The notes under the pieces are model-generated. The model saw only the letters and a program-made list of their open reading frames with translations. It had not been told where the DNA came from and searched no databases. This document shows positions 1 to 64,000 of a DNA stretch of 64,000 nucleotides, piece by piece. The translations under genes and the position numbers were made by a program. Location of the stretch: contig CAVOKF010000001.1 in assembly GCA_963696385.1 (NCBI GenBank), positions 224,001 to 288,000 on the forward strand. Direction: 5' to 3'. Source of the stretch: an uncultured delta proteobacterium. GTDB taxonomy: Bacteria > Myxococcota_A > Polyangia > Polyangiales > Polyangiaceae. Numbering within the stretch: the stretch's first letter is position 1; each line of letters opens with the position of its first letter.

Positions 1-717
1 CCCGCAGAGCGCATCATGTCGCTCGCTCGCGAGCTCGGTGCCGATCTCATCGTGCTCGGAAGTCACGGCGAGAGCGGGGCGAGGGAGTGGGGCCTCGGCA
101 GCACCGCGCAGCAGGTGCTGTCGGTGGCGCGGGTATCGGTCCTGGTTGCGCGCAGGGTGGCGGGCCACGCGCAAGACGAACCGGCGCCGAAGCGGATCCT
201 GCTGCCGCTCGATGGTTCGTTGCGCGCGGAGAGCGTTCTGCCGACCGCCGCCCGCATCGCCAGGGCGCATGGCGCGGAGATCCTGCTCGCACACGTCGTC
301 GCGGAGCCTTGCATGACCGCCATGCTGCACGCCGGCGACGACCTCGACCGTGCGCGTCGGGTCGCCACGAGCCTCGAGTCTTCTGCGGCGCGATACCTCG
401 ATGACCTTTGCCATCAACTCGGGCGTGAGGGCTTGGCCGTGCGCGCCATCGTGGTGCGCCGCGCCGACGAGCGCCAGTCGCTGCTCGACGTCGTGCTCGC
501 CGAGGGGGTGGATTGGGTCGTGCTCTCGGCGCACGGAAACACGTGCAATCCCGCCCAATCGTTCGGGAGCGTGACCACCCATATGCTCGCCCACACGTCG
601 GTCCCGATCCTGGTTCTTCAGGACCTTCCCGAAGGCGAGACCGACCGCGCCCGAGAACTCGCCGAAAAGGACATGGCGCCCGAGCTTCGGGCGAGCTTCA
701 CGGAGGGGCAAGTTTGA
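1..717 (+). CDS. Tandem universal stress protein (USP), 5' end outside the window
   Basis: Frame is open from base 1. USP motifs ADLIVLGSHG..LGSTAQQVL and RILLPLDGS..VVLSAHG..FGSVTTHML. Confidence 0.9.
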   Translation, partial: PAERIMSLARELGADLIVLGSHGESGAREWGLGSTAQQVLSVARVSVLVARRVAGHAQDEPAPKRILLPLDGSLRAESVLPTAARIARAHGAEILLAHVVAEPCMTAMLHAGDDLDRARRVATSLESSAARYLDDLCHQLGREGLAVRAIVVRRADERQSLLDVVLAEGVDWVVLSAHGNTCNPAQSFGSVTTHMLAHTSVPILVLQDLPEGETDRARELAEKDMAPELRASFTEGQV

Positions 718-2015
718 CAGCAGCGATCGAGGCGGGCGAGGCGCCCGGCTACGCGACAGAGGCCGAGGCGCTCGAGCAACGGGCGCGATCTCTCGCCGCA
801 TCGCACGGTGCGATCGAGCGCCCGCGCCGCGCCGTGGCCGACTTTCTGGACGCGCCGACCATCGCGCTCTCTCTCGAGCAAGCCCAACGGCGCCTCGCCT
901 CCGATCATTCAGCAGACGCGGCGCTGCGCAAGCCGGCCGAGTGGTTTCTCGACAACTACTACCTGATCCGTCGGGCGGCGCGGCAGGTCGCAGAGGATCT
1001 TCCACGCGGCTTCGTACGGCGACTGCCGGTGCTCGCCAGCGGCCCGGCGAGCGGACTTCCGAGACTATGCGATCTCGCCAGCGCACTGGTCGTCGACAAG
1101 CCCATCGAAGTGGACGCGGCCGTCCTGCAGCGATTCATTCATGCCTATCAACAGATCGCGACGCTGACGATCGCCGAGCTTTGGGCTCTTCCGGCGATGC
1201 TGCGTTTCGCGGTTCTCGGCGGACTTGTGGATGACCTGCGCAAGCTGCACGTCGTTGACGCGGGGCCCGGGACCGCGACGGCGGAACCCGCACTTCATCC
1301 GGCAACGGATGTCGAGCGGTCGATTCGCCTGCTGCGTCTGCTCGCGGAAGTCGACTGGAGCGGGTTCTTCGAGAAAAACAGTCGTGTTGAAGCCATCCTG
1401 CGGGGTGACCCCGCGCATGTCTACGAGCGCATGGATTTCGCGACGTGCGACGCATACCGCAAAGCGGTCGAAGAGCTCGCGTGGGCGTCCGGCGCCACCG
1501 AAGGCGAAGTCGCCGATCGCGCCGTGGCTCTCGCCCATGGAGGCACGCCCGACCTGCGCCGCGGACATGTCGGCTTCTATCTCGTCGGTGCGGGGCGCGG
1601 TCTGCTCGAACGCGCCGTCCGATACCGGCCCGCGGGGATCGACCGATTGCGGCGCGCCTTGAGACGTTGGCCGACGCCCGCGTACCTCCTGCCGGTCGCC
1701 CTCGCGACCGCGGCGCCGCTGGGGGCCGTTGCTGGGTATGCCGCACACGCGGGTGGGCATGCGCTTTCGATCGCGGTGGCCGTCGCGCTCGCCCTGGTGC
1801 CGGCATCGGTCGTCGCGATTGCTCTCGTGCAGCGAATCTTCGCGCAGCTGCTGCCGCCTCGCGTTCTGCCGAAGCTCGACTTCTCGAAGGGGCTGCCCGA
1901 CGACGCGCGAGCTCTCGTGGTCATGCCGACCTTGCTCGGACAGGCCGCGGACGTCGAAGCTCGGCTCGCCCGATCGACGACCGTCGCTCGTCGGCGCGGC
2001 CGGAGCGTCCGGTAG
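714..2015 (+). pseudogene. N-terminal fragment of a cyclic beta-1,2-glucan synthase (NdvB/Cgs-like), truncated
   Basis: TTG at 714 overlaps the USP stop, with GGAGG at 702-706. Motifs PAEWFLDNYYLI, LTIAELWALPAMLR, DPAHVYERMDFAT, HVGFYL, LPKLDFSKGLP..LVVMPTLL. The ORF ends after ~430 aa; full-length family members are several-fold longer. Confidence 0.8.
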
Positions 2016-2061
2016 CCCCGTCGTTACGCCGAAGGACGCCGGACCGTGCTGACGAGTCCGT

Positions 2062-2266
<205 letters not shown>

Positions 2267-2347
2267 CGTCCTTGATTTCAAGTATCCCTCAGCATCATCG
2301 GTCTCCCGGATAGGTACGCGCGGGGGCGGGTGCGTAAGCTAGGTCGC

Positions 2348-3901
2348 ATGACCTTGGCGCACACCGCCGCCGATTGGGAGACGCGCCGCGAAGGGCCCTT
2401 CGCCGTAGGGCGAAGCGGTCGAACGCCCGGGAGAGCGGATGCGGCAATCCGTGCGCGCGTCCTCGTGGTCGACGACGACGACGACGCGCGCGTGGCGCTC
2501 GAAAGACTGCTCCGCGCGGACGGATTCGCGACTTCGACGGCGCCGGATGGCGAGACCGCCATCGCTGAAGCGAGCCGTGCGCGGCCCCACGTCGTTCTCA
2601 CGGACCTGCAGATGCACCCGCTCGACGGCGTCGAGTTGTGCCGGCGCCTGCACGAGATCGATCGCGATCTGCCGGTCATCGTGATGACCGCCCACTCCGA
2701 CATGCAGTCGGTGATCGAGAGCTTGCGGGTTGGGGCCGAGGACTATCTGCTCAAGCCCTTGGAGTACGACGCGGTCCGCTGGTGCGTGGAGCGCGCCGTC
2801 GCGCGCCGCACCGAGAAACTCGAGGCCGAGCGCCAGCGCGCCCAGATTGGCGCGCTGCTCGGCAACCTGAGCGAAGGCGTCGTCATCGCCGACGCGAGCG
2901 GCACCATCTTGATGATCAACGATGCCGCGCGCGCCATCCTCGGCGTCGGGGACGAAGATCTGCGCACCCTCGATGCACTGGACTCGCTGGCGGTGCACGA
3001 TCTGAGGGGGCGGCCGCTCTGCAGCGCAGAGCGACCTCTCGTGCGCGCACTGCGGGGCGAGCCGTACGTGGACTACGAGGTGGTGCTGCGAATGAAATCG
3101 AACGGCGAGCCGCGTCGCGTCGTGTCGACGGGAACGAGCACGAGAGACGCCGGCGGCAACGTTTCCTTGGCGATCGTCTTGTTTCGCGACGTCACGGATC
3201 TGAGACGTCTGGAGCAGCAGCGCGACGAATACGTGGAGCTCATTTCCCACGACCTTCGCAATCCCCTGAGCAGCACCCTGATGTTCCTGTCGACGCTCAA
3301 GCGCGCCGTCGAGAAGACGGGCAAGGCCGAGGACATGCAGCTCGCCGAACGCGCGGAACGCAACCTCTGGCGAATGAACGCGATGCTCGACGAGATCACG
3401 CAGGCGGCGAGCCTCGAGTCGGAATCGGTCGCCCTGCGTCCGGTGACGTGCGATTTGCGCGAGATCGTCGACCGGGTCGTCGATCCCATGGATGACGCTC
3501 GCGCGCGCCGCATCACGATCGAGACCGATGAGGCATCGCCCTACCTCGTCTGCGGCGACGCATCGCAGCTCGAGCGTGTCGTTGCCAACCTCATCACGAA
3601 TGCGCTCAAATACTCCGCCGACGAGACTCCCGTGAGCCTGTGGCTCGCGCGTACGGGCAGCGAAGTCGGTCTTTGCGTGATCGATCGCGGCATCGGCATC
3701 GCGCCCGAGAGCCTGGTGACGCTCTTCGATCGGTACCACAGGACCACGGCGGGCAAGGCGCATGCAAGCGGTCTCGGGCTTGGCCTCTACATCGCGCGCC
3801 AGATTGTCGAAGCACACCACGGCCAGATCCAGGTTTTCAGCGAGGTCGGCAAGGGCAGCACGTTCAGGCTCACGTTGCCGGCCGACACTCGGACGGGCTA
3901 A
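2348..3901 (+). CDS. Hybrid REC-PAS-histidine kinase
   Basis: REC (VLVVDDD, LTDLQM, YLLKP), PAS, H-box ISHDLRNPL, N-box NLITNALKY, G-boxes DRGIGI and GLGLGL. Start uncertain. Confidence 0.92.
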   Translation: MTLAHTAADWETRREGPFAVGRSGRTPGRADAAIRARVLVVDDDDDARVALERLLRADGFATSTAPDGETAIAEASRARPHVVLTDLQMHPLDGVELCRRLHEIDRDLPVIVMTAHSDMQSVIESLRVGAEDYLLKPLEYDAVRWCVERAVARRTEKLEAERQRAQIGALLGNLSEGVVIADASGTILMINDAARAILGVGDEDLRTLDALDSLAVHDLRGRPLCSAERPLVRALRGEPYVDYEVVLRMKSNGEPRRVVSTGTSTRDAGGNVSLAIVLFRDVTDLRRLEQQRDEYVELISHDLRNPLSSTLMFLSTLKRAVEKTGKAEDMQLAERAERNLWRMNAMLDEITQAASLESESVALRPVTCDLREIVDRVVDPMDDARARRITIETDEASPYLVCGDASQLERVVANLITNALKYSADETPVSLWLARTGSEVGLCVIDRGIGIAPESLVTLFDRYHRTTAGKAHASGLGLGLYIARQIVEAHHGQIQVFSEVGKGSTFRLTLPADTRTG

Positions 3902-3935
3902 TCCGATGCTGCACTGGAGAGGGTGAGGGTGCGGG

Positions 3936-6362
3936 ATGGCTCTTGAAGCGCAGCCAAGGGGTTCGACGGGCGCGAGCCGGGCGACGCCCGACTTCCGATT
4001 CCTGTTTGAGTCGGCACCCGGTTGCTACCTCGTCCTTTCGCCCGACCTGACGATCGTCGCGGTGAGCGACGCGTATCTGCGCGCGACCATGACCCAGCGG
4101 GACGAGATCGTGGGCCGTGGCATTTTTGACGTGTTCCCGGACAACCCGGGCGACCCTGCGGCGACGGGCGTCGCCAACCTGCGCGCGTCGCTCGGTCGGG
4201 TGCTGGCCCAAGGGCGACCCGACACGATGGCCGTGCAGAAGTACGACATTCGACGCCCGGACTCCGATGGCGGTGGCTTCGAAGAGCGCTACTGGAGCCC
4301 GGTGAACTCTCCGTTGATCGGCGACGACGGGCGGGTCGTCTACGTCCTTCATCACGTCGAAGACGTGACCGAGAAGGTCCGCTTGCAGCAGAAGGAAGGG
4401 GAACAGGACAGGGCTATCCGCGAGCTCTTCATTCGGTCCGAAAGCCGCTTTGGCCAGCTGCTCGATGCGGCGCCGGACGCCATGGTGGTCGTCGGAGACG
4501 ACGGACGCATCGACTTCGTCAACGTGCAGACCGAGAAAGTCTTCGGGTACACCCGCGCGGAGCTTGTCGGACAACCCCTCGCGATCTTGGTTCCCGAGCG
4601 ATTCCAGACGGCGCACGCCGGACACGAGGCTCGATTTTTCACGAGCCCGAGCGCGCGGACGATGGGCTCGGGGTTGGAGCTCTTCGGTCGACGCAAGGAT
4701 GGCACCGAGCTGCCCATCGAGGTGAGCCTCAGCCCCCTCCGCGACGAACACGGCACGACGGTTTCGGCGTCGATTCGCGACATCAGCGAGCGCAAGCGCA
4801 TGGAGGCCGCCGCGAAGCTGACCGCCGACCGCTTGGCAAGCGCCGTCGAAAGCATCCAAGATGCCTTTGCGCTTTTCGACGACGGCGATCGGCTGGTTCT
4901 CTGCAATAGCGCCTATCGGCGCCTCGTCGGTGAGTCGCTCCCTGGCCCGCTCGTCGGCAGGTCGTACCGAGATGTTCTCGACGCGTGGACCCATGACATC
5001 GACTTTCCCGCGGAGGCCGCGCGCCAGCATTTCGTGGACGATCGCATCGCGCGGCGACGCCACGACCAGACGACGACGTTCGACGTTCGCATGCGCGACG
5101 GGCGCAGCCTACGTGTCATCGATCGACGCACCGCCGAAGGGGGGATCGTCAAGACGATCTGGGATCGGACCGACGACGAGCGCCGGGCCGAAGATCTCCG
5201 CCAGGCGCGCGCCGCGGCGGAAGCGGGCAGCGCGGCCAAGAGCGACTTTCTCTCCTCGATGAGCCATGAGCTCCGGACTCCCTTGAACGCAATCCTCGGT
5301 TTCGCGCAGCTCCTTCAGAGAGACAAGAGGGATCCGCTCGCGGAGCGTCACAGAGAGCGGGTCGATCAGATCCTCAGGGGGGGCGAACACCTGCTGCGCC
5401 TCATCGACGACATCTTGGACCTGTCGCGCATCGAGGCGGGCGCCGTCTCGATCTCCACCGAGCCGATCGGCGTCGTCGACGTGCTCGACGAGGTGAAGCG
5501 CACGCTCGCGACGATGGCGGCTCGCCAGGACATTCACGTCACGCTCGAAGCGTTGCCCCCCGATCTTCCCTTGGTGGCCGTGGACAGGACTCGGTTTGCG
5601 CAGATCCTCATGAACTTCGGGTCCAACGCGATCAAGTACAATCGCCCGGCGGGAAACGTGGCGTTTACCGTATCCATGTCCGGGCCCGATCGAGTGCGTG
5701 TCGCGGTCCGAGACACGGGCATCGGGATCCCCGCCGACAAGCAGGCCAAGCTCTTTCAGCCGTTCCAGAGGGCGGGACAAGAGACGGGACCGATCGAGGG
5801 AACGGGAATCGGACTCGTCATCACCCGACGTCTTGCGCAGCTGATGGGCGGAGACGTGGGCTTTCGAAGCGTTTCGGGAGAAGGGTCCGAGTTCTGGGTG
5901 GACATGCCGGTGCACGCGCCCGTCATGCGCTCGGTCGCACCGCCTGCGCCAGGCGACGAGGCCGTGAGACCGGTCGCACTGGAGGGGCGCCGGCTGGTGC
6001 TCTACGTGGAGGATCACCCGGCGAACGTCTCGTTCATGAAGGACCTGGTCAGCACGTTCGACAACATCGACCTTCTCGCGGTGCCAACCGCAGAGATGGG
6101 GCTCGAGGTCGCAGGCAAACGCCATCCGGAGGTCATCATCATGGACATCAACTTGCCTGGAATGAGCGGGGTCGAGGCGCTCCGCGCCCTGCGCGGCGCG
6201 CCCGAGACGAAGGACATCCCCGTCATCGCGCTCACGGCGGCAGCTTCCGAGCGGGACAGGCAGCGGGGCATCCAAATCGGTTTTTTCCGGTATCTGACCA
6301 AGCCCGTGAAGGTGGACGAGCTCGTCAGCGCGCTGTCGGCCCTGCTCGCTTCACCCCGCTGA
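3936..6362 (+). CDS. Multi-PAS hybrid histidine kinase with C-terminal receiver
   Basis: Three PAS-like domains (RRKDGTELPIEVSLS), SHELRTPLNAILGF, DTGIGI, GTGIGL, REC with IMDINLPGMSG and LTKP. Confidence 0.95.
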   Translation: MALEAQPRGSTGASRATPDFRFLFESAPGCYLVLSPDLTIVAVSDAYLRATMTQRDEIVGRGIFDVFPDNPGDPAATGVANLRASLGRVLAQGRPDTMAVQKYDIRRPDSDGGGFEERYWSPVNSPLIGDDGRVVYVLHHVEDVTEKVRLQQKEGEQDRAIRELFIRSESRFGQLLDAAPDAMVVVGDDGRIDFVNVQTEKVFGYTRAELVGQPLAILVPERFQTAHAGHEARFFTSPSARTMGSGLELFGRRKDGTELPIEVSLSPLRDEHGTTVSASIRDISERKRMEAAAKLTADRLASAVESIQDAFALFDDGDRLVLCNSAYRRLVGESLPGPLVGRSYRDVLDAWTHDIDFPAEAARQHFVDDRIARRRHDQTTTFDVRMRDGRSLRVIDRRTAEGGIVKTIWDRTDDERRAEDLRQARAAAEAGSAAKSDFLSSMSHELRTPLNAILGFAQLLQRDKRDPLAERHRERVDQILRGGEHLLRLIDDILDLSRIEAGAVSISTEPIGVVDVLDEVKRTLATMAARQDIHVTLEALPPDLPLVAVDRTRFAQILMNFGSNAIKYNRPAGNVAFTVSMSGPDRVRVAVRDTGIGIPADKQAKLFQPFQRAGQETGPIEGTGIGLVITRRLAQLMGGDVGFRSVSGEGSEFWVDMPVHAPVMRSVAPPAPGDEAVRPVALEGRRLVLYVEDHPANVSFMKDLVSTFDNIDLLAVPTAEMGLEVAGKRHPEVIIMDINLPGMSGVEALRALRGAPETKDIPVIALTAAASERDRQRGIQIGFFRYLTKPVKVDELVSALSALLASPR

Positions 6363-6803
6363 TGCGTCCGGCGGGTACAGCCCTCGATGGAGTGCGTCCA
6401 GAGCCGAGGTGCGAGCGAGCTCGTCGAGATGCGAGTCCGCCCACTGATACAAGAGCCAATCCTCGCCTACCGCGTGCGCGTGCAGTTCGTCCGCGAGGTC
6501 CCGTACCCAGTCCGGTCGCAGCCGGTGCGAGTCGACTGCGACGCCGATCTCGGTGAGACGCGCGCGAATATGGCGGTGCTCTTCTACGAGAACCCACGCG
6601 TCGCGCTCGCGCGCGCGAACGAGCGCGGGGATCAAGTGCCCTTCCACCGTCTCGAGATGCGCGATCAGCCGGCCGCGGCACTCGGCCCAGAGCCTCGGAA
6701 CCAGGCGGCCGTCGCCCTTTGCAAAGGCGGCGAGGAGCTGTCCGAGGCGCGATTCGATCTCGTCGTAGTCGGCGAGGAACCGGTCGTGAATGGGCGTCGT
6801 CAC
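6351..6803 (-). CDS. Hemerythrin/HHE-like domain protein (degenerate)
   Basis: Helical spacing HLETVE..EEH..HAVGED. GTG start overlaps the stop of the upstream activator (GTGA). Confidence 0.65.
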   Translation of the reverse strand: MTTPIHDRFLADYDEIESRLGQLLAAFAKGDGRLVPRLWAECRGRLIAHLETVEGHLIPALVRARERDAWVLVEEHRHIRARLTEIGVAVDSHRLRPDWVRDLADELHAHAVGEDWLLYQWADSHLDELARTSALDALHRGLYPPDASAG

Positions 6804-8251
6804 CCCAATCCGGCCTCCGATTCAGAGCCTGACGGGGACACGCTTTTTGCGCGCGCAGCCGGTCCGGCTTTGGGGGCCAGCGAGCGGTACAGCGTCGAAA
6901 GGTCGATCCCCAGGATCTCGGCTGCCCGCAGCTTGTTCCCGCGAGTCTCGGAGAGCACCCAGTCCATGTAGGCCCGGTTCAATTGCCGGATCGTCCACGG
7001 CGCTTGGCTCGGAAAGGGCCATGGGGAGGTCGGCGAAGCATGCGGAAGCAACGATAGGTGCTTCGAGTCGATCGTCTCGTCGACACCGAAGACGACGGCG
7101 CGCTCGATCGAGCTCGCGAGTTCGCGGACGTTGCCGGGCCACGACGACGCGGTCAGCACGCGAAGGGCGTCTTCGCCGATCGTTCGGACCGGCGACAGCG
7201 GGGCGCGCTGGCGAGCCTCGGCGAGAAACCGCGCCGCGAGGGCGGGGATGTCCTCCCGGCGATCGCGCAGGGGCGGAACGAGCACCGGCAGGACGTTCAA
7301 CCGGTAATACAGGTCTTCTCGGAATCGCCCCTCCCGGATGAGCCCGGCAAGGTCACGGTGAGTGGCCGCGATCACGCGCACGTCGACGTGATGACTGCGC
7401 TCGCTGCCCAAAGGCCGGACGTCGCCAAACTGCAGAACCCTCAGGAGCTTGGCCTGCAAGCCGATGGGCATGTCGCCAATCTCGTCGAGCAGCAGCGTGC
7501 CGCCGTCGGCTTGGGTGATCAGTCCCTTGTGCGCGTGCACCGCGCCTGTGAAAGCCCCGCGCGCGTATCCGAAGATCTCGCCCTCCAAGAGCTCCTGCGG
7601 GATGGCGGACGTATTGACCGCCACGAAGGGCCTAGGGCGACGGGCACTTCGCGCGTGGATCGCGTGAGCGACGAGATCCTTGCCCACCCCGGTCTCTCCC
7701 GTGACGAGTACGGGGGCGTTCGACCGGGCGACGAAATCGATGACGGTTTGCAGCGTTCGCATCGCGGGTCCGGTGCCGACGATCTCGATGTCCCCGTCCG
7801 CGGCGGCTGCACGAGGGCTCGCGCTTTCGCTTGGAGGCTGTCGCTCCGTCAGCGCTCGTGCCACGATCTTTCGGACCTCGTCCGCGTCGCACGGCTTGAC
7901 GAGGTAATCGAAGGCGCCACGCTTGATGGCATCGACCGCTTGGCGGATGCCGGCTGCGCCGGTGATGGCGATGAACGGCAACGCCGGATGGCTCCGCTGG
8001 ATGCGGTCCAGTAACTCGAGCCCGTTCATGCCGTTCATCCGGATGTCGCTGATGACCACGTCGAAGCGGTCGCGGTCGACGATCGGCAAGGCAGCCATCG
8101 CGCTCTCTGCGAGCTCGCAGGCATAGCCGTCGTCCGACAACGTGATCTTGAGGGCTTCGCGCATGTCGGCGTCGTCGTCCACGATCAAGACGCGCGATGG
8201 CCTCCGCATCGGCTTCTCTTCCTCGGGCTTATGGGTCATGACTTCGCTCAT
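6800..8251 (-). CDS. Sigma-54-dependent response regulator (NtrC family)
   Basis: REC, Walker A GETGVGKD, GAFTGA, LLLDEIGD, FREDLYYRL, WPGNVREL and a Fis-type HTH. RBS AGGAG before ATG 8251. Confidence 0.95.
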   Translation of the reverse strand: MSEVMTHKPEEEKPMRRPSRVLIVDDDADMREALKITLSDDGYACELAESAMAALPIVDRDRFDVVISDIRMNGMNGLELLDRIQRSHPALPFIAITGAAGIRQAVDAIKRGAFDYLVKPCDADEVRKIVARALTERQPPSESASPRAAAADGDIEIVGTGPAMRTLQTVIDFVARSNAPVLVTGETGVGKDLVAHAIHARSARRPRPFVAVNTSAIPQELLEGEIFGYARGAFTGAVHAHKGLITQADGGTLLLDEIGDMPIGLQAKLLRVLQFGDVRPLGSERSHHVDVRVIAATHRDLAGLIREGRFREDLYYRLNVLPVLVPPLRDRREDIPALAARFLAEARQRAPLSPVRTIGEDALRVLTASSWPGNVRELASSIERAVVFGVDETIDSKHLSLLPHASPTSPWPFPSQAPWTIRQLNRAYMDWVLSETRGNKLRAAEILGIDLSTLYRSLAPKAGPAARAKSVSPSGSESEAGLG

Positions 8252-8280
8252 GGCCGAATTCTCCTGGTTTCGGGTGTCAC

Positions 8281-8296
8281 AGCACGGCGCATGCCC
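8281..8296 (-). promoter_or_regulatory. Putative sigma-54 promoter of the NtrC-family gene
   Basis: Minus strand GGGCATG-CGCC-GTGCT with exact GG-N10-GC spacing, 30 nt before the start. Confidence 0.5.
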
Positions 8297-8525
8297 GAGT
8301 CGATGCGTGCCCCTTGTCGCAATGTCGAAGCGTGCATTTGTCGCAATGAGGTGTCGGGTGTCGCGCATTTCGTGCGCGAACCGGAATTGTACGCGCCGGT
8401 CGAGAGGGTCAGTCGGTCGTCGCGGCCTGTGAGACGCTCTTCTCCCCTCTCCGCGGATCTCCGCGGGCGCACGACGATCACGCGACGGTTGTCGCGCTGG
8501 CGCCACCCCGAGCGGCGACGGCGAT

Positions 8526-8540
8526 TGGCACGCGCTCTGC
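8526..8540 (+). promoter_or_regulatory. Putative sigma-54 promoter of the PAP2 gene
   Basis: TGGCACG-CGCT-CTGC. Confidence 0.6.
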
Positions 8541-8618
8541 CTGTGGCATGTCTACGCCGGGGCGTGCCCACTTTTGGGCGCGCGCTGGCTGGTCACTTGC
8601 CATGGGCCATGGGTGCGC

Positions 8619-9455
8619 ATGAATCTCGGTCGCCTCTCTCGATGGTCGCTCGGCGCAGCGAGCCTCCTACTGATGCCGCAAGCCGCGCGAGCCGAGGATC
8701 CGAATGCGGCAGACCATTTTGCGATCCAGCCCGTCGCCGACGGGGTGGTCATCGCGGCCGGGGCCGGTTTCTCGACGATCCTGTCGCTCATCTTGAACAC
8801 GGGCGAAATTCAGCCGTTGCCGGTGGCGGCGGGGAGCGAAAGCCGGCTTTTGGGCATCGATCGCATCGCCGTGACGCAGACCATCGATCCGCACGCGGGG
8901 ACGTACTCGGACCTCGGCTTGTACGCCGGCGTCGGCCTTGCGGTGGTCGACACCCTTTCCTCCGCATTTCGCGACCGCTGGGAGGCTGGCCTCACCGACG
9001 GGGTGATGTACGCCGAGTCGGTGTCGGTGGCGGTTGCCTTTGACGACATCGTCAAGATCGCCGTGCGGCGACCGCGTCCGATCGATTACAGCGCTGCGAA
9101 CGCCGGCAATACCTCGAACACCGACTTGGCACTGTCGTTTTTCTCTGGGCACGAGGCGGTGCTCTCCTCGATAACCGGAACCGCAACGTATCTCGCGTTC
9201 ATCCATTCGCCGGATTCGCCGCGTCCTTGGCTCACGCTGGCGGGCGGCACGCTGCTCACCGCGTGGGTCGGTTACGAGCGCGTCCGGGCCGGAGCGCACT
9301 TCCCGACCGACGTCATCATGGGAGCTCTTGCAGGCGCCTCGATCGGCGTGCTCGTTCCGCACTTGCACAGGCGGGGAACCCGCCCCGTATGGATCGATCT
9401 CGCGCCGGCTCCGGGCGGCAGGGGAGCCACCGCCGGCGTACACGGCTTTTTCTGA
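8619..9455 (+). CDS. PAP2-family phosphatase, exported or membrane-bound
   Basis: Signal peptide; motifs KIAVRRPRP, SFFSGH, RVRAGAHFPTDV. Confidence 0.9.
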   Translation: MNLGRLSRWSLGAASLLLMPQAARAEDPNAADHFAIQPVADGVVIAAGAGFSTILSLILNTGEIQPLPVAAGSESRLLGIDRIAVTQTIDPHAGTYSDLGLYAGVGLAVVDTLSSAFRDRWEAGLTDGVMYAESVSVAVAFDDIVKIAVRRPRPIDYSAANAGNTSNTDLALSFFSGHEAVLSSITGTATYLAFIHSPDSPRPWLTLAGGTLLTAWVGYERVRAGAHFPTDVIMGALAGASIGVLVPHLHRRGTRPVWIDLAPAPGGRGATAGVHGFF

Positions 9456-9632
9456 TCGGGGCGTTCCGTTACGGCCTGCGCCCCCCTTTGGCGCAGATGC
9501 AATCTCTTCTCCGGCCCGCGAGCGTCGACCGAGCGCTCCTCAACCACGTCGAATTGCCTTCGCATTCCGCGTCGAGGATGGCGTAGATTGCGAGCGATCG
9601 AGCGGCGGGAGCGAGCGGCCACCGTGCAGCCC

Positions 9633-12600
9633 ATGAATGCGAGCGATGTGCAGGAAGGGGCCGCGCGCGGCTCGTTCCCGATCGCGGCGATCGGGGCTTC
9701 GGCGGGCGGGCTTGCGCCGACCGTCGAGGTAATCCGCGAGCTCGGCCGGCAGCCGGGCCTCGCGATCGTGGTCATTCACCATCTCGACCCGACGCACGAG
9801 AGCGGCTTGGTCGAAATCCTGTCCCGGGCGACTGCCATGCCGGTTGCGGCCGCGACGGACGGCGTCCGCGTCGAGGCGAACCGTGTCTACGTCGTTCCGC
9901 CCAACGCCGGATTGCTCGTGAGCCAGGGCGTCTTGAAGGTCGTCCCTCGCCTGCAGGAGGGCGCCCAACACCTGCCCATCAATCGGTTCTTCGAGTCTCT
10001 TGCGCTGGACCGAGAGGGCTTGGCCGTCGGAGTCGTGCTGAGCGGCAGCGGCTCCGACGGAAGCGAAGGGATCGAGGCCATCAAGAAAGAGGGCGGGATC
10101 ACGTTGGCGCAAGACGCGACCGCCCCTTTCGAGAGCATGCCCCAGAGCGCGATCGCCACCGGGTGCGTCGACTTCGTCTTGGCGCCGGCGGCGATTGGTC
10201 GAGAGCTCGTGCGGATCGGATCGCACGCACCGTCGCTCGGCGCGGTAGCGCCGCAGGGGTTCGAGGAGCGCGATTACCTTGCGATCGTGGCGGCCATGCG
10301 CAAGTCGAGCGGCGTCGACTTCGCGAGCTACAAGCACTCGACCCTGCGGCGTCGCATCCAGCGGCGCCTCTTGCTCCGCGGGTTGACCGACCTCGGGGCT
10401 TATCTCGATCTCTTGAAGCGCGAACCATCCGAGATCAGCACGCTCTGCGAGGAGGTTCTGATCCATGTGACCGGCTTTTTTCGCGAGCCCGAGGTCTTCG
10501 AGGTGTTGCGCACGCGAATTTTTCCGAAGCTGTGCGACACCAAACGGCCCGACGATGGCATTCGGGTCTGGGTCCCCGGCTGCGCCACAGGCGAGGAGGT
10601 CTACTCGATGGCCATCTGCCTGCTCGAATTTCTGGAAGGGGCGCACAAGGACCTGCCCATCAAGATCTTCGGCACCGACCTGAGCCTGGTCAGCATCGAG
10701 AAGGCGCGTGCCGGGACGTACCCTCAGAGCATCGAGCGAGACGTCTCGCCGGAGCGACTTCAACGCTTCTTCGCGAAGGACGATCACGGGTGGCGAATTC
10801 GACGAGATTTGCGAGACATGTGCGTTTTCGCCAAGCACGATCTCACGAACGATCCCCCCTTTTCGTCGATGGACGTCGTGAGTTGCCGTAACCTGATGAT
10901 CTATCTCGGACCGGAGCTCCAGGACCGGGTCATCGCGCTGCTCCACTACGCCCTGAAGGACCCGGGGTTCCTGGTGCTCGGGAACTCGGAAACCGTCCGC
11001 ACCTTCACGGGATTTGCCGCCATGGATGGCAAGAGCCGAATTTACGCGCGAACCCCGGTGGCAAAACGGCTCACCTTCGACTTCGCGACGCCGACCTTCC
11101 TGGGCGAGTCCGCGCGGCCCCCTCCCTCGCCGGCGAGGGCTCCGGACCGCCCCGCCGGGAAACGGCCGAGCTTGTCGGACCTCGATGCCGAAGCCGATCG
11201 CCTCGTCCTTGCCGAATTCGCCCCGCCGGGAGTCATCGTCACGAGCGACCTGGCCATCGTCCAGTGCCGAGGTCAGACCGGCCCTTTCCTGGAGCTTGCG
11301 CCGGGCGCCGCGAGCCTCGATTTGCTTCGCATGGCACGCGAAGAGCTGAGACTGCCACTCCGCCGCTTGATCGACCAAGCCCGGACCGCGCATAGCCCCG
11401 CGAGGGAGACTGGCTTTACCGTCGTCGGGGGCGACCGGCGTCGCACCGTTACGCTGGAGGTCATCCCGTTTACCGTTCATTCGGCCGATCAGCGCTTTTT
11501 CCTCGTGCTCTTTCAGGACGTCACGCAGAAAGAATCGGCGGATGTCATTCGCGGCGGGGCAGAGGGTCAAGAGACCGATCCCGTCCCCGAAGGCGCGCTC
11601 GCGAACGAGCTCGCGTCGACGCGTCGATACCTCGAGTCGGTCATCGAACAATCCGATGCGACCCACGAGGAACTCAAAGCGGCCAACGAGGAGATTGTCT
11701 CGAGCAACGAGGAGCTCCGCAGCACGAACGAGGAGCTTCAGAGTGCGAAAGAGGAGCTTCAGGCGACCAACGACGAGTTGCGTACGATCAACGACGAGCT
11801 CGGCCAAAGGAACGTCGAGGCGACCCGCCTGAGCGACGATCTGACGAACGTGCTCAGCAGCGCCGAGATCCCGATCCTCATCGTGGGACGGGACTCGCGC
11901 TTGCGAAGGTTTACGCCGGCCGCGGGCAAGGTGTTCGACCTTCTGGCCAGCGACGTCGATCGTCCCCTGAGCGAGGCGCGACGACTCGGTGCGGTCGCGC
12001 CGGGGCTCATGGGGCTCATCGCCGAGGTCCTCGAACACCTGCGTCCAGCGGAGTGCACCCTCCAAGACGCCGCCGGTCGCTGGGTTCAGCTTGCGGTTCG
12101 TCCGTACGTCACGATCGACGGTCGGATCGACGGAACGGTCGTCGCGGCGCGCGACATCGATGCCGAGACGAAAGCCACGGAAGGTCTCGTGGCCGCCCGC
12201 AAGTATGCGGAGAACATCGTCGAGACCGTCCGCGAGGGCCTGGTCGTGCTCGATCGCGACTTGCGGGTGCGATCGGCGAACCCCGCCTTCCAGCGGGCGG
12301 TGGCCCGACCGCTGAAGGACATCGAGGGCCGGCGTCTCGACGAGCTCGAACGTCCCGAGCTGGCGACTCCGGCCCTTCGAAAGGTCCTCGCGGATCTCGG
12401 GGACGGCGCAACCATCGAAGGGTTCCGCATGGAGCACGCCGATGGACCGGCCGGCCTGCGCGTGTTTCTGCTCAACGCTCACCATATCGAGGGCACCGAG
12501 CTCTTCCTGGTTGCGATCGAGGATGTCACGGAAGCCGAACGCGCAAGGAGCCAGCGCGCCGAAATCGGCTTTCGCGATGCTCTAACCGGGGCGTCCGAGG

Positions 12601-13676
12601 GCATCCTGATGGTTGACCCCGCCGGGCGGATCGTTTTTGCGAATCTCGCGGCGGCCGGACTTTTTGGCTACGATTGCGAGGAGCTCACGAACCTTTCGGT
12701 CGACGGGCTGGTACCCGACCGCCTTCGGGAGATTCACTCAAGGCACCGCGTGGACTATCTGGCGGCTCCTTTGCCGCGTCCCATGGGACCGGACCAAGAG
12801 CCCGTCGGTCGGCGCAAGGACGGAACCCAATTCCCGATCGAAGTTTCGCTCAGTAGGATGCCCCGAGAGGGTGGCTCGGTGGTCTTGGCCTTCGTCACGG
12901 ACATCACGAAGCGGCGGGAGGCGGAGAAAAAGATTCAAGCCTACCAGGAACGGCTCCAGAACATGGCCTTCGACGCGGCGGTGACCGAGGAGCGGGAGCG
13001 ACGGCGCCTCGCCATCGAGTTGCACGATGGGATCGGGCAGGACCTTGCGCTCGCCAAGATCAAACTGACCCCATTTCGCAACGAACTCGGGGGCGACTCT
13101 CGCCCGGCCATCAACGGGGCGATCGATCTCCTCGACAAGGCGATCAACGACAGCCGCACGCTGGTCTTCGAGCTCAGCCCGCCCGTCCTCTACGACATCG
13201 GGCTCAAGGCGGCGCTCGCATGGCTGGCGGAGGACGTCGAGAAGCGCCACGGGGTCCATGTCGAGGTCACCGACGATGGGCTGGACAAGCCGCTCGACGA
13301 CGCCGCCAAAGCCATCCTCTTTCGCGCGGTGCGCGAGCTCGTCCTGAATGTGCTCAAGCACGCCCGGGCACCGCAAGCAAAGGTGTCTCTCCGGCGGCGA
13401 GACGATCATTTCCAGATCGATGTCGAGGATGGGGGTGTCGGCTTCGATCCCGACGCGCCGAGAGATCGTCCGAGCCCCGGCGGTTTCGGCCTCCTCAGCG
13501 TCCGCGAGCAGATCACTCGCCTCGGTGGCACTCTGAAGGTCGAGTCCGCGCCGCAGGCGGGTACGCGGGTAAGCGTCGCGGTCCCGCTGCAGGCGAGCGC
13601 GGCCCCCCTGCAGGCCAGCGAGGCCCCGCGCCCATTGGGGGATGACGTCGCCCGCGACGAGGAGGGAACCCTGTGA
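9633..13676 (+). CDS. CheB-CheR fusion with coiled coil, PAS domains and a HisKA_3-type kinase
   Basis: CheB GASAGG/HHLDP/GSDG; CheR WVPGCATGEEVYS and SCRNLMIY; NEEL coiled coil; PAS; ELHDGIGQ; DGGVGFD; GFGLLSVRE. Confidence 0.95.
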   Translation: MNASDVQEGAARGSFPIAAIGASAGGLAPTVEVIRELGRQPGLAIVVIHHLDPTHESGLVEILSRATAMPVAAATDGVRVEANRVYVVPPNAGLLVSQGVLKVVPRLQEGAQHLPINRFFESLALDREGLAVGVVLSGSGSDGSEGIEAIKKEGGITLAQDATAPFESMPQSAIATGCVDFVLAPAAIGRELVRIGSHAPSLGAVAPQGFEERDYLAIVAAMRKSSGVDFASYKHSTLRRRIQRRLLLRGLTDLGAYLDLLKREPSEISTLCEEVLIHVTGFFREPEVFEVLRTRIFPKLCDTKRPDDGIRVWVPGCATGEEVYSMAICLLEFLEGAHKDLPIKIFGTDLSLVSIEKARAGTYPQSIERDVSPERLQRFFAKDDHGWRIRRDLRDMCVFAKHDLTNDPPFSSMDVVSCRNLMIYLGPELQDRVIALLHYALKDPGFLVLGNSETVRTFTGFAAMDGKSRIYARTPVAKRLTFDFATPTFLGESARPPPSPARAPDRPAGKRPSLSDLDAEADRLVLAEFAPPGVIVTSDLAIVQCRGQTGPFLELAPGAASLDLLRMAREELRLPLRRLIDQARTAHSPARETGFTVVGGDRRRTVTLEVIPFTVHSADQRFFLVLFQDVTQKESADVIRGGAEGQETDPVPEGALANELASTRRYLESVIEQSDATHEELKAANEEIVSSNEELRSTNEELQSAKEELQATNDELRTINDELGQRNVEATRLSDDLTNVLSSAEIPILIVGRDSRLRRFTPAAGKVFDLLASDVDRPLSEARRLGAVAPGLMGLIAEVLEHLRPAECTLQDAAGRWVQLAVRPYVTIDGRIDGTVVAARDIDAETKATEGLVAARKYAENIVETVREGLVVLDRDLRVRSANPAFQRAVARPLKDIEGRRLDELERPELATPALRKVLADLGDGATIEGFRMEHADGPAGLRVFLLNAHHIEGTELFLVAIEDVTEAERARSQRAEIGFRDALTGASEGILMVDPAGRIVFANLAAAGLFGYDCEELTNLSVDGLVPDRLREIHSRHRVDYLAAPLPRPMGPDQEPVGRRKDGTQFPIEVSLSRMPREGGSVVLAFVTDITKRREAEKKIQAYQERLQNMAFDAAVTEERERRRLAIELHDGIGQDLALAKIKLTPFRNELGGDSRPAINGAIDLLDKAINDSRTLVFELSPPVLYDIGLKAALAWLAEDVEKRHGVHVEVTDDGLDKPLDDAAKAILFRAVRELVLNVLKHARAPQAKVSLRRRDDHFQIDVEDGGVGFDPDAPRDRPSPGGFGLLSVREQITRLGGTLKVESAPQAGTRVSVAVPLQASAAPLQASEAPRPLGDDVARDEEGTL

Positions 13677-14317
13677 AGGTCGTACTGGCGGACGACCACA
13701 GGATTATGCGCGACGGCCTTCGTGCCGTGCTCACTGCAGCCGGGGTGCAGGTGGTCGGCGAGGCGGGGGACGGCGAGGCGGCCATCGCGGAGGCGGCTCG
13801 CTCGCACCCGGACGTCGTGGTCATCGACATTGCGATGCCCAAGCTCAGCGGTATCGAGGCCACGCGCCAGCTCAGAGCCAAGATGCCCGGCACCAAGGTC
13901 ATCGCGCTCAGCATGAACTCGGATCGGCGCTACGTGATGGCCATGTTGGAAGCGGGGGCCGCGGGCTATCTGCTCAAGGATGCGGCCGCGGACGAGCTCC
14001 TCATGGCCTTGGACGCCGTGGGTCGCGGTGAGACGTACCTGAGCCCAGCGATCGCAGCCAGTGTGGTCGACCACGCGCTCCGCGCCCGTCCGTCGCCTTC
14101 ATCCGGGCCGGAGAAGCCGCTGAGCGCTCGAGAGCGCGAAGTCGTGCAACTGGTCGCCGAAGGCAAGTCCTCCAAGGAAATCGCCATGATCCTGCACATT
14201 GCCGTCCCGACCGTCGACACCCACCGACGTCAAATCATGGATAAGTTGCAACTGCGGACCATCGCAGAACTGACCAAGTACGCGATTCGCGAGGGCCTGA
14301 CCTCGGCGGAGCGGTGA
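13673..14317 (+). CDS. NarL/LuxR-family response regulator
   Basis: LADDH, IDIAMP, LSAREREV HTH. GTGA overlap with the kinase. Confidence 0.95.
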   Translation: MKVVLADDHRIMRDGLRAVLTAAGVQVVGEAGDGEAAIAEAARSHPDVVVIDIAMPKLSGIEATRQLRAKMPGTKVIALSMNSDRRYVMAMLEAGAAGYLLKDAAADELLMALDAVGRGETYLSPAIAASVVDHALRARPSPSSGPEKPLSAREREVVQLVAEGKSSKEIAMILHIAVPTVDTHRRQIMDKLQLRTIAELTKYAIREGLTSAER

Positions 14318-14340
14318 CCTCGCGGGCAACAACCGCCGGC

Positions 14341-15099
14341 CTACGCGGCCCAGTACGCCGGGCGCCCGTAATAGTCATGCATGCGGGCTTCGTACTCACG
14401 AGTGATGACTGCGCTCGCGTCCCACTCGGGGCTATTGCGGATCGCCTGTCGAGACATGTCGACGTGGACTTTCCTTTCCGCCCAGCTGATTCCGCTGGCC
14501 CAGTGGGGCCCCACGAGCACCTTCTTGCCGAACCCCCACAGGCTCGTATCGATGACCAGATAGCGCACTTCCCAGGTCTCATCGTCGACGACGAAGTCTG
14601 CGACCTTACCGATCGCGTCGTCACTTCCCTGCACGTGGTAGCCACGGACCTCGTTGACGCTCCGCAGGTGGACGTCGCCCGAAATTTCGTCCGAGTTCTT
14701 GGCCTCGGGGACGTTGTCCCACCCGCCGTGCGCGAGCCAGCCGGGATAAGCGCCCATCGCCCAGGCGCCCGAGTATCCCCAATAATACGGATAGCCGTAG
14801 TAGCGGTAGTAGTCGCGCTCGTGCTGGCGAGACACGGGCATGTCCGTGTCGACCGGGGGGCTCTTCTTGATCTTGTCCATCGTCAGCGCCAGGTGAAAGA
14901 GGTCCGTCGACCAGTCCACCCCGCTGAAGAAGATGGGCGAGATGAGCGCCTTGCGCTGATCGAAGAAGCTGCCCGTCTTGACGACGAGATACCGGACGGC
15001 CCATCGTTCGTCGTCAAATAGGAAATTGACGACGCTTCCGATTTCGCCGTCGGTCGCGGCCACCCTGTATCCCTCGAGATCTTTGAGGCTTCGCAGCAT
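14341..15099 (-). CDS. Tandem PRC-barrel protein
   Basis: Two copies of GY.V...DG.IG.V..F..DDE.W.VRYLV. Confidence 0.9.
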   Translation of the reverse strand: MLRSLKDLEGYRVAATDGEIGSVVNFLFDDERWAVRYLVVKTGSFFDQRKALISPIFFSGVDWSTDLFHLALTMDKIKKSPPVDTDMPVSRQHERDYYRYYGYPYYWGYSGAWAMGAYPGWLAHGGWDNVPEAKNSDEISGDVHLRSVNEVRGYHVQGSDDAIGKVADFVVDDETWEVRYLVIDTSLWGFGKKVLVGPHWASGISWAERKVHVDMSRQAIRNSPEWDASAVITREYEARMHDYYGRPAYWAA

Positions 15100-15133
15100 G
15101 GGATCACCTCGTTAGACGACGAGCGAGTCTCGG

Positions 15134-15149
15134 AGCAAGTCTCGAGCCA
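15134..15149 (-). promoter_or_regulatory. Putative sigma-54 promoter of the PRC-barrel gene
   Basis: Minus strand TGGCTCG-AGAC-TTGCT. Confidence 0.65.
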
Positions 15150-15368
15150 CGAGCGAGCCCCGAGCGTGCCACGAGCGCGCCCCGAGCGCGCCCCGAGACG
15201 GTGGGGTGGCCCGACCCTGCCGGGTCGCCTCATGCACGAGGGCGCCGAGCTGGCGCTGCAGGCCCGTCCGGAGCCTAGGGACGGACCTGGCCGCGTGCCC
15301 TGCGTCGTGAGCCCCGTCGGATCTCGCGGTCAGCCCTTCGCGCGACTGGCTTGGGTTTGCGCGACGGG

Positions 15369-15384
15369 CGGCATGAGTATTGCG
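15369..15384 (+). promoter_or_regulatory. Putative sigma-54 promoter
   Basis: CGGCATG-AGTA-TTGCG, just upstream of ATG 15398. Confidence 0.6.
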
Positions 15385-15397
15385 TTCGACTGCGCTC

Positions 15398-15763
15398 ATG
15401 GATGCCGAAGCCCAAAAATGTGATCCCGGAACCTCAGTGCACGGTCCGACGAGCCGGTCCAACGGGAACGCTCGCATCGGCGGTCTCGACTTTGCGCGCC
15501 GCGCGAAAGCCGCCGTGACCCAACTGCCGATGAACCTCAATGAGAACATCCAGCGGAACCCGTACGCGACGCTCGGCGTCGCGGTCGCTCTCGGGGCGGG
15601 AGCGGGCCTGCTTCTCGGGCATCGCATTCTGCGAACGGTGCTGACGAGTGTCGCGTCGTACGCCGCCATCGAGATCGGGCGCGAGCTCGGCCGCGCGTAC
15701 CTGCGCGAGCGGGCCAGCAGCATTGCGGACGGGGGGCGACACGTCTCGGCGCCTGCGGCCTAG
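15398..15763 (+). CDS. Small membrane protein, ElaB/YqjD (DUF883)-like
   Basis: ENIQRNPYATLGVAVALGAGAGLLLG motif. Confidence 0.6.
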   Translation: MDAEAQKCDPGTSVHGPTSRSNGNARIGGLDFARRAKAAVTQLPMNLNENIQRNPYATLGVAVALGAGAGLLLGHRILRTVLTSVASYAAIEIGRELGRAYLRERASSIADGGRHVSAPAA

Positions 15764-15852
15764 CGTCTTCCCGATCCCCATCGAGTTGATCCGGCCGCTC
15801 TTGGCGGCGCCGGTACGCATGAAAGCCGTGGAACCGGCGCGGGTCTCGGCCA

Positions 15853-15975
15853 ATGGCGGCGAGTCGTCGACCAAACCCCTATCTCGTGAACCGCCACCTT
15901 CATCACCCTTGCGCAAAGCACTGCGACGACCACGGCGCGGTGCAGTTCCGGCCCGCATCGCAGACTCACTCGTGA
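15853..15975 (+). pseudogene. Remnant of a His/Cys-rich metal-binding peptide
   Basis: Translates as ..YLVNRHLHHPCAKHCDDHGAVQ..; below the ORF-track length cut-off. Confidence 0.45.
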
Positions 15976-16104
15976 GGGGCGCGAATTCGATCCGGATCGA
16001 CGCGGCGGGCGGCAGGGGCGCGTTCGCGGCAAACTCGCCGTTTTTGCCATCTCTCGAGACCGACCGTGCCGCGAACGCCGCGGCCCACCAGAAAGCGGAG
16101 TGAC

Positions 16105-16290
16105 ATGCCGATGTGGGGCTCATGGTGGGTGCTTTGGAGTGTGTTCATCCTCGTGTTCATGGGGACGACGCCGTTCGGTTATCGCTGGGCCCGCGGATGG
16201 GGCGCGTCGCACGCGAGCTCTATCGTTCGGCGGCGAGGACAGCCAAGCAGGCGCCGCAGGCCGTTCTAGCTTCGGGCACGTCCATCCTCT
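16105..16290 (+). pseudogene. Small Trp-rich membrane protein, probably frameshifted near 16243
   Basis: GCGGAG RBS. MPMWGSWWVLWSVFILVF..PFGYRW.RGWG..RRRGQ, with a plausible continuation QAGAAGRSSFGH in the next frame. Confidence 0.35.
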
Positions 16291-16411
16291 CGCGCGGCTG
16301 CTGGCCGCGCGTCCCTCCAACGGGGCCGGCAAGGCCACAGGGGCTGGTGGTCCGTCTCAGTCTCGTAGGTCCCCGGCGGCCACGCCACCCCCCTAGGGGG
16401 CAACAACCCCC

Positions 16412-16894
16412 TCACGCGGCAACGAAGAGGGCGCGTTGGTCGGGTCGGTTCGCGACGTAGGCCGCCGGCAACGGCGGCATCAAGGGTCGCAGTTGGCGCA
16501 TCGGTGGCGCGCTCGAGCGCCTCGCGTTGAGCAGAAATTCGACGCAATCTGCGAACTGCCGCATCGTGAATGGTTTGCGCAAAAACGCATTGCCGCCGAC
16601 GTCCTCCGCATACGCCATGTCCCCGGGGCTCGCGTGTTGGCACATGATGAGGATGGGCAGATCCATGAGCCCCAGCGGACCCCGTATGTGCTCGCAGAGC
16701 TCATAGCCGGACCGGCTCGGAAGGTGCGCGTGGATGCATGCGATGTGAAGCGCACGGGCTGTCAGGTGGCTATCCGCGGCCTCGAAGTGGCTCGCCGAGG
16801 CGACCTCGAAGCCCATCCGTGCGAGTCGTTTGACCATCGCCATCTGAAGCGTGGGGTCGTCTTCGACGATGAGTGCGGTCCGTCGGTCCATCAT
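16412..16894 (-). CDS. Single-domain receiver protein (atypical)
   Basis: ALIVEDD, LPSRSGYELC, PILIM, FLRKPF. The phosphoacceptor position reads His. Confidence 0.8.
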   Translation of the reverse strand: MMDRRTALIVEDDPTLQMAMVKRLARMGFEVASASHFEAADSHLTARALHIACIHAHLPSRSGYELCEHIRGPLGLMDLPILIMCQHASPGDMAYAEDVGGNAFLRKPFTMRQFADCVEFLLNARRSSAPPMRQLRPLMPPLPAAYVANRPDQRALFVAA

Positions 16895-16916
16895 GAGTGC
16901 ACGCTCGCGATTCAGT

Positions 16917-16932
16917 TGCAAGCGTGAGGCCG
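16917..16932 (-). promoter_or_regulatory. Putative sigma-54 promoter of the receiver gene
   Basis: Minus strand CGGCCTC-ACGC-TTGCA. Confidence 0.55.
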
Positions 16933-16996
16933 AGTCACCTTCGATGCCTTTCGCACTGCGTACGGACAGCGACGTCCCCCGATTGCCCGGGCCGGG

Positions 16997-17461
16997 TCAG
17001 CGCGAGTCGTTCGGCAGCGTGCGCTCGAGTTGCGCCACTTTCTCCAGACGCCGACAATGGCGCTCCGCGCCGCTGAAGCGCGCCGTGAGGAAGGTTTGGA
17101 CGATCTCCAACGCAATCGCGTGGCCGACGACGAGGCCGCCGAGGCAGATCACGTTCAGGTCGTCGTCCTCGACGCCTTGGCGCGCGGAGAACGTTTCATG
17201 AATGAGGCAGGCGCGAACGCCCGCCACCTTATTTGCGGCAATGCAAGCTCCCACTCCGCTGCCGCAAATGGCCACACCCCGATTCACTTCGCCACGCGCC
17301 ACGGCACGCGCCAGACGCACGACAAAATCGGGATAGTCATCGTCGGGCTGCAGCCGGTGGTCTCCGAAGTCGATCACCGGACGGCCCGCGTCACGCAGCC
17401 TTGCGGCGAGATGGTGCTTCAGGTCAAAGCCGCCGTGGTCCGCGGCGAGTCCGATCCGCAT
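16997..17461 (-). CDS. rpiB: Ribose-5-phosphate isomerase B (RpiB/LacA/LacB family)
   Basis: IGLAADHGG, DDDYPD, ICGSGVG..IAANKVAGVRA, NVICLG, F.GAERH.RRL. Alternative start at 17476. Confidence 0.92.
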   Translation of the reverse strand: MRIGLAADHGGFDLKHHLAARLRDAGRPVIDFGDHRLQPDDDYPDFVVRLARAVARGEVNRGVAICGSGVGACIAANKVAGVRACLIHETFSARQGVEDDDLNVICLGGLVVGHAIALEIVQTFLTARFSGAERHCRRLEKVAQLERTLPNDSR

Positions 17462-17494
17462 CGCTGTCGCGTCCATGAGTCCGTCCAGTGCCTG

Positions 17495-17510
17495 AGCATG
17501 AAGCGTGCCG
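17495..17510 (-). promoter_or_regulatory. Putative sigma-54 promoter of rpiB
   Basis: Minus strand CGGCACG-CTTC-ATGCT. Confidence 0.6.
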
Positions 17511-17602
17511 CCCGTTTGCGGCACGCTCGGAGTCGACAGGCTGGGACCTTCGCGCAAGGAGTGCGCGTCGCGCAAGAGTTTGCCGTCCGAGGGACTCGGT
17601 TG

Positions 17603-17618
17603 TGGATCGATCGATGCA
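17603..17618 (+). promoter_or_regulatory. Putative sigma-54 promoter
   Basis: TGGATCG-ATCG-ATGCA, 13 nt before ATG 17632. Confidence 0.5.
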
Positions 17619-17631
17619 ATGCGATAGGGCC

Positions 17632-18045
17632 ATGAAGACTTCTCCCCTTCTACGGAAGCTGATCCGTGCCTGCGTGGACGACGAACGAACGCTCCGTCAT
17701 GAGTCCCAATTCGTGGATGCGAGCATTGCCGTGGCGCTTCGGCGATTGGCGCGTGAGCGCGAGCACTTCGTGGCGGACCTGGAGCGCGTCGGCGAATGCC
17801 AGGTCCCCGGTGACGGCTCGTGGGGCGAGCTTTCGCGGGAAGCGGCACGCGCTCTCTGGGTGGCCGCAGCCGGTCCCAACAAGGGCGATGCCCTCGCGAC
17901 CTGCCGCCATTCGCGAGCCCGCACCGAAGCTCTCTACGACAAGGCCCTGCAAGCGTCTTGGCCGGACGGGATTCGGTTCGTCCTCGCGTCGCAGCAGCGT
18001 TGCCTTCACGACGAAGCCGCCGATCTCTATCAGCTTCAGTTCTAA
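17632..18045 (+). CDS. DUF2383/PA2169-like four-helix-bundle protein
   Basis: LRKLIRACVDDE..LAREREHFVADL..YDKAL..LASQQ pattern of the ferritin-like PA2169 family. Confidence 0.6.
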   Translation: MKTSPLLRKLIRACVDDERTLRHESQFVDASIAVALRRLAREREHFVADLERVGECQVPGDGSWGELSREAARALWVAAAGPNKGDALATCRHSRARTEALYDKALQASWPDGIRFVLASQQRCLHDEAADLYQLQF

Positions 18046-18351
18046 CCGCGGCAACGGGCGATGCCGGGGGGCCGTCCGCATTCTGCGACATGGGGCCTTC
18101 GGGGGAGCATTCTGCGAGATAGAGATTTGCGGGAGCGAGATGGCCAGACCAGCGGGAGGGTGAAAAGGCAAAAAACGCCCGACGCCGGCCGCCCGATTGG
18201 CGTAATAATGGCTTTGCCGGTAGGATCGCGCTGACCGGGATCGAGCCACCTGGCGAGGGAGCTCGCCGACTCTTCTCTCGATCGGAGCCATCGTCCAGCG
18301 GGTGCGCGGCAGATCCAAGGGCGCCGGGAGGCGCGAGAGGGGGAAACGCTC

Positions 18352-20683
18352 GTGGTCGGAAGCGAACAGACACGCCAGAGAGTCGATCGAGACGTCTCGG
18401 CTGGCGACGCCCTGAGGGCCTCTGAAGCCATGTACCGGGCGCTCTTCGAACGCAGCTCGGACGCCATCCTGATCGCCGACGTCGAGACCCAGCTCTTTCG
18501 GTATGCGAATTCCGCGGCTTCTCGACTGCTCGGCTATGCCGAGACCGAACTGCACACGATGGGCTTCGCCGACATTCATCCGATCGATGCCGACGATCCT
18601 ATGAAGCGCGAATGCGAAAGCATCGCGCGTGGCGAGAGCACCCGGTCTGCGGACATGCCCTGTCTCAAGAAGGACGGCAGCCTCTTGTACGCAGACGTCA
18701 GTTCAACGGCGGTCACGATGGATGGGCGCCCGATGAGCGCCGTCTTTTTCCACGACTCGATGGACGCCAGGCGGGCGCGACAGGCCCTCGCAGCGAGCGA
18801 GGCGCGGTACCGTCGCTTATTCGAATCGGCCAAGGACGGCGTCCTGATCGTCGACGCCGACACGGGGCAAATCATCGACGTCAACCCGTTTCTGACCGAA
18901 TTGACGGGCTACTCGCGCGCCGACTTCCTGGGCGCGCATCTCTGGGAGATCGGCCTGTTCAAAGACATCGCCGCCTCCAAGGCTCTCTTTTCCGACCTCC
19001 AGGCTCGGCAGTACGTTCGCTACGAGAATCTACCCCTGGCGGCCCGATCCGGGCCGAAGATCGATGTCGAGTTCGTCAGCAACGTCTACCGGGTCGACGG
19101 CCAGAATTTCATCCAGTGCAACATTCGTGACATCACCGCGCGCAAGCGGGTCGAGGCCGAGCGCCAGCGGTTGACGATGGCCATCGAGCAGGCCGCCGAA
19201 GTGGTGCTCGTCGCCGATGCCAAGGGCGACATCGTGTACGTCAATCCGGCCTTCGAGACCGTGACGGGCTACTCGCAAGCCGAAGCTCGTGGCTTCCATT
19301 TGCGGGCACTCGAGAGCGTGCAGGACGAGGCGTCTTACCGCGCGATCTGGGACACGATCGGCGCCGGCAAGACGTGGCGCGGACGCGTGGTCAACAAGAA
19401 GAAAGACGGCAAGCTTTGCACCCAAGAGGGCACGATCGCGGTCGTGCGCGACGCGTCCGGAGCCGTCACGAGCTACGTCGCCGTTGCCCGGGACATTACC
19501 CAAGATCTCGCCTTGGAAGGGCAACTCCGACAGGCCCAGAAGATGGAGGCCATCGGGCGGCTCGCGGGCAGCGTCGCGCACGACTTCAACAACGTCCTGT
19601 CGGTGATCTTGAGCTACGCACAGATGATTGCCGGGGAACCGAAGCTCGACGAGTCCCTGCGTGCGGACGTCGATGAGATCAAGAAAGCCGCTTTGCGCGC
19701 GTCGGTCCTGACCGGACAACTCCTCACGTTCAGCCGGCAGCAGGTGCTGGAAGCGAAAGTGCTCAATCTCGACGACAGCGTGATCGGAATGGAAAAGATG
19801 CTCGGACGGCTCCTGGGCGCCGATATCGAGTTGACGCTCTTGTCGACGAGCGATCTCTGGAATGTCAAGGCGGATCCGGGCCAAATCGAGCAGGTTTTGA
19901 TGAACTTCGCAGTCAACGCGCGCGATGCAATGCCCGAGGGTGGCGTGTTGACGATCGAGACCGCGAACGTCGATCTGGATGACGACTATGCCCAATCCCA
20001 TCTCGGCGTTCGGCCCGGGTCCTACGTCAAGCTCTCGGTACGCGACAGCGGGACCGGGATGGACCGCGAGACCCAAACCATGATTCTTCGAGCCCTTTTT
20101 CACGACGAAGGATCCCGGTAAGGGGACCGGACTCGGCCTCGCGACCGTCTTCGGGATCGTCCAGCAAAGCGGCGGTCATATTTCGGTCTCCAGCGAGCCA
20201 GGCCACGGCACGACGTTCAACGTCTTCCTGCCGAGGGTCTCGGACGCCGTGGAGGTGGGCACTTCGAATGTCGACCGGCCTCTGCCCGAACCGGCATGCG
20301 GCGGCGAAACGATCCTGGTCGTCGAGGACGACGACCCCGTGCGTGCTCTCGCCCGAGACATTCTCCGACGCCGTGGGTACGTCGTTCTGGTGGCCTCCAA
20401 CGGAGGAGAGGCGTTTCTCATTTGCGAGCAGCACAAGGCCAAGATTCACCTATTGCTGACCGACTTGGTGCTGCCTCGGATGAGCGGCTTGCAGCTCGCC
20501 GAGCGCCTCGCGCCGATGAGGCCGGAAATGAAGGTGCTCATCATGTCCGGCTCCGCAAACGAACCCACCTTGCTCGAACGGGTCGTGCAGTCTGGGTTTG
20601 CGCTGATTCGCAAGCCGCTCACGCCGGGGGCGCTTCTCCGAAAGGTGCAGGAGGTCTGCACCCGGTCGGCCGCCGCCTCGTAA
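18352..20683 (+). pseudogene. Triple-PAS hybrid histidine kinase (CckA-like) with a +1 frameshift near 20084
   Basis: QAQKMEAIGRLAGSVAHDFNN and NARDAMP. ATGATTCTTCGAGCCC carries one extra T; the shifted frame resumes FEPFFTTKDPGKGTGLGL and runs through a REC domain to TAA 20683. Confidence 0.9.
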
Positions 20684-20716
20684 GGACACCGCCCCAGAAC
20701 AAGGTTCTCTCGTTCG

Positions 20717-22336
20717 CTAGGGCGATCCGACGAACGTCGTGACGCTCTGGGCCGAGAGCGGTGCCGCGAAGCTGCCGCCGGTGAGCCGGATGGCGGTCCC
20801 GGCGGCCAGGTTTTCGCTCGCCGATGTGACCCACGGAACGACCTGGGCCGGCCAGGACGAACCCTGGACGAAGATCGTCGCGGTCGTTGCGCCGCCCGTG
20901 TTGATGGCGACGATGGCCACCGTGTTGTCCGCGGGGTTGTCGAACGCGATGACCGACACCCCCGACGGGGGTGCGGAGCCTGCGACGTCCACGCGGTAAA
21001 AGCCGGGACGCACGAACCGGCTGAAGTTTCCGAGCACCCAGAGCCGCTTCGCCCAGGTCGCCGCTCCCGTGTCCCAGAGTCCCCCGTTGCCGCTCGAATA
21101 AAACCACCAGTAGTGCCACGCGTTCATGTTCGCCACGGTGAGCGCCTGATAGATCTCGCTGGCCACGATGAGGCCGTTGGCCATCGTCGTGTCCTCCGCT
21201 CCCGTCACGTACCACTCCGTCTCCCAGAACTCCTTGCCGGCCGCCTGGATGGCGGGGTAGGCCGCAGGGCTGCCTCCGTACTCGTGCGTGGCCACGATCG
21301 ACGTGGCGGTCCACGCGGCGGAGTTGGCAGCGAGCGCCGTCTCGAACGTCTTGAAATCACCCCAATCCTGCGTCTCGGGGGCCACGATCTTGACGCCCGA
21401 ACCGGCCAACGCGGGGCCCATACTCCCGCCGACGAACGTGGCCAGGGTCGTGGCCGTGTAAACGCACGATTCGTAAGTGACGTCCGCGTCCGGCTCGTTC
21501 TGCGCAGAAATCGCGTAGAGGTTGATGCCTGCCGCCTTCATCGTCGTCACGTAGCTCGCCAGGCTGGCGGCCCAGGCCGACGGGTCGGTGAGCGTTCCCT
21601 CGATCGTGGTGCCGTTGGACTTGTCCGCTGCCGGAGGCGTCCAGGGGGTCGCCCACACGGTCGCGCCGAGCGCCTGTGCGGCCAAGGCCATGCTGATTTC
21701 GGCGGCGCTCGTCGTTCCCGCGGGCGACGGTTGAATTCGGACCCGGAATAGAGACAGACCGGCTCCGCTGGTCGTCGAAAACAGAGTCGTCGGGTCCGTG
21801 GCGTTCAGGTAACCCCCCTCCCAGGCCGACGACGCGCCGAATCCGGAGATGTGCTGGTGAACCGTGCCCGGATTCACGACGATGGCATTCGCCGGGGCAA
21901 CGCCGGGCATTTCGCCGGCGCCGGAAGCCCCCGCGTCCGAGGACGACCCTGCGCTCGATCCGGACCCGGAGGAAGACGAGCCCGCGGTCGATCCAGCGCC
22001 TGACGAAACCGATCCGGTCGATCCCGATCCGCTGCCGGGATGGGTGGTCGCCCCGGAAGCCCCGGAGTTCGAAGACGAGCTCGATCCGGAGCCGTTGTCC
22101 GGCAGGGTGCCCGGGGCGGTTCCGGTAGCCGAGGACGATGCCCCCGAGGGGCCTGCGCCGGACACTCCCGATCCCACGCTCCCCGCCGAGCTTGGGTTGC
22201 CGGCGGTGGACCCGGAGGAGGGGCCGGATCCCGTTCCGGACGACGATCCGCCCTGGTCGAGCGAGCCGTTGGAACCGCACGCCACGGCGACGAGGGTCGG
22301 GGCGATGACGCAGACGATCGTGAAGCGAGCGCGCAT
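20717..22336 (-). CDS. GH30 (XynC-like glucuronoxylanase) lipoprotein with a Ser/Gly-rich linker
   Basis: Lipobox VAVAC; Q.ISGFGASSAW, WATPWTPP, AISAQNEPD, KEFWETE, NAWHYWW, GNFSRFVRPG. Confidence 0.88.
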   Translation of the reverse strand: MRARFTIVCVIAPTLVAVACGSNGSLDQGGSSSGTGSGPSSGSTAGNPSSAGSVGSGVSGAGPSGASSSATGTAPGTLPDNGSGSSSSSNSGASGATTHPGSGSGSTGSVSSGAGSTAGSSSSGSGSSAGSSSDAGASGAGEMPGVAPANAIVVNPGTVHQHISGFGASSAWEGGYLNATDPTTLFSTTSGAGLSLFRVRIQPSPAGTTSAAEISMALAAQALGATVWATPWTPPAADKSNGTTIEGTLTDPSAWAASLASYVTTMKAAGINLYAISAQNEPDADVTYESCVYTATTLATFVGGSMGPALAGSGVKIVAPETQDWGDFKTFETALAANSAAWTATSIVATHEYGGSPAAYPAIQAAGKEFWETEWYVTGAEDTTMANGLIVASEIYQALTVANMNAWHYWWFYSSGNGGLWDTGAATWAKRLWVLGNFSRFVRPGFYRVDVAGSAPPSGVSVIAFDNPADNTVAIVAINTGGATTATIFVQGSSWPAQVVPWVTSASENLAAGTAIRLTGGSFAAPLSAQSVTTFVGSP

Positions 22337-22528
22337 GGGCCAGTCTCTATTCTTATCGGGCTTGGTGCCCCTCGGCACGTGAGTCGAGCTCGCGATCGAC
22401 ACAACGGCCCCGTTTTCGTCCGGGGCGTGCCGAACGACAACGCTTGCGCGGTATTTGTCTACTCGGAGCGTGTTCCTATCCGTCGCGAGCGATTCGAGAG
22501 GCGCCGGTGTATTTAGGGGTGGGACAGG

Positions 22529-23482
22529 CTAGCCGCCGGCGGCATCCTCGGCCGCGCCATCGAGGTTGGGGGCATCCGTCGACGCGTCGCTGGTCGGCGT
22601 CGCCGCTTCCGCATCCACGGAAGCGTCCGTCGAACCGTCGGAGGATCCGGCCGAAGCATCGGGGGATCCGGCCGAAGCATCGGGCGATCGCGCCGAAGCA
22701 TCGGGCGATCCGGCGTCGGCAGCGGAGTCCAGGATCGCCGCGTCCGATGGGGGCGCTTCGGTTTCAGCACGATCGGCGGTCGCCGAATCCGTCGGTGCCG
22801 AATGCGCGTCCTCGGTGGACTCGGCTTCCTCGCCCTCCGCGGCGTCCTCGGTGCACCCGCTGTCGGTTTCGCCTCCGTCGCCGCAGGCAAAGCTCTGACA
22901 GGTCGTCTGACAGGTCGTCCCCGCGGGACACCACGTGCCCACGCACGCGGACGCCAAGTACGAATAGATGTCGCCCGAGGAGCAGCAGCTGGCGAGGCCC
23001 GCAGAGCTGTTGCACATAAACGGCACGGGGTGGTTGGGGTCCGCTTGCCCGCAGGGCACGGGGGTGGCCGCTTCGCTGGCCGCATCGGGGACGGCCCCGA
23101 CGCAGGATCGCGGCGCGTTCCCTGGTTCGGTGGTGCATTGCCAGGTTACGGAGTCGCAGGCGCAAAAGGCGGACGGATAGATGCAGCTGCTGAGCGTCGT
23201 GCAGGGCTGGTAGTCGTAGGGCGGCTGTGCCGGGCAATCCATGTTGTTCGTGCAAGCAAAAGCGCCAAGCTCACACGAACAAGTCACCGATCCATAGCAA
23301 CACGCCAGACCCGCAACATCGCAGCTCGCGCTCTGCGCGGCCGTGGCCGAGCTGGGACACGCCGCCGGGTTGCTGGAGCTCGAGCACGCGGCAAGCCACG
23401 CCCCGACGATCGCGATCGCGAACAGCAGTCCGCCCGTAACGTTTCGATGCACGCCCCTGCTTCTCCGCGATCGACGGGTCAT
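22529..23482 (-). CDS. Cys-rich lipoprotein with an acidic low-complexity tail
   Basis: WLAAC lipobox; many Cys; 21-bp tandem repeats encoding SPDASA(G/R) at ~22625-22715. Confidence 0.75.
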   Translation of the reverse strand: MTRRSRRSRGVHRNVTGGLLFAIAIVGAWLAACSSSSNPAACPSSATAAQSASCDVAGLACCYGSVTCSCELGAFACTNNMDCPAQPPYDYQPCTTLSSCIYPSAFCACDSVTWQCTTEPGNAPRSCVGAVPDAASEAATPVPCGQADPNHPVPFMCNSSAGLASCCSSGDIYSYLASACVGTWCPAGTTCQTTCQSFACGDGGETDSGCTEDAAEGEEAESTEDAHSAPTDSATADRAETEAPPSDAAILDSAADAGSPDASARSPDASAGSPDASAGSSDGSTDASVDAEAATPTSDASTDAPNLDGAAEDAAGG

Positions 23483-23725
23483 GCGGCTCTACGGCTATCA
23501 CGGCGCGCGACGCGAAAACAACGATGAGAGCCGTTCTTCGGTCCATCGTGGGCGTTTGCGGTTTGCCCCGAGATGAAATTTTGCACCGACAATTGACCCT
23601 GGGTGCACCGCTGGGGCTGCAAAGAGCGCTGTTTTCCTACGCGCCGTGCCGCCCCTGGTACCGACCGTATGGCGTCGTCCGCCATCTGCGGCATCGATGG
23701 ATGGCCCAAGCTGGAGACGTCCGAC

Positions 23726-24685
23726 ATGAAACGACTTCCGTTCACCGCAATCGCTCTTTTTACCTCGGCCGCGTGGATCGTCGGGTGCGAGGGAAAGAGC
23801 GAGTCGGGCGCAGCCGCAGGCCCCGTCGCGCAAACCTCGGCCGCGCTCGCCGCGTCGTCGGTGCCGAGTCCAAAGCCGGCTCCCAGTGGAGAGGCGAGGG
23901 ACCACCGCGACGGGTTGGCGGGCATGTTTTTCAGAGCGGCGCAGCAGATCGACTTGACCGACGAGCAGAAGGCGGTGGTCGGCACGCTCGAGCCGTTGCT
24001 GCACGCTACCCCCAATGTGCGCCCCGCGATGCAGACCTTCCACACCGATCTGGTCGCTGGAATCGAGGCCGGTCTGCTCGATGCGACGAAAATCCAAGCG
24101 GATCTGTCCGCGATCGATACGGCGGCCCAGGCCGCTCGGGATGCCCAGGCCGGATCGCTCGGCCGACTTCACGATGCGCTCGACGCACCGCGCCGTAAGG
24201 CGCTGGTCGACACCCTCCGCGAAAAGCAGGCCGCTCGCGACGGAGGTCGCAAGCCGTTTTGGGGCCACGATGGGGGCCCGACGAACTGGACCGCACGTCG
24301 GTTGGATTGGATGACCCAGAAGCTCGGGCTGGACAGCGTGCAGCAAAAGCAGGTGGCGGGGCTTCTTGCCAAGGACGACGCCCCCCCCAGTGGGCCGGCG
24401 GGGCCGAGGGGCATGAGCGACGCCGGCAAGGCGCACATGGACGCGCTGCTGACTGCCTTCGAAGCCGACTCGTTCGACGCCAAATCGTTCGATCCCTCGT
24501 GGGCTGCGGACAAGTCGCCTGCGGACCGACTGCATCACCAAGTGACCTTTCTCGAGCACCTTTTGCCGATCTTGAAGCCCGATCAGCGCGACCGGTTGGC
24601 CGCGCTCTTCGCGGGCCCCCGCGGCGACGGCGGGCGCCACCGTGGCGGTGACCCGCAAGTCGATCCGTTCGACGACGCCGACTAG
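23726..24685 (+). CDS. Spy/CpxP-like (LTxxQ) lipoprotein
   Basis: GGAG RBS; WIVGC lipobox; LTDEQK, LHDALDAPRR, LGLDSVQQ, ILKPDQR. Confidence 0.7.
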   Translation: MKRLPFTAIALFTSAAWIVGCEGKSESGAAAGPVAQTSAALAASSVPSPKPAPSGEARDHRDGLAGMFFRAAQQIDLTDEQKAVVGTLEPLLHATPNVRPAMQTFHTDLVAGIEAGLLDATKIQADLSAIDTAAQAARDAQAGSLGRLHDALDAPRRKALVDTLREKQAARDGGRKPFWGHDGGPTNWTARRLDWMTQKLGLDSVQQKQVAGLLAKDDAPPSGPAGPRGMSDAGKAHMDALLTAFEADSFDAKSFDPSWAADKSPADRLHHQVTFLEHLLPILKPDQRDRLAALFAGPRGDGGRHRGGDPQVDPFDDAD

Positions 24686-24781
24686 TACCCCGATTCCATG
24701 AAACGGAGGGGTGAGACCACCCAATCCCGTCGGGAATATCGCGGAAAACGACCCTTCCATTCCGCGGAATCGAGGTACTAG
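24682..24781. mobile_element. 100-bp MITE-like element bounded by CTAG
   Basis: Left end CTAGTACCCCGATTCC; right end GGAATCGAGGTACTAG (15/16 inverted match). Confidence 0.7.
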
Positions 24782-24883
24782 GGGCCCCTTTGCGCGGCCT
24801 AGCAGCGCTACTGCCGTTTGTGCCCGAGGTCTTGCCTTGGGTTGCCGGGTGGCGCATCCTCTCGCCCGAGGCCCCGGGCACCG

Positions 24884-25351
24884 ATGTCACGATCTCCGAA
24901 GCACGCGAAGAGCGCCGTCGCTCACGCCCCTTCGATCGCCGAGTTGAAGGCCGAGATTCGCGGGTACGGGATACGCAGCACGGCCCCACGTCTTGCGGTA
25001 CTCGCGCACCTGAGCCGAGCCGAGGCGCCGCTCAGCCATACGGAGGTCTACGAGGCGCTGCAGGACCGCGGCTACGACCGCGCCACCATCTATCGCAACT
25101 TGATCAATCTCGCGGACGTAGGACTTCTCACGCGGTCCGACCTGGGCGATCACGCCTGGCGCTTCGAGCGCAAGCAAGACAAGATCGGTCGCTCCGGGGC
25201 GCATCCGCACTTCATTTGCGTCGACTGCGGCAAAGTCAAATGTCTTCCCGACAATGCCGTGAGGGTCGTGCCCTCGTTCGGTGTCCCTACGGCGTTGCGC
25301 AACAAGGACGTCGAGGTTCAGGTCAAGGGCCGTTGCGACGCCTGCGCTTAG
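24884..25351 (+). CDS. Fur-family transcriptional regulator
   Basis: RSTAPRLAVL, DRATIYRNL, HPHFICVDCG, GRCDAC. Confidence 0.92.
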   Translation: MSRSPKHAKSAVAHAPSIAELKAEIRGYGIRSTAPRLAVLAHLSRAEAPLSHTEVYEALQDRGYDRATIYRNLINLADVGLLTRSDLGDHAWRFERKQDKIGRSGAHPHFICVDCGKVKCLPDNAVRVVPSFGVPTALRNKDVEVQVKGRCDACA

Positions 25352-25392
25352 TACAGCGCCCCGATCCCTTTGTTCTGGGGCGGTGCACTTAG
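25348..25392. repeat. Short inverted-repeat element flanked by TTAG; partial inverted copy at 20681-20702
   Basis: TTAG-TACAGCGCCCC..GGGGCGGTGCAC-TTAG. Shares CACCGCCCCAGAACAA with 20687-20702. Confidence 0.55.
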
Positions 25393-25429
25393 AAGCGGTG
25401 CTGTCAGGCGGGTGCGGCCCTACCGGCCG

Positions 25430-26101
25430 CTATCGGCCACCCAAAACCGCCCGGACGATCGCGCGCTGTCCCGCGAGAATCTCCGTGGCGCGCCCCAGAC
25501 CGATCTCGGCCGCGAGCGCTCTCAGCAGACTCTCGGCGCGGTCGCTGGTGCCCGAAGGCCGGCCGACCGTCGTCGGGCTGGGCTTGGGTGTCGGCTTCGG
25601 CGCGGTCGCGCTTTTCTTGGCGGCATTTCCCGACGAGCGGACGTTGTAGACGTAACCCACCCCAATCGGGATCCCGGCGGCGCCCGCCTTCTGCACAATC
25701 TGCTTGGGAGTCGAGTTCGGGAAGCGTCGCACGAAGTCCGCTTTGCTCTGGATGGGAGCGGGTTGCTTGGCGGAGGGCTTTGTGAGGCCGCGTGCGGGTT
25801 GAGCCGGAGCCTTCGTCACGGGTTTGGCCGGAGCCTTCGTCACCGGTTGAGCCGGCGCCTTCGTCAGGGGTTTGGCCGGCGCCTTCGTCAGGGGTTTGGC
25901 CGGAGCCCTCGTCACCGGTTGGGCCGGACCCTTCGGTTGCTTCCCCTTCGCTTTCGCTCGACCCCGAACGTTGTAGACGAGGCCCGGATCGATCGTTAAC
26001 CCAGAGGCTTTCGCCTTGTCGACGACCTCCGCGGCAGAGAGATCGGACGGCTGTTGGCGGATGAAGTCGGACTTGCTGACGGTGGGTTTCTCGGCGGCCA
26101 T
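25430..26101 (-). CDS. Lys/Ala/Pro-rich putative DNA-binding protein with a duplicated domain
   Basis: Two K..F(I/V)R..VYNVR domains, 24-bp repeats (TKAPAKPL/TKAPAQPV), and a C-terminal LAAEIGLGRA.EIL helix pair. Paralogue at 62562. Confidence 0.8.
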   Translation of the reverse strand: MAAEKPTVSKSDFIRQQPSDLSAAEVVDKAKASGLTIDPGLVYNVRGRAKAKGKQPKGPAQPVTRAPAKPLTKAPAKPLTKAPAQPVTKAPAKPVTKAPAQPARGLTKPSAKQPAPIQSKADFVRRFPNSTPKQIVQKAGAAGIPIGVGYVYNVRSSGNAAKKSATAPKPTPKPSPTTVGRPSGTSDRAESLLRALAAEIGLGRATEILAGQRAIVRAVLGGR

Positions 26102-26329
26102 AAGGGTGGTAGTTCAGCACGGGTCGGCCCGTCGGAGCAACATCCTCAATTCCGGACCTCCGTCCCCGCTCCTTCGAGCCGCGGCCAGACGGGCGGGTAG
26201 GGGGACCTGGATGCCGCTCTCACGGTTTTCGTGTTAGGTTGGACCGGTCCTGTGCCTGCGGGGCCCTCGGCGGCTTTTCGTCGCCGACGATCCGAATGGG
26301 GTCATGTTCAGGATGGGGACGAGGACACC

Positions 26330-26818
26330 ATGATGCCCGACTCCGTCCTCAAAGAGTCCCTTCGGCAGGAGCTCGTGGAGCTCTTGACGGCGGATCTCGC
26401 AACGCGAAGCCGAGCGTACCGGGCCGCCAGCGACGCGGCGACGCACGAAGAAGCCAAGCCCGAGAACGACAAGGACACCCGCGCCCTCGAGCAATCGTAT
26501 CTTGCCCGTGGCGAAGCGATGCGGGTCGAAGAGCTCCGATCGGCGCTGGCCGAGGTTCAATCCATGCCACTGCCTCGGCTGTCACCCATGGCCCCGGTTG
26601 GCCTCGGGGCGATCGTGTCCGTCGATGAAGCGGGGACCGCTCGGCATCTTTGGATCGCCCCCCACGGCGGGGGGGCGCTTCTCAGCGCGGGGAAGATCCA
26701 AGTCGTGACGCCGAAGTCGCCTGTGGGGCGTGCCCTCATCGGAAAGCGCGCGGGTGACGATTGCGAGATCGTGGTCGCGGCAAGGACGCGAGAGATCGCG
26801 ATCCTTGCTGTGCGCTGA
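26330..26818 (+). CDS. GreA/GreB-family elongation factor-like protein
   Basis: ATHEEAKPENDKDTRALEQSYLARG; VVTPKSPVGRALIGKRAGD. Confidence 0.85.
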   Translation: MMPDSVLKESLRQELVELLTADLATRSRAYRAASDAATHEEAKPENDKDTRALEQSYLARGEAMRVEELRSALAEVQSMPLPRLSPMAPVGLGAIVSVDEAGTARHLWIAPHGGGALLSAGKIQVVTPKSPVGRALIGKRAGDDCEIVVAARTREIAILAVR

Positions 26819-26835
26819 CGGGCCGTCTCCCCGCT

Positions 26836-26873
26836 GAGGTCGAGGTCGGGGTCGAGGGCCGACGTCGGGGTCG
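26836..26873. repeat. Short degenerate GAGGTC/GGGGTC array
   Basis: gaggtcgaggtcggggtcgag..gtcggggtcg between convergent genes. Confidence 0.7.
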
Positions 26874-26894
26874 ATCGCCGTTGACCCACCGTGG

Positions 26895-27638
26895 CTACCC
26901 CAGATACGTGGCGGAGGCCAGTTTATGAAAATTCTGAGTGAGCCACGTGCTCTGGAAATGGCGTCCGAAGGCCTGTTCGAAATACTCTCGCAATCGCTCC
27001 GCGGGTATCCAATTTCCGCGAACTTTCAGGACGCGCAGAGCATCGAGATGTTTGTGAGCTTCCGCCACCTGCAATAGTTTGATGACCTGCGATCGATCGA
27101 ACTTGAAGTAGCTCTGAATGGATCCGTCTTCCGAAGGGGCGTGGACGATGGTGTAAGTCAGTCCGATATTGCCCGTACAGGGATCGGAGCCGCACAAGCA
27201 AGGAATGGGCACACGCCTGTGCCAATGATAATCGATGGTGATTTCGTCTCCGGCGCGGATGGGGCGGACCGCTCGCATCATCAAGGCATCGGCGTCCCGA
27301 TACTTCTCCGTGATCGTGGTGTTCGGACGGCAAGAATGATTGGCGATGTGCCCTCCAATCTTCGCCGGATCCGGGCGAATGGCGAGAAAGCCTTCGGGCG
27401 TCGTCTTGTAGCTCATCGTGTATTCCGCGTCTTTGGAGTGACTGAAGACGTCCGCTTCTTCTTCGGTCGCAAAAACGGGAATAGTGATGGGCTCACCCAC
27501 GAAGGCGGCGACTAAATCGCCTTTCTTGTGATCGACCAACGAGAAAATACCTCGACCCTTGTCGGTCTGCCGGATTTCAATCCATGAATGATCGAGCGCC
27601 TGCTTGTATTTTTTGGTCTCTTGCCAGGGATGACTCAT
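26895..27638 (-). CDS. SET-domain protein-lysine methyltransferase with post-SET cysteines
   Basis: KGRGIF, ANHSCRPN, IRAGDEITIDY, CLCGSDPCTG. Confidence 0.9.
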   Translation of the reverse strand: MSHPWQETKKYKQALDHSWIEIRQTDKGRGIFSLVDHKKGDLVAAFVGEPITIPVFATEEEADVFSHSKDAEYTMSYKTTPEGFLAIRPDPAKIGGHIANHSCRPNTTITEKYRDADALMMRAVRPIRAGDEITIDYHWHRRVPIPCLCGSDPCTGNIGLTYTIVHAPSEDGSIQSYFKFDRSQVIKLLQVAEAHKHLDALRVLKVRGNWIPAERLREYFEQAFGRHFQSTWLTQNFHKLASATYLG

Positions 27639-27834
27639 CCTCGTGCCCCGTCGCCCGTCGCCCGGCTGACTTCGTGTCCGTCGGGCGACGCGAGGCACTT
27701 TACTCGCCTTGACGCCGGTGTGCACGCCCGTGCCCGTCTGGGCAAGGCCGGCGCCCCAGGCGCCCGCGGTACGCGACCGTCGGGCCTGCGGTCCGACCTT
27801 CGAGCGGTTCGGGCGGGGCCCCGCGACCGGGAAA

Positions 27835-29199
27835 TCAGCGCAAGTTCGACGCGTTCTTCCAGTGCTGGTCTTCGGAGCTCAGGGAGCCGTTTCCGAACAG
27901 GTACCGGAGGGTCAAGCTCGACTGAATGCCAAAAGGTGCCGTGTATCCCTGTTGTACCGCGGCGAGCATGCTCGCTTCGATTTCCTCCCGAGGATCGCTG
28001 TAGACTACGTTCGTGGGCTGAGCTTCGTTGACCGCTTTGTTGATTTGCTGCAGGCCGACCCACGGCGAGATGGTGAAGTTATCGGTGATGCGCCAGGTCG
28101 CCGACAGGCTCGCGGAGAAGCTGCGGTAATCGGCTTCCTCGATCAAGGCGGTTTCTCCGAGAGCGCCCGACACGTCGACCGGCGCGAAGTGCCAACTCAA
28201 GAAGATGTCGCAAAATTCACGTCCGACCATTTGATCGTCGATCCCTTGGATGTTCGTGACGTCGTAGCGCTCGAACTCGGGCCCGATCGCGCACCGGAAG
28301 CCGAAATTGCGCTGGTTTACCGTCTGCAACGGGACGAGATCGAACTCGACTCCGACCGACGCGTTCGCACGAAAATGGTAGTTGGCTTGCGGATTTTTCT
28401 CCGCGGACAGAAGCAGTCCGAGACTCCACCGCGTGTCCCCGGTGACCGCCCACGACAAGACGTTGGTCGCGTTTCCGCCCGCGAAATGAATGCTCGCCGT
28501 TTCCGAGGTGCCGGGAACCGGCTGGCTCTGCCGGCTGTAGTTTGCGCCGATCGATTGCTGGACCCTCCAGCCCGGTTCGGAATAGTTGAAGGACACGGTT
28601 GCGTTTCCTGCCGCGTTGATTCCCACCCCTTCGACATCGCTGAAGTACGTCCCGGCCGAGGGCACGACATACCACCGTAGGCTCTCTTGCTCCGGCCTTC
28701 CCGTATACGGGGGCGCTTGCGCCGGGTCGGCGACTTGGATGGTGAGCCGTCCGCCTTCGACCTTGGCTTCCGTCTTCTGTTCCATGAATTGAGCCAGGCC
28801 TCGTTCGAGCTTGGTCATGATGCGGACCGTCGCCGTCGTGGCGTCGATGCTGTCCGGGATCTTGTCGCTCGTCCGGACTTCGGTCGCGAAGCCGTTGACG
28901 TGCTTGCCGATGAAGCGGAACTCGAAGCGCGTGCCGCCCTCGGTGGGGACGCTCGTGAGCGAGACCACGACGCCAGCGTGTCTCGTGTCGCCCACCACGG
29001 TCAGAAACGGAATCTTGCTCGTGAGGCTGTTCTCGATGACCAAGCAGTCCACGCTGGCGCCCGGCAGATAACAGTCCCACTTCATCCGCAAATCGGCGCT
29101 TGCCGTCGGCGAGACGAACGTCGCGCAGATGGCCGCGAGGCGAGCGGTCCTTACCGCCCGGCCCCTCGGCCCGAAACCAGCGAACTCGACGAATCGCAT
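27835..29199 (-). CDS. Exported protein, probable outer-membrane beta-barrel
   Basis: Signal peptide ending ASA; alternating amphipathic strands; C-terminal LTLRYLFG. Confidence 0.7.
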   Translation of the reverse strand: MRFVEFAGFGPRGRAVRTARLAAICATFVSPTASADLRMKWDCYLPGASVDCLVIENSLTSKIPFLTVVGDTRHAGVVVSLTSVPTEGGTRFEFRFIGKHVNGFATEVRTSDKIPDSIDATTATVRIMTKLERGLAQFMEQKTEAKVEGGRLTIQVADPAQAPPYTGRPEQESLRWYVVPSAGTYFSDVEGVGINAAGNATVSFNYSEPGWRVQQSIGANYSRQSQPVPGTSETASIHFAGGNATNVLSWAVTGDTRWSLGLLLSAEKNPQANYHFRANASVGVEFDLVPLQTVNQRNFGFRCAIGPEFERYDVTNIQGIDDQMVGREFCDIFLSWHFAPVDVSGALGETALIEEADYRSFSASLSATWRITDNFTISPWVGLQQINKAVNEAQPTNVVYSDPREEIEASMLAAVQQGYTAPFGIQSSLTLRYLFGNGSLSSEDQHWKNASNLR

Positions 29200-29574
29200 C
29201 CCGAGGACCAGTACCGGACGCGACCCGAGGCGTGAAGCGGGGCTGGGGTGGCTCCGATCGGTGGGGCCCCGGGAGCTGCCCCGTCGAACGGCAGTCCCTG
29301 GATCGGGGTCGTGAGGCAGAGGCGCAAGGACGGCACGACGTTCGAAGCCGACGTCGCGGCGATCGAGACGGGGGACACCGACCGGGCGGCCACGATGATC
29401 CTGACCCGCGCCCCCGCCACGGTGTTACCGCGCTCGACCGGTTCCGCGGTTCAGCCCAGGCCGGCGGACCACGATCGTGGACCCTCGACGAGGGCCCGAG
29501 CCTCAACCGGGCCTGGGCATCGACGAATCGGCCGCGTGCCCTCGGGCGGGTCGCCCGGGGCAACGCCGCTCCTC

Positions 29575-30129
29575 TCAGGGGGAAGACGGTCCGGCCTTCG
29601 CCTTCGCGAACGCCTGTGCAAGGTCCAGAATCTGCTTCGCGTCAGCCGGGGAAAATGCCGCGACGCCGATGACGAAACCGTCCTTCGCCGGCCGCACGTC
29701 GATGTCCAACATCGCTCCGGAGATCCAGAACGGGTCGTTCGGAGTCGGCTGCGTCTGCCCGAGGGTAACTCGGGCATTGTGGCACTCGAGCTCCCGGTCG
29801 AGCCACTCGGCCGTGACGCCGGGAAGCGCGTTGATGGTTATTTTTGCGCCTCGAAGCTTACTGGTCTCACCGGATTTATCGGAATCGAAGGTGCTGTAGA
29901 GCGGCTCGACCTGCTGCACGGCCTTGCCATCGAGAATCGGCGCGATGGCACTGTCGGTGACCTCCGGACCGCAACGTGTGCGATCCGTGAATGCCGCTTG
30001 ATCGGCGGGGCCCTTCGCCGGCTCGCCGCAGCCGGCCGCCAGCGCGGCCGAAAGGACGGCCGCAAGGGCAGCGGCCTTTGCTGAAAGATGCAGTGCCCGT
30101 CGTTCGCCAATGGTTTCAGGGGTGATCAT
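29575..30129 (-). CDS. Hypothetical lipoprotein
   Basis: GGAGG RBS; LAAGC lipobox; PGVTAEWLDRELECH motif. Confidence 0.75.
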   Translation of the reverse strand: MITPETIGERRALHLSAKAAALAAVLSAALAAGCGEPAKGPADQAAFTDRTRCGPEVTDSAIAPILDGKAVQQVEPLYSTFDSDKSGETSKLRGAKITINALPGVTAEWLDRELECHNARVTLGQTQPTPNDPFWISGAMLDIDVRPAKDGFVIGVAAFSPADAKQILDLAQAFAKAKAGPSSP

Positions 30130-30615
30130 GGTTCCTCCAACAATGCCCGCTCGAGATCGGCCATCGCGATCCCTCGATCGCGATCGCTCGTGAGACGGAT
30201 TCAGGATGGCTTCTCCCCTCGGATCCAGAGACCGTGTCACTCGATAAGGCCGGTGGAGCCGCGATCCGGGAAGCGATAGGCAAGCAGAACGACCGGGCCG
30301 AGCGGCCCTGGTGGGTGCGACCGCCGCGCGTGGCGCGGGCGGGCCATTCGCCTGTTCCGTATCCCACGAGGTCGCACCGTAGACGGCCTCAACATAAAAA
30401 GAGCGCAGATTAGCCGGATGTCGTTATAAAGAATTCATCGAATGAACTAACGCGCATTGACGCCATGCCGGCGATGTCGCGTTGAAACCATGCCGACGCA
30501 TTCGCCAGGCACTGCGGGGGGTCGGCGCGCCGCCTATTGGGCATTCGCCAAGGGTCCACGATGCGTGTCATGACGTCGGCAACCGGCCGTCGCGCGGACC
30601 GCCGGGTCAGGAACA

Positions 30616-31389
30616 TCACGGGTGGATCGTCGTCGATTTCGCGATGGCGGGGGTCGAGACGGCGCTATCGAGATCGATCCGCTCCTGAAGGATCCGCAGG
30701 GCGTCCGCCGGATCGTCGGCGAAGTCGAACAGTCGCAGGTCCTCGGCCAGGATCATGCCGCGGCGAACGAGGGCGTCGAAGTCGACGATTTCGTGCCAGT
30801 ACGAGGAGCCGTAAAGCAGCACGCAGATCCGCCGATCGAGCTTGCGAGTCTGCGCGAGCGTGAGCATCTCGAACACCTCATCGATCGTGCCGAAGCCGCC
30901 GGGAAAAGCGACGATGGCGCGTGCGAGGTGCGAAAACCAGAGTTTTCGCATGAAGAAGTAGTGGAACTGGAACGTCAGCTCCGGCACGAGGTAGGCATTC
31001 GGGCGCTGTTCGTGCGGCAGTCCGATGTTGAGGCCGATCGTGCGGCCCCCGGCTTCCACGGCGCCGCGGTTGGCCGCCTCCATGATTCCACCGCCGCCGC
31101 CCGAGCAGACGACGAGCCGATTTCGATCGCCGGGCAGCGATCGCGACCACTGGGTGACGATCCGCGCCAAGCGGCGTGCGTCCTCGTAGTAGCGCCCCAT
31201 GGGGCCGTCCTCTTGCAGCCGCGATGACCCGAGAAAGACCACCGTGTCGTGTACGCGCTCGCGGGTGAAGGCGGCGAGCGGTGCCAGGTATTCCGAGAGG
31301 ATCCGGACGGCGCGGGCATCGTCGCTCTCGAGAAAGTGTGCGTCGCGGTACGCAAGCGGTGGATCGGCACGTGAAACCGGGTCGGTCAT
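30616..31389 (-). CDS. LOG-family (TIGR00730-like) nucleotide phosphoribohydrolase
   Basis: SGGGGGIMEAANRGA, FHYFFMRK, PGGFGTIDE. Confidence 0.92.
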   Translation of the reverse strand: MTDPVSRADPPLAYRDAHFLESDDARAVRILSEYLAPLAAFTRERVHDTVVFLGSSRLQEDGPMGRYYEDARRLARIVTQWSRSLPGDRNRLVVCSGGGGGIMEAANRGAVEAGGRTIGLNIGLPHEQRPNAYLVPELTFQFHYFFMRKLWFSHLARAIVAFPGGFGTIDEVFEMLTLAQTRKLDRRICVLLYGSSYWHEIVDFDALVRRGMILAEDLRLFDFADDPADALRILQERIDLDSAVSTPAIAKSTTIHP

Positions 31390-31628
31390 GGTCGCCGGCC
31401 GAACGTAGCTTGTCGCGCGGGACCGTGACCATCACCGTTGTCGGTGCCCCGCCCATGGCTGCCTGGCCCGAACGTGTGCAACATCATGAGCCACGGGCTC
31501 GTGCTCGCGATCCTCGTTTCGCTCGCCGGCCTGCTCGTGCGGGTCCCGTCATGGCGTTCGGGCTTTTCGTGGGACGGGTCCAGGCCTACATCTTCGCGAT
31601 GCTCGCGACCGTGACCTCCGTCGCGAGA

Positions 31629-31976
31629 TCACGGCGTCGGTGCGGGCACCCATCCGCCCGGCACGAGCCGATAGGAGCCGTCCGGATCGTGCTCCCAGTG
31701 AGCGGGAGACCACGCGTAACCAGGCTGGAGTGCCATCCAGCGGCCCTCGATCCAGACCCACTGTTGGTTCTCGAGGGTCCAGTAGCCGGGCTGCCAGGCG
31801 TATCCGGGCCGCGGCTCCGGCACGTACACCACGCGCGGAGGGGGCGGCTGGGCTGCACTGACCACGGCCGCGGTCACGATGGCGGTGCCCACGATCGCAG
31901 GAAAAAGGCCGGCCCCGCGCACCATGCACGCCGAGCCCGCCCACGTCAGCAGGAAGAGAACAGGCGCCCATCTCAT
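31629..31976 (-). CDS. YXWGXW-repeat lipoprotein
   Basis: GSAC lipobox; PGYAWQPGYW, WVWIEGRW, GYAWSPAHW. Confidence 0.8.
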   Translation of the reverse strand: MRWAPVLFLLTWAGSACMVRGAGLFPAIVGTAIVTAAVVSAAQPPPPRVVYVPEPRPGYAWQPGYWTLENQQWVWIEGRWMALQPGYAWSPAHWEHDPDGSYRLVPGGWVPAPTP

Positions 31977-32054
31977 GGCCGCCTCGGCTGCAAGAAGCGT
32001 GCTTCGCCGCGGCTGGTTGTTCGCGGCGCGATTTTCGACTTGCAGGCGCAATCG

Positions 32055-32600
32055 TCAAACCAAGGCCACGGTGCTCGCGTGCGGCCCGGTTTCTCCCGTG
32101 TCTTCGACGAAACGCACCCGGTCGCCGACCTTGAGACGGTCGAATGCCGCGTCGAGGACGCTATTTCGGTGGAAATACAGCTCGTCGCCTTCCGCGGTCC
32201 CGAGAAAGCCGAAGCCCTCGTAGGGGAACAGCTTGGTCACGTGACCGTGGCGCGACCGCTCGTGGGCCTTCACGTCGCCGCGCCGGCGCCGCACGAAGTC
32301 TTGCAGCCGTCGATCGATGTCGTCGAAGGCCGAGTCGACGGCCGCGTAGAGATCCTCGTAACTCTTCGCGTCGTCCGGTGATCGCACCGCGACGACTTCT
32401 CCGCCGGGTAGCGTCACGTCGATGCGAACGCGATAGTGTTCGCCGTGCCGAGCATGATGATGAGGCATCTCGAGCGCCACCCGGCAGGACGTGAGCCGGT
32501 CGGCCAGCAACTCGAGCTTGGCCGCGCGCGTCCGCACGTAGTGCTCCACCGCGTCCGAGTGCGGCACCCCATGGAACGTGATCTGGAGGGGGATCTGCAT
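32055..32600 (-). CDS. HPF/RaiA ribosome-associated protein fused to a cold-shock domain
   Basis: MQIPLQITF, DLYAAVDSAFD; CSD motifs GFGFL and LYFHRNSV. Confidence 0.9.
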   Translation of the reverse strand: MQIPLQITFHGVPHSDAVEHYVRTRAAKLELLADRLTSCRVALEMPHHHARHGEHYRVRIDVTLPGGEVVAVRSPDDAKSYEDLYAAVDSAFDDIDRRLQDFVRRRRGDVKAHERSRHGHVTKLFPYEGFGFLGTAEGDELYFHRNSVLDAAFDRLKVGDRVRFVEDTGETGPHASTVALV

Positions 32601-32833
32601 GACTCTCGCATGCGTAAGCAAGTCTCACGCCTTGCCGTGTCCGGGCCTATCCAAAGCGTCGTGGGATCTTCGCGGACGCAAGCTTTGCGGCCATCCGCAA
32701 GACACGAGTCGATCCGCGCGACGCGATCCCGCGCGAAGCCGACCTGTGCAGGACGACCGCGGCGTTTCCCGGTCCGCGTTGGGGTGTGCATTCGCGGGTA
32801 GGTGGTCGTCACGAAGGCACGATCGATCGGCTG

Positions 32834-32849
32834 TGGAACGATCGTTGCT
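32834..32849 (+). promoter_or_regulatory. Putative sigma-54 promoter
   Basis: TGGAACG-ATCG-TTGCT. Confidence 0.6.
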
Positions 32850-32928
32850 GTACGCCCGATCCCGTCGCTGTCACCGAACCAGGAGGCGCCGTCGTGAATC
32901 GGAAAGCCGCGTGGGTCCTATGCGTCGC

Positions 32929-34150
32929 ATGATGGAGAAGGAGCCTGTCCGGAGTGCGCGCTCGCAGATCTCCGCGGCACTCATGCTGAGCTTTGCCGAG
33001 CGGACCGGGCTGACGGCCTCGAGCGGCGGTCGTCGCTATTTACTGGACGGACGCCTTTGCGGTCTGCATGTTCCTGGGGCTTGCTCGTGCCACGCGCGAC
33101 AAGCGCTACGCAGACCTTGCTCTCCGGTTGGTTGACCGCGTGCATCACGGCCTGGGACGCCACAGAGCCGATGATGCGCGCAGGGGCTGGATCAGCGGGC
33201 TCGGCGAGCCGGAAGGCAGCGCCCATCCTACGCTCGGTGGCTTGCGCATCGGCAAGGGCTTCCCGGAACGGGCGCCCGGACAACCGTTCGATGAATCGGC
33301 CGAATGGGACCGCGATGGGCAATATTACCATTACCTGACGAAGTGGATGCACGCCCTTGACCAGACGAGCCGCTTTTTCGCGGCACCCAAGTTCAATGTC
33401 TGGGCGTGCGAACTCGCCCAAACCGCCCACGCCGCGTTCGTGTACGGCGGCCCGGGCGAGGGCCGTCGCATGTACTGGAAGATGAGCATCGACCTCAAGC
33501 GTCCGCTCGTGCCGTCCATGGGTCAGCACGATCCGCTCGACGGCTACCTCACCTGCCTGCAGCTCGAGACCACCGCTGCGGCGTTACGCGCCGGCGATTC
33601 GCCGGACCTGCGTGGCGAGGTCTCCGACTTCGCCCGCATGTGCGTCGGTCGCGATCTGGCGACGACCGACCCGCTCGGCATCGGCGGGCTCCTCGCGGAT
33701 GCGTACCGGGCCGAACAGATCCGTCCGGCAGGGATGCTTCCGCACGCCGCGCGGGTCGACGATTGGCTGCGCGCGGCGGTCGTCGGGCTCGAACGGCGCC
33801 GTTGGCGGAGCGAGCTCCAAGAGACCGCCGAGAACCGCCTCGCGTTCCGCGAGCTCGGTCTCGCCATCGGTCTGCAAGCCGCGGCCGGTCTGCGCGGCGG
33901 CGCCGGAGGCGGCGATCCACGCAGCAGCTTGCTCGAGGCTCTGCGGCGTTTCGAGTGGCTTCGCCCGGAGATTGAGGCTTTTTGGCTCGATCCCCGTCAT
34001 CAAACGGTCCGGTCGTGGACCGAGCATCGCGACATCAACGAGGTGATGCTTGCAACGAGCCTGATGCCGGAAGGCTTCCTGCGGCTCGACCCGGTCCACG
34101 ATCGTGGGTCTGAATCTGTGCCCGATGCTGAGCTCGCCCAACTCCGCTGA
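32929..34150 (+). pseudogene. Conserved hypothetical protein (RYLWTDAF / DGQYYHYLTKW family) with a +1 frameshift at 33043
   Basis: CGC TAT TTA C TGG ACG GAC GCC TTT: removing one C joins FAERTGL..RRYL to WTDAFAVC and the 33068 ORF. Confidence 0.75.
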
Positions 34151-34151
34151 T

Positions 34152-34195
34152 TCGGGGTCGAGGTCGGGGGTAGGTCGAGGTCGGGGTCGGGGTCG
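34152..34195. repeat. Short GGGGTC/GAGGTC array
   Basis: tcggggtcgaggtcgggggtaggtcgaggtcggggtcggggtcg, directly after a stop codon and between convergent genes. Confidence 0.8.
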
Positions 34196-34230
34196 CTACC
34201 GCGGATCCCGCGCCTTGGACGGGAGCGCCG

Positions 34231-35187
34231 TCAGGGCTGCAGTGCCTTCTCGATCCGATCCATCACCGGCGCCGTGAGTGCGTCGACGAAGTCGAGCGCA
34301 CGCATGTTTTCCACGACCTGACTTTTTTTGCTGGCACCGGTAATGACGGTCGAAACGTGTGGATTCTTCAGGCACCAGGCAATGGCCAGTTGCGCTGTGG
34401 AGCAACCGAGATCTTTCGCGATGGCGGCGAGAGCCCGCACGACGTCGATGCGTTTCGGCTCGAGGACATGCTCTTTCAGCCAGCCCATATTGGGCAGGTC
34501 GAGTCGGGTTCCCTTCGGAATGCCGTCGTTGTACTTTCCGCTCAGAACGCCAGACGCGAGCGGGCTCCACGTGGTCGTTCCGGTTCCGATTTTTTCGTAG
34601 ATCGGACGATACTCCTGCTCGACACGCTCGCGCACGAAGAGGTTGTATTGGGGCTGCTCCATGACAGGAGGCGTCAGCCCGTTGCTGCTGGCGAATTGAT
34701 GCGCGCGCAGTATCTCGTCGGCGCTCCACTCGCTCGTTCCCCAGTAGAAGACCTTGCCTTGGCGAACCAGAATGTCCCACGCTCGCACGGTTTCCTCGAT
34801 CGGCGTCTCGGGGTCGGGGCGGTGGCAAAACGCGAGGTCGACGTAATCGAGCTTTAGGCGCTTCAAGGCGCCGTGCAAGCCTTCGATGATGTGCTTGTGG
34901 CTCAAGCCCGTCTCGTTGGGGCGCTCGCCGCCCCAAAAAATTTTCGTCGAAACGACGAAGGTTTCGCGCCGCCAACCCACCTGTCGGAGCACGCGGCCCA
35001 TGGTCTCTTCGGCACGTCCCGCGCCATAGGCCTCCGCATTGTCGAAGAAGTTGACGCCGGCCTCGTAGGCCGCCGTCATGCACTCGAGCGCCGTCTCGTC
35101 GCCCACTTGGGCGCCGTACGTGACCCACGCGCCGAGCGAGAGCTCACTGAGTTTGAGGCCTGACCGACCGAGACGGCGATAACGCAT
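34231..35187 (-). CDS. Aldo/keto reductase (Kv-beta-like)
   Basis: [38 protein letters not shown]. Confidence 0.95.
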
Positions 35188-35309
35188 GAATCTGTCCTTC
35201 CGAGTGGCGTCCGAACGCCCCGGCCGGCACTATGCCACGGCTCGAGCCGAGGACGGCCGTCTTGGGTGCCCAAACCGCGGTCTCACCCGCGGTCCGAGCG
35301 CCGGCGGGG

Positions 35310-36305
35310 CTAGCGCGCCTCGCCCGGCCGCGGATCGTCGGACGCACCCGTCGGTGCGGTGGCGCGGAGCAGGCGATCGGCCAGAACGCGCAGTCGGCCG
35401 AGCAGCTCGGGGGGCTCGCGCACCTCGAAATCGACGCCGAGCGAGGCGATCCACGCGGCGAGCCAGTCGAGCGACGTCGCGCCGGTGTGAAGCTCGCATG
35501 TGGAGTCGTCGACCGGCTCGAGCCGGCCCGCCCAAGGCGGCACGCGCGCGGTCACGGCATCGACGGGGGCGCGGAGCAGCACGCGCGCCCGAAGGGGCTG
35601 CGTGACCGCCGAGACCGACCGCGACACGTACGCGGCGAGGTCGCGGTCGGGAGGATCGCGCGCGACGAAGCGCATCCCCGTCGTGACCTTCGGCGCGATG
35701 CGGTCGACGCGGAAGGTACGCCAGCTCGCGCGCGTGACGTCCCAGCCGACGAGGTACCAGCGCCGGCCGGTGTGAACGAGGCCGCTCGGTTCGACGGTTC
35801 GGCGGCTCGCCGTGCCGTCGTGGCCCCGGTAGTCGAACCGGATCTGCTCATGGTCGCCGCAGGCGCCGGCGATGACCGACAGCGCCACGGGATCCACGGT
35901 CGGACCGGCGTTCGCGAATGGGACGATGAACGTGTGCAGGGCCGCGACTCGCCGGCGCAGTCGCGAAGGCAGGACCTGTTCGAGCTTCGTGAGCGCGCGC
36001 AGCGCGGCTTCCTCCATGCCGGCCACCGTTCCGCCTGCGGCCGTCCTCAGGCCAACCGAGACGGCGAGGGCCTCGTCGTCGTCGAGCAGAAGCGGCGGAA
36101 GCGCCGCGCCGGCCCCCAGCCGGTACCCGCCGGCCATCCCCGAGGTCGAATGCACCGGGTAGCCAAGGCTGCGCAGCCGGTCGACGTCGCGCCGCAGCGT
36201 TCGACCGGTGACCTCGAGCCGATCGGCGAGGTCGGCCCCCGACCAGTGCCGGCGCGCCTGGAGCAGCGACAAGAGGCTCAAGAGGCGCGCGGCGGTTTGC
36301 AACAT
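35310..36305 (-). CDS. YafY/PafB-like HTH-WYL transcriptional regulator
   Basis: RTLRRDVDRLRSLGYPV, GGYRL, RWYLVGWD, WRTFRVDRI. Confidence 0.95.
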   Translation of the reverse strand: MLQTAARLLSLLSLLQARRHWSGADLADRLEVTGRTLRRDVDRLRSLGYPVHSTSGMAGGYRLGAGAALPPLLLDDDEALAVSVGLRTAAGGTVAGMEEAALRALTKLEQVLPSRLRRRVAALHTFIVPFANAGPTVDPVALSVIAGACGDHEQIRFDYRGHDGTASRRTVEPSGLVHTGRRWYLVGWDVTRASWRTFRVDRIAPKVTTGMRFVARDPPDRDLAAYVSRSVSAVTQPLRARVLLRAPVDAVTARVPPWAGRLEPVDDSTCELHTGATSLDWLAAWIASLGVDFEVREPPELLGRLRVLADRLLRATAPTGASDDPRPGEAR

Positions 36306-36431
36306 CGACGAGGGCGAGATTGTGCCATCAGGTTGGGGAACGATCCTGTCCTCGACGTGTCCTAGGGTCTCGGACAGCTCGCGCACGGAGCCGATGGGGC
36401 CGGCTCACCGCACCGAAAGGAGCTTTTTGCC

Positions 36432-36695
36432 ATGTCCATCGTGTTCTACAAGGCGTCGACGAGGTCGAGCGCATCGCCCGTGTCGTGGGCCCTCGCCGAG
36501 GTCGGCGTGCCGCACGAGAGGGTCACCTTCGATCTCGCCGCCCAGGAGCAGAAGAAGCCGGAGTTTCTCAAGCTGAATCCGAACGGCAAGGTGCCGCCGC
36601 TGCTCGTCGACGGCACCCCCATGTTCGAGGGGCGCCACGTCTCGGAGTGGGTCGCACGCTGCCAGTCGCGCGCCGCGGCGCGCGACCCGGGGTGA
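36432..36695 (+). pseudogene. Glutathione S-transferase with an internal deletion
   Basis: AAGGAG RBS. GST N-domain EFLKLNPNGKVP.L.DGTPMFE is fused directly to a C-terminal-like HVSEWVARCQSR. Confidence 0.75.
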
Positions 36696-36720
36696 ACGGG
36701 TGGCAGCGTCGAACTCCTCG

Positions 36721-36954
36721 ATGAGCACCGGGTGGCGCGCCGCGCAAACGGGCGCGCGCACCTTGCGCTGCGGTCGGTGCCGGCGTGAATATGCCGAGGC
36801 CGTGTGGGGCAGCCTCGAACTCGTCGAGCGGCTCGTCGCCGCGCGCATCCGTGCGATGGTGACGTCGTGGCCCGACGACGTCGCGATCGAGATCCGACGG
36901 TGTCGCGCCTGCCAAGGGGTCATCGCGCGAAAGTCCGCCGGCGCGTGTTCGTGA
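36721..36954 (+). CDS. Small CxxC..CxxC zinc-ribbon protein
   Basis: RCGRCRREY..W..LELV..IEIRRCRAC. Confidence 0.55.
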   Translation: MSTGWRAAQTGARTLRCGRCRREYAEAVWGSLELVERLVAARIRAMVTSWPDDVAIEIRRCRACQGVIARKSAGACS

Positions 36955-37050
36955 GGCGGCATTTGTCCTGACCTCTTGTCTGCGAGAAAAGACGTTGTTC
37001 CGACACGGGGGCAAGCAGTACGCTTGCTGGCGAGAGGGAGTGACTCGATC

Positions 37051-38064
37051 ATGGCATCTCGCGTCCGAGGGTGGTGGGCGGGCGGCGTTCTGCTGCCTCT
37101 AGCCACGATCACCGGGTGCGGCGGTGCAGTGACCGGCGACGGCCCGCTCCTCCGCTCCGAGGCGAGCTCTTCAAGCCGAACCAGCTCGGGTTCGAGCATC
37201 TCGAATGGCGGCGAGGAAGGCCCAATTTTATTGGGCTCCTTGGACGCGGGCATCGCGAGCGCGGCGATCGGCGCGTGCTCCGCCGCATCCCAGCTCGTCT
37301 ACGTGCTCTCGACCGACGGCGAAATCTACAGCTTCGATCCACCCACCAAAGTGTTCACGGATGTCGCCACGCTGCAGTGCCCGAGTGGCAACGCCGTACC
37401 GAATTCGATGGCCGTCGACCGGCAGGGAAATGCCTGGGTGAACTACGTCTACAACGACGCTCAGGGCGAAACCGTGGGCGGGGCCGTCTTCAAAGTCGCC
37501 ATCGCAACCGGAAATTGCGAGGCGACGAATATCGTGCTTCCGGCGGGCTGGTATCACATCGGAATGGGCTTTTCGACGGCCTCTGCCACCGACTCCACCG
37601 ACACGCTCTACGTCGCGGGCGATAACCTGACGGGCACGTGCTCGGACGCGGTCGGATCCTCGCTCGGCTTGGGCAGCATCGACACGATCGCCGGGACGCT
37701 GTCGCCCCTGGGTTCCTTCTCGGGCGGGCTTCTCGGGCAGGGCGCCGAGCTCACGGGGACCGGAGACGGCAGGCTCTTCGGCTTCTTCGACCTGTCCGTC
37801 GCCGAAGTGGCGCAGATCGACAAGGCAAGCGGAGCGACGTCGGCCCCCATTTCGATGACCGGGGTGCCGTGCCCGTGGGACTTCGCGTTCTCGTTCTGGG
37901 GTGGCGATTTCTACCTCTACACGTCCCGTGAGAACTCCAATTCGAGCGTCACGCACTACACGAGCGCAGACGGCGGAATCGACACGAACTACGTGCCCGA
38001 CACGGGGTTTTCGATCGTCGGGGCCGGGGTCTCGACGTGCGCGCCGACGGCCCAGCCCCGTTGA
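37051..38064 (+). CDS. Lipoprotein, probable beta-propeller
   Basis: ITGC lipobox; SMAVDRQGNAWV, AELTGTGDGRLFGFF, FAFSFWGGDFY, IVGAGVSTCAP. Confidence 0.8.
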   Translation: MASRVRGWWAGGVLLPLATITGCGGAVTGDGPLLRSEASSSSRTSSGSSISNGGEEGPILLGSLDAGIASAAIGACSAASQLVYVLSTDGEIYSFDPPTKVFTDVATLQCPSGNAVPNSMAVDRQGNAWVNYVYNDAQGETVGGAVFKVAIATGNCEATNIVLPAGWYHIGMGFSTASATDSTDTLYVAGDNLTGTCSDAVGSSLGLGSIDTIAGTLSPLGSFSGGLLGQGAELTGTGDGRLFGFFDLSVAEVAQIDKASGATSAPISMTGVPCPWDFAFSFWGGDFYLYTSRENSNSSVTHYTSADGGIDTNYVPDTGFSIVGAGVSTCAPTAQPR

Positions 38065-38219
38065 CAGGACCATCCCGACGGTCACGCGACAATCGCGGAT
38101 CATGCCAACGGTCCAGTGAGCCATACGCGGCAATAGCTGCGCCGAGGACGGCCCCGCATGCCACCCGCGCTTTTCCGCGACGTCAACCGCTCATCCCCGT
38201 CTCTGGCGTTGGATTCCGT

Positions 38220-39331
38220 TCAGAGGGTCCGCTTCATCGTCATCGTCGACAAGAACAGCATCGCGCCCGTGAACATGGCGAGAAACGCCACGTGCTGGCT
38301 TGCGGCGGAGATGTCACCGCCGCGGAAGAGAATCGCTTTGAGCGCCGCAACGGCGTGCGTCTCCGGGTCGACCTGGGCGAAGGTGCGTAGCCACCCGGGA
38401 AAGCTCGCGAGAGGGTACAGGGCTCCGCTCGGGAAAAAGAGAATGACGCTCAAGAACCCGTTGAGCACTCCTGCGATGCGCGGGTGTCCGGCCCTTCCCA
38501 TGATCATCATGGTCATCGCCAGAAGGCCCAGGCCGGTCAGGAGCATGACGCCGAAGAGCGCGGCGTAGCCCGCGGGTCCGCCGTGCACGCGCGCACCGGT
38601 CAAGAGGAATCCGATGACGAGCACCAGGCTGCTCGAGGCGAACGTCACGATCGTGCCCGACAGGAGAATCCCGAGGTTGATGTCGAGCTTGCGAAGAGGG
38701 GTCGACAGGAAACTTTCGTGAACGCCCATGAAGCGGTCCATGATCAAGTTGAAGGCGCCGCTCAACATGCTGCCCATGAAGAGCGACATCACGACGACCC
38801 CCGGGATGAGGGAGGTATCGTAGTCGACGCGAGGGTAGATCTCCTCGGGACGGATCTCGGCCGGCCCGAGGTGTTGCTCGAAGCGGACCATCGGCCGGTC
38901 GAGGGCGGGAAGTGCTGCCTGCACCGCGGCCTCGATCGCGGTGGCCGCGATGGCGTCGACGTTGTCCACGTACAGGCCGGCCGAGCCGGCGATCCCGCGA
39001 GAGAGATCGCGCGAGAACCTCGCCGGCACGATGAGCAGTCCGGAGATCCGGCCCTCGTGCAGCATGGCGAAGCCCTTCTCGGGATTGTCGAGAGGCACCA
39101 GCGTGACGGTGCCGGGTCCGTGCTCGACGGCTTGCAACGCTCCGAGGAGCTCTCTCGCCTGAGGACCCTGGTCATCGTTGACCAGGCCCAGGCGCAGCCC
39201 GGTCAGCGGGCCGTTGAGGGAATTGCCTAAAATGAGCAGGTAGACCACCGGGAGCACCACCGACGACAGGAGGGCCGCCGGGTTGCGGAAGATGCGCAAG
39301 AGGTCGCGCTCCATCACCGCCAGGATCCGCC

Positions 39332-39335
<4 letters not shown>
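38220..39335 (-). CDS. ABC-2 type exporter permease
   Basis: Multiple TM helices; FFPSGALYP..FPGWL..DPETHAV. GTGA overlap with the ATPase. Confidence 0.9.
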
Positions 39336-40330
<995 letters not shown>

Positions 40331-40342
40331 AGTAAGAGGCCT

Positions 40343-41368
40343 TCAGCGCTCGGCTCGATTCTCGATTTTGACGGAAGAGGCGGATAGCGAGGCCATCGAG
40401 ACTTCTGCCGTCATTCCGGGCCGGAGCGAGCGAGCGGGCTCGTCGATCGCGACGCGCACGAGAAACGTGCGGATGTCCGGCCGGCCCCGCTTGACGTCGC
40501 GGTTGACCGCGAAGTCGCCCTCGGCACCGATATCGATCACGTGGCCGCGGTAAACTTTCGTTGGTTCGGCCAGCACGCGCACGTCGGCGGTGTGTCCGAT
40601 CTGCAAATTGTCGAGCTGGGTCTCCTCGATGTCGAGACGAACCCAAAGCTGCGAAAGGTCCTCGACCGTCACGACGGGGGTTCCCGGCGCGGCCCACTCG
40701 CCCGGCTGGAGGTTACGCTGAACGACCAGACCGTCAAACGGGCAGAGCACCTGAGCCTCGGCAAGCTGCACCTTGGCGACTTCGAGCGCCGCTTCGGCGG
40801 TATTGACGGCGGCTCGCGCGTCCGCGACCGCCGCCTCCGAAGCGGAAACTCGACCCGCCACGGCCGCTCGGGTGGCGGTGAGCGATTCCAGATGAGCCTT
40901 TGCCTCCAGCATACGGGCTCTCGCGCCGATGAGGTCGGCGTCCGCCTCGGAGCCGCTCTCGACGAGACGCTTCGTGCGGTTGTAGTTGTACTCCGCCTCG
41001 TCGAGCGTCGCCTGGGTCTGGGCGATGTCGGCACCGGCTCCTTTCACCGTCGGGAGCGTCGCTCTCAGATTCGCTTCCGCCTCTTTGAGCGCCTCCCCCG
41101 CTTGATCCAGGTTCGCCTGCGCCTGTCCCACGTTGGCCTGCCGCTCTCGCGCGTCGAGTTGCGCGAGAAGCTGCCCTTTCTTGACGACGTCGCCTTCTCG
41201 GATGGGGATCGCGTCGACGCGACCCGCCACCTCGGACGCCACGTCCGCTACGGGGGCATCGAGAAAACCAGCATACGGGAGCGCGGAGGTCGGCTTGCAG
41301 GCGACGACCAGCAGCATCAGCGGCAGCAGCAGCAGCAGCAGCAGCGCGCGTATACCTCGAATTCGCAA
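40343..41368 (-). CDS. HlyD-family periplasmic adaptor
   Basis: VAGRV..I.IREGDVVKKGQLLAQLD, coiled coil, CPFDGLV, LRPGM. Confidence 0.9.
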   Translation of the reverse strand: MRIRGIRALLLLLLLPLMLLVVACKPTSALPYAGFLDAPVADVASEVAGRVDAIPIREGDVVKKGQLLAQLDARERQANVGQAQANLDQAGEALKEAEANLRATLPTVKGAGADIAQTQATLDEAEYNYNRTKRLVESGSEADADLIGARARMLEAKAHLESLTATRAAVAGRVSASEAAVADARAAVNTAEAALEVAKVQLAEAQVLCPFDGLVVQRNLQPGEWAAPGTPVVTVEDLSQLWVRLDIEETQLDNLQIGHTADVRVLAEPTKVYRGHVIDIGAEGDFAVNRDVKRGRPDIRTFLVRVAIDEPARSLRPGMTAEVSMASLSASSVKIENRAER

Positions 41369-41707
41369 AGGAGGTCCTCCGGGTCACGAAAAGGCAGCCG
41401 AGCGCGTTGCAGGTTGCGCGGATCGGCCGTGGCGCTCGGGAATTGCGCCGAAATTTGCGCTTGCGTCAAGGGCCGAGACGCGCGCGCCTACGGTTGACCT
41501 AGACCAATGCCCCATGGGCCCTCGGCCTCGAAATCCGTCGCGTAGGCTTGGGCGAGCGCCTGACCCACTCTGGAGTCGCGAACACGTTGGCGCTGCCGCA
41601 TGGGCTTGAAGGGTCGGTCTGCGTCGTGCACCGGCCCACGTCCTCGCCCTTAAGCCCGTCCTGAGTCCTTCCGTACCGAAATCAGGGTATCGACCTTGGG
41701 AGGAACA

Positions 41708-42403
41708 ATGGGGGGCGGCATCAGGGCACGGGTAAAGGACGGCGAGCCGGGTACGAGGCCCAAGGCGCTGAAAGCGACCGGCCGACACCCGACGGCGCGA
41801 CAGGATTTGACCCGTCTTCTCGCACACGATCTCAAGACCCCCCTCGCCGCGATCGCGATGAATCTGGACTTCGCGCTCTCCGAGATCGATGGCGAAAGCC
41901 GGGATGGCTTGAAAAGCGCGTTGGAGGACTGCCGGTACGCCAATGCATGCGCCATTCGCATCGTGTCGGATATGGCGGACGTCGTCCGCTTGGCGACCGG
42001 GGATTATCGTCCCACGCTTTCCGAGGTGGATCCGTTGGACCTTCTCGGCGGCGTCATGCGTCGTGCTGCCGACGATGCGAACGCCCGTGGCGTTCGGATC
42101 GAGTGGTCGGCCGAAGGCGGCATCATCGCTGCGGACGCCGATTTGCTGGCTCGCGCGCTCGACCGTCTCGTCGAGCGCGCCCTTCGTCACGCCCGCGGCG
42201 GCACCGTCGTGACGCTGGAGTATGCCCGTGGGGCGATTGTCATTCGCGTCGACTCGGCGTCCAGCAGCGTACCCGACGCAAGCGCCTGCGCGCTCGCCAT
42301 TCGCTTCGCCGAAGCCGCCCTCAACGCACAAGGCGGCGCCTTTCAAGACGAATCCGACGGGCTCGGGCGTCTCACCTATCGGGTGACGCCGGCCATGGCT
42401 TGA
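41708..42403 (+). CDS. Histidine-kinase-like protein: DHp plus degenerate ATPase domain, no sensor
   Basis: GGAGG RBS; H-box LAHDLKTPL; N-box position reads LVERALRH; no DxGxG or GxGL boxes. Confidence 0.7.
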   Translation: MGGGIRARVKDGEPGTRPKALKATGRHPTARQDLTRLLAHDLKTPLAAIAMNLDFALSEIDGESRDGLKSALEDCRYANACAIRIVSDMADVVRLATGDYRPTLSEVDPLDLLGGVMRRAADDANARGVRIEWSAEGGIIAADADLLARALDRLVERALRHARGGTVVTLEYARGAIVIRVDSASSSVPDASACALAIRFAEAALNAQGGAFQDESDGLGRLTYRVTPAMA

Positions 42404-42630
42404 TCGCCGCGGCCCGCGCCGCGCGCCAAGCCAAGCCGGCGCTATAGCGAGTTCGGCGCGCAGTCGGACCGCTGGCACGCGCGAACGCCGCGCGCTAGGA
42501 GCCGTAAGCTTGTGCCCGGCTTTGGTGGGCCTTTCCGCCCGTTGCGGCACCGTCCGAGACGGGACCTATCGCCGTTTGCGAGCTGGCGCGGCATGCTATC
42601 GATGGGGTCTTGGTCTCCCGAGGCACCCCC

Positions 42631-43551
42631 ATGGCTCTCGACGCATCTCTCCGAACACGCATTTCCGACCTCGTGACCCAGAACCGGGTGGTTCTGTTCA
42701 TGAAGGGAACTCGGCAGTCGCCCCAGTGCGGGTTTTCCGCCCAGGTGGTGCAAATCCTCGACGGACTCTTGCCGAGCTACGAAACGGTCGACGTGCTCCG
42801 TTCCCCCGAAATTCGAGCCGGTATCAAAGATTTTTCGGAGTGGCCGACGATTCCGCAATTGTACGTGGATGGGAGATTCGTCGGCGGCTGCGACATCGTG
42901 GGCGAGATGAATCGGTCTGGAGCGCTCGCGAGGCTTCTGGGCGCGAGCGTGCCAGAGCCGACGGTGCCGTCGGTCACGATGAGTCAGGCCGCCGTCAAAG
43001 CGTTCGAAGCGGCTCTCGGTGAGGCGGCCGGAGATTCGCTGCGTCTCGGGATCGACGCCGATTGGCAGAATGAGCTCTTCATCGCACCGCGCGAGCCCGG
43101 CGATACCGAAGTCCTCGTGTCCGGACTGACGCTGCTCCTCGATGGCCCGAGTGTGCGACGGGCCGATGGCGTGCACATCGATTTCGTCGAGGGCCCCGGC
43201 GGCGGCTTCCGGATCGACAACCCCAACGCGCCGCCAATCGTCAAGCCGCTGACCGCGGCGGAGCTCAAGTCGCGACTCGATCGGGGCGACATTGCGCTCT
43301 TCGATGTCAGGCCGGACGACGAGCGCGCGTTGGCCCACATTGCGGCCGCGCGGCCTCTCGATGCCGCAGGACACGCGATTCTGTCGGGGCTCGACCGCAG
43401 CACCCCCATCGCGTTGCTGTGCCATCACGGGGTTCGGAGCCTCGACGCCGCCGAGCGGCTGATCCGCCAAGGCTACCGCAACGTCTACAACGTGAAGGGC
43501 GGCATCGACGCCTGGTCTCAGACCGTCAATCCGGCGGTGCCGCGCTACTAA
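42631..43551 (+). CDS. grxD: Monothiol glutaredoxin (Grx4) fused to a HesB-like domain and rhodanese
   Basis: LFMKG..PQCGFS, WPTIPQLY, GGCDI; IDFV..GFRIDNPN; DVRP..CHHGVRS..GGIDAWS..VPRY. Confidence 0.9.
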   Translation: MALDASLRTRISDLVTQNRVVLFMKGTRQSPQCGFSAQVVQILDGLLPSYETVDVLRSPEIRAGIKDFSEWPTIPQLYVDGRFVGGCDIVGEMNRSGALARLLGASVPEPTVPSVTMSQAAVKAFEAALGEAAGDSLRLGIDADWQNELFIAPREPGDTEVLVSGLTLLLDGPSVRRADGVHIDFVEGPGGGFRIDNPNAPPIVKPLTAAELKSRLDRGDIALFDVRPDDERALAHIAAARPLDAAGHAILSGLDRSTPIALLCHHGVRSLDAAERLIRQGYRNVYNVKGGIDAWSQTVNPAVPRY

Positions 43552-43568
43552 AGGGACAAGGATCGATC

Positions 43569-43829
43569 ATGGGTTCCCATCCGACCGATTTCCAAGGGTC
43601 TGTCGTCGACGCGCTTCGCGAGGCCATCGAGCGGCAGATCCCCGGTTGCCACGCCGACGTCACCGGCGGAGGCGGACACTTCAGCATCGATGTGACGTCT
43701 TCGGCCTTCGCCGGCAAGAGCCTGCTCGAGAGTCAGCGAATGGTCTACGGGGCTATCGCTCACCTGATGAAAGGCGACTTGGCGCCCGTGCATGCGGTCG
43801 ACCGGCTGCAGACCCGAGTCCCGACGTAA
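43569..43829 (+). CDS. BolA/IbaG-family protein
   Basis: GGHFSIDVTSSAFAGKS..QRMVY.AI..VHAV; follows Grx4. Confidence 0.88.
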   Translation: MGSHPTDFQGSVVDALREAIERQIPGCHADVTGGGGHFSIDVTSSAFAGKSLLESQRMVYGAIAHLMKGDLAPVHAVDRLQTRVPT

Positions 43830-43878
43830 TCCTCGGTACGAAAGCGATGCCCCGCTTTCCCCAAGGGCAAAACAGGCC

Positions 43879-45176
43879 ATGCACGAGACGCTTCACGCCT
43901 ATCCGCGCGACCTTGTCGCCTTCGTTCGGCGACGTTGGCCCGACGACGTACGCTGGACGGCCACGGGCGAAGTTCGGCTCGAACGATTGGTTTCGACCGC
44001 CTACCAGGCTTCGTTGCTCCGCGACGAAGGGCGCGTGACGTCGTTCCGCCTCCTCGTCGCGTCGCCCGAGTCGTTGCCGGAGGCTGGCCATCCGCCGATG
44101 GGCCTTCACCGGCTCCGATTCCAAGAAGCGCGGCCGTTCGAGGCCAACGAGATCCGGAGCTTGACTCCGGCGGCGGCGTACCATCGGGCGCTCATCGGGG
44201 TCTCCGAAAGCAACGACGAAAGCAACGAGGAGCTCGCGATCTGGGGTCTCATTCAGTCGGGCCCCCGCTGGTTGCAAGCCTCGACCGGGGGTCGAGTGAA
44301 CGAACCGACTCTTCCCCGTGCGTTGGTCATCCGCGTATCGCGTCCGGGCCATGTGGCCGTGGCCCTCGGCAACCGTACGATCGCCGAGCTGAGTTCGGGT
44401 CGTCTGACGGATTTTGCCGTGGATGTGTTCGAATCCCAATGGTTGCCCGATCGCTTCGCGACCGTCCGAGGCGAGCTCGAGGCCGTCGTTGCCGAACGGG
44501 GCGCAGGGGTCACACCTGCGTGGCGCCCACTCGACCCGAGCCTCGTACGCAGTCTGTCGGCCCAGATGTTCAAGCGCGTGATCGCCACGATCCGCGCCGC
44601 GCACCACGGTGGGACGGTGTTGTTGCTGCCGCCGGAGTGCGCGCAACACATCGCGAACGAACGATTCGTCAGGCTCAAATACGCGTTCGTCGACGAGGAG
44701 CCTCGTAGGCGTTACCGGACGCTCGTGACGCAGGTGCTCACGGCGATGGCGAAGGACTCGCCGGGCGATCCATCGCCGGCGGGGTGGGAGACGTACCGCA
44801 AGTGCCGGAGTTCGGATCTGGGCGAAGTGGACGAAGCCATTTTCGAAGTCAGTCACCTGTTGGCGTCTCTGGCGAACGTCGACGGCGCGGTGGTCTTGAC
44901 GAAGCGATTCGAGATTCTGGGGTTCGGGGGGAAATTGCGGGTGACTTGGCCGAGGTCCATACGGTCCAGCGTGCGCTCAACCTCGAGGGTACCCACTGGG
45001 AGGCGGAGCGCGTCGATGAGGTCGGGACGCGACACCGATCGGCTTACCGGCTCTGTGCCCGGTTTCATGATGCGCTGGCGGTCGTCATCTCGCAGGATGG
45101 GTCGGTGCGGTTCATCGCCTGGCATGCCGGGGGAGTGACCTACTGGGACCACGCCTCGATCGCTGCGGAGGGGTGA
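43879..45176 (+). pseudogene. Putative sensor plus DisA_N/DAC (diadenylate cyclase-like) protein, -1 frameshift in the G-run at 44926-44931
   Basis: SLLRDEGR and AHHGGTVL, then ANVDGAVVL..ILGFGG. Adding one G continues EIAGDL..GTRHRSAY..VVISQDGSV. Confidence 0.8.
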
Positions 45177-45185
45177 GCGCGGTCG

Positions 45186-45608
45186 TCAACCGCCGGACGG
45201 GCTCGCGCCGGCACAGGCATCGACGCCGTCAGAGGACTTCTCGCAGTCCCAGATGCCGTCCGAACACGAACAACTCCACGAAGTGAGTACGCCTGGGCAT
45301 ACCTCGGCGGCCGCTGCGCACGATTGACCCGTCGAGCACGATCCCGAGGGAAGTCCGCTGTCGGACGTGACCACGGTCGCCCCGTCGTAACTGACCGCGT
45401 TCGGGTCCTGGCAGGCGAGCGTGATGTCTCCGATGGGAAGGCACGAGCCCGTGCAGGTCGAAGCGGAGGCATCCGGCGTGGCAGACGACGCTGGGGCAGG
45501 CGAGGGTGCGGCGCTGTCGCCCGAACAACCACCCAGCGTGGCGCTCCAGGCGAAAGCGGCCCCGAAGAAGAAGCGAAGGCACGTCGCAGAGACGGCAAGG
45601 CGAAGCAT
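45186..45608 (-). CDS. Small Cys-rich lipoprotein
   Basis: LGGC lipobox; several Cys (CSCSDGIWDC). Confidence 0.65.
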   Translation of the reverse strand: MLRLAVSATCLRFFFGAAFAWSATLGGCSGDSAAPSPAPASSATPDASASTCTGSCLPIGDITLACQDPNAVSYDGATVVTSDSGLPSGSCSTGQSCAAAAEVCPGVLTSWSCSCSDGIWDCEKSSDGVDACAGASPSGG

Positions 45609-45710
45609 ATTCGTTACGGTAGCAAGAGGCTAACCCAAGGGCTCGACGAGCGAGGACCCGGAAAGTGGCCCGGGTGGCTGAGGCCAGGGTGTGCCAGTCC
45701 GACTTTTCGG

Positions 45711-47069
45711 TCACGCTCGGTCGACCCGGTGCGACGTGCGCGCTACGCCACCCGTCGGCGCTCGCGCATCGCCGGCCCGGACCGCCGAATCAGCCTGGCC
45801 ACTTCCCCGTTGCGCAGGCGGCAGTGCTCTCTCTGTCGCGTGCGTGATGAGCCGCGCGCCGCGTTTGTAGGTCACGTACGCCCAGAACCACTCGAACATC
45901 ACGATCGCGCGGTTGCGGAACCCGATCAGGTACCAGATGTGGACGATCAGCCACGCGAGCCATGCGATGAAGCCGCTGAGCTTCAACCCGAACGGCTCCG
46001 CCACGGCCCGGGATCGGCCGATCGTCGCCATGATTCCCTTGTCGAAGTAGTGGAAGCGGCCTCGTGAGGTGCGCTGGATCGTCCGCTCGATCGCGCGCGC
46101 CACGAACTGGCCCCCCTGCATGGCCACCTGGCTCACTCCCGGCAGCAGGTTGCCGTCCTGCTCGAAGTGGATGACGTCTCCGATCGCGAACGCCTCGGGA
46201 TGACCGGGGATCGAGAGATCCTCGCCCACCAGGATGCGCCCTTGCGGGTCGACGGGCACTCCGAGGGTCCCGACGATCTCGGACACCTGGACACCGGCGG
46301 CCCACACGACGGTCGCGGCGTCGATCCGCTCGCTCCCGAGCTCGACGCCGCGCGCATCGATCCCGGTCACCCTCGCCCCCGTCCGCACGACGACCCCCAG
46401 CTCTTCGAGTTGATCGACGGCCTTCGCGGAGAGCGTGGGGTCGAAGCTCGGAAGGATGCGCGGTCCCGCCTCGAGCAACATCACGCGCGCCTCTTCGGGA
46501 CGGATCGCGCGGAAGTCCTTCCGGAGCACGAAGCGCCGTAGCTCGGCGAACGCCCCGGCAAGCTCGACGCCGGTCGGGCCGCCGCCGATGGCGACGAACG
46601 TCAGCAGCCGCGTGCGCTCGGTCTCGTCCGCTTCGCGCTCTGCCCGCTCGAAGGCGAGGAGCGTTCGACGTCGTACGTCGATGGCGTCGTCGAGCGACTT
46701 CAATCCGGGGGCGTACGGCTCCCATTCGGGGTGCCCGAAGTAGTTCGTGCGTGCTCCTGCCGCCAGCACGAGAAAGTCGTAGGAGGTCTCTCCGTCCGCG
46801 AAGACGACGCGCTTCGCGGTGAGGTCGATTCGCGTGACGGTGGCGAGCAGGACCTCCAGGTTCTCCTGCCCCGAAAGGATCGATCGAATCGGCGAAGCGA
46901 TGTCGGCGGGAGAGAGGCCGGCACTCGCCACTTGGTAGAGCAGCGGCTGAAAGACGTGATGGTTCGTGCGGTCGACGAGCGTCACGCGCACGCGGACGCG
47001 CGCCAGCTTTTTCGCGGCGATCAGGCCACCGAACCCTCCGCCGACGATCACCACCTTCGGCTCTGTCAT
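45711..47069 (-). CDS. ndh: Type II NADH dehydrogenase
   Basis: IVGGGFGG, FQPLLYQVA, IGGGPTGVELAG, WAAGV, AIGD, DKGIMATIGR. Confidence 0.93.
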   Translation of the reverse strand: MTEPKVVIVGGGFGGLIAAKKLARVRVRVTLVDRTNHHVFQPLLYQVASAGLSPADIASPIRSILSGQENLEVLLATVTRIDLTAKRVVFADGETSYDFLVLAAGARTNYFGHPEWEPYAPGLKSLDDAIDVRRRTLLAFERAEREADETERTRLLTFVAIGGGPTGVELAGAFAELRRFVLRKDFRAIRPEEARVMLLEAGPRILPSFDPTLSAKAVDQLEELGVVVRTGARVTGIDARGVELGSERIDAATVVWAAGVQVSEIVGTLGVPVDPQGRILVGEDLSIPGHPEAFAIGDVIHFEQDGNLLPGVSQVAMQGGQFVARAIERTIQRTSRGRFHYFDKGIMATIGRSRAVAEPFGLKLSGFIAWLAWLIVHIWYLIGFRNRAIVMFEWFWAYVTYKRGARLITHATERALPPAQRGSGQADSAVRAGDARAPTGGVARTSHRVDRA

Positions 47070-47306
47070 CCTCTGCCGGATCCTCCCTTCGCTTTTGCGT
47101 GTCGCGGCGCTCGCCGAGCCCCCCTTTTCGCTTAGGGCCTGCGGCGCCGAGCGACCAGTCCCGCCGCGCGTGGCGCGGGGGTCTAACGCCCGCGGTATCG
47201 CGGACGATCGGTGTAGGATGGGCGCGTTCGCGAAGCCGAGTGGCCGCGCTCGATGTCGAGCGACTCGATCGCCCGCGTCTGCGCGCAACGGCGAAGGACA
47301 AAAAGC

Positions 47307-48326
47307 ATGGTCGACAACGGGTCGGAAACGGGCGTGGGCCTCGTGCTCGCAGGAGCGGTGGCGCAAGGCGCTTTCGGCGCCGGCGCGGTGAGCGCGTTTG
47401 CGAACCAGCAACCGAGGATCCTGCAGATCGCTGGCACGAGCTCCGGCGCGCTCAACGCCGTTGTCGTGGCGGCGGGCGTTGCCACCGGACAGCTCGATCG
47501 TGCGACATCCATCCTCACGAGACTCTGGCTCGATCACGGAGCGTGGACGGACGTCGCGCACTTTCGCGTCAACGACTGGTTTCACGCCCGTGGTCTGCTC
47601 GACACGAAGCGGTTGAGCGAAATCGTCCAAGATGGCATTGGCGAGGTCCTGCAGGGATGGGGGGGCGCTTCCCCGAGAGCCCCCGTCAACGTGACGCTCG
47701 TCGCGACCAACCTCGATGGCCGCCCGGGGCCGGCGAGTGCGGTCTGCTTGCCCACCTACGAGCAACCGATCCAGTTTACAGCGGAGGACTTTGTCGATTC
47801 GGCCAAGTGGCCGCTCATCGCCAATGCGGCCGTCGCCTCGGCAACATTTCCCGGCCTCTTTTCGCCCACCAAGGCCACCGCCGCCGACGGAGCTCCCTGC
47901 ATCGACGGCGGCGCGGTGAACAATGCCCCCATCTCGTACGTGCTCGAGGACGCGCGGGTCCACAAGGTCGTCGTCGTGACGAGTGCCTCGTCCCGGTGGG
48001 CCGTGAGGTCCGACTTCGGCGGCGCCGATCTCGCCGCCAAGGTCGCCGACGCGCTGATTCAGGAGCGCGTGGCCCACGACCTCGTCGCCGCCCATAAGGC
48101 CAACCGGCGCTATGAGGCTATCGGGCGAGCGCTCGACGAGTCGAACGTGCAGGCCAGCGTGAAGACACGAGTGCTCGAAGCGTCGGGGTACCGCATGGTC
48201 GACCTCTATTTGGTTCGTCCCGATCCGCCGCTCATCGGCGATGCGTTCTCGGGCTTCTGTAGCCGTTCGCAACGAAGTAGCTATATCGAGGCGGGTCGGA
48301 GCGCCCCGATGATTCGCGTCGAGTAG
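47307..48326 (+). CDS. Patatin-like phospholipase
   Basis: LVLAGAVAQGAF, GTSSG nucleophile, ASATFP, IDGG. Confidence 0.88.
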   Translation: MVDNGSETGVGLVLAGAVAQGAFGAGAVSAFANQQPRILQIAGTSSGALNAVVVAAGVATGQLDRATSILTRLWLDHGAWTDVAHFRVNDWFHARGLLDTKRLSEIVQDGIGEVLQGWGGASPRAPVNVTLVATNLDGRPGPASAVCLPTYEQPIQFTAEDFVDSAKWPLIANAAVASATFPGLFSPTKATAADGAPCIDGGAVNNAPISYVLEDARVHKVVVVTSASSRWAVRSDFGGADLAAKVADALIQERVAHDLVAAHKANRRYEAIGRALDESNVQASVKTRVLEASGYRMVDLYLVRPDPPLIGDAFSGFCSRSQRSSYIEAGRSAPMIRVE

Positions 48327-48434
48327 CGGCGTATGGACGACGCCAGGATCGGCGCAAAACCGCGGGTCGTGGCACTCGCCTCGAAGCACGCGGGCGTGGA
48401 CGACTCGCCGACGATCCGACCCGGGTAACCGCCG

Positions 48435-49196
48435 ATGTTCGACATCTTCAAGACCCGCCGCCGCGCTCTGCTTCGCAAAGAACCGTTCACCGAGGCGGAG
48501 CGTGCGATCGTGAAGAAGAACGTCCCCTATGTGGCGCGACTCGACGAAGCCGATCGGCATGAGATCGAAGGGCTCGTGCGCATCTTCTTGGCGGAAAAAT
48601 CCTTCGAAGGGTGCGGCGGACTCGATCTCACCGAAGAGATCAAGGTCACGATCGCCGCGCAGGCCTGCCGCCTTCTTCTTCATCGCGACACCGATGTCTA
48701 TCCCGACGTCGCCTCGATCCTCGTGTATCCGAGCGCGTACCGAGCTCCCGGCCAAAGCGCGGAGGGGGGCATCGTGCTCGAAGGCGGGCAAGCCCGTCTC
48801 GGCGAGTCGTGGATGAGCGGCGTCGTCGTGCTGGCTTGGGATCACGTGAAGTCCGACGCCACGCAGCCGGCCCACGGGCAGAACGTCGTGCTTCACGAGT
48901 TCGCGCACCAACTCGACGGCGAGGACGGTTCGATGGACGGGGCGCCCGACCTGGGCGCGCGCGCGAGGTACACGTCCTGGGCGCGCGTGCTCGGCGAGGA
49001 GTTCGCCGATCTCGTGCAGAAGGTCCACGCGGGTCGCCCGACCGACATCGACGCGTACGGCGCGACGAATCCCGCCGAGTTCTTTGCCGTGGCCACCGAG
49101 ATGTTCTTCGAGAAGTCGCGCGCGATGAAGCAGCGCCATCCCGATCTCTACGGCGAGCTCGTGGCGTTTTACAAACAGGATCCTGCCGCCCAGTGA
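48435..49196 (+). CDS. Zinc-dependent peptidase, M90/MtfA family
   Basis: IAAQAC, LGESW, NVVLHEFAHQLD, YGATNPAEFFAVATE.FFE. Confidence 0.92.
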   Translation: MFDIFKTRRRALLRKEPFTEAERAIVKKNVPYVARLDEADRHEIEGLVRIFLAEKSFEGCGGLDLTEEIKVTIAAQACRLLLHRDTDVYPDVASILVYPSAYRAPGQSAEGGIVLEGGQARLGESWMSGVVVLAWDHVKSDATQPAHGQNVVLHEFAHQLDGEDGSMDGAPDLGARARYTSWARVLGEEFADLVQKVHAGRPTDIDAYGATNPAEFFAVATEMFFEKSRAMKQRHPDLYGELVAFYKQDPAAQ

Positions 49197-49429
49197 GTGC
49201 CGTGCTACTCGTCCGAGCGCAACCGATGAGTGCTCCCCCGGCTTGCAAGGTCTGCGGCCATCCGGTCGTCGCCGCCAAGAACCACGACATTCCGGCGCCG
49301 AAGTCGGTGCAGATGTTCCCGAAATTCAAGTGCAAGTGCGGCAAGGCGGCGTACGTGCGCTGCTTCAACGGCCTCGGGACGATCTGGATCGAGTGCGAGG
49401 ATGGGCACGGCGCAGGGCGGCCCGCCTAG
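49193..49429 (+). CDS. Small Cys-rich protein (possible zinc finger)
   Basis: GTG overlaps the MtfA stop (alternative ATG 49226); CKVC..CKC..C..C..H. Confidence 0.55.
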   Translation: MSAVLLVRAQPMSAPPACKVCGHPVVAAKNHDIPAPKSVQMFPKFKCKCGKAAYVRCFNGLGTIWIECEDGHGAGRPA

Positions 49430-49586
49430 GCGAGGGGATTCGGGGCCTCGGATCCGGCGTGCGTCGCGCACGGATTGCGCGCCCACGAACCCGCTGCGGT
49501 CCGGCCGGCCACGACGACGAGCTCGCCGCCGTGCGTGTCGCAAACCGGCCGTTCGGGCGATCGCGGATGAGGTCCTCGGACCGCGG

Positions 49587-49602
49587 TGGCCCGGTGCGTG
49601 CA
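49587..49602 (+). promoter_or_regulatory. Putative sigma-54 promoter
   Basis: TGGCCCG-GTGC-GTGCA, upstream of ATG 49616. Confidence 0.5.
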
Positions 49603-49615
49603 GTGCTCTCATGTC

Positions 49616-50707
49616 ATGCAAACGTCGGATGAGTCCCGGGCCCCCGCCGAGGGCCCGCTCGCGAGCCGCGGTCCCCGGGAGCCCGTCGCGACGCCTTGGC
49701 GGCACCGATTCACTCGCGTGGAAGGCGTTGACCTGCACTGGGTCGAGTTGGGTGAGCCGACGGGCAAGCCCCCGCTCGTGCTCTTGCACGGGTTGAACGA
49801 TTGCTACCTCACATGGCGTACCCTCGCTCCGCTTCTTGCGACAGACCGGCTCGTTCTCGTCCCGGACCTTCCCGGGCATGGCCTCTCCGGGCGGCCCGAT
49901 GCGAGCTACGAGCTGCGATGGTACGCGCACGTCATGGCTCGATGGTTCGAAGCCCTCGCTCTCGACGGCGTCGATGTCGTCGGGCACTCCTTCGGGGGTG
50001 GAGTCGCGCAGGTTCTGTTGCTCGAATGCCCCGGGCGCGTTCGCCGGTTGGCGCTCGTTTCGTCGGGCGGGCTCGGTCGCGAGATCGCGCCGACACTCCG
50101 CCTCGCCGCGATCCCTTTCGTGGTCGAGCGTCTCGGTCAGCCGTTCATGGGTCCGGGCACGCGACTGGCGCTCAAGGCGACGGGCGACGTGCTCTCGAAC
50201 GAAGAGATCCGGGCGCTCGGCGCCATGAATGCGCAGCGCGGTTCGGCGCGCGCGTTCGCACGGACCGTGCGCGACATCATCGATTGGCGCGGGCAGCGGC
50301 ACACGTTCTTCGAACATGCCACGGAACTGTCGCATCTGCCGGCGATTGCGGTCCTCTGGGGGGATCGTGACTCCGTCATCCCGCCCGCGCATGCCCGGGC
50401 GCTGGCCGGAGCCGTGGAAGGGGTTCGCGTGGTTCTGTTCGACGGATGCGGGCACTACCCCCACCACGAACAACCCGAGCGGTTCATGCTCGAGCTGCGC
50501 GACTTTCTCGACGATCCTGCCGCCCCCAAAGCCCGCTTGCGCGAAGCGCGCGGCGAGCAGCGGCGGAGCCGTCTGTCCACGTGGCTCGCGCCGCCGCGTC
50601 GCCCTCACCTCTGGCAGAAAGGCGCCTACCGCTCCCCCCTCGGGCGATCGACCCGTGGCGCTGCCAGCGGGACGAATCGGCCGAGCGAGGCGTCGAGCGT
50701 CGCCTGA
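49616..50707 (+). CDS. Alpha/beta-fold hydrolase
   Basis: LLHG, DLPGHGLS, GHSFGG, WGDRD, GHYPH. Confidence 0.92.
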   Translation: MQTSDESRAPAEGPLASRGPREPVATPWRHRFTRVEGVDLHWVELGEPTGKPPLVLLHGLNDCYLTWRTLAPLLATDRLVLVPDLPGHGLSGRPDASYELRWYAHVMARWFEALALDGVDVVGHSFGGGVAQVLLLECPGRVRRLALVSSGGLGREIAPTLRLAAIPFVVERLGQPFMGPGTRLALKATGDVLSNEEIRALGAMNAQRGSARAFARTVRDIIDWRGQRHTFFEHATELSHLPAIAVLWGDRDSVIPPAHARALAGAVEGVRVVLFDGCGHYPHHEQPERFMLELRDFLDDPAAPKARLREARGEQRRSRLSTWLAPPRRPHLWQKGAYRSPLGRSTRGAASGTNRPSEASSVA

Positions 50708-50986
50708 CGTCGCCGGCTCGAGACGTCACCGGCCCGAGCGAGCCGGCTACGACCGTCGGCGGCAATCGGCGGCGTCCCCGCTCGTCTCGTAGGTCTCCAC
50801 GCTGCCGCTGTTGGCCAGCGCCTCTCTGACAGCAACCGCCCGTCGGGGCATACGGGGTGGCTTGCGAACTGCGATCCGCAGGATGCAAGCATCGTCGTTC
50901 GTTTTCCGAACTCCACCCGTTGCGGTAACGTCACGCGATCCACGGCGTGAAAGATCCGCGCCCTGCGAGGAGGATCGAGAAGGACG

Positions 50987-53341
50987 ATGAAGTCGACGAC
51001 GCTTGCGGCCGCTCGTGTGGCCATGGCGCTCGCCGTGATCGGCGTGACCGGATGTTCCGAATCGTGCTCGTGCCGGGGCAGAGACCGTACGGCGATCGGT
51101 TCGGCCTCTAAGTCGACGGCCGATTCGACCGGGGCGTTCGGCGAGCGGCTCCCCGGAGCGCCGCCCATCGACGCGGAGCTTGCGAGAAAGCTCGAGGCGA
51201 AGTGGAACGCGCGGCCGCCGGAGTACAAGCCGCGCACGCGCCATCTGCAGAAGGACGGGTCGCCGAAGTACACGAACCGCCTCTTCTTGCAGTCGAGCCC
51301 GTACTTGCTGCAGCACGCCCACAATCCGGTCGATTGGTACGCGTGGGGCGACGAGGCCTTCCAGGCGGCGCAGAGGCTCCATCGCCCCGTCTTTCTCAGT
51401 GTGGGCTACTCGACCTGCCACTGGTGTCACGTGATGGAGGAGGATTCGTTCGAGGACGAAGACATCGCTCGGTACCTCAACGAGAACTTCATCGCGATCA
51501 AAGTCGACCGCGAGGAGCGCCCGGACGTCGATGCTCTGTACATGCAAGCCGTTCAAGAGCTTTCCGGCAAGGGCGGCTGGCCGATGAGCGTGTGGCTTAC
51601 GCCCGACCGAAAACCCTTCTACGGCGGGACGTTTTACCCCGCGCGAGCGTTCTCCGGTTTGCTTCAAAAGGTCGTCGGATTCTATCGCGAAAACCCCGGC
51701 CGAGTCGTCCAGGGCGCGAGCCGCCTCACCGACAAGATCCGCCGGAGCCTCGAGTCTCCGGATCCCGGGGGCGGTCTTGCGCCCGAGTCGGTGCTCGGCA
51801 CCGCGGTCGCCCAGGTTCGGACCGACTTCGATTCGACCGACGGCGGGATGAAGCGCGGGCCGAAATTCCCCAGCACGATGCCCATCCGGCTTCTCTTGCA
51901 CCACTACCGACGCACGGGAGACGCGCAGTCTCTGAAAATGGCCGTCCTGACGCTCGAGAAGATGGCGGCCGGAGGGATTCACGATCAGGTCGGCGGCGGT
52001 TTTCATCGGTACTCGACCGATGCGCATTGGCTCGTGCCGCACTTCGAGAAGATGCTCTACGACAACGCGCTTCTCGCCATGGACTACTTGGCCGGCTACC
52101 AGGTGACCGGTCGGAAGGACTTCTCCGCCGTGGCGCGCGACATCCTGCGATACGTGCAGCGCGACATGACCTCGCCCGAGGGCGCGTTCTACTCGGCCAC
52201 CGACGCGGACAGTCGGGGTCCCGACGGACGTCGCGAGGAGGGGTGGTTTTTCACCTTCACACCCCGGGAAATGTCCGCTGCGCTGGGCGAAGATCGGGGG
52301 CGCATCGCCGCCGCCTACTACGGCGTAACGGAGGCCGGAAACTTCCACGGGCGCACGGTCCTCCACACGGCGTCATCGGCAGAGGACGTCGCGAAGAGTC
52401 TCGACGTTCCGGTCGACCGAGTCACCTCGGTCGTAGACGAGTCACGGGACCTGATTTACGCGGCACGCGCAAAGCGTCCGCGCCCCGATCGAGACGAAAA
52501 GATCCTGGCGGCATGGAACGGTCTGATGATCTCGGCCTACGCGCAGGCGTCGCTCGTGCTGGGCGACGCGCAGTACGCGGCGAACGCGACCCGCGCAGCC
52601 GCGTTCGTCCTGACCCAAATGCGCAAGGATGGCAGGCTCCTCCGTAGCTTCGAGGACGGAGCGGCGCACGGCGACGCGTATTTGGACGACTACGCATTTT
52701 TCATCGCAGGTCTGCTGGATCTCTTCGAGGCGACCGGAGATCCCCGCTGGTTCAAGGAGGCCCTCGGCCTCGATGCGGTTCTCGCGCAGCATTACGAGGA
52801 TCCGCGCAAGGGCGGCTTCTTTCTCACGAGTGACGACCATCCGAAGCTTCTCGTGCGCGAGAAACCAGCGCTCGACGGGGCCGAGCCCTCGGGAAACTCC
52901 ATCGAGGCACTGAATCTGCTCCGCTTCAGGGAGTTTACGTTTCCGGATCGACGCTTCGAACCGCGCGCCGACCGCACGCTCGGCGCGTTCAAGGAAACGT
53001 TGGTCAGCAATCCGCTCGCGCTGTCGGAGATGCTCCTCGCGGTCGACTTCCGATACGATTCTCCGAAGGAGATCGTCATCGTCACGCCGAAGGCGCGTGC
53101 CGAAGCCGCACCGTTTCTCGAGCGGCTGGGCAGGACATTTCTCCCCAACCGGGTGCTTTCGGTCGTGACCGACGGAGCGGATCAAACCGAAGAGGGCGAT
53201 CTCCTACCCGCCATTCGCGCCAAAGTGGCCCTCAAGGGCGCTGCGACGGCGTACGTTTGCGAGAACCAAACGTGCGACCTGCCCACGACCGACCCAGACG
53301 TCTTCAGTCAGCAGATCCGTAAGGTGCGTGTCATCCGGTAA
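50987..53341 (+). CDS. YyaL/SSP411 thioredoxin-domain protein with a lipoprotein-like signal
   Basis: [48 protein letters not shown]. Confidence 0.93.
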
Positions 53342-53372
53342 GTCCACCGCCCGAGAACAACGGGATCAGCCG

Positions 53373-53702
53373 TCAAACCACCGCGTCCTTGATCGCTTTG
53401 ACGGGCCGCGCCTTCACGCCCTTGCTCGCGGGCTTGGCCGCAAACTTCTGCTTCTCTTTCGTAAAGGGATTGATTCCCTCCCGCGCAGGGCGCGCGGGCT
53501 TTTTGACCACGACGAACTTGGCGAATCCCGGCAGCACGAAGACACCGTTTTTCTTCAGTTCCCGATGACCCACTTCGACGAGCGTCTCGACGACTTGAGC
53601 CACTTGTTTTCGGGAAAGCCCATCGCCGATGGTCTCGGTGACTTCTTGGAGGACCGCGCTCTTCGAGAGGGGTTTCTTCTTCGCCGCCGTCGTCTTTGCC
53701 AT
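53373..53702 (-). CDS. HU-family DNA-binding protein
   Basis: AAGGAG RBS; FVLPGFAKF..KPARPAREGINPFT..AKPA..P.KA.KD. Confidence 0.92.
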   Translation of the reverse strand: MAKTTAAKKKPLSKSAVLQEVTETIGDGLSRKQVAQVVETLVEVGHRELKKNGVFVLPGFAKFVVVKKPARPAREGINPFTKEKQKFAAKPASKGVKARPVKAIKDAVV

Positions 53703-53920
53703 GTTGCCAGTCTCCTTCATCGCAAAGAAAAGCGCCATGAGTGGTGCTTGGTCAAGACAAACGCCACGGACGGAAGCATTCCTTCGACTTCGGTTCGCTC
53801 GGCCGCGGCCCGTTTGGTTCTCGAGAGGCCGGTTCTTGCGCGCGGCAGTGCGAGCCCGTCCTGGCCGTCTGGATCGACGGATGCGGCACCGGAAAAACGG
53901 GAAGGGCGGGCACGCTTGCC

Positions 53921-53936
53921 CGGCACGACAATTGCT
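53921..53936 (+). promoter_or_regulatory. Sigma-54 promoter (near consensus)
   Basis: CGGCACG-ACAA-TTGCT. Confidence 0.75.
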
Positions 53937-53969
53937 TTATGGAACGACGGCCAACGAATGGAGGCCCCT

Positions 53970-54827
53970 TTGAAGTGCAAAACACCGAAATCCATCGCTC
54001 TGTTGCTTTGGACAGTCACGATGGCATGCGGCGCGGGGGGGTGTAGCCCGCCCGCGTCACCGTATCCGAACGTCACGAGCTTCTGCACTGCGAAGGCGCA
54101 GGCCGAATGCCAGGTGGCGCTCGTGTGCGCCATCGATCCGGCGGCTTGCGCCGAGTACCGTGCGGGCGTTTGCGAGCAGGACGCGGCCAACGCCATCGCA
54201 TCCGGCGTTCGCGTGTACGATTCGGCGAACGTGCCGGCATGCCTTGCCGTCTTGAATGCCGCCTACGGAAATGAGAGTAGCAAAATCCTATTTGATCAGC
54301 TGTTTGGCAGTGGGTCGATTACCGATCAGTGCGAACGCGTCTTCTCGGGCGGGCTGGTCAAGGACGATTCGTGCGAGAGCGACTACGATTGCTCGCAAGG
54401 CCTCATCTGCAGCCCGACGTCGCCGGGCTCGGCGACGAGCATCTGCGCTCCCGCCACCAACTTGACTGCCGGGGCGTATTGCCAAGATCCGGGATCGGTG
54501 TGTCCCACGGACACGTACTGCTCGAACACCGGCGCAGTCTACGAATGCCAAGCCTCGGCGGAGGCCGGCGCCCCGTGCAGTTCAGCGCCGCCGTGCGTCA
54601 GCACCGAGCGGTGCATCGACGGCGTCTGTACGGCGCGAGCCTCGGTCGGCCAACCGTGCGCGACCAACGACGATTGCGCTCCCGAAGCTCCCTATTGCGA
54701 CCCCAATGCCGGAAATATTTGCACGATCGGGCTTACCTTTGCGGTCGGTTCGTCCGACTGCAAGGCGTATCTTCCGGGGGGGCCGGGTGCGGCCTCGGTC
54801 GGTGGCTCCGACGCTTCCGGGGACTGA
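53970..54827 (+). CDS. Cys-rich lipoprotein
   Basis: GGAGG then TTG; AGGC lipobox; repeated G..C...C modules. Confidence 0.75.
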   Translation: MKCKTPKSIALLLWTVTMACGAGGCSPPASPYPNVTSFCTAKAQAECQVALVCAIDPAACAEYRAGVCEQDAANAIASGVRVYDSANVPACLAVLNAAYGNESSKILFDQLFGSGSITDQCERVFSGGLVKDDSCESDYDCSQGLICSPTSPGSATSICAPATNLTAGAYCQDPGSVCPTDTYCSNTGAVYECQASAEAGAPCSSAPPCVSTERCIDGVCTARASVGQPCATNDDCAPEAPYCDPNAGNICTIGLTFAVGSSDCKAYLPGGPGAASVGGSDASGD

Positions 54828-54945
54828 CCGAACGAGGGCGGTGGCGACCGGCCACGCGGGACGGATTCCTTCCGGCACGCCGCCGCGGCACGCCAAAGCC
54901 CACCGTCGGCGGCTGCGGTTCCGGCAAGCCTTCGTCCGGCTCGGA

Positions 54946-56295
54946 TCAGGCGCGTTGCCTCGATGCGCCGCGACGGCGGCGGCCGAGGAGCAGCCCGGCG
55001 AGGCCAGCGGCAACGAGCTCCGAGCCGTTCGCGCGCACCGAGGTCCCCGATGCGCTGCACCCCTTGCTTGATGGCCCGGCCTTCGGGACCTGGGCTGTGC
55101 CGGCGTCGGAGTCCCCACTGAGCACGCACGTGCCTTGATCGCAGGTGTAGCCCGTGTCGCACGGATTGGCGGCGTCGTCGCAAGCTTCGCACGTGAAGTG
55201 GACGCCGTCGTGCGACAGACAGTTCTCGGAACAGCACTCACCATCGGCGCCGCAGGCCGCGGCGTTCGATAGACACGACGAGGAGATTGGGGCTCCCGAT
55301 TCGCCGGTCTGACCCGCTCCGGCATCGAAGGTCGCGGCCCACGCGGGCGTCGCGTATCCGCCGAGCTGCGCCGCTTGCACGGCCGTTTGCAGGATCAACG
55401 GTCCCCACGCGTCGAAGCGTGTGTAGATGGGATCGATGCATGTGGAGCCGTCGGCGTCGTTCGATCCGCGCGATAGGACTCCAAAGCTAAGCGGCACCCC
55501 TGCGTTGAAATTCGTTTGTTCGAAGGCACCCGAGCCCGAATCGCCGTCGCATGTCCCCCCGCTCGCCACGAATTCGTTGGGCGAGAGGAAGTCGGCCGAC
55601 GCATCCGATAGGCAGCTCGGAAGAGTCGAGTCGTTGGAAAGGCAAACGACGTCGAGGTCTTGAACGATGCGTCGCGTGCCGGCCGTTTCACTCGTGGTGT
55701 CGGCGGGAGTGGTGACGCCGTATCCAATCGCGGTAAATTTCGTCGAATAAACGCCGTCGGTCATGGGAGGACTGATGACCGGCGTCACGTATTGGGGTGC
55801 TGAAATCGGTTGGGAGAGAATCAAGAGCGCCAGGTCGTTTCCGCAGAATGTGGACTGGCCGACGCCGGACGGCACGACGATCTTCTGGACCGAAGACCAC
55901 TGGGCGTCGGGGTCCACGATGCTCGTGTCGCTCGTGACGTCGATGGATTCGGGCGCGACGGTCGTGCCGAAAGCCGTGACGTCGCACGCGACGGGCTGCG
56001 GAGTGGCTGGCGCGACGCAATGGCGAGCCGTAGCGACCAGGTTCGGCGCGAGAAGCGACCCCGTGCAAATGGCGATTTCCCCGGGCTGCGCTTGCGCCTC
56101 GACGACCGCGACGACGAACGTATCCGTCGTGTCGGTCGTACCGCCCTGGATCGGCAACGCTTCGGAAGCCGTGACTTCCGGATCCGGATGGGGCCCGCTG
56201 CACGCACAGACCGTCGCCAGGGCGAACACGAGCGCACCGGCGCTCAGCCGGACGATTCCACGTTTGCGACGGCTCGACGGAGTCGGAGGAGGCAT
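54946..56295 (-). CDS. Trypsin-like (S1) serine protease with a Cys-rich domain and MYXO-CTERM-like tail
   Basis: CTGSLLAPNLVATARHC, DLALL, CDGDSGS; tail GCSA..LAGLLLGRRRR. Confidence 0.9.
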   Translation of the reverse strand: MPPPTPSSRRKRGIVRLSAGALVFALATVCACSGPHPDPEVTASEALPIQGGTTDTTDTFVVAVVEAQAQPGEIAICTGSLLAPNLVATARHCVAPATPQPVACDVTAFGTTVAPESIDVTSDTSIVDPDAQWSSVQKIVVPSGVGQSTFCGNDLALLILSQPISAPQYVTPVISPPMTDGVYSTKFTAIGYGVTTPADTTSETAGTRRIVQDLDVVCLSNDSTLPSCLSDASADFLSPNEFVASGGTCDGDSGSGAFEQTNFNAGVPLSFGVLSRGSNDADGSTCIDPIYTRFDAWGPLILQTAVQAAQLGGYATPAWAATFDAGAGQTGESGAPISSSCLSNAAACGADGECCSENCLSHDGVHFTCEACDDAANPCDTGYTCDQGTCVLSGDSDAGTAQVPKAGPSSKGCSASGTSVRANGSELVAAGLAGLLLGRRRRGASRQRA

Positions 56296-56706
56296 CCCCG
56301 GACTAGGGGTCCATTCCGCAAGTCGCGCGAATAAATAAGCGCAATGGTTCTTGCGGGATGGGCGTGCCGTGCGGTCGATGAATTCGCAATGCCTTACAGA
56401 CTTACGGGAGGCCGGTGTTCGAGGCAAGAGGCCCGGAGGGCGGTTCCGGCGGTAAAGGCAGTTCTTGCTGTAAACGTTCAATGAGCATTGAATCGTTTCG
56501 CATCGCCGGCGTCGGGCCGAGTGGCCCGGAGACCGTTTCCCAGCTTAGCCAAATCTTTCGGGTCGAGTTCGTTCGAATCGACACGCGAAGTCGCGCCTCC
56601 GCGAGAGGGCTCCGGCCCCGCCGCGTTCGTTCGGGAGAAGAACGGTCGCCGAAGGCGGTGGTTGCCACGTGACGGACGCCGCGATCCGCTATGAGCTGTC
56701 GCCCCG

Positions 56707-57990
56707 ATGCTCCCTGCGTTGTCGCCCTTCCTGCAAGCCGTTCCCGCGGCCGTTGTTGCCGAACCTCCTCTCGACGTGCGCGAACCCCCCTTCGGCGAGT
56801 TCGACTTCAGCTGGATGAACGGCAGCAACCCTCAGCCGCCCTCCCTTCTAGGCATGGGTCCGCTCACCTGGTCGCTTTACGTCGACACGTACTTTGCGTG
56901 GGACTTCAATCGTCCTGTCGACCACACGATCTTCCCTACGACCGTCGCACCTCGCCACGATGAGATCTCCCTGAACCTCGCCCACATTGGGATCGACGTG
57001 ACCGGTCTCGACGGACCGACTGGCCGTCTTTACCTCCAGTACGGATCCATGGTCGAGACCATCGCGGGACAGGACACGACGACGACGCGCGGCTTCTTTC
57101 TAACCAATCGCCTGATGCAAATCGTGCAGCAAGCGGCGGCTGGATGGCATTTTCACGCTCTGCACGGCGTGAACGTCGAGCTCGGCATCTTCCCGTCCTA
57201 CCTCGGCCTCGAGAGCTATCTGCCGGAGGAGAACTGGGCCTATACGCACGCATTCGTGGCGGACGCCACGCCGTACTACTTTTTCGGATTTCGCGGCCAA
57301 ATCTTCACCTCCGCGCGTATGAAAGTCGAGCTTTGGGTCGTCAACGGTTGGCAGACGTTCGGAGAATGGCACGAAGGCCGGGCGGGCGGTTATCTGTGGA
57401 ACTGGCGCCCCCACGACTGGTTTTCGATCGTCAACTCGCTCTACCTCGGCCAGGAGGCTGAGGGCGATCCGGATTCACTCCGGACCTATTCGGACAACAA
57501 CGTCCAGTTGCGTTACTACCACGATAAAACGAACCCCATCTTGCGTTCGCTCGCGTTCTCGCTCGTTGCGGACCTGGGCTACGAGCATCGCGGCAACGCC
57601 CCCTCCGGGGCCATGGGCGGCATTTCTCTGTCGCATCGCTGGGAGTGGACCGAGCGGTGGAAGAGCACGCTGCGCGCGGACTACTTCTACGACAAGACCC
57701 AGGCTATTTCGCCGAAGTTCCCGGTCGGCTCGGTGTACCCGTGGAAGGGCACCGACCCGTTCGCGGCCGCTGGACTGTCGACGACGCTCGACTACTGGCC
57801 GAGCCCCTGGCTGGTGACACGCCTCGAGGCTTCGCATCGCCTCGCGAATCAGCCGCTATTTAGCGGACCAGGGGGGATTACGGGGCCTGGCGGGCAGCTG
57901 CCGGTCAACGCGGCGGCGGCGGCGACGTTCACACCCGACTTGCGGCGGACCGATAATCGGATTCTGTTCAACGTCACGCTGAGGCTTTGA
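56707..57990 (+). CDS. Outer-membrane beta-barrel porin (BBP2/DUF1597-like)
   Basis: DFSWMNG, YVDTYFAWDFNRP, GIFPSYLGLESY, DATPYYF.G, VNGWQ. Confidence 0.8.
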   Translation: MLPALSPFLQAVPAAVVAEPPLDVREPPFGEFDFSWMNGSNPQPPSLLGMGPLTWSLYVDTYFAWDFNRPVDHTIFPTTVAPRHDEISLNLAHIGIDVTGLDGPTGRLYLQYGSMVETIAGQDTTTTRGFFLTNRLMQIVQQAAAGWHFHALHGVNVELGIFPSYLGLESYLPEENWAYTHAFVADATPYYFFGFRGQIFTSARMKVELWVVNGWQTFGEWHEGRAGGYLWNWRPHDWFSIVNSLYLGQEAEGDPDSLRTYSDNNVQLRYYHDKTNPILRSLAFSLVADLGYEHRGNAPSGAMGGISLSHRWEWTERWKSTLRADYFYDKTQAISPKFPVGSVYPWKGTDPFAAAGLSTTLDYWPSPWLVTRLEASHRLANQPLFSGPGGITGPGGQLPVNAAAAATFTPDLRRTDNRILFNVTLRL

Positions 57991-58192
57991 GACCGTCTTT
58001 CGGTGTTCGCCTCCAGGTGCCTACCGCGAGCGCCCGTTCTTGCGATCGCGTTCGGCACGGGATAGCGGCCCCGTAGCGAATGGTGGCCCGGCAAGGACCT
58101 CCTAGGGCCCCGGCAAAGGCGGGCCGAAGGCCGGCGCTCGAGCCTGGAGGTGATTGTCGCGCGCGGACGAAGTGCTAGATACGGCTCGACCC

Positions 58193-58837
58193 ATGAGGCG
58201 GGCAACGGTCGGGTGCGGTTGCGCGGCTGTCCTGGCATGGGCGTCGATCGCGCAGGCCGTCGATGTGGATGGCAGCGCGGCGGGCTGGCTGGGCGCGTTT
58301 CATCCCGAAGCGGCCGCTCGGATAACGTACGGCCCGCTCAGCAGCATGGCCTCGGCGTTCCCCTTGGCGGGCGGCGGCATCGGCGCCCGCGTCGGACTGT
58401 CGTATCTCGGCCTGTACGGTGGCCTGTCGTACACGGACTACTTTTCGGAGGGGAGCTGCCTCGACAGTACCGGCCTTAGCTGTGGGTCCACGCACGGGCG
58501 CTCCTTCGGTCTCGAAGGCGGCTACAGTCGTACTTTTTTTCGGATGTGGATGGTCCGCGCGCAATTCGGCATCGGCGATTACCTGATGACGAGCGAAAGC
58601 ACGAGCATGGCGGCGTGCCCTGACGTCGCATGTTCGACAACCATGACGATATCGTCGCAGTCTTCGACGAATAGTATTTACTTTCAACCCGAAATTCTGT
58701 TTGCGCTGACGCTGGGGCCCGTACTCCTGGGTCCCGACGCGAGTCTCTTTTATATACCCAGCCCCGCCATTTGGGACGGTACGGGACGGCCCTTCGTGGC
58801 GTGCATGATGGGCCTGCAATTGGGCATCCGGCTGTAG
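58193..58837 (+). CDS. Small outer-membrane beta-barrel-like protein
   Basis: Signal peptide ending AQA; GIGARVG strands; terminal LQLGIRL. Alternative TTG start at 58154. Confidence 0.65.
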   Translation: MRRATVGCGCAAVLAWASIAQAVDVDGSAAGWLGAFHPEAAARITYGPLSSMASAFPLAGGGIGARVGLSYLGLYGGLSYTDYFSEGSCLDSTGLSCGSTHGRSFGLEGGYSRTFFRMWMVRAQFGIGDYLMTSESTSMAACPDVACSTTMTISSQSSTNSIYFQPEILFALTLGPVLLGPDASLFYIPSPAIWDGTGRPFVACMMGLQLGIRL

Positions 58838-58940
58838 GGGCGTGAGCGAGAGGGAAGGGGTCTCGAGAAGTCGCAAGATGGGCGCGTCTCGGTCCGCGGG
58901 GGCCGGGCCCCACCCTCCCCCTCGCGCAGTCCCCGCGCCA

Positions 58941-59537
58941 TCAGTGCGGCAATGGCTGCGAGCGACCGAGCACTGCAAAGTCCCGTCCGTCCCAGCGGAT
59001 GTGGCACACCTCGCCGTTCGCGACCGGCGGGGGCAACGTCCCGGTCGCGGCGTGCACGAACGCGCGAATGGCTCCACCATGCGCCACGACAATTGCCGCG
59101 GCGCCCTCGTGGGCAACCCGCTCGGCGACCTCGGCGAGGGCGGTCGTCATCCGGGCGGCGACGCGCGCCGTATCTTCGGCGTCCGGCGGCGGCCGCCGCT
59201 CGGTGACCCAGAGGCGCCAGGCTTCGGCATGCCGCTCTTCGCACTCTTCTCGCGTGAGCCCTTCGAAGCATCCAAACGATCGCTCCCGCAGCGCCGGATC
59301 GACGTACGCGAGCGGCACGCCCAGGGCCTCGGCGACGACACGCGCCGTCTCGCTCGCCCGTGCGAGATCGCTCGCGACGACGCCCGCCACCGCCACCCCT
59401 CGCAGCGCTCCCGCGATGGCCAGCGCCTGAGCACGCCCTGCCGCGTTGAGCGCCACGTCGGTTTGACCTTGCCACCGGCGCGCCGCGTTCCAATCTGTCT
59501 CGCCATGGCGCGCGAGGTAAATCAGTCGGTTCGGCAT
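58941..59537 (-). CDS. Histidine phosphatase (phosphoglycerate mutase family)
   Basis: RHGETDWN, SDLARA, LRERSFG, VAHGG. Confidence 0.93.
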   Translation of the reverse strand: MPNRLIYLARHGETDWNAARRWQGQTDVALNAAGRAQALAIAGALRGVAVAGVVASDLARASETARVVAEALGVPLAYVDPALRERSFGCFEGLTREECEERHAEAWRLWVTERRPPPDAEDTARVAARMTTALAEVAERVAHEGAAAIVVAHGGAIRAFVHAATGTLPPPVANGEVCHIRWDGRDFAVLGRSQPLPH

Positions 59538-59632
59538 CGTTCACCTACGGTGTGTGCGCCGCGCGGACGCTAGCATCCGTGTCTCTCCGATCGAGCGGGA
59601 GCTCGCGCCGGCTCTTGCGATTGGCCGTCCGC

Positions 59633-61108
59633 TCACGGCGATAGTGCCCGGCAGGGCGAGACGGGCTCGGACGCCAGGAGATCCGAAACACATCGTTTGC
59701 GGGCACGTCGTGAGACGATGCGAGTGTCCGCACGTCTCCGGTCAGCGGCACGAGGGGGAGCTAGCGGCATCTGGTCGGCCGGCGTCACGCACGACGACAG
59801 ATTGAACACGAGGAACTCGAGCGCCGTCTCTTGCGGCGACAGGTCGCCCGTGGCGCATTCATCCGGCACGGGCAGACTGGGGTTGTCGTTCGACGCCGCA
59901 CCGACGTGCATGGCCGTGTAAACGACCTGCCCGCACTGGCTCGGGGTCGGCGCGTCGAGTGGCGTGTTGAACGAGAAAGCCTGCGAGGCCCCGGGTGCGC
60001 TCGCGTCTGCGTCCGCTACCAGCCAGGACTGGGACGCTACGTTGGCCGGCGACAGGTCCGCGTTGTCACGCGCTTGCTCGACGGGAAGCTCTGCGTTGGC
60101 AAGCAACGCGCCCACGGTGCCGAGCCACTGTGCCAGCGCGTTGCCCTTCGCGAACGGCGCTCCATTCGGGAGAGTCGTCGTCACCACGGTGTCGATGTCG
60201 CCGATGTCGCCCTTGCCGGGCAGCCAGGTCGCCAGATTCCAAGTCCCGAACGGCCCGGTATCGAACCAGGCGTAGTGGAAGTGAGACGCAAACACGCGAC
60301 CACCGGACGCCGCATAATCGAAGAGCGCCTGTTGGTTCATGTTCGATGTCTCTTGCCCTTCGCAGGAAAGAAACACCATGTCGTAACGCCCGAGGTCAGC
60401 GACGGAGTCCCAGAGCGCGATCGCGCTGCTTGGCGCGGGATCGGCCGTAGTCGGCGCACTCTCCCCTCCGATCTTGCCGGTGCCCTGAAACACGTGGATC
60501 CGTCCGGCGCCCAACGGGTCGCCGGTGTACTCGCTCGCGTCGACGCCGATACGCCGAAACAGGCACTCAAGCGTGTCGGAACCGCCTGTCGAGACGGCGA
60601 TGGCAGGGATGTCCCCTTCGCTCTGGTTTTTGGGCAAGGTGAGCGACCCGTCCGCAAGCGGGTTTTCCTGGCAAGCTACGACCGTGGGAATTCGGAGCTG
60701 GCGGCGCCATTTGCCGATCTGCAGAACGAGCGGCACGTCCTTGCCCGGTGGCACGTCGTTCAGAACGAACTGTCCTGCTGCGTCGGTCAAGGTCGTGGTG
60801 ATCGGGCTGCCGGTGTACAGGTCCGAGCACGAGTCGCATGTGGCGCCCGAGGGCAGGGGAGCCGGAGCGCTTCCCGGCACATAGACGACGACGTTGTAGA
60901 GCGGATTGTGCCCCGCCGGATCGTAGACCGTGCCGCGAAGCGTGGTCGATTGGCCGTCGCAGGCGGGCACAGGGCTCTGCGCGGGGACCGCGCACGCGGG
61001 AGGCGCGTCGTCGAAAAGCAAGAGGCCCGTTCGAGCCCCACACGAACTCGCGACGAGCGCGACGGATACCCGGCCAAAGAGCAAGGCGTACGATCGGCGG
61101 GTCCCCAT
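59633..61108 (-). CDS. Lipoprotein with a carboxypeptidase-regulatory-like domain
   Basis: ASSC lipobox; GTVYDPAG.NPLYNV.VYVP, IGKWRR, GGRVFASHFHY, LSPQE.ALEF..FNLSSC. Confidence 0.8.
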   Translation of the reverse strand: MGTRRSYALLFGRVSVALVASSCGARTGLLLFDDAPPACAVPAQSPVPACDGQSTTLRGTVYDPAGHNPLYNVVVYVPGSAPAPLPSGATCDSCSDLYTGSPITTTLTDAAGQFVLNDVPPGKDVPLVLQIGKWRRQLRIPTVVACQENPLADGSLTLPKNQSEGDIPAIAVSTGGSDTLECLFRRIGVDASEYTGDPLGAGRIHVFQGTGKIGGESAPTTADPAPSSAIALWDSVADLGRYDMVFLSCEGQETSNMNQQALFDYAASGGRVFASHFHYAWFDTGPFGTWNLATWLPGKGDIGDIDTVVTTTLPNGAPFAKGNALAQWLGTVGALLANAELPVEQARDNADLSPANVASQSWLVADADASAPGASQAFSFNTPLDAPTPSQCGQVVYTAMHVGAASNDNPSLPVPDECATGDLSPQETALEFLVFNLSSCVTPADQMPLAPPRAADRRRADTRIVSRRARKRCVSDLLASEPVSPCRALSP

Positions 61109-61364
61109 GGGGCGCGAGTATGCCTCTCGGTGGCCTTTTGCGCGACGAGGCTCGAGCTCGCACTCGACGTTATGTGCGCACAAGAGATCGACCGCGCTGG
61201 CGGAAGGTCAGCGATCCCCCCATCGCGTGCCGTCACAATCGTGCGCTGCCGAAAGACCCACGCGAACGCGCTCGACCGCGTCGGTCTGGATCGAAAAGGT
61301 GCCGGGGGTCGGATCCGGCGATCCGGCCGGGGTGGACTGCGTGCGGCCGTCCGGCGAAGCGCTC

Positions 61365-62003
61365 CTATTGGCCGACGATGATGGGGGCGCCGTAGAGGGG
61401 ACGGATTGAGATGCGATCCTCGACGTGGGCGTCGATGGGGGCGGCGGAGTCGAGACTTGCGTATGCGTCGTCGCCGCCGGCGTCCTGGGTCACGTCGGCA
61501 TCCGCGGGGACGGCAGAATCGAGGCGGGCGCTGGCGTCGTCGGCGCCGGCGTCCTGGGTCAGGTCGGCATCCGCAGGGACGGCAGAATCGCGACGGACCC
61601 CCGCGTCGTCGGGGCCGCCGTCTATGGCCACGTCGGCGTCTACGGGACCGGCAGAATCGAAGCCGCCGCGGGCGTCGCCCGGGTACACCGGGGTCACGTC
61701 GGCGTCCGCGGGCACGCCCCCGTACGGAGGAAAGAATGTGGACGACCCCGGCATCGGACCGCCGTCCTTGTCTGTCTCGGCCGCCGAGAATGGGTTTGCA
61801 CAGGCCGCTGCGGTGGCGGCGAGCGCTCCCACGCCCAAGGCATGGAGGGCCGCGCGACTCAGGCGCTTGGCCGGCGATGAGGGCGGCGGTGGCAGCTGCC
61901 GAAACGACGAGGGCAAGTCGGCCCGGCAAAACGGACAGGCCGGCTCGCTGACCCGAACGTGCCGGGCGCAATGGGGACAAGCGGCCAACGGAGTCCCGGT
62001 CAC
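61365..62003 (-). CDS. CxxC-RH..CPFC protein with YGxP motifs and internal acidic repeats
   Basis: GGAGG then GTG; CPHCARHV..CPFC; hydrophobic segment ending AAAC; PPYGGVP and LYGAP; DSA.P.DAD repeats. Confidence 0.8.
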   Translation of the reverse strand: MTGTPLAACPHCARHVRVSEPACPFCRADLPSSFRQLPPPPSSPAKRLSRAALHALGVGALAATAAACANPFSAAETDKDGGPMPGSSTFFPPYGGVPADADVTPVYPGDARGGFDSAGPVDADVAIDGGPDDAGVRRDSAVPADADLTQDAGADDASARLDSAVPADADVTQDAGGDDAYASLDSAAPIDAHVEDRISIRPLYGAPIIVGQ

Positions 62004-62290
62004 GTGCGACCTCCGTTGGATGCAGGCTCGGCGAGTATCGCGAATGCCCCGCGCTCGAGCGGCGCTCCGCAGGCCCGGATGACGGGGCCCAGCCGCCCTC
62101 GCATGCCTGCGGCCGCCATGTCGATGGCGCGTGGCCGCCACAACGGGTTGTTCTCCGGCTTGCCGACCGTGACGATTCTCGTCCACGAGCCGTCTTTCAT
62201 GTGCTCCTCGCCATGGGAATCGAACCTCTGCCGTTCAAGGACAGCACGTTCCGCGCGGCACGACCATAGGTCCAACACCGCCTCCTTTGA
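62000..62290 (-). pseudogene. Degenerate C-terminus of a radical SAM/SPASM protein
   Basis: SWT..GKPENNP...RA.DM...G.R.RL..V....GAP.ERG.F.I..EP resembles from memory the C-terminus of the Y_X(10)_GDL-associated rSAM family. Its TGA overlaps the next GTG. Confidence 0.55.
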
Positions 62291-62561
62291 GTGCCGAGCG
62301 GGCAGCCACGATGGGGATCGGGGCGTAGGCGGACGGCACACAGTGGCGCAGCGAGCCGGCGGCAGCAAATGCGCTTTTGGGCATCGGCGTCGCCGCAGGC
62401 CGCCTCGACGATAGGACCCGAGCGCGCCGGCGGATGGATCCGCGGAACGTACGCAGCGGAAACTGGAAGCCGACGCCCGCGCACCTTTCTACCGAGGAGA
62501 TCCAGTTTGGCATGGTGCATGACCTCATACACGGCTACAGACGCTCTCCAGGAGATCCAAC

Positions 62562-62930
62562 ATGGCAGTCAAAACAGCACCCACGCAAACCAAGGCAGCT
62601 TTCGTGCGTTCCGTCGATCCCAGGTTGTCCGCCAGGGACGTGATCGCCAAGGCCAAGGCGGCTGGGATTACCCTCACAGACACCTACGTCTACAACGTTC
62701 GCGGGGCGGCCAAAGCCTCCGCGAATGCCAAAGCCACGTCGAACAAGGTGACCGCGAAGCCAGCGGCATCGACCAAGACATCCGGTGCCCCCCCGGTGGT
62801 GAACAACAGTGCGAGCACGTACTCCGTCGAATCGCTGCTCAAGGCGGTCGCGGCCGAGATCGGTCTCGGACGAGCGTCCGAGATTCTGGCGGGCGAAAGG
62901 GCCAGGGTCCAGGCCGTGCTCGGGGTTTGA
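62562..62930 (+). CDS. Lys/Ala-rich putative DNA-binding protein, paralogue of 25430-26101
   Basis: AGGAG RBS; TKAAFVR..VIAKAKAAGI..YVYNVR; ESLLKAVAAEIGLGRASEILAGER. Confidence 0.85.
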   Translation: MAVKTAPTQTKAAFVRSVDPRLSARDVIAKAKAAGITLTDTYVYNVRGAAKASANAKATSNKVTAKPAASTKTSGAPPVVNNSASTYSVESLLKAVAAEIGLGRASEILAGERARVQAVLGV

Positions 62931-63025
62931 GCCGGGCTCCGAGCGCCATCGCGTGCGGTCATCCACCTCGGTCCCCGATCGGCCGCGCTGCCGGCGCAAG
63001 TGGATCGATGGGCTCGCGATGACCC

Positions 63026-63373
63026 TTACCCCCGTTTGAGCCTCGCCGGCTCGGGGAGAACCTGGAAATGGCGATGGCTTGCGCTTCGCTTCGGGCCGGC
63101 GCCCAGTTCAGCCGAAGCGCCGCGACTTGGGGGGGCTCGCTTGGACGAGCTCGTCGCGATCGCGCGAATCCCGGTGGTGGTCCCAGTGTCTTCGTTGGCC
63201 GTCCGGCGCTTGCGCGCCTTCCAACAGGTGCCGCACCGCCAGACGGCCGCCCAGCTGCCGTCCAGAGTCGTCTCGCGTGTCAAGCGCCATCCGAAGGAGC
63301 TCGTGAGCGTCCGATCCGGACTCGCTTCCGGTGAGCGTACGCCACAGTCTGCGCAGGTCTCGATGGCGAGCAT
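63026..63373 (-). CDS. Small CxxC..CxxC zinc-finger protein
   Basis: CADCG.RSP....TL.SSFGWRL..DG...WRCGTCW. Confidence 0.6.
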   Translation of the reverse strand: MLAIETCADCGVRSPEASPDRTLTSSFGWRLTRETTLDGSWAAVWRCGTCWKARKRRTANEDTGTTTGIRAIATSSSKRAPPSRGASAELGAGPKRSASHRHFQVLPEPARLKRG

Positions 63374-63569
63374 TCGAAGGGTGGATTCGCGCTCGAAGAA
63401 CGCGCTTCCTATCCGATCCAACGGCCGAGGGACCAAGGACTTGAGTGCGATCGCGGCGCTGAAGAGCGCGCGGCAAGAGCGGCGGCTGTAACGCTGGAAA
63501 CGGCAGGAAGCTTGCGCGCCAGCGCCTCGGCGCTTGCAGGGCCGCAGCCCGTCCATCATACTCTTGTTA

Positions 63570-63586
63570 TTGAAATCGACTTTCAA
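63570..63586. promoter_or_regulatory. Fur-box-like palindrome
   Basis: TTGAAA-TCGAC-TTTCAA at the start of a probable iron permease. Confidence 0.55.
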
Positions 63587-64000
63587 CGTCAGGTACTGGC
63601 CCGTCCTCGCCTTGCTCGGTGCGGTCGCCGTCGCGCTCGGGTTTGCCCTGGTGAGACCCGCTTCCGACACCCCGAAGACAGCGGGCAGCGACGCGCAGCA
63701 GCTCGTCGCGATCCTCCAGTACCTGGAGTCGGACTACCCGAGGGCGGTCGCGTCGATGGATGCCGGCGAGCTGGCCGAGCAGCGCTCTCTGTCGGCGGAG
63801 GCGAGGTCCACCGCACTTCGTCTCCGGGGCGCGGAACGATTCGCCGCGCGCATCGCTTCGCTCGACGAACGCGTTTCGCGAAGTGAGGACCCGGTTGGCG
63901 TGAGCGCCGATTGCGCGTCGCTGGTCGACGAGGTGATAGCGGCCGCGGGGCTCTCTCGTGCACCGTCGGTACCGCCCGATCTTTCCGAAGGCGCACGGCT
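63570..64000 (+). CDS. N-terminus of a probable cytochrome c / FTR1-type iron permease (runs off the window)
   Basis: Open frame missing from the ORF track: TM segment, QLVAILQYLESDYPRAV..ELAEQ, ending P..PPDLSEGAR. Start uncertain. Confidence 0.65.
   Translation, partial: MKSTFNVRYWPVLALLGAVAVALGFALVRPASDTPKTAGSDAQQLVAILQYLESDYPRAVASMDAGELAEQRSLSAEARSTALRLRGAERFAARIASLDERVSRSEDPVGVSADCASLVDEVIAAAGLSRAPSVPPDLSEGAR

Follow-up and report, generated by a model that had tools for sequence, protein, structure and literature searches.

A widespread family of modular proteins with basic, predicted three-helix heads and a C-terminal hairpin in Polyangiaceae-type myxobacteria: candidate architectural DNA binders

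Two genes in the window (the whole stretch of 64,000 nucleotides analysed here), P0001 and P0002, were found to encode members of a large protein family in which small basic heads, joined by basic linkers, are followed by a conserved C-terminal tail. The explanation that we consider most likely, and hold at about even confidence, is that these are nucleoid-associated architectural DNA binders, multi-head proteins that would be paired through their tails and so may bridge DNA. Binding to DNA is suggested by the charge of the proteins, by resemblances of fold and by the domains to which the family modules are fused.

Both open reading frames, of 223 aa (pI 11.1) for P0001 and 122 aa (pI 10.3) for P0002, were recovered as originally predicted. 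The host is a soil myxobacterium with a 96%-complete genome of 65-66% GC, and the GC contents at the codon positions of P0001 (0.65/0.58/0.79) and P0002 (0.58/0.56/0.76) fit such a genome, which indicates that both are real coding frames; P0002 also has a 91%-identical orthologue (P0003, locus L025). In a BLASTP comparison the second head and the tail of P0001 aligned with the whole of P0002 (E 1e-26, 58/120 identical), and the single head of P0002 also matched the first head of P0001 (E 1e-10, 21/42). The head is thus shared far beyond chance, with two copies in P0001 and one in P0002, just as had been claimed for the basic domain. The two C-terminal modules, described as near-identical, agree at 26 of 32 positions, and the 8-aa Lys/Ala/Pro repeats reported for the first linker of P0001 were confirmed in the DNA as a tandem array of a 24-bp unit (positions 25795-25935; TRF period 24, 5.9 copies, 85% matches). 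The coordinates of all of these parts are collected in Table 1.

Table 1. Positions of the two genes and of their parts in the window (aa, residue numbers in the protein).
Feature	Position	Strand	Composition, residues and evidence
P0001 gene	25430..26101	-	head1-repeat linker-head2-linker-tail; ORF, domain HMM typing, AlphaFold2
P0001 head type 1, predicted three-helix bundle	25952..26086	-	aa 6-50; head1 HMM E 1.3e-23
P0001 head type 1, predicted helices			aa 10-16, 23-32, 39-54; block pLDDT 91-96 (AlphaFold2)
P0001 linker 1, Lys/Ala/Pro/Thr-rich	25757..25951	-	aa 51-115; block pLDDT 44-62
P0001 head type 2, predicted three-helix bundle	25622..25756	-	aa 116-160; head2 HMM E 6.4e-19
P0001 head type 2, predicted helices			aa 120-125, 132-141, 148-165; block pLDDT 89-96 (AlphaFold2)
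P0001 linker 2, basic, predicted disordered	25547..25621	-	aa 161-185; block pLDDT 44-59
P0001 tail, predicted helical hairpin	25436..25546	-	aa 186-222; tail HMM E 6.7e-16
P0001 tail, predicted helices			aa 187-199, 203-221; block pLDDT 83-90 (AlphaFold2)
P0002 gene	62562..62930	+	head2-linker-tail; ORF, AlphaFold2, 91%-identical orthologue
P0002 head type 2	62580..62717	+	aa 7-52; head2 HMM E 6.1e-19
P0002 head, predicted helices			aa 11-17, 24-33, 40-61; block pLDDT ~90 (AlphaFold2)
P0002 linker, predicted disordered, fast-evolving	62718..62816	+	aa 53-85; pLDDT <50 for residues 59-86
P0002 tail	62817..62927	+	aa 86-122; tail HMM E 1.7e-18
P0002 tail, predicted helices			aa 89-99, 103-120; block pLDDT 84-88 (AlphaFold2)

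There is a weak sign that P0001 is transcribed. Contig pieces from two of four metatranscriptome runs match its 3' part exactly (X2 at 25433-25633 and X3 at 25331-25582, 0 differences each), while run X1 yielded a piece with 5 differences over P0001 and X4 none over the gene. These are RNA contigs only, in which DNA carry-over is possible; they cannot rank expression, and stretches that they leave uncovered carry no meaning.

The modular anatomy originally proposed was reproduced by AlphaFold2 models (built with 115- and 65-row alignments), which predict confident heads, disordered basic linkers and a helical-hairpin tail. In both proteins the shared head of ~45 aa is modelled as a confident three-helix bundle (block pLDDT about 89-96) with a loop of ~6 residues between helices 2 and 3, and the models contain no beta strand or beta wing. 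The linkers lie in large part below pLDDT 50, and linker 1 of P0001 is predicted to carry no secondary structure. As computed from 306 family proteins after removal of the 5 that are fusions, the heads have a mean net charge per ~45 aa of +5.2 (n=350) and +4.8 (n=284), and the linkers (n=614) a net charge of +22 per 100 aa with a composition of 23% Ala, 17% Lys, 12% Thr, 11% Ser and 10% Pro. The tail of ~37 aa is about neutral (mean net charge +0.2, n=283), hydrophobic and amphipathic, with about ten conserved hydrophobic positions in its hairpin. Comparison of P0002 with its orthologue, in which the counts are small throughout, gave 5 synonymous and 1 non-synonymous differences in the head, 2 and 1 in the tail, and 2 and 9 in linker residues 51-87; the linker drifts while heads and tail stay conserved.

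In public data the family was represented by 2229 sequences at E<=1e-3, and more than two thousand clusters at 50% identity belong to it. It occurred in 63 of the 201 genomes of one GTDB family and in 0 of 277 genomes elsewhere in the phylum, and among the genomes searched it is confined to Polyangiaceae-type myxobacteria; this combination of wide spread and restriction to a single GTDB family had escaped the original prediction. The host genome, credited earlier with two paralogues, contains 8 head-bearing loci, with 11 heads and 9 tails by domain HMM typing. Among 306 proteins whose architectures were determined, 198 consist of two heads and a tail, 43 of three heads and a tail and 39 of one head and a tail, with four heads (5 proteins) or five (1 protein) before the tail in a few more. 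Multivalency is therefore the rule in the family, and we count it in favour of architectural DNA binding. The tail is single and C-terminal in 286 of the 306 and is never placed otherwise. The heads fall into two subtypes at fixed positions, a feature not noticed before, and the order head1-head2-tail is seen in 179 of the 306 proteins. Two candidate observations were discarded on the way: a 770-aa open frame around one match (L017) proved to be a high-GC artefact, the real gene encoding ~95 aa with a head and a tail, and a mobile-element origin of the single-head paralogues was rejected, the duplications being gene-sized (~590-780 bp, 86-89% identity) and without shared element ends.

One possible explanation for several of these properties is that the proteins are sequence-specific regulators, in which helix-turn-helix (HTH) heads read defined operators, dimers form through the tail hairpin and each paralogue runs a regulon of its own. 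The HTH-like three-helix heads predicted by the models would suit such a role, as would the expansion of paralogues (from 1 match in a genome to 9 or more), the conservation of two head subtypes in fixed order and the fusions to LuxR-type regulators described below. We nevertheless regard it as unlikely. Paralogues differ little in the sequences of their heads, which disfavours differing specificities, and the combination of tandem heads with long, highly basic and rapidly evolving linkers is one that specific regulators seldom show and that typifies binders of low specificity. Moreover, no neighbouring gene recurs among 36 loci of the family, and neither a conserved target gene nor a divergent partner was found there. 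P0001 is flanked by a Fur-family gene and by a gene for a protein with a GreA/GreB C-terminal domain, and P0002 by genes for a histidine phosphatase and a porin; no functional link was seen in either case. Stand-alone genes are usual for nucleoid proteins, and we count this arrangement in favour of a nucleoid protein.

The statement that the proteins match no named family held in every library searched. Pfam gave 0 matches at E<=10, for P0001 and P0002 whole and for each module alone; PHROGs and PADLOC gave none for the proteins, and the best E in a profile search against PDB sequences was 0.78. NCBIfam matches of P0002 to GreA (E 0.027, with 14 bits where the cutoff is 234) and of P0001 to DnaX (E 6.8) were dismissed as noise. 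In a protein atlas the only matches were clusters of Myxococcota without a name and a weak HTH_Tnp_Tc3_2 lead (16% of one cluster, score 0.87), and a literature search at the level of titles and abstracts found no paper on this family. When the 115 members of one alignment were scanned against Pfam at E<=1, 55 families were matched, 25 of which were listed. These matches are scattered and sub-threshold, and kinship was rejected for LEA_2 (11/115), IF2_N (10/115), DBF4_BRCT (10/115) and NikA-like (4/115).

The weak IF2_N matches (best E 0.0068), together with the strong positive charge and the neutral, amphipathic tail, may be taken to mean that the proteins bind another polyanion or cell structure, such as RNA, ribosomes, polyphosphate or the surfaces of storage granules (as in phasin-type proteins with H1-like tails), with the tail as an amphipathic anchor or docking element. 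We consider this improbable, as the IF2_N and other Pfam matches are inconsistent as well as sub-threshold, isolated modules gave no match, no granule or ribosome genes were found near the family loci, and the only known domains found fused to family modules act on DNA, not on RNA or granules.

These fusions join family modules to a GerE/LuxR HTH domain in three proteins (P0169, P0171, P0282) and to SNF2-rel_dom plus Helicase_C in two (P0307, P0308). The tail is thus a portable module, found also at the end of an SNF2 helicase, which had likewise been overlooked; the host genome itself has an SNF2 ATPase that ends in the family tail. A search for long tail-bearing proteins returned one cluster only (SNF2 plus tail), a weak negative given that the search used shared exact words. 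Since only one protein cluster has this fusion, we take it as an oddity of a lineage and not as a trait of the family. The presence of the same tail on unrelated proteins (SNF2, LuxR-type), much as with targeting peptides, and the fact that no other part of the family is as well conserved could also be read to mean that the tail is a peptide that docks to a single shared partner (e.g. RNA polymerase, condensin or a protease), with the heads acting as protein-protein or regulatory modules. This scenario appears very improbable to us: no candidate partner gene was linked to the family at the 36 loci, the charge of the heads and their fold resemblances point to nucleic acid, and a 37-aa hairpin could at least as easily be half of a four-helix bundle.

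The fold resemblances are themselves faint. The earlier description of the head as HTH-like fits the outcome of the fold searches, but no match was significant. Foldseek found nothing at E<=1e-3 against PDB and BFVD, with E at least 0.16 in every library, and its weak top rows (E>0.1) were Fur, PadR, Zur and EspR; the best local matches to Fur cover its first helices and not what we take to be its DNA-reading helix. VIA-align, run against 48,161 chains, gave 4xvn_A as its best match, at Z 5.3 (rmsd 2.8, 51 aligned) and Z 5.1 (rmsd 2.9, 52 aligned), both in the range of Z<8 where a match may be due to chance; many HTH rows followed at Z 3.6-5, below the same caution level. As judged from their titles, about 40 of the 50 top rows (all at Z<=5.3) are tri-helical DNA-binding domains, and the classes represented include the DNA-binding domain of the terminase small subunit, sigma region 4, LuxR-type, homeodomain, Myb/SANT, Tc3/mariner, TrpR, ArgR and Fur. 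Three-helix bundles are a very common arrangement. The tail, searched within the whole-protein models, was covered by only two rows of one VIA-align search (Z 3.9-4.3).

Compared to known systems, the proteins resemble H-NS, Lsr2 and MvaT in being small, in having a flexible linker between a module for binding nucleic acid and one for self-association (both putative here), and in being encoded by stand-alone genes with paralogues in one genome. They bear no sequence relation to these proteins and have one to five tandem heads instead of one. The order of parts also differs: H-NS has an N-terminal coiled-coil, a linker and a C-terminal DNA-binding domain, whereas here the heads are N-terminal and the helical hairpin C-terminal. 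The DNA-binding domains of H-NS and Lsr2 are small mixed folds with an AT-hook-like loop, while the heads are predicted to be three-helix bundles. PF00816 (Histone_HNS) matched neither P0001, P0002, their modules nor anything in the whole genome, and is absent among the 25 listed of the 55 Pfam families mentioned above; PF11774 (Lsr2) likewise had no match in the proteins, the modules or anywhere in the genome.

A small globular helical domain combined with Lys/Ala/Pro-rich, disordered, repeat-bearing segments is also characteristic of linker histone H1 and H1-like proteins, the bacterial examples with Lys/Ala/Pro repeats being chlamydial Hc2, the tail of mycobacterial HupB/MDP1, Pseudomonas AlgP and the C-terminus of PhaF. 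The likeness of the linkers to histone H1 tails is one of composition, not homology. P0001 and P0002 have no match to Linker_histone (the Pfam winged-helix globular domain) or to PF00216 (HU/IHF, Bac_DNA_binding), and their heads are modelled without the beta wing; their basic segments lie between domains and not in a terminal tail, and the conserved C-terminal hairpin has no counterpart in H1-type proteins. Tri-helical HTH domains (sigma region 4, LuxR/GerE, homeodomain/Myb, Tc3/mariner, small-terminase N-terminal) share the size and the predicted three-helix topology of the heads, but are set apart by the lack of a significant match or sequence relation and by the predicted loop between helices 2 and 3, the turn of a classical HTH being shorter.

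The Myxococcus nucleoid protein CdbA is described as a ribbon-helix-helix (RHH) protein (PMC7156744). The predicted arrangement of the tail, helix - Gly-containing turn - helix, gives the impression of the helix-helix part of RHH dimers, and weak matches to RHH families were seen among the alignment members (NikA-like in 4/115, best E 0.0031; CcdA in 2/115), their location on the proteins being unmapped. Unlike in RHH proteins, the tail hairpin is preceded by no predicted or conserved beta strand, and isolated tails gave 0 Pfam matches at E<=10.

In the explanation that we prefer, architectural DNA binding, one to five small positively charged heads would be strung along each protein, each contacting DNA in a helix-turn-helix manner, and the flexible Lys/Ala/Thr/Ser/Pro-rich linkers would strengthen the contact electrostatically and without specificity. 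Pairing between tails, on which the original proposal of an H-NS/Lsr2-like bridger depends, would hold several heads together, and DNA could then be bridged or coated. None of the observations speaks for the silencer that was proposed as well. The 96%-complete genome yielded neither an H-NS nor an Lsr2 domain, so the niche of H-NS and Lsr2 is open in it. We also count in favour of this explanation the conservation of heads and tail beside a drifting linker and, weakly, the sign of transcription. Several observations speak against it. No module has a significant homologue that would tie it to DNA binding; the fold matches of the models are all under the noise levels of the tools, and the predicted helix 2-3 loop is long; 6-7 HU/IHF-family genes (7 PF00216 matches) are already present in the genome, all at places other than P0001 and P0002; and the presence of up to eight copies per genome with position-specific head subtypes equally fits specific regulators.

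The same tail stands at the end of the SNF2 ATPase and of some LuxR-type regulators, and may for this reason recruit them to the same scaffold as well. A bolder and, in our estimate, rather improbable extension is that the tail acts as a shared pairing code, by which up to eight multi-head H1-like paralogues of a single cell would co-assemble into mixed DNA-coating or DNA-bridging scaffolds that in some lineages also tether an SNF2-type ATPase and LuxR-type regulators.

Bacterial architectural DNA-binding proteins are lineage-specific and have usually been found clade by clade, as with H-NS, Lsr2, MvaT, Rok and the bacterial histones. Polyangiaceae-type myxobacteria have very large genomes and a complex development, and to our knowledge their nucleoid proteins are barely known. 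The family described here is well defined, follows a clean modular grammar and has no entry in the libraries searched. P0309, a distant member to which UniRef automatically gives the name 'Histone H1', comes from a species that has been named, which makes the idea directly testable. Should these proteins prove not to bind DNA, the group would still be large and unannotated, and its domains would merit definition. If DNA binding and bridging are true, the known ways of organising bacterial chromosomes would gain both a domain family and an architecture, with tandem heads and a C-terminal pairing hairpin; and if the tail does serve as a pairing code, these myxobacteria would possess a bacterial 'chromatin' specific to their lineage, equipped with a remodeller and made entirely of domains that belong to no named family.

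The two genes of the original prediction, whose proteins are called P0001 and P0002 here, were both present as open reading frames (see table), and their codon-position GC (0.65/0.58/0.79 for P0001 and 0.58/0.56/0.76 for P0002), in a genome of 65-66% GC, fits genuine genes. By BLASTP, the second copy of the ~45-aa basic domain (the head) and the ~37-aa C-terminal module (the tail) of P0001 correspond to all of P0002 (E 1e-26, 120 residues, 48% identity), and the first head of P0001 gave a separate match to that of P0002 (E 1e-10); the domain thus occurs twice in the former and once in the latter, as claimed. The tails, described as near-identical, share 26 of 32 residues in a hand count from the translations, and the 8-residue repeat of P0001 was recovered as a tandem DNA array. 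The description of the two genes was right in all particulars. The two paralogues are not the only ones, however: when all 8 contigs were translated in six frames and scanned with domain HMMs from the family alignment A1, the genome proved to have 8 head-bearing loci, 11 heads in total, and 9 tails called with confidence.

Coordinates of the two genes, their surroundings, paralogues and related loci (paralogue domain orders from domain HMMs; C, contigs of the same genome)
Feature	Position	Strand	Description
P0001 gene	window 25430-26101	minus	223 aa, pI 11.1; head1-head2-tail
Repeat in P0001	window 25795-25935		24 bp x 5.9 copies
P0002 gene	window 62562-62930	plus	122 aa, pI 10.3; head2-tail
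Fur-family regulator	window 24818-25351	plus	convergent with P0001
GreA/GreB C-terminal-domain protein	window 26231-26818	plus	divergent from P0001
HU/IHF-family match	window 53379-53666	minus	PF00216
RNA contig piece, run X1	window 25426-25527		5 differences
RNA contig piece, run X2	window 25433-25633		0 differences
RNA contig piece, run X3	window 25331-25582		0 differences
Paralogue	C7:722046-722648		head1-head2-tail
Paralogue	C2:73648-74091		head2-tail
Paralogue	C7:1309453-1309821		head2-tail
Paralogue	C4:117300-117644	minus	head2-tail, single head, first helix scrambled
Paralogue	C8:778850-779248		head1-tail
Paralogue	C7:719567-720168	minus	two heads in 192-aa frame, tail in different 77-aa frame
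P0307, SNF2 fusion	G000:C8:664508-666682 (L052:4509-6680)	minus	724 aa, SNF2-rel_dom + Helicase_C, ends in ~37-aa tail
Tandem single-head pair, another genome	L054 (G230:C11) 1301-1747, 2096-2530	minus	long AAKP/KKAA-type tracts, diverged C-terminal hairpin

The duplicated stretches of the paralogues are gene-sized. In the C4 copy the first helix consists of unrelated residues, the remainder having ~87-89% DNA identity to two sister copies, and its N-terminus looks as if it arose by a compensated double frameshift; the database proteins P0043 and P0073 carry the same variant N-terminus. The split C7 locus, which lies ~2 kb from the intact two-head paralogue of that contig and divergent from it, is a frameshifted pseudogene or an assembly error, a programmed shift being just possible.

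Domain typing of 306 stored family proteins revealed a grammar in which the tail is always single and always C-terminal. Two heads and a tail were found in 198 proteins, three heads and a tail in 43, one in 39, four in five and five in one; in the other 20 only heads were detected. The heads fall into two subtypes, each with its own fixed position, and the order head1-head2-tail accounts for 179 of the 306. Some of the tail-undetected members have a diverged hairpin at the same C-terminal place; that of P0310 matched the tail profile (E 5e-6, single-sequence search), and those of P0311, P0309 and P0314 fell below significance (E 0.05-0.15). As the profile still matches only one member of the L054 tandem pair, the tail may well be older, and vary more, than this profile shows.

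The word-indexed search with P0002 (E<=1e-3) returned 309 proteins in the near-length class, plus 49 that were longer; almost all are annotated "hypothetical protein", the named sources being Polyangiaceae metagenome bins. A 115-member profile matched 2229 of 1.84 billion cluster representatives (E<=1e-3), of which 937 also passed 1e-10 and 161 passed 1e-30. In a phylum-wide sample of species-representative genomes 11 of 301 had a match, all within the GTDB family of the window, and none of 277 from outside that family did. Inside it, 63 of 201 genomes (that of the window counted), drawn from 36 of the 89 genera, gave matches, and a positive genome had between one and nine or more; as scoring was limited to 11-16 first-look candidates in each genome, these counts are lower bounds. 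All 27 named-record loci belong to peat and soil bins of uncultured Polyangiaceae or Myxococcales, several of which carry six or more loci each. A distant two-head member, P0309, belongs to a named species, Pendulispora brunnea, and is recorded as "hypothetical protein", its automatic UniRef name being "Histone H1". No paper on the family was found at the level of titles and abstract openings.

AlphaFold2 gave the same picture for P0001 (115-row alignment) and P0002 (65 rows): each head is predicted as a three-helix bundle (block pLDDT ~89-96), the linkers as unstructured (pLDDT <50) and the tail as a two-helix hairpin (block pLDDT 83-90). The predicted fold is consistent with the proposal of HTH-like heads, but structural matches all stayed below significance. 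Foldseek found no match at E<=1e-3 in PDB or BFVD, and the best scores of an independent aligner, Z 5.3 and 5.1, both to the N-terminal DNA-binding domain of phage small terminase, lie in the range (Z<8) which that aligner itself flags as possibly chance. Judged qualitatively by titles, with the tail hardly covered, ~40 of its 50 best rows are tri-helical DNA-binding domains, including sigma region 4, LuxR-type, homeodomain, Myb/SANT, Tc3/mariner, TrpR, ArgR and Fur.

The heads carry a net charge of about +5 per 45 residues and the linkers +22 per 100 (A 23%, K 17%, T 12%, S 11%, P 10%). The tail is neutral, rich in Ala, Leu, Gly, Glu and Arg, and over 90% conserved at many positions. Compared with a 91%-identical orthologue, synonymous/non-synonymous changes were 5/1 in the head, 2/1 in the tail and 2/9 in the linker, small counts which agree with the family alignments.

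Only DNA-acting domains were found among known domains fused to family modules. Three large metagenome proteins (P0169, P0171 and P0282) join two or three heads and a tail to a pair of GerE/LuxR-type HTH domains; P0169 and P0171 have an additional region of ~200-250 aa without domain assignment. The tail also ends two SNF2 ATPases, P0307, which supplies the ninth tail of the genome, and P0308; such fusions are rare, a tail-only search of long proteins giving one cluster (P0308, 912 aa, 20 sequences). The SNF2 core of P0307 is generic, under all NCBIfam cutoffs, and its region looks variable and rich in defence or mobile elements, given neighbours comprising an IS66 transposase fragment, AbiEii, HEPN and two Uma2 genes.

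No recurrent neighbour was seen across 36 family loci, where the Fur-family and GreA/GreB-domain pair flanking P0001 did not recur, and the genes adjoining P0001 and P0002 (the latter near a histidine phosphatase and a porin) suggested no functional link. In four metatranscriptome runs (two studies), 6-10% of the words sampled from positions 21000-30000 of the window were present. Exact pieces from X2 and X3 cover the 3' part of P0001, the X1 piece is perhaps a paralogue, and X4 had no piece over the gene. Being contigs from RNA libraries, the pieces give a weak hint of transcription and say nothing of its level.

The assertion that no named family applies agrees with Pfam, whose H-NS, Lsr2, HU and linker histone models do not match the family. 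The genome has 7 HU/IHF-family (PF00216) matches, one of them in the window, and no H-NS or Lsr2 domain. Functionally closest are the H-NS/Lsr2 bridging class and the bacterial H1-like Lys/Ala/Pro proteins, but the family belongs to neither; the module order of H-NS is the opposite. We know of no counterpart to the tandem-head grammar with a portable tail.

That the family binds DNA, self-associates or has a part in silencing is inferred. Contact with DNA would be made by the basic, HTH-like heads together with the H1-like linkers. The hydrophobic hairpin, which is conserved, would join one molecule to another or to partners bearing the same tail, and would so allow bridging or coating. To this reading, the best supported, of a multivalent architectural nucleic-acid binder pairing or docking through its tail, we give an even chance. 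Its main rivals are that the proteins are specific transcription regulators, which seems unlikely, that they bind another polyanion or structure, which we consider improbable, and that the tail docks to a single common partner and not to itself, slightly less probable still. What is new is a domain family and its architecture, within the wide group of small, basic proteins of nucleoid type.
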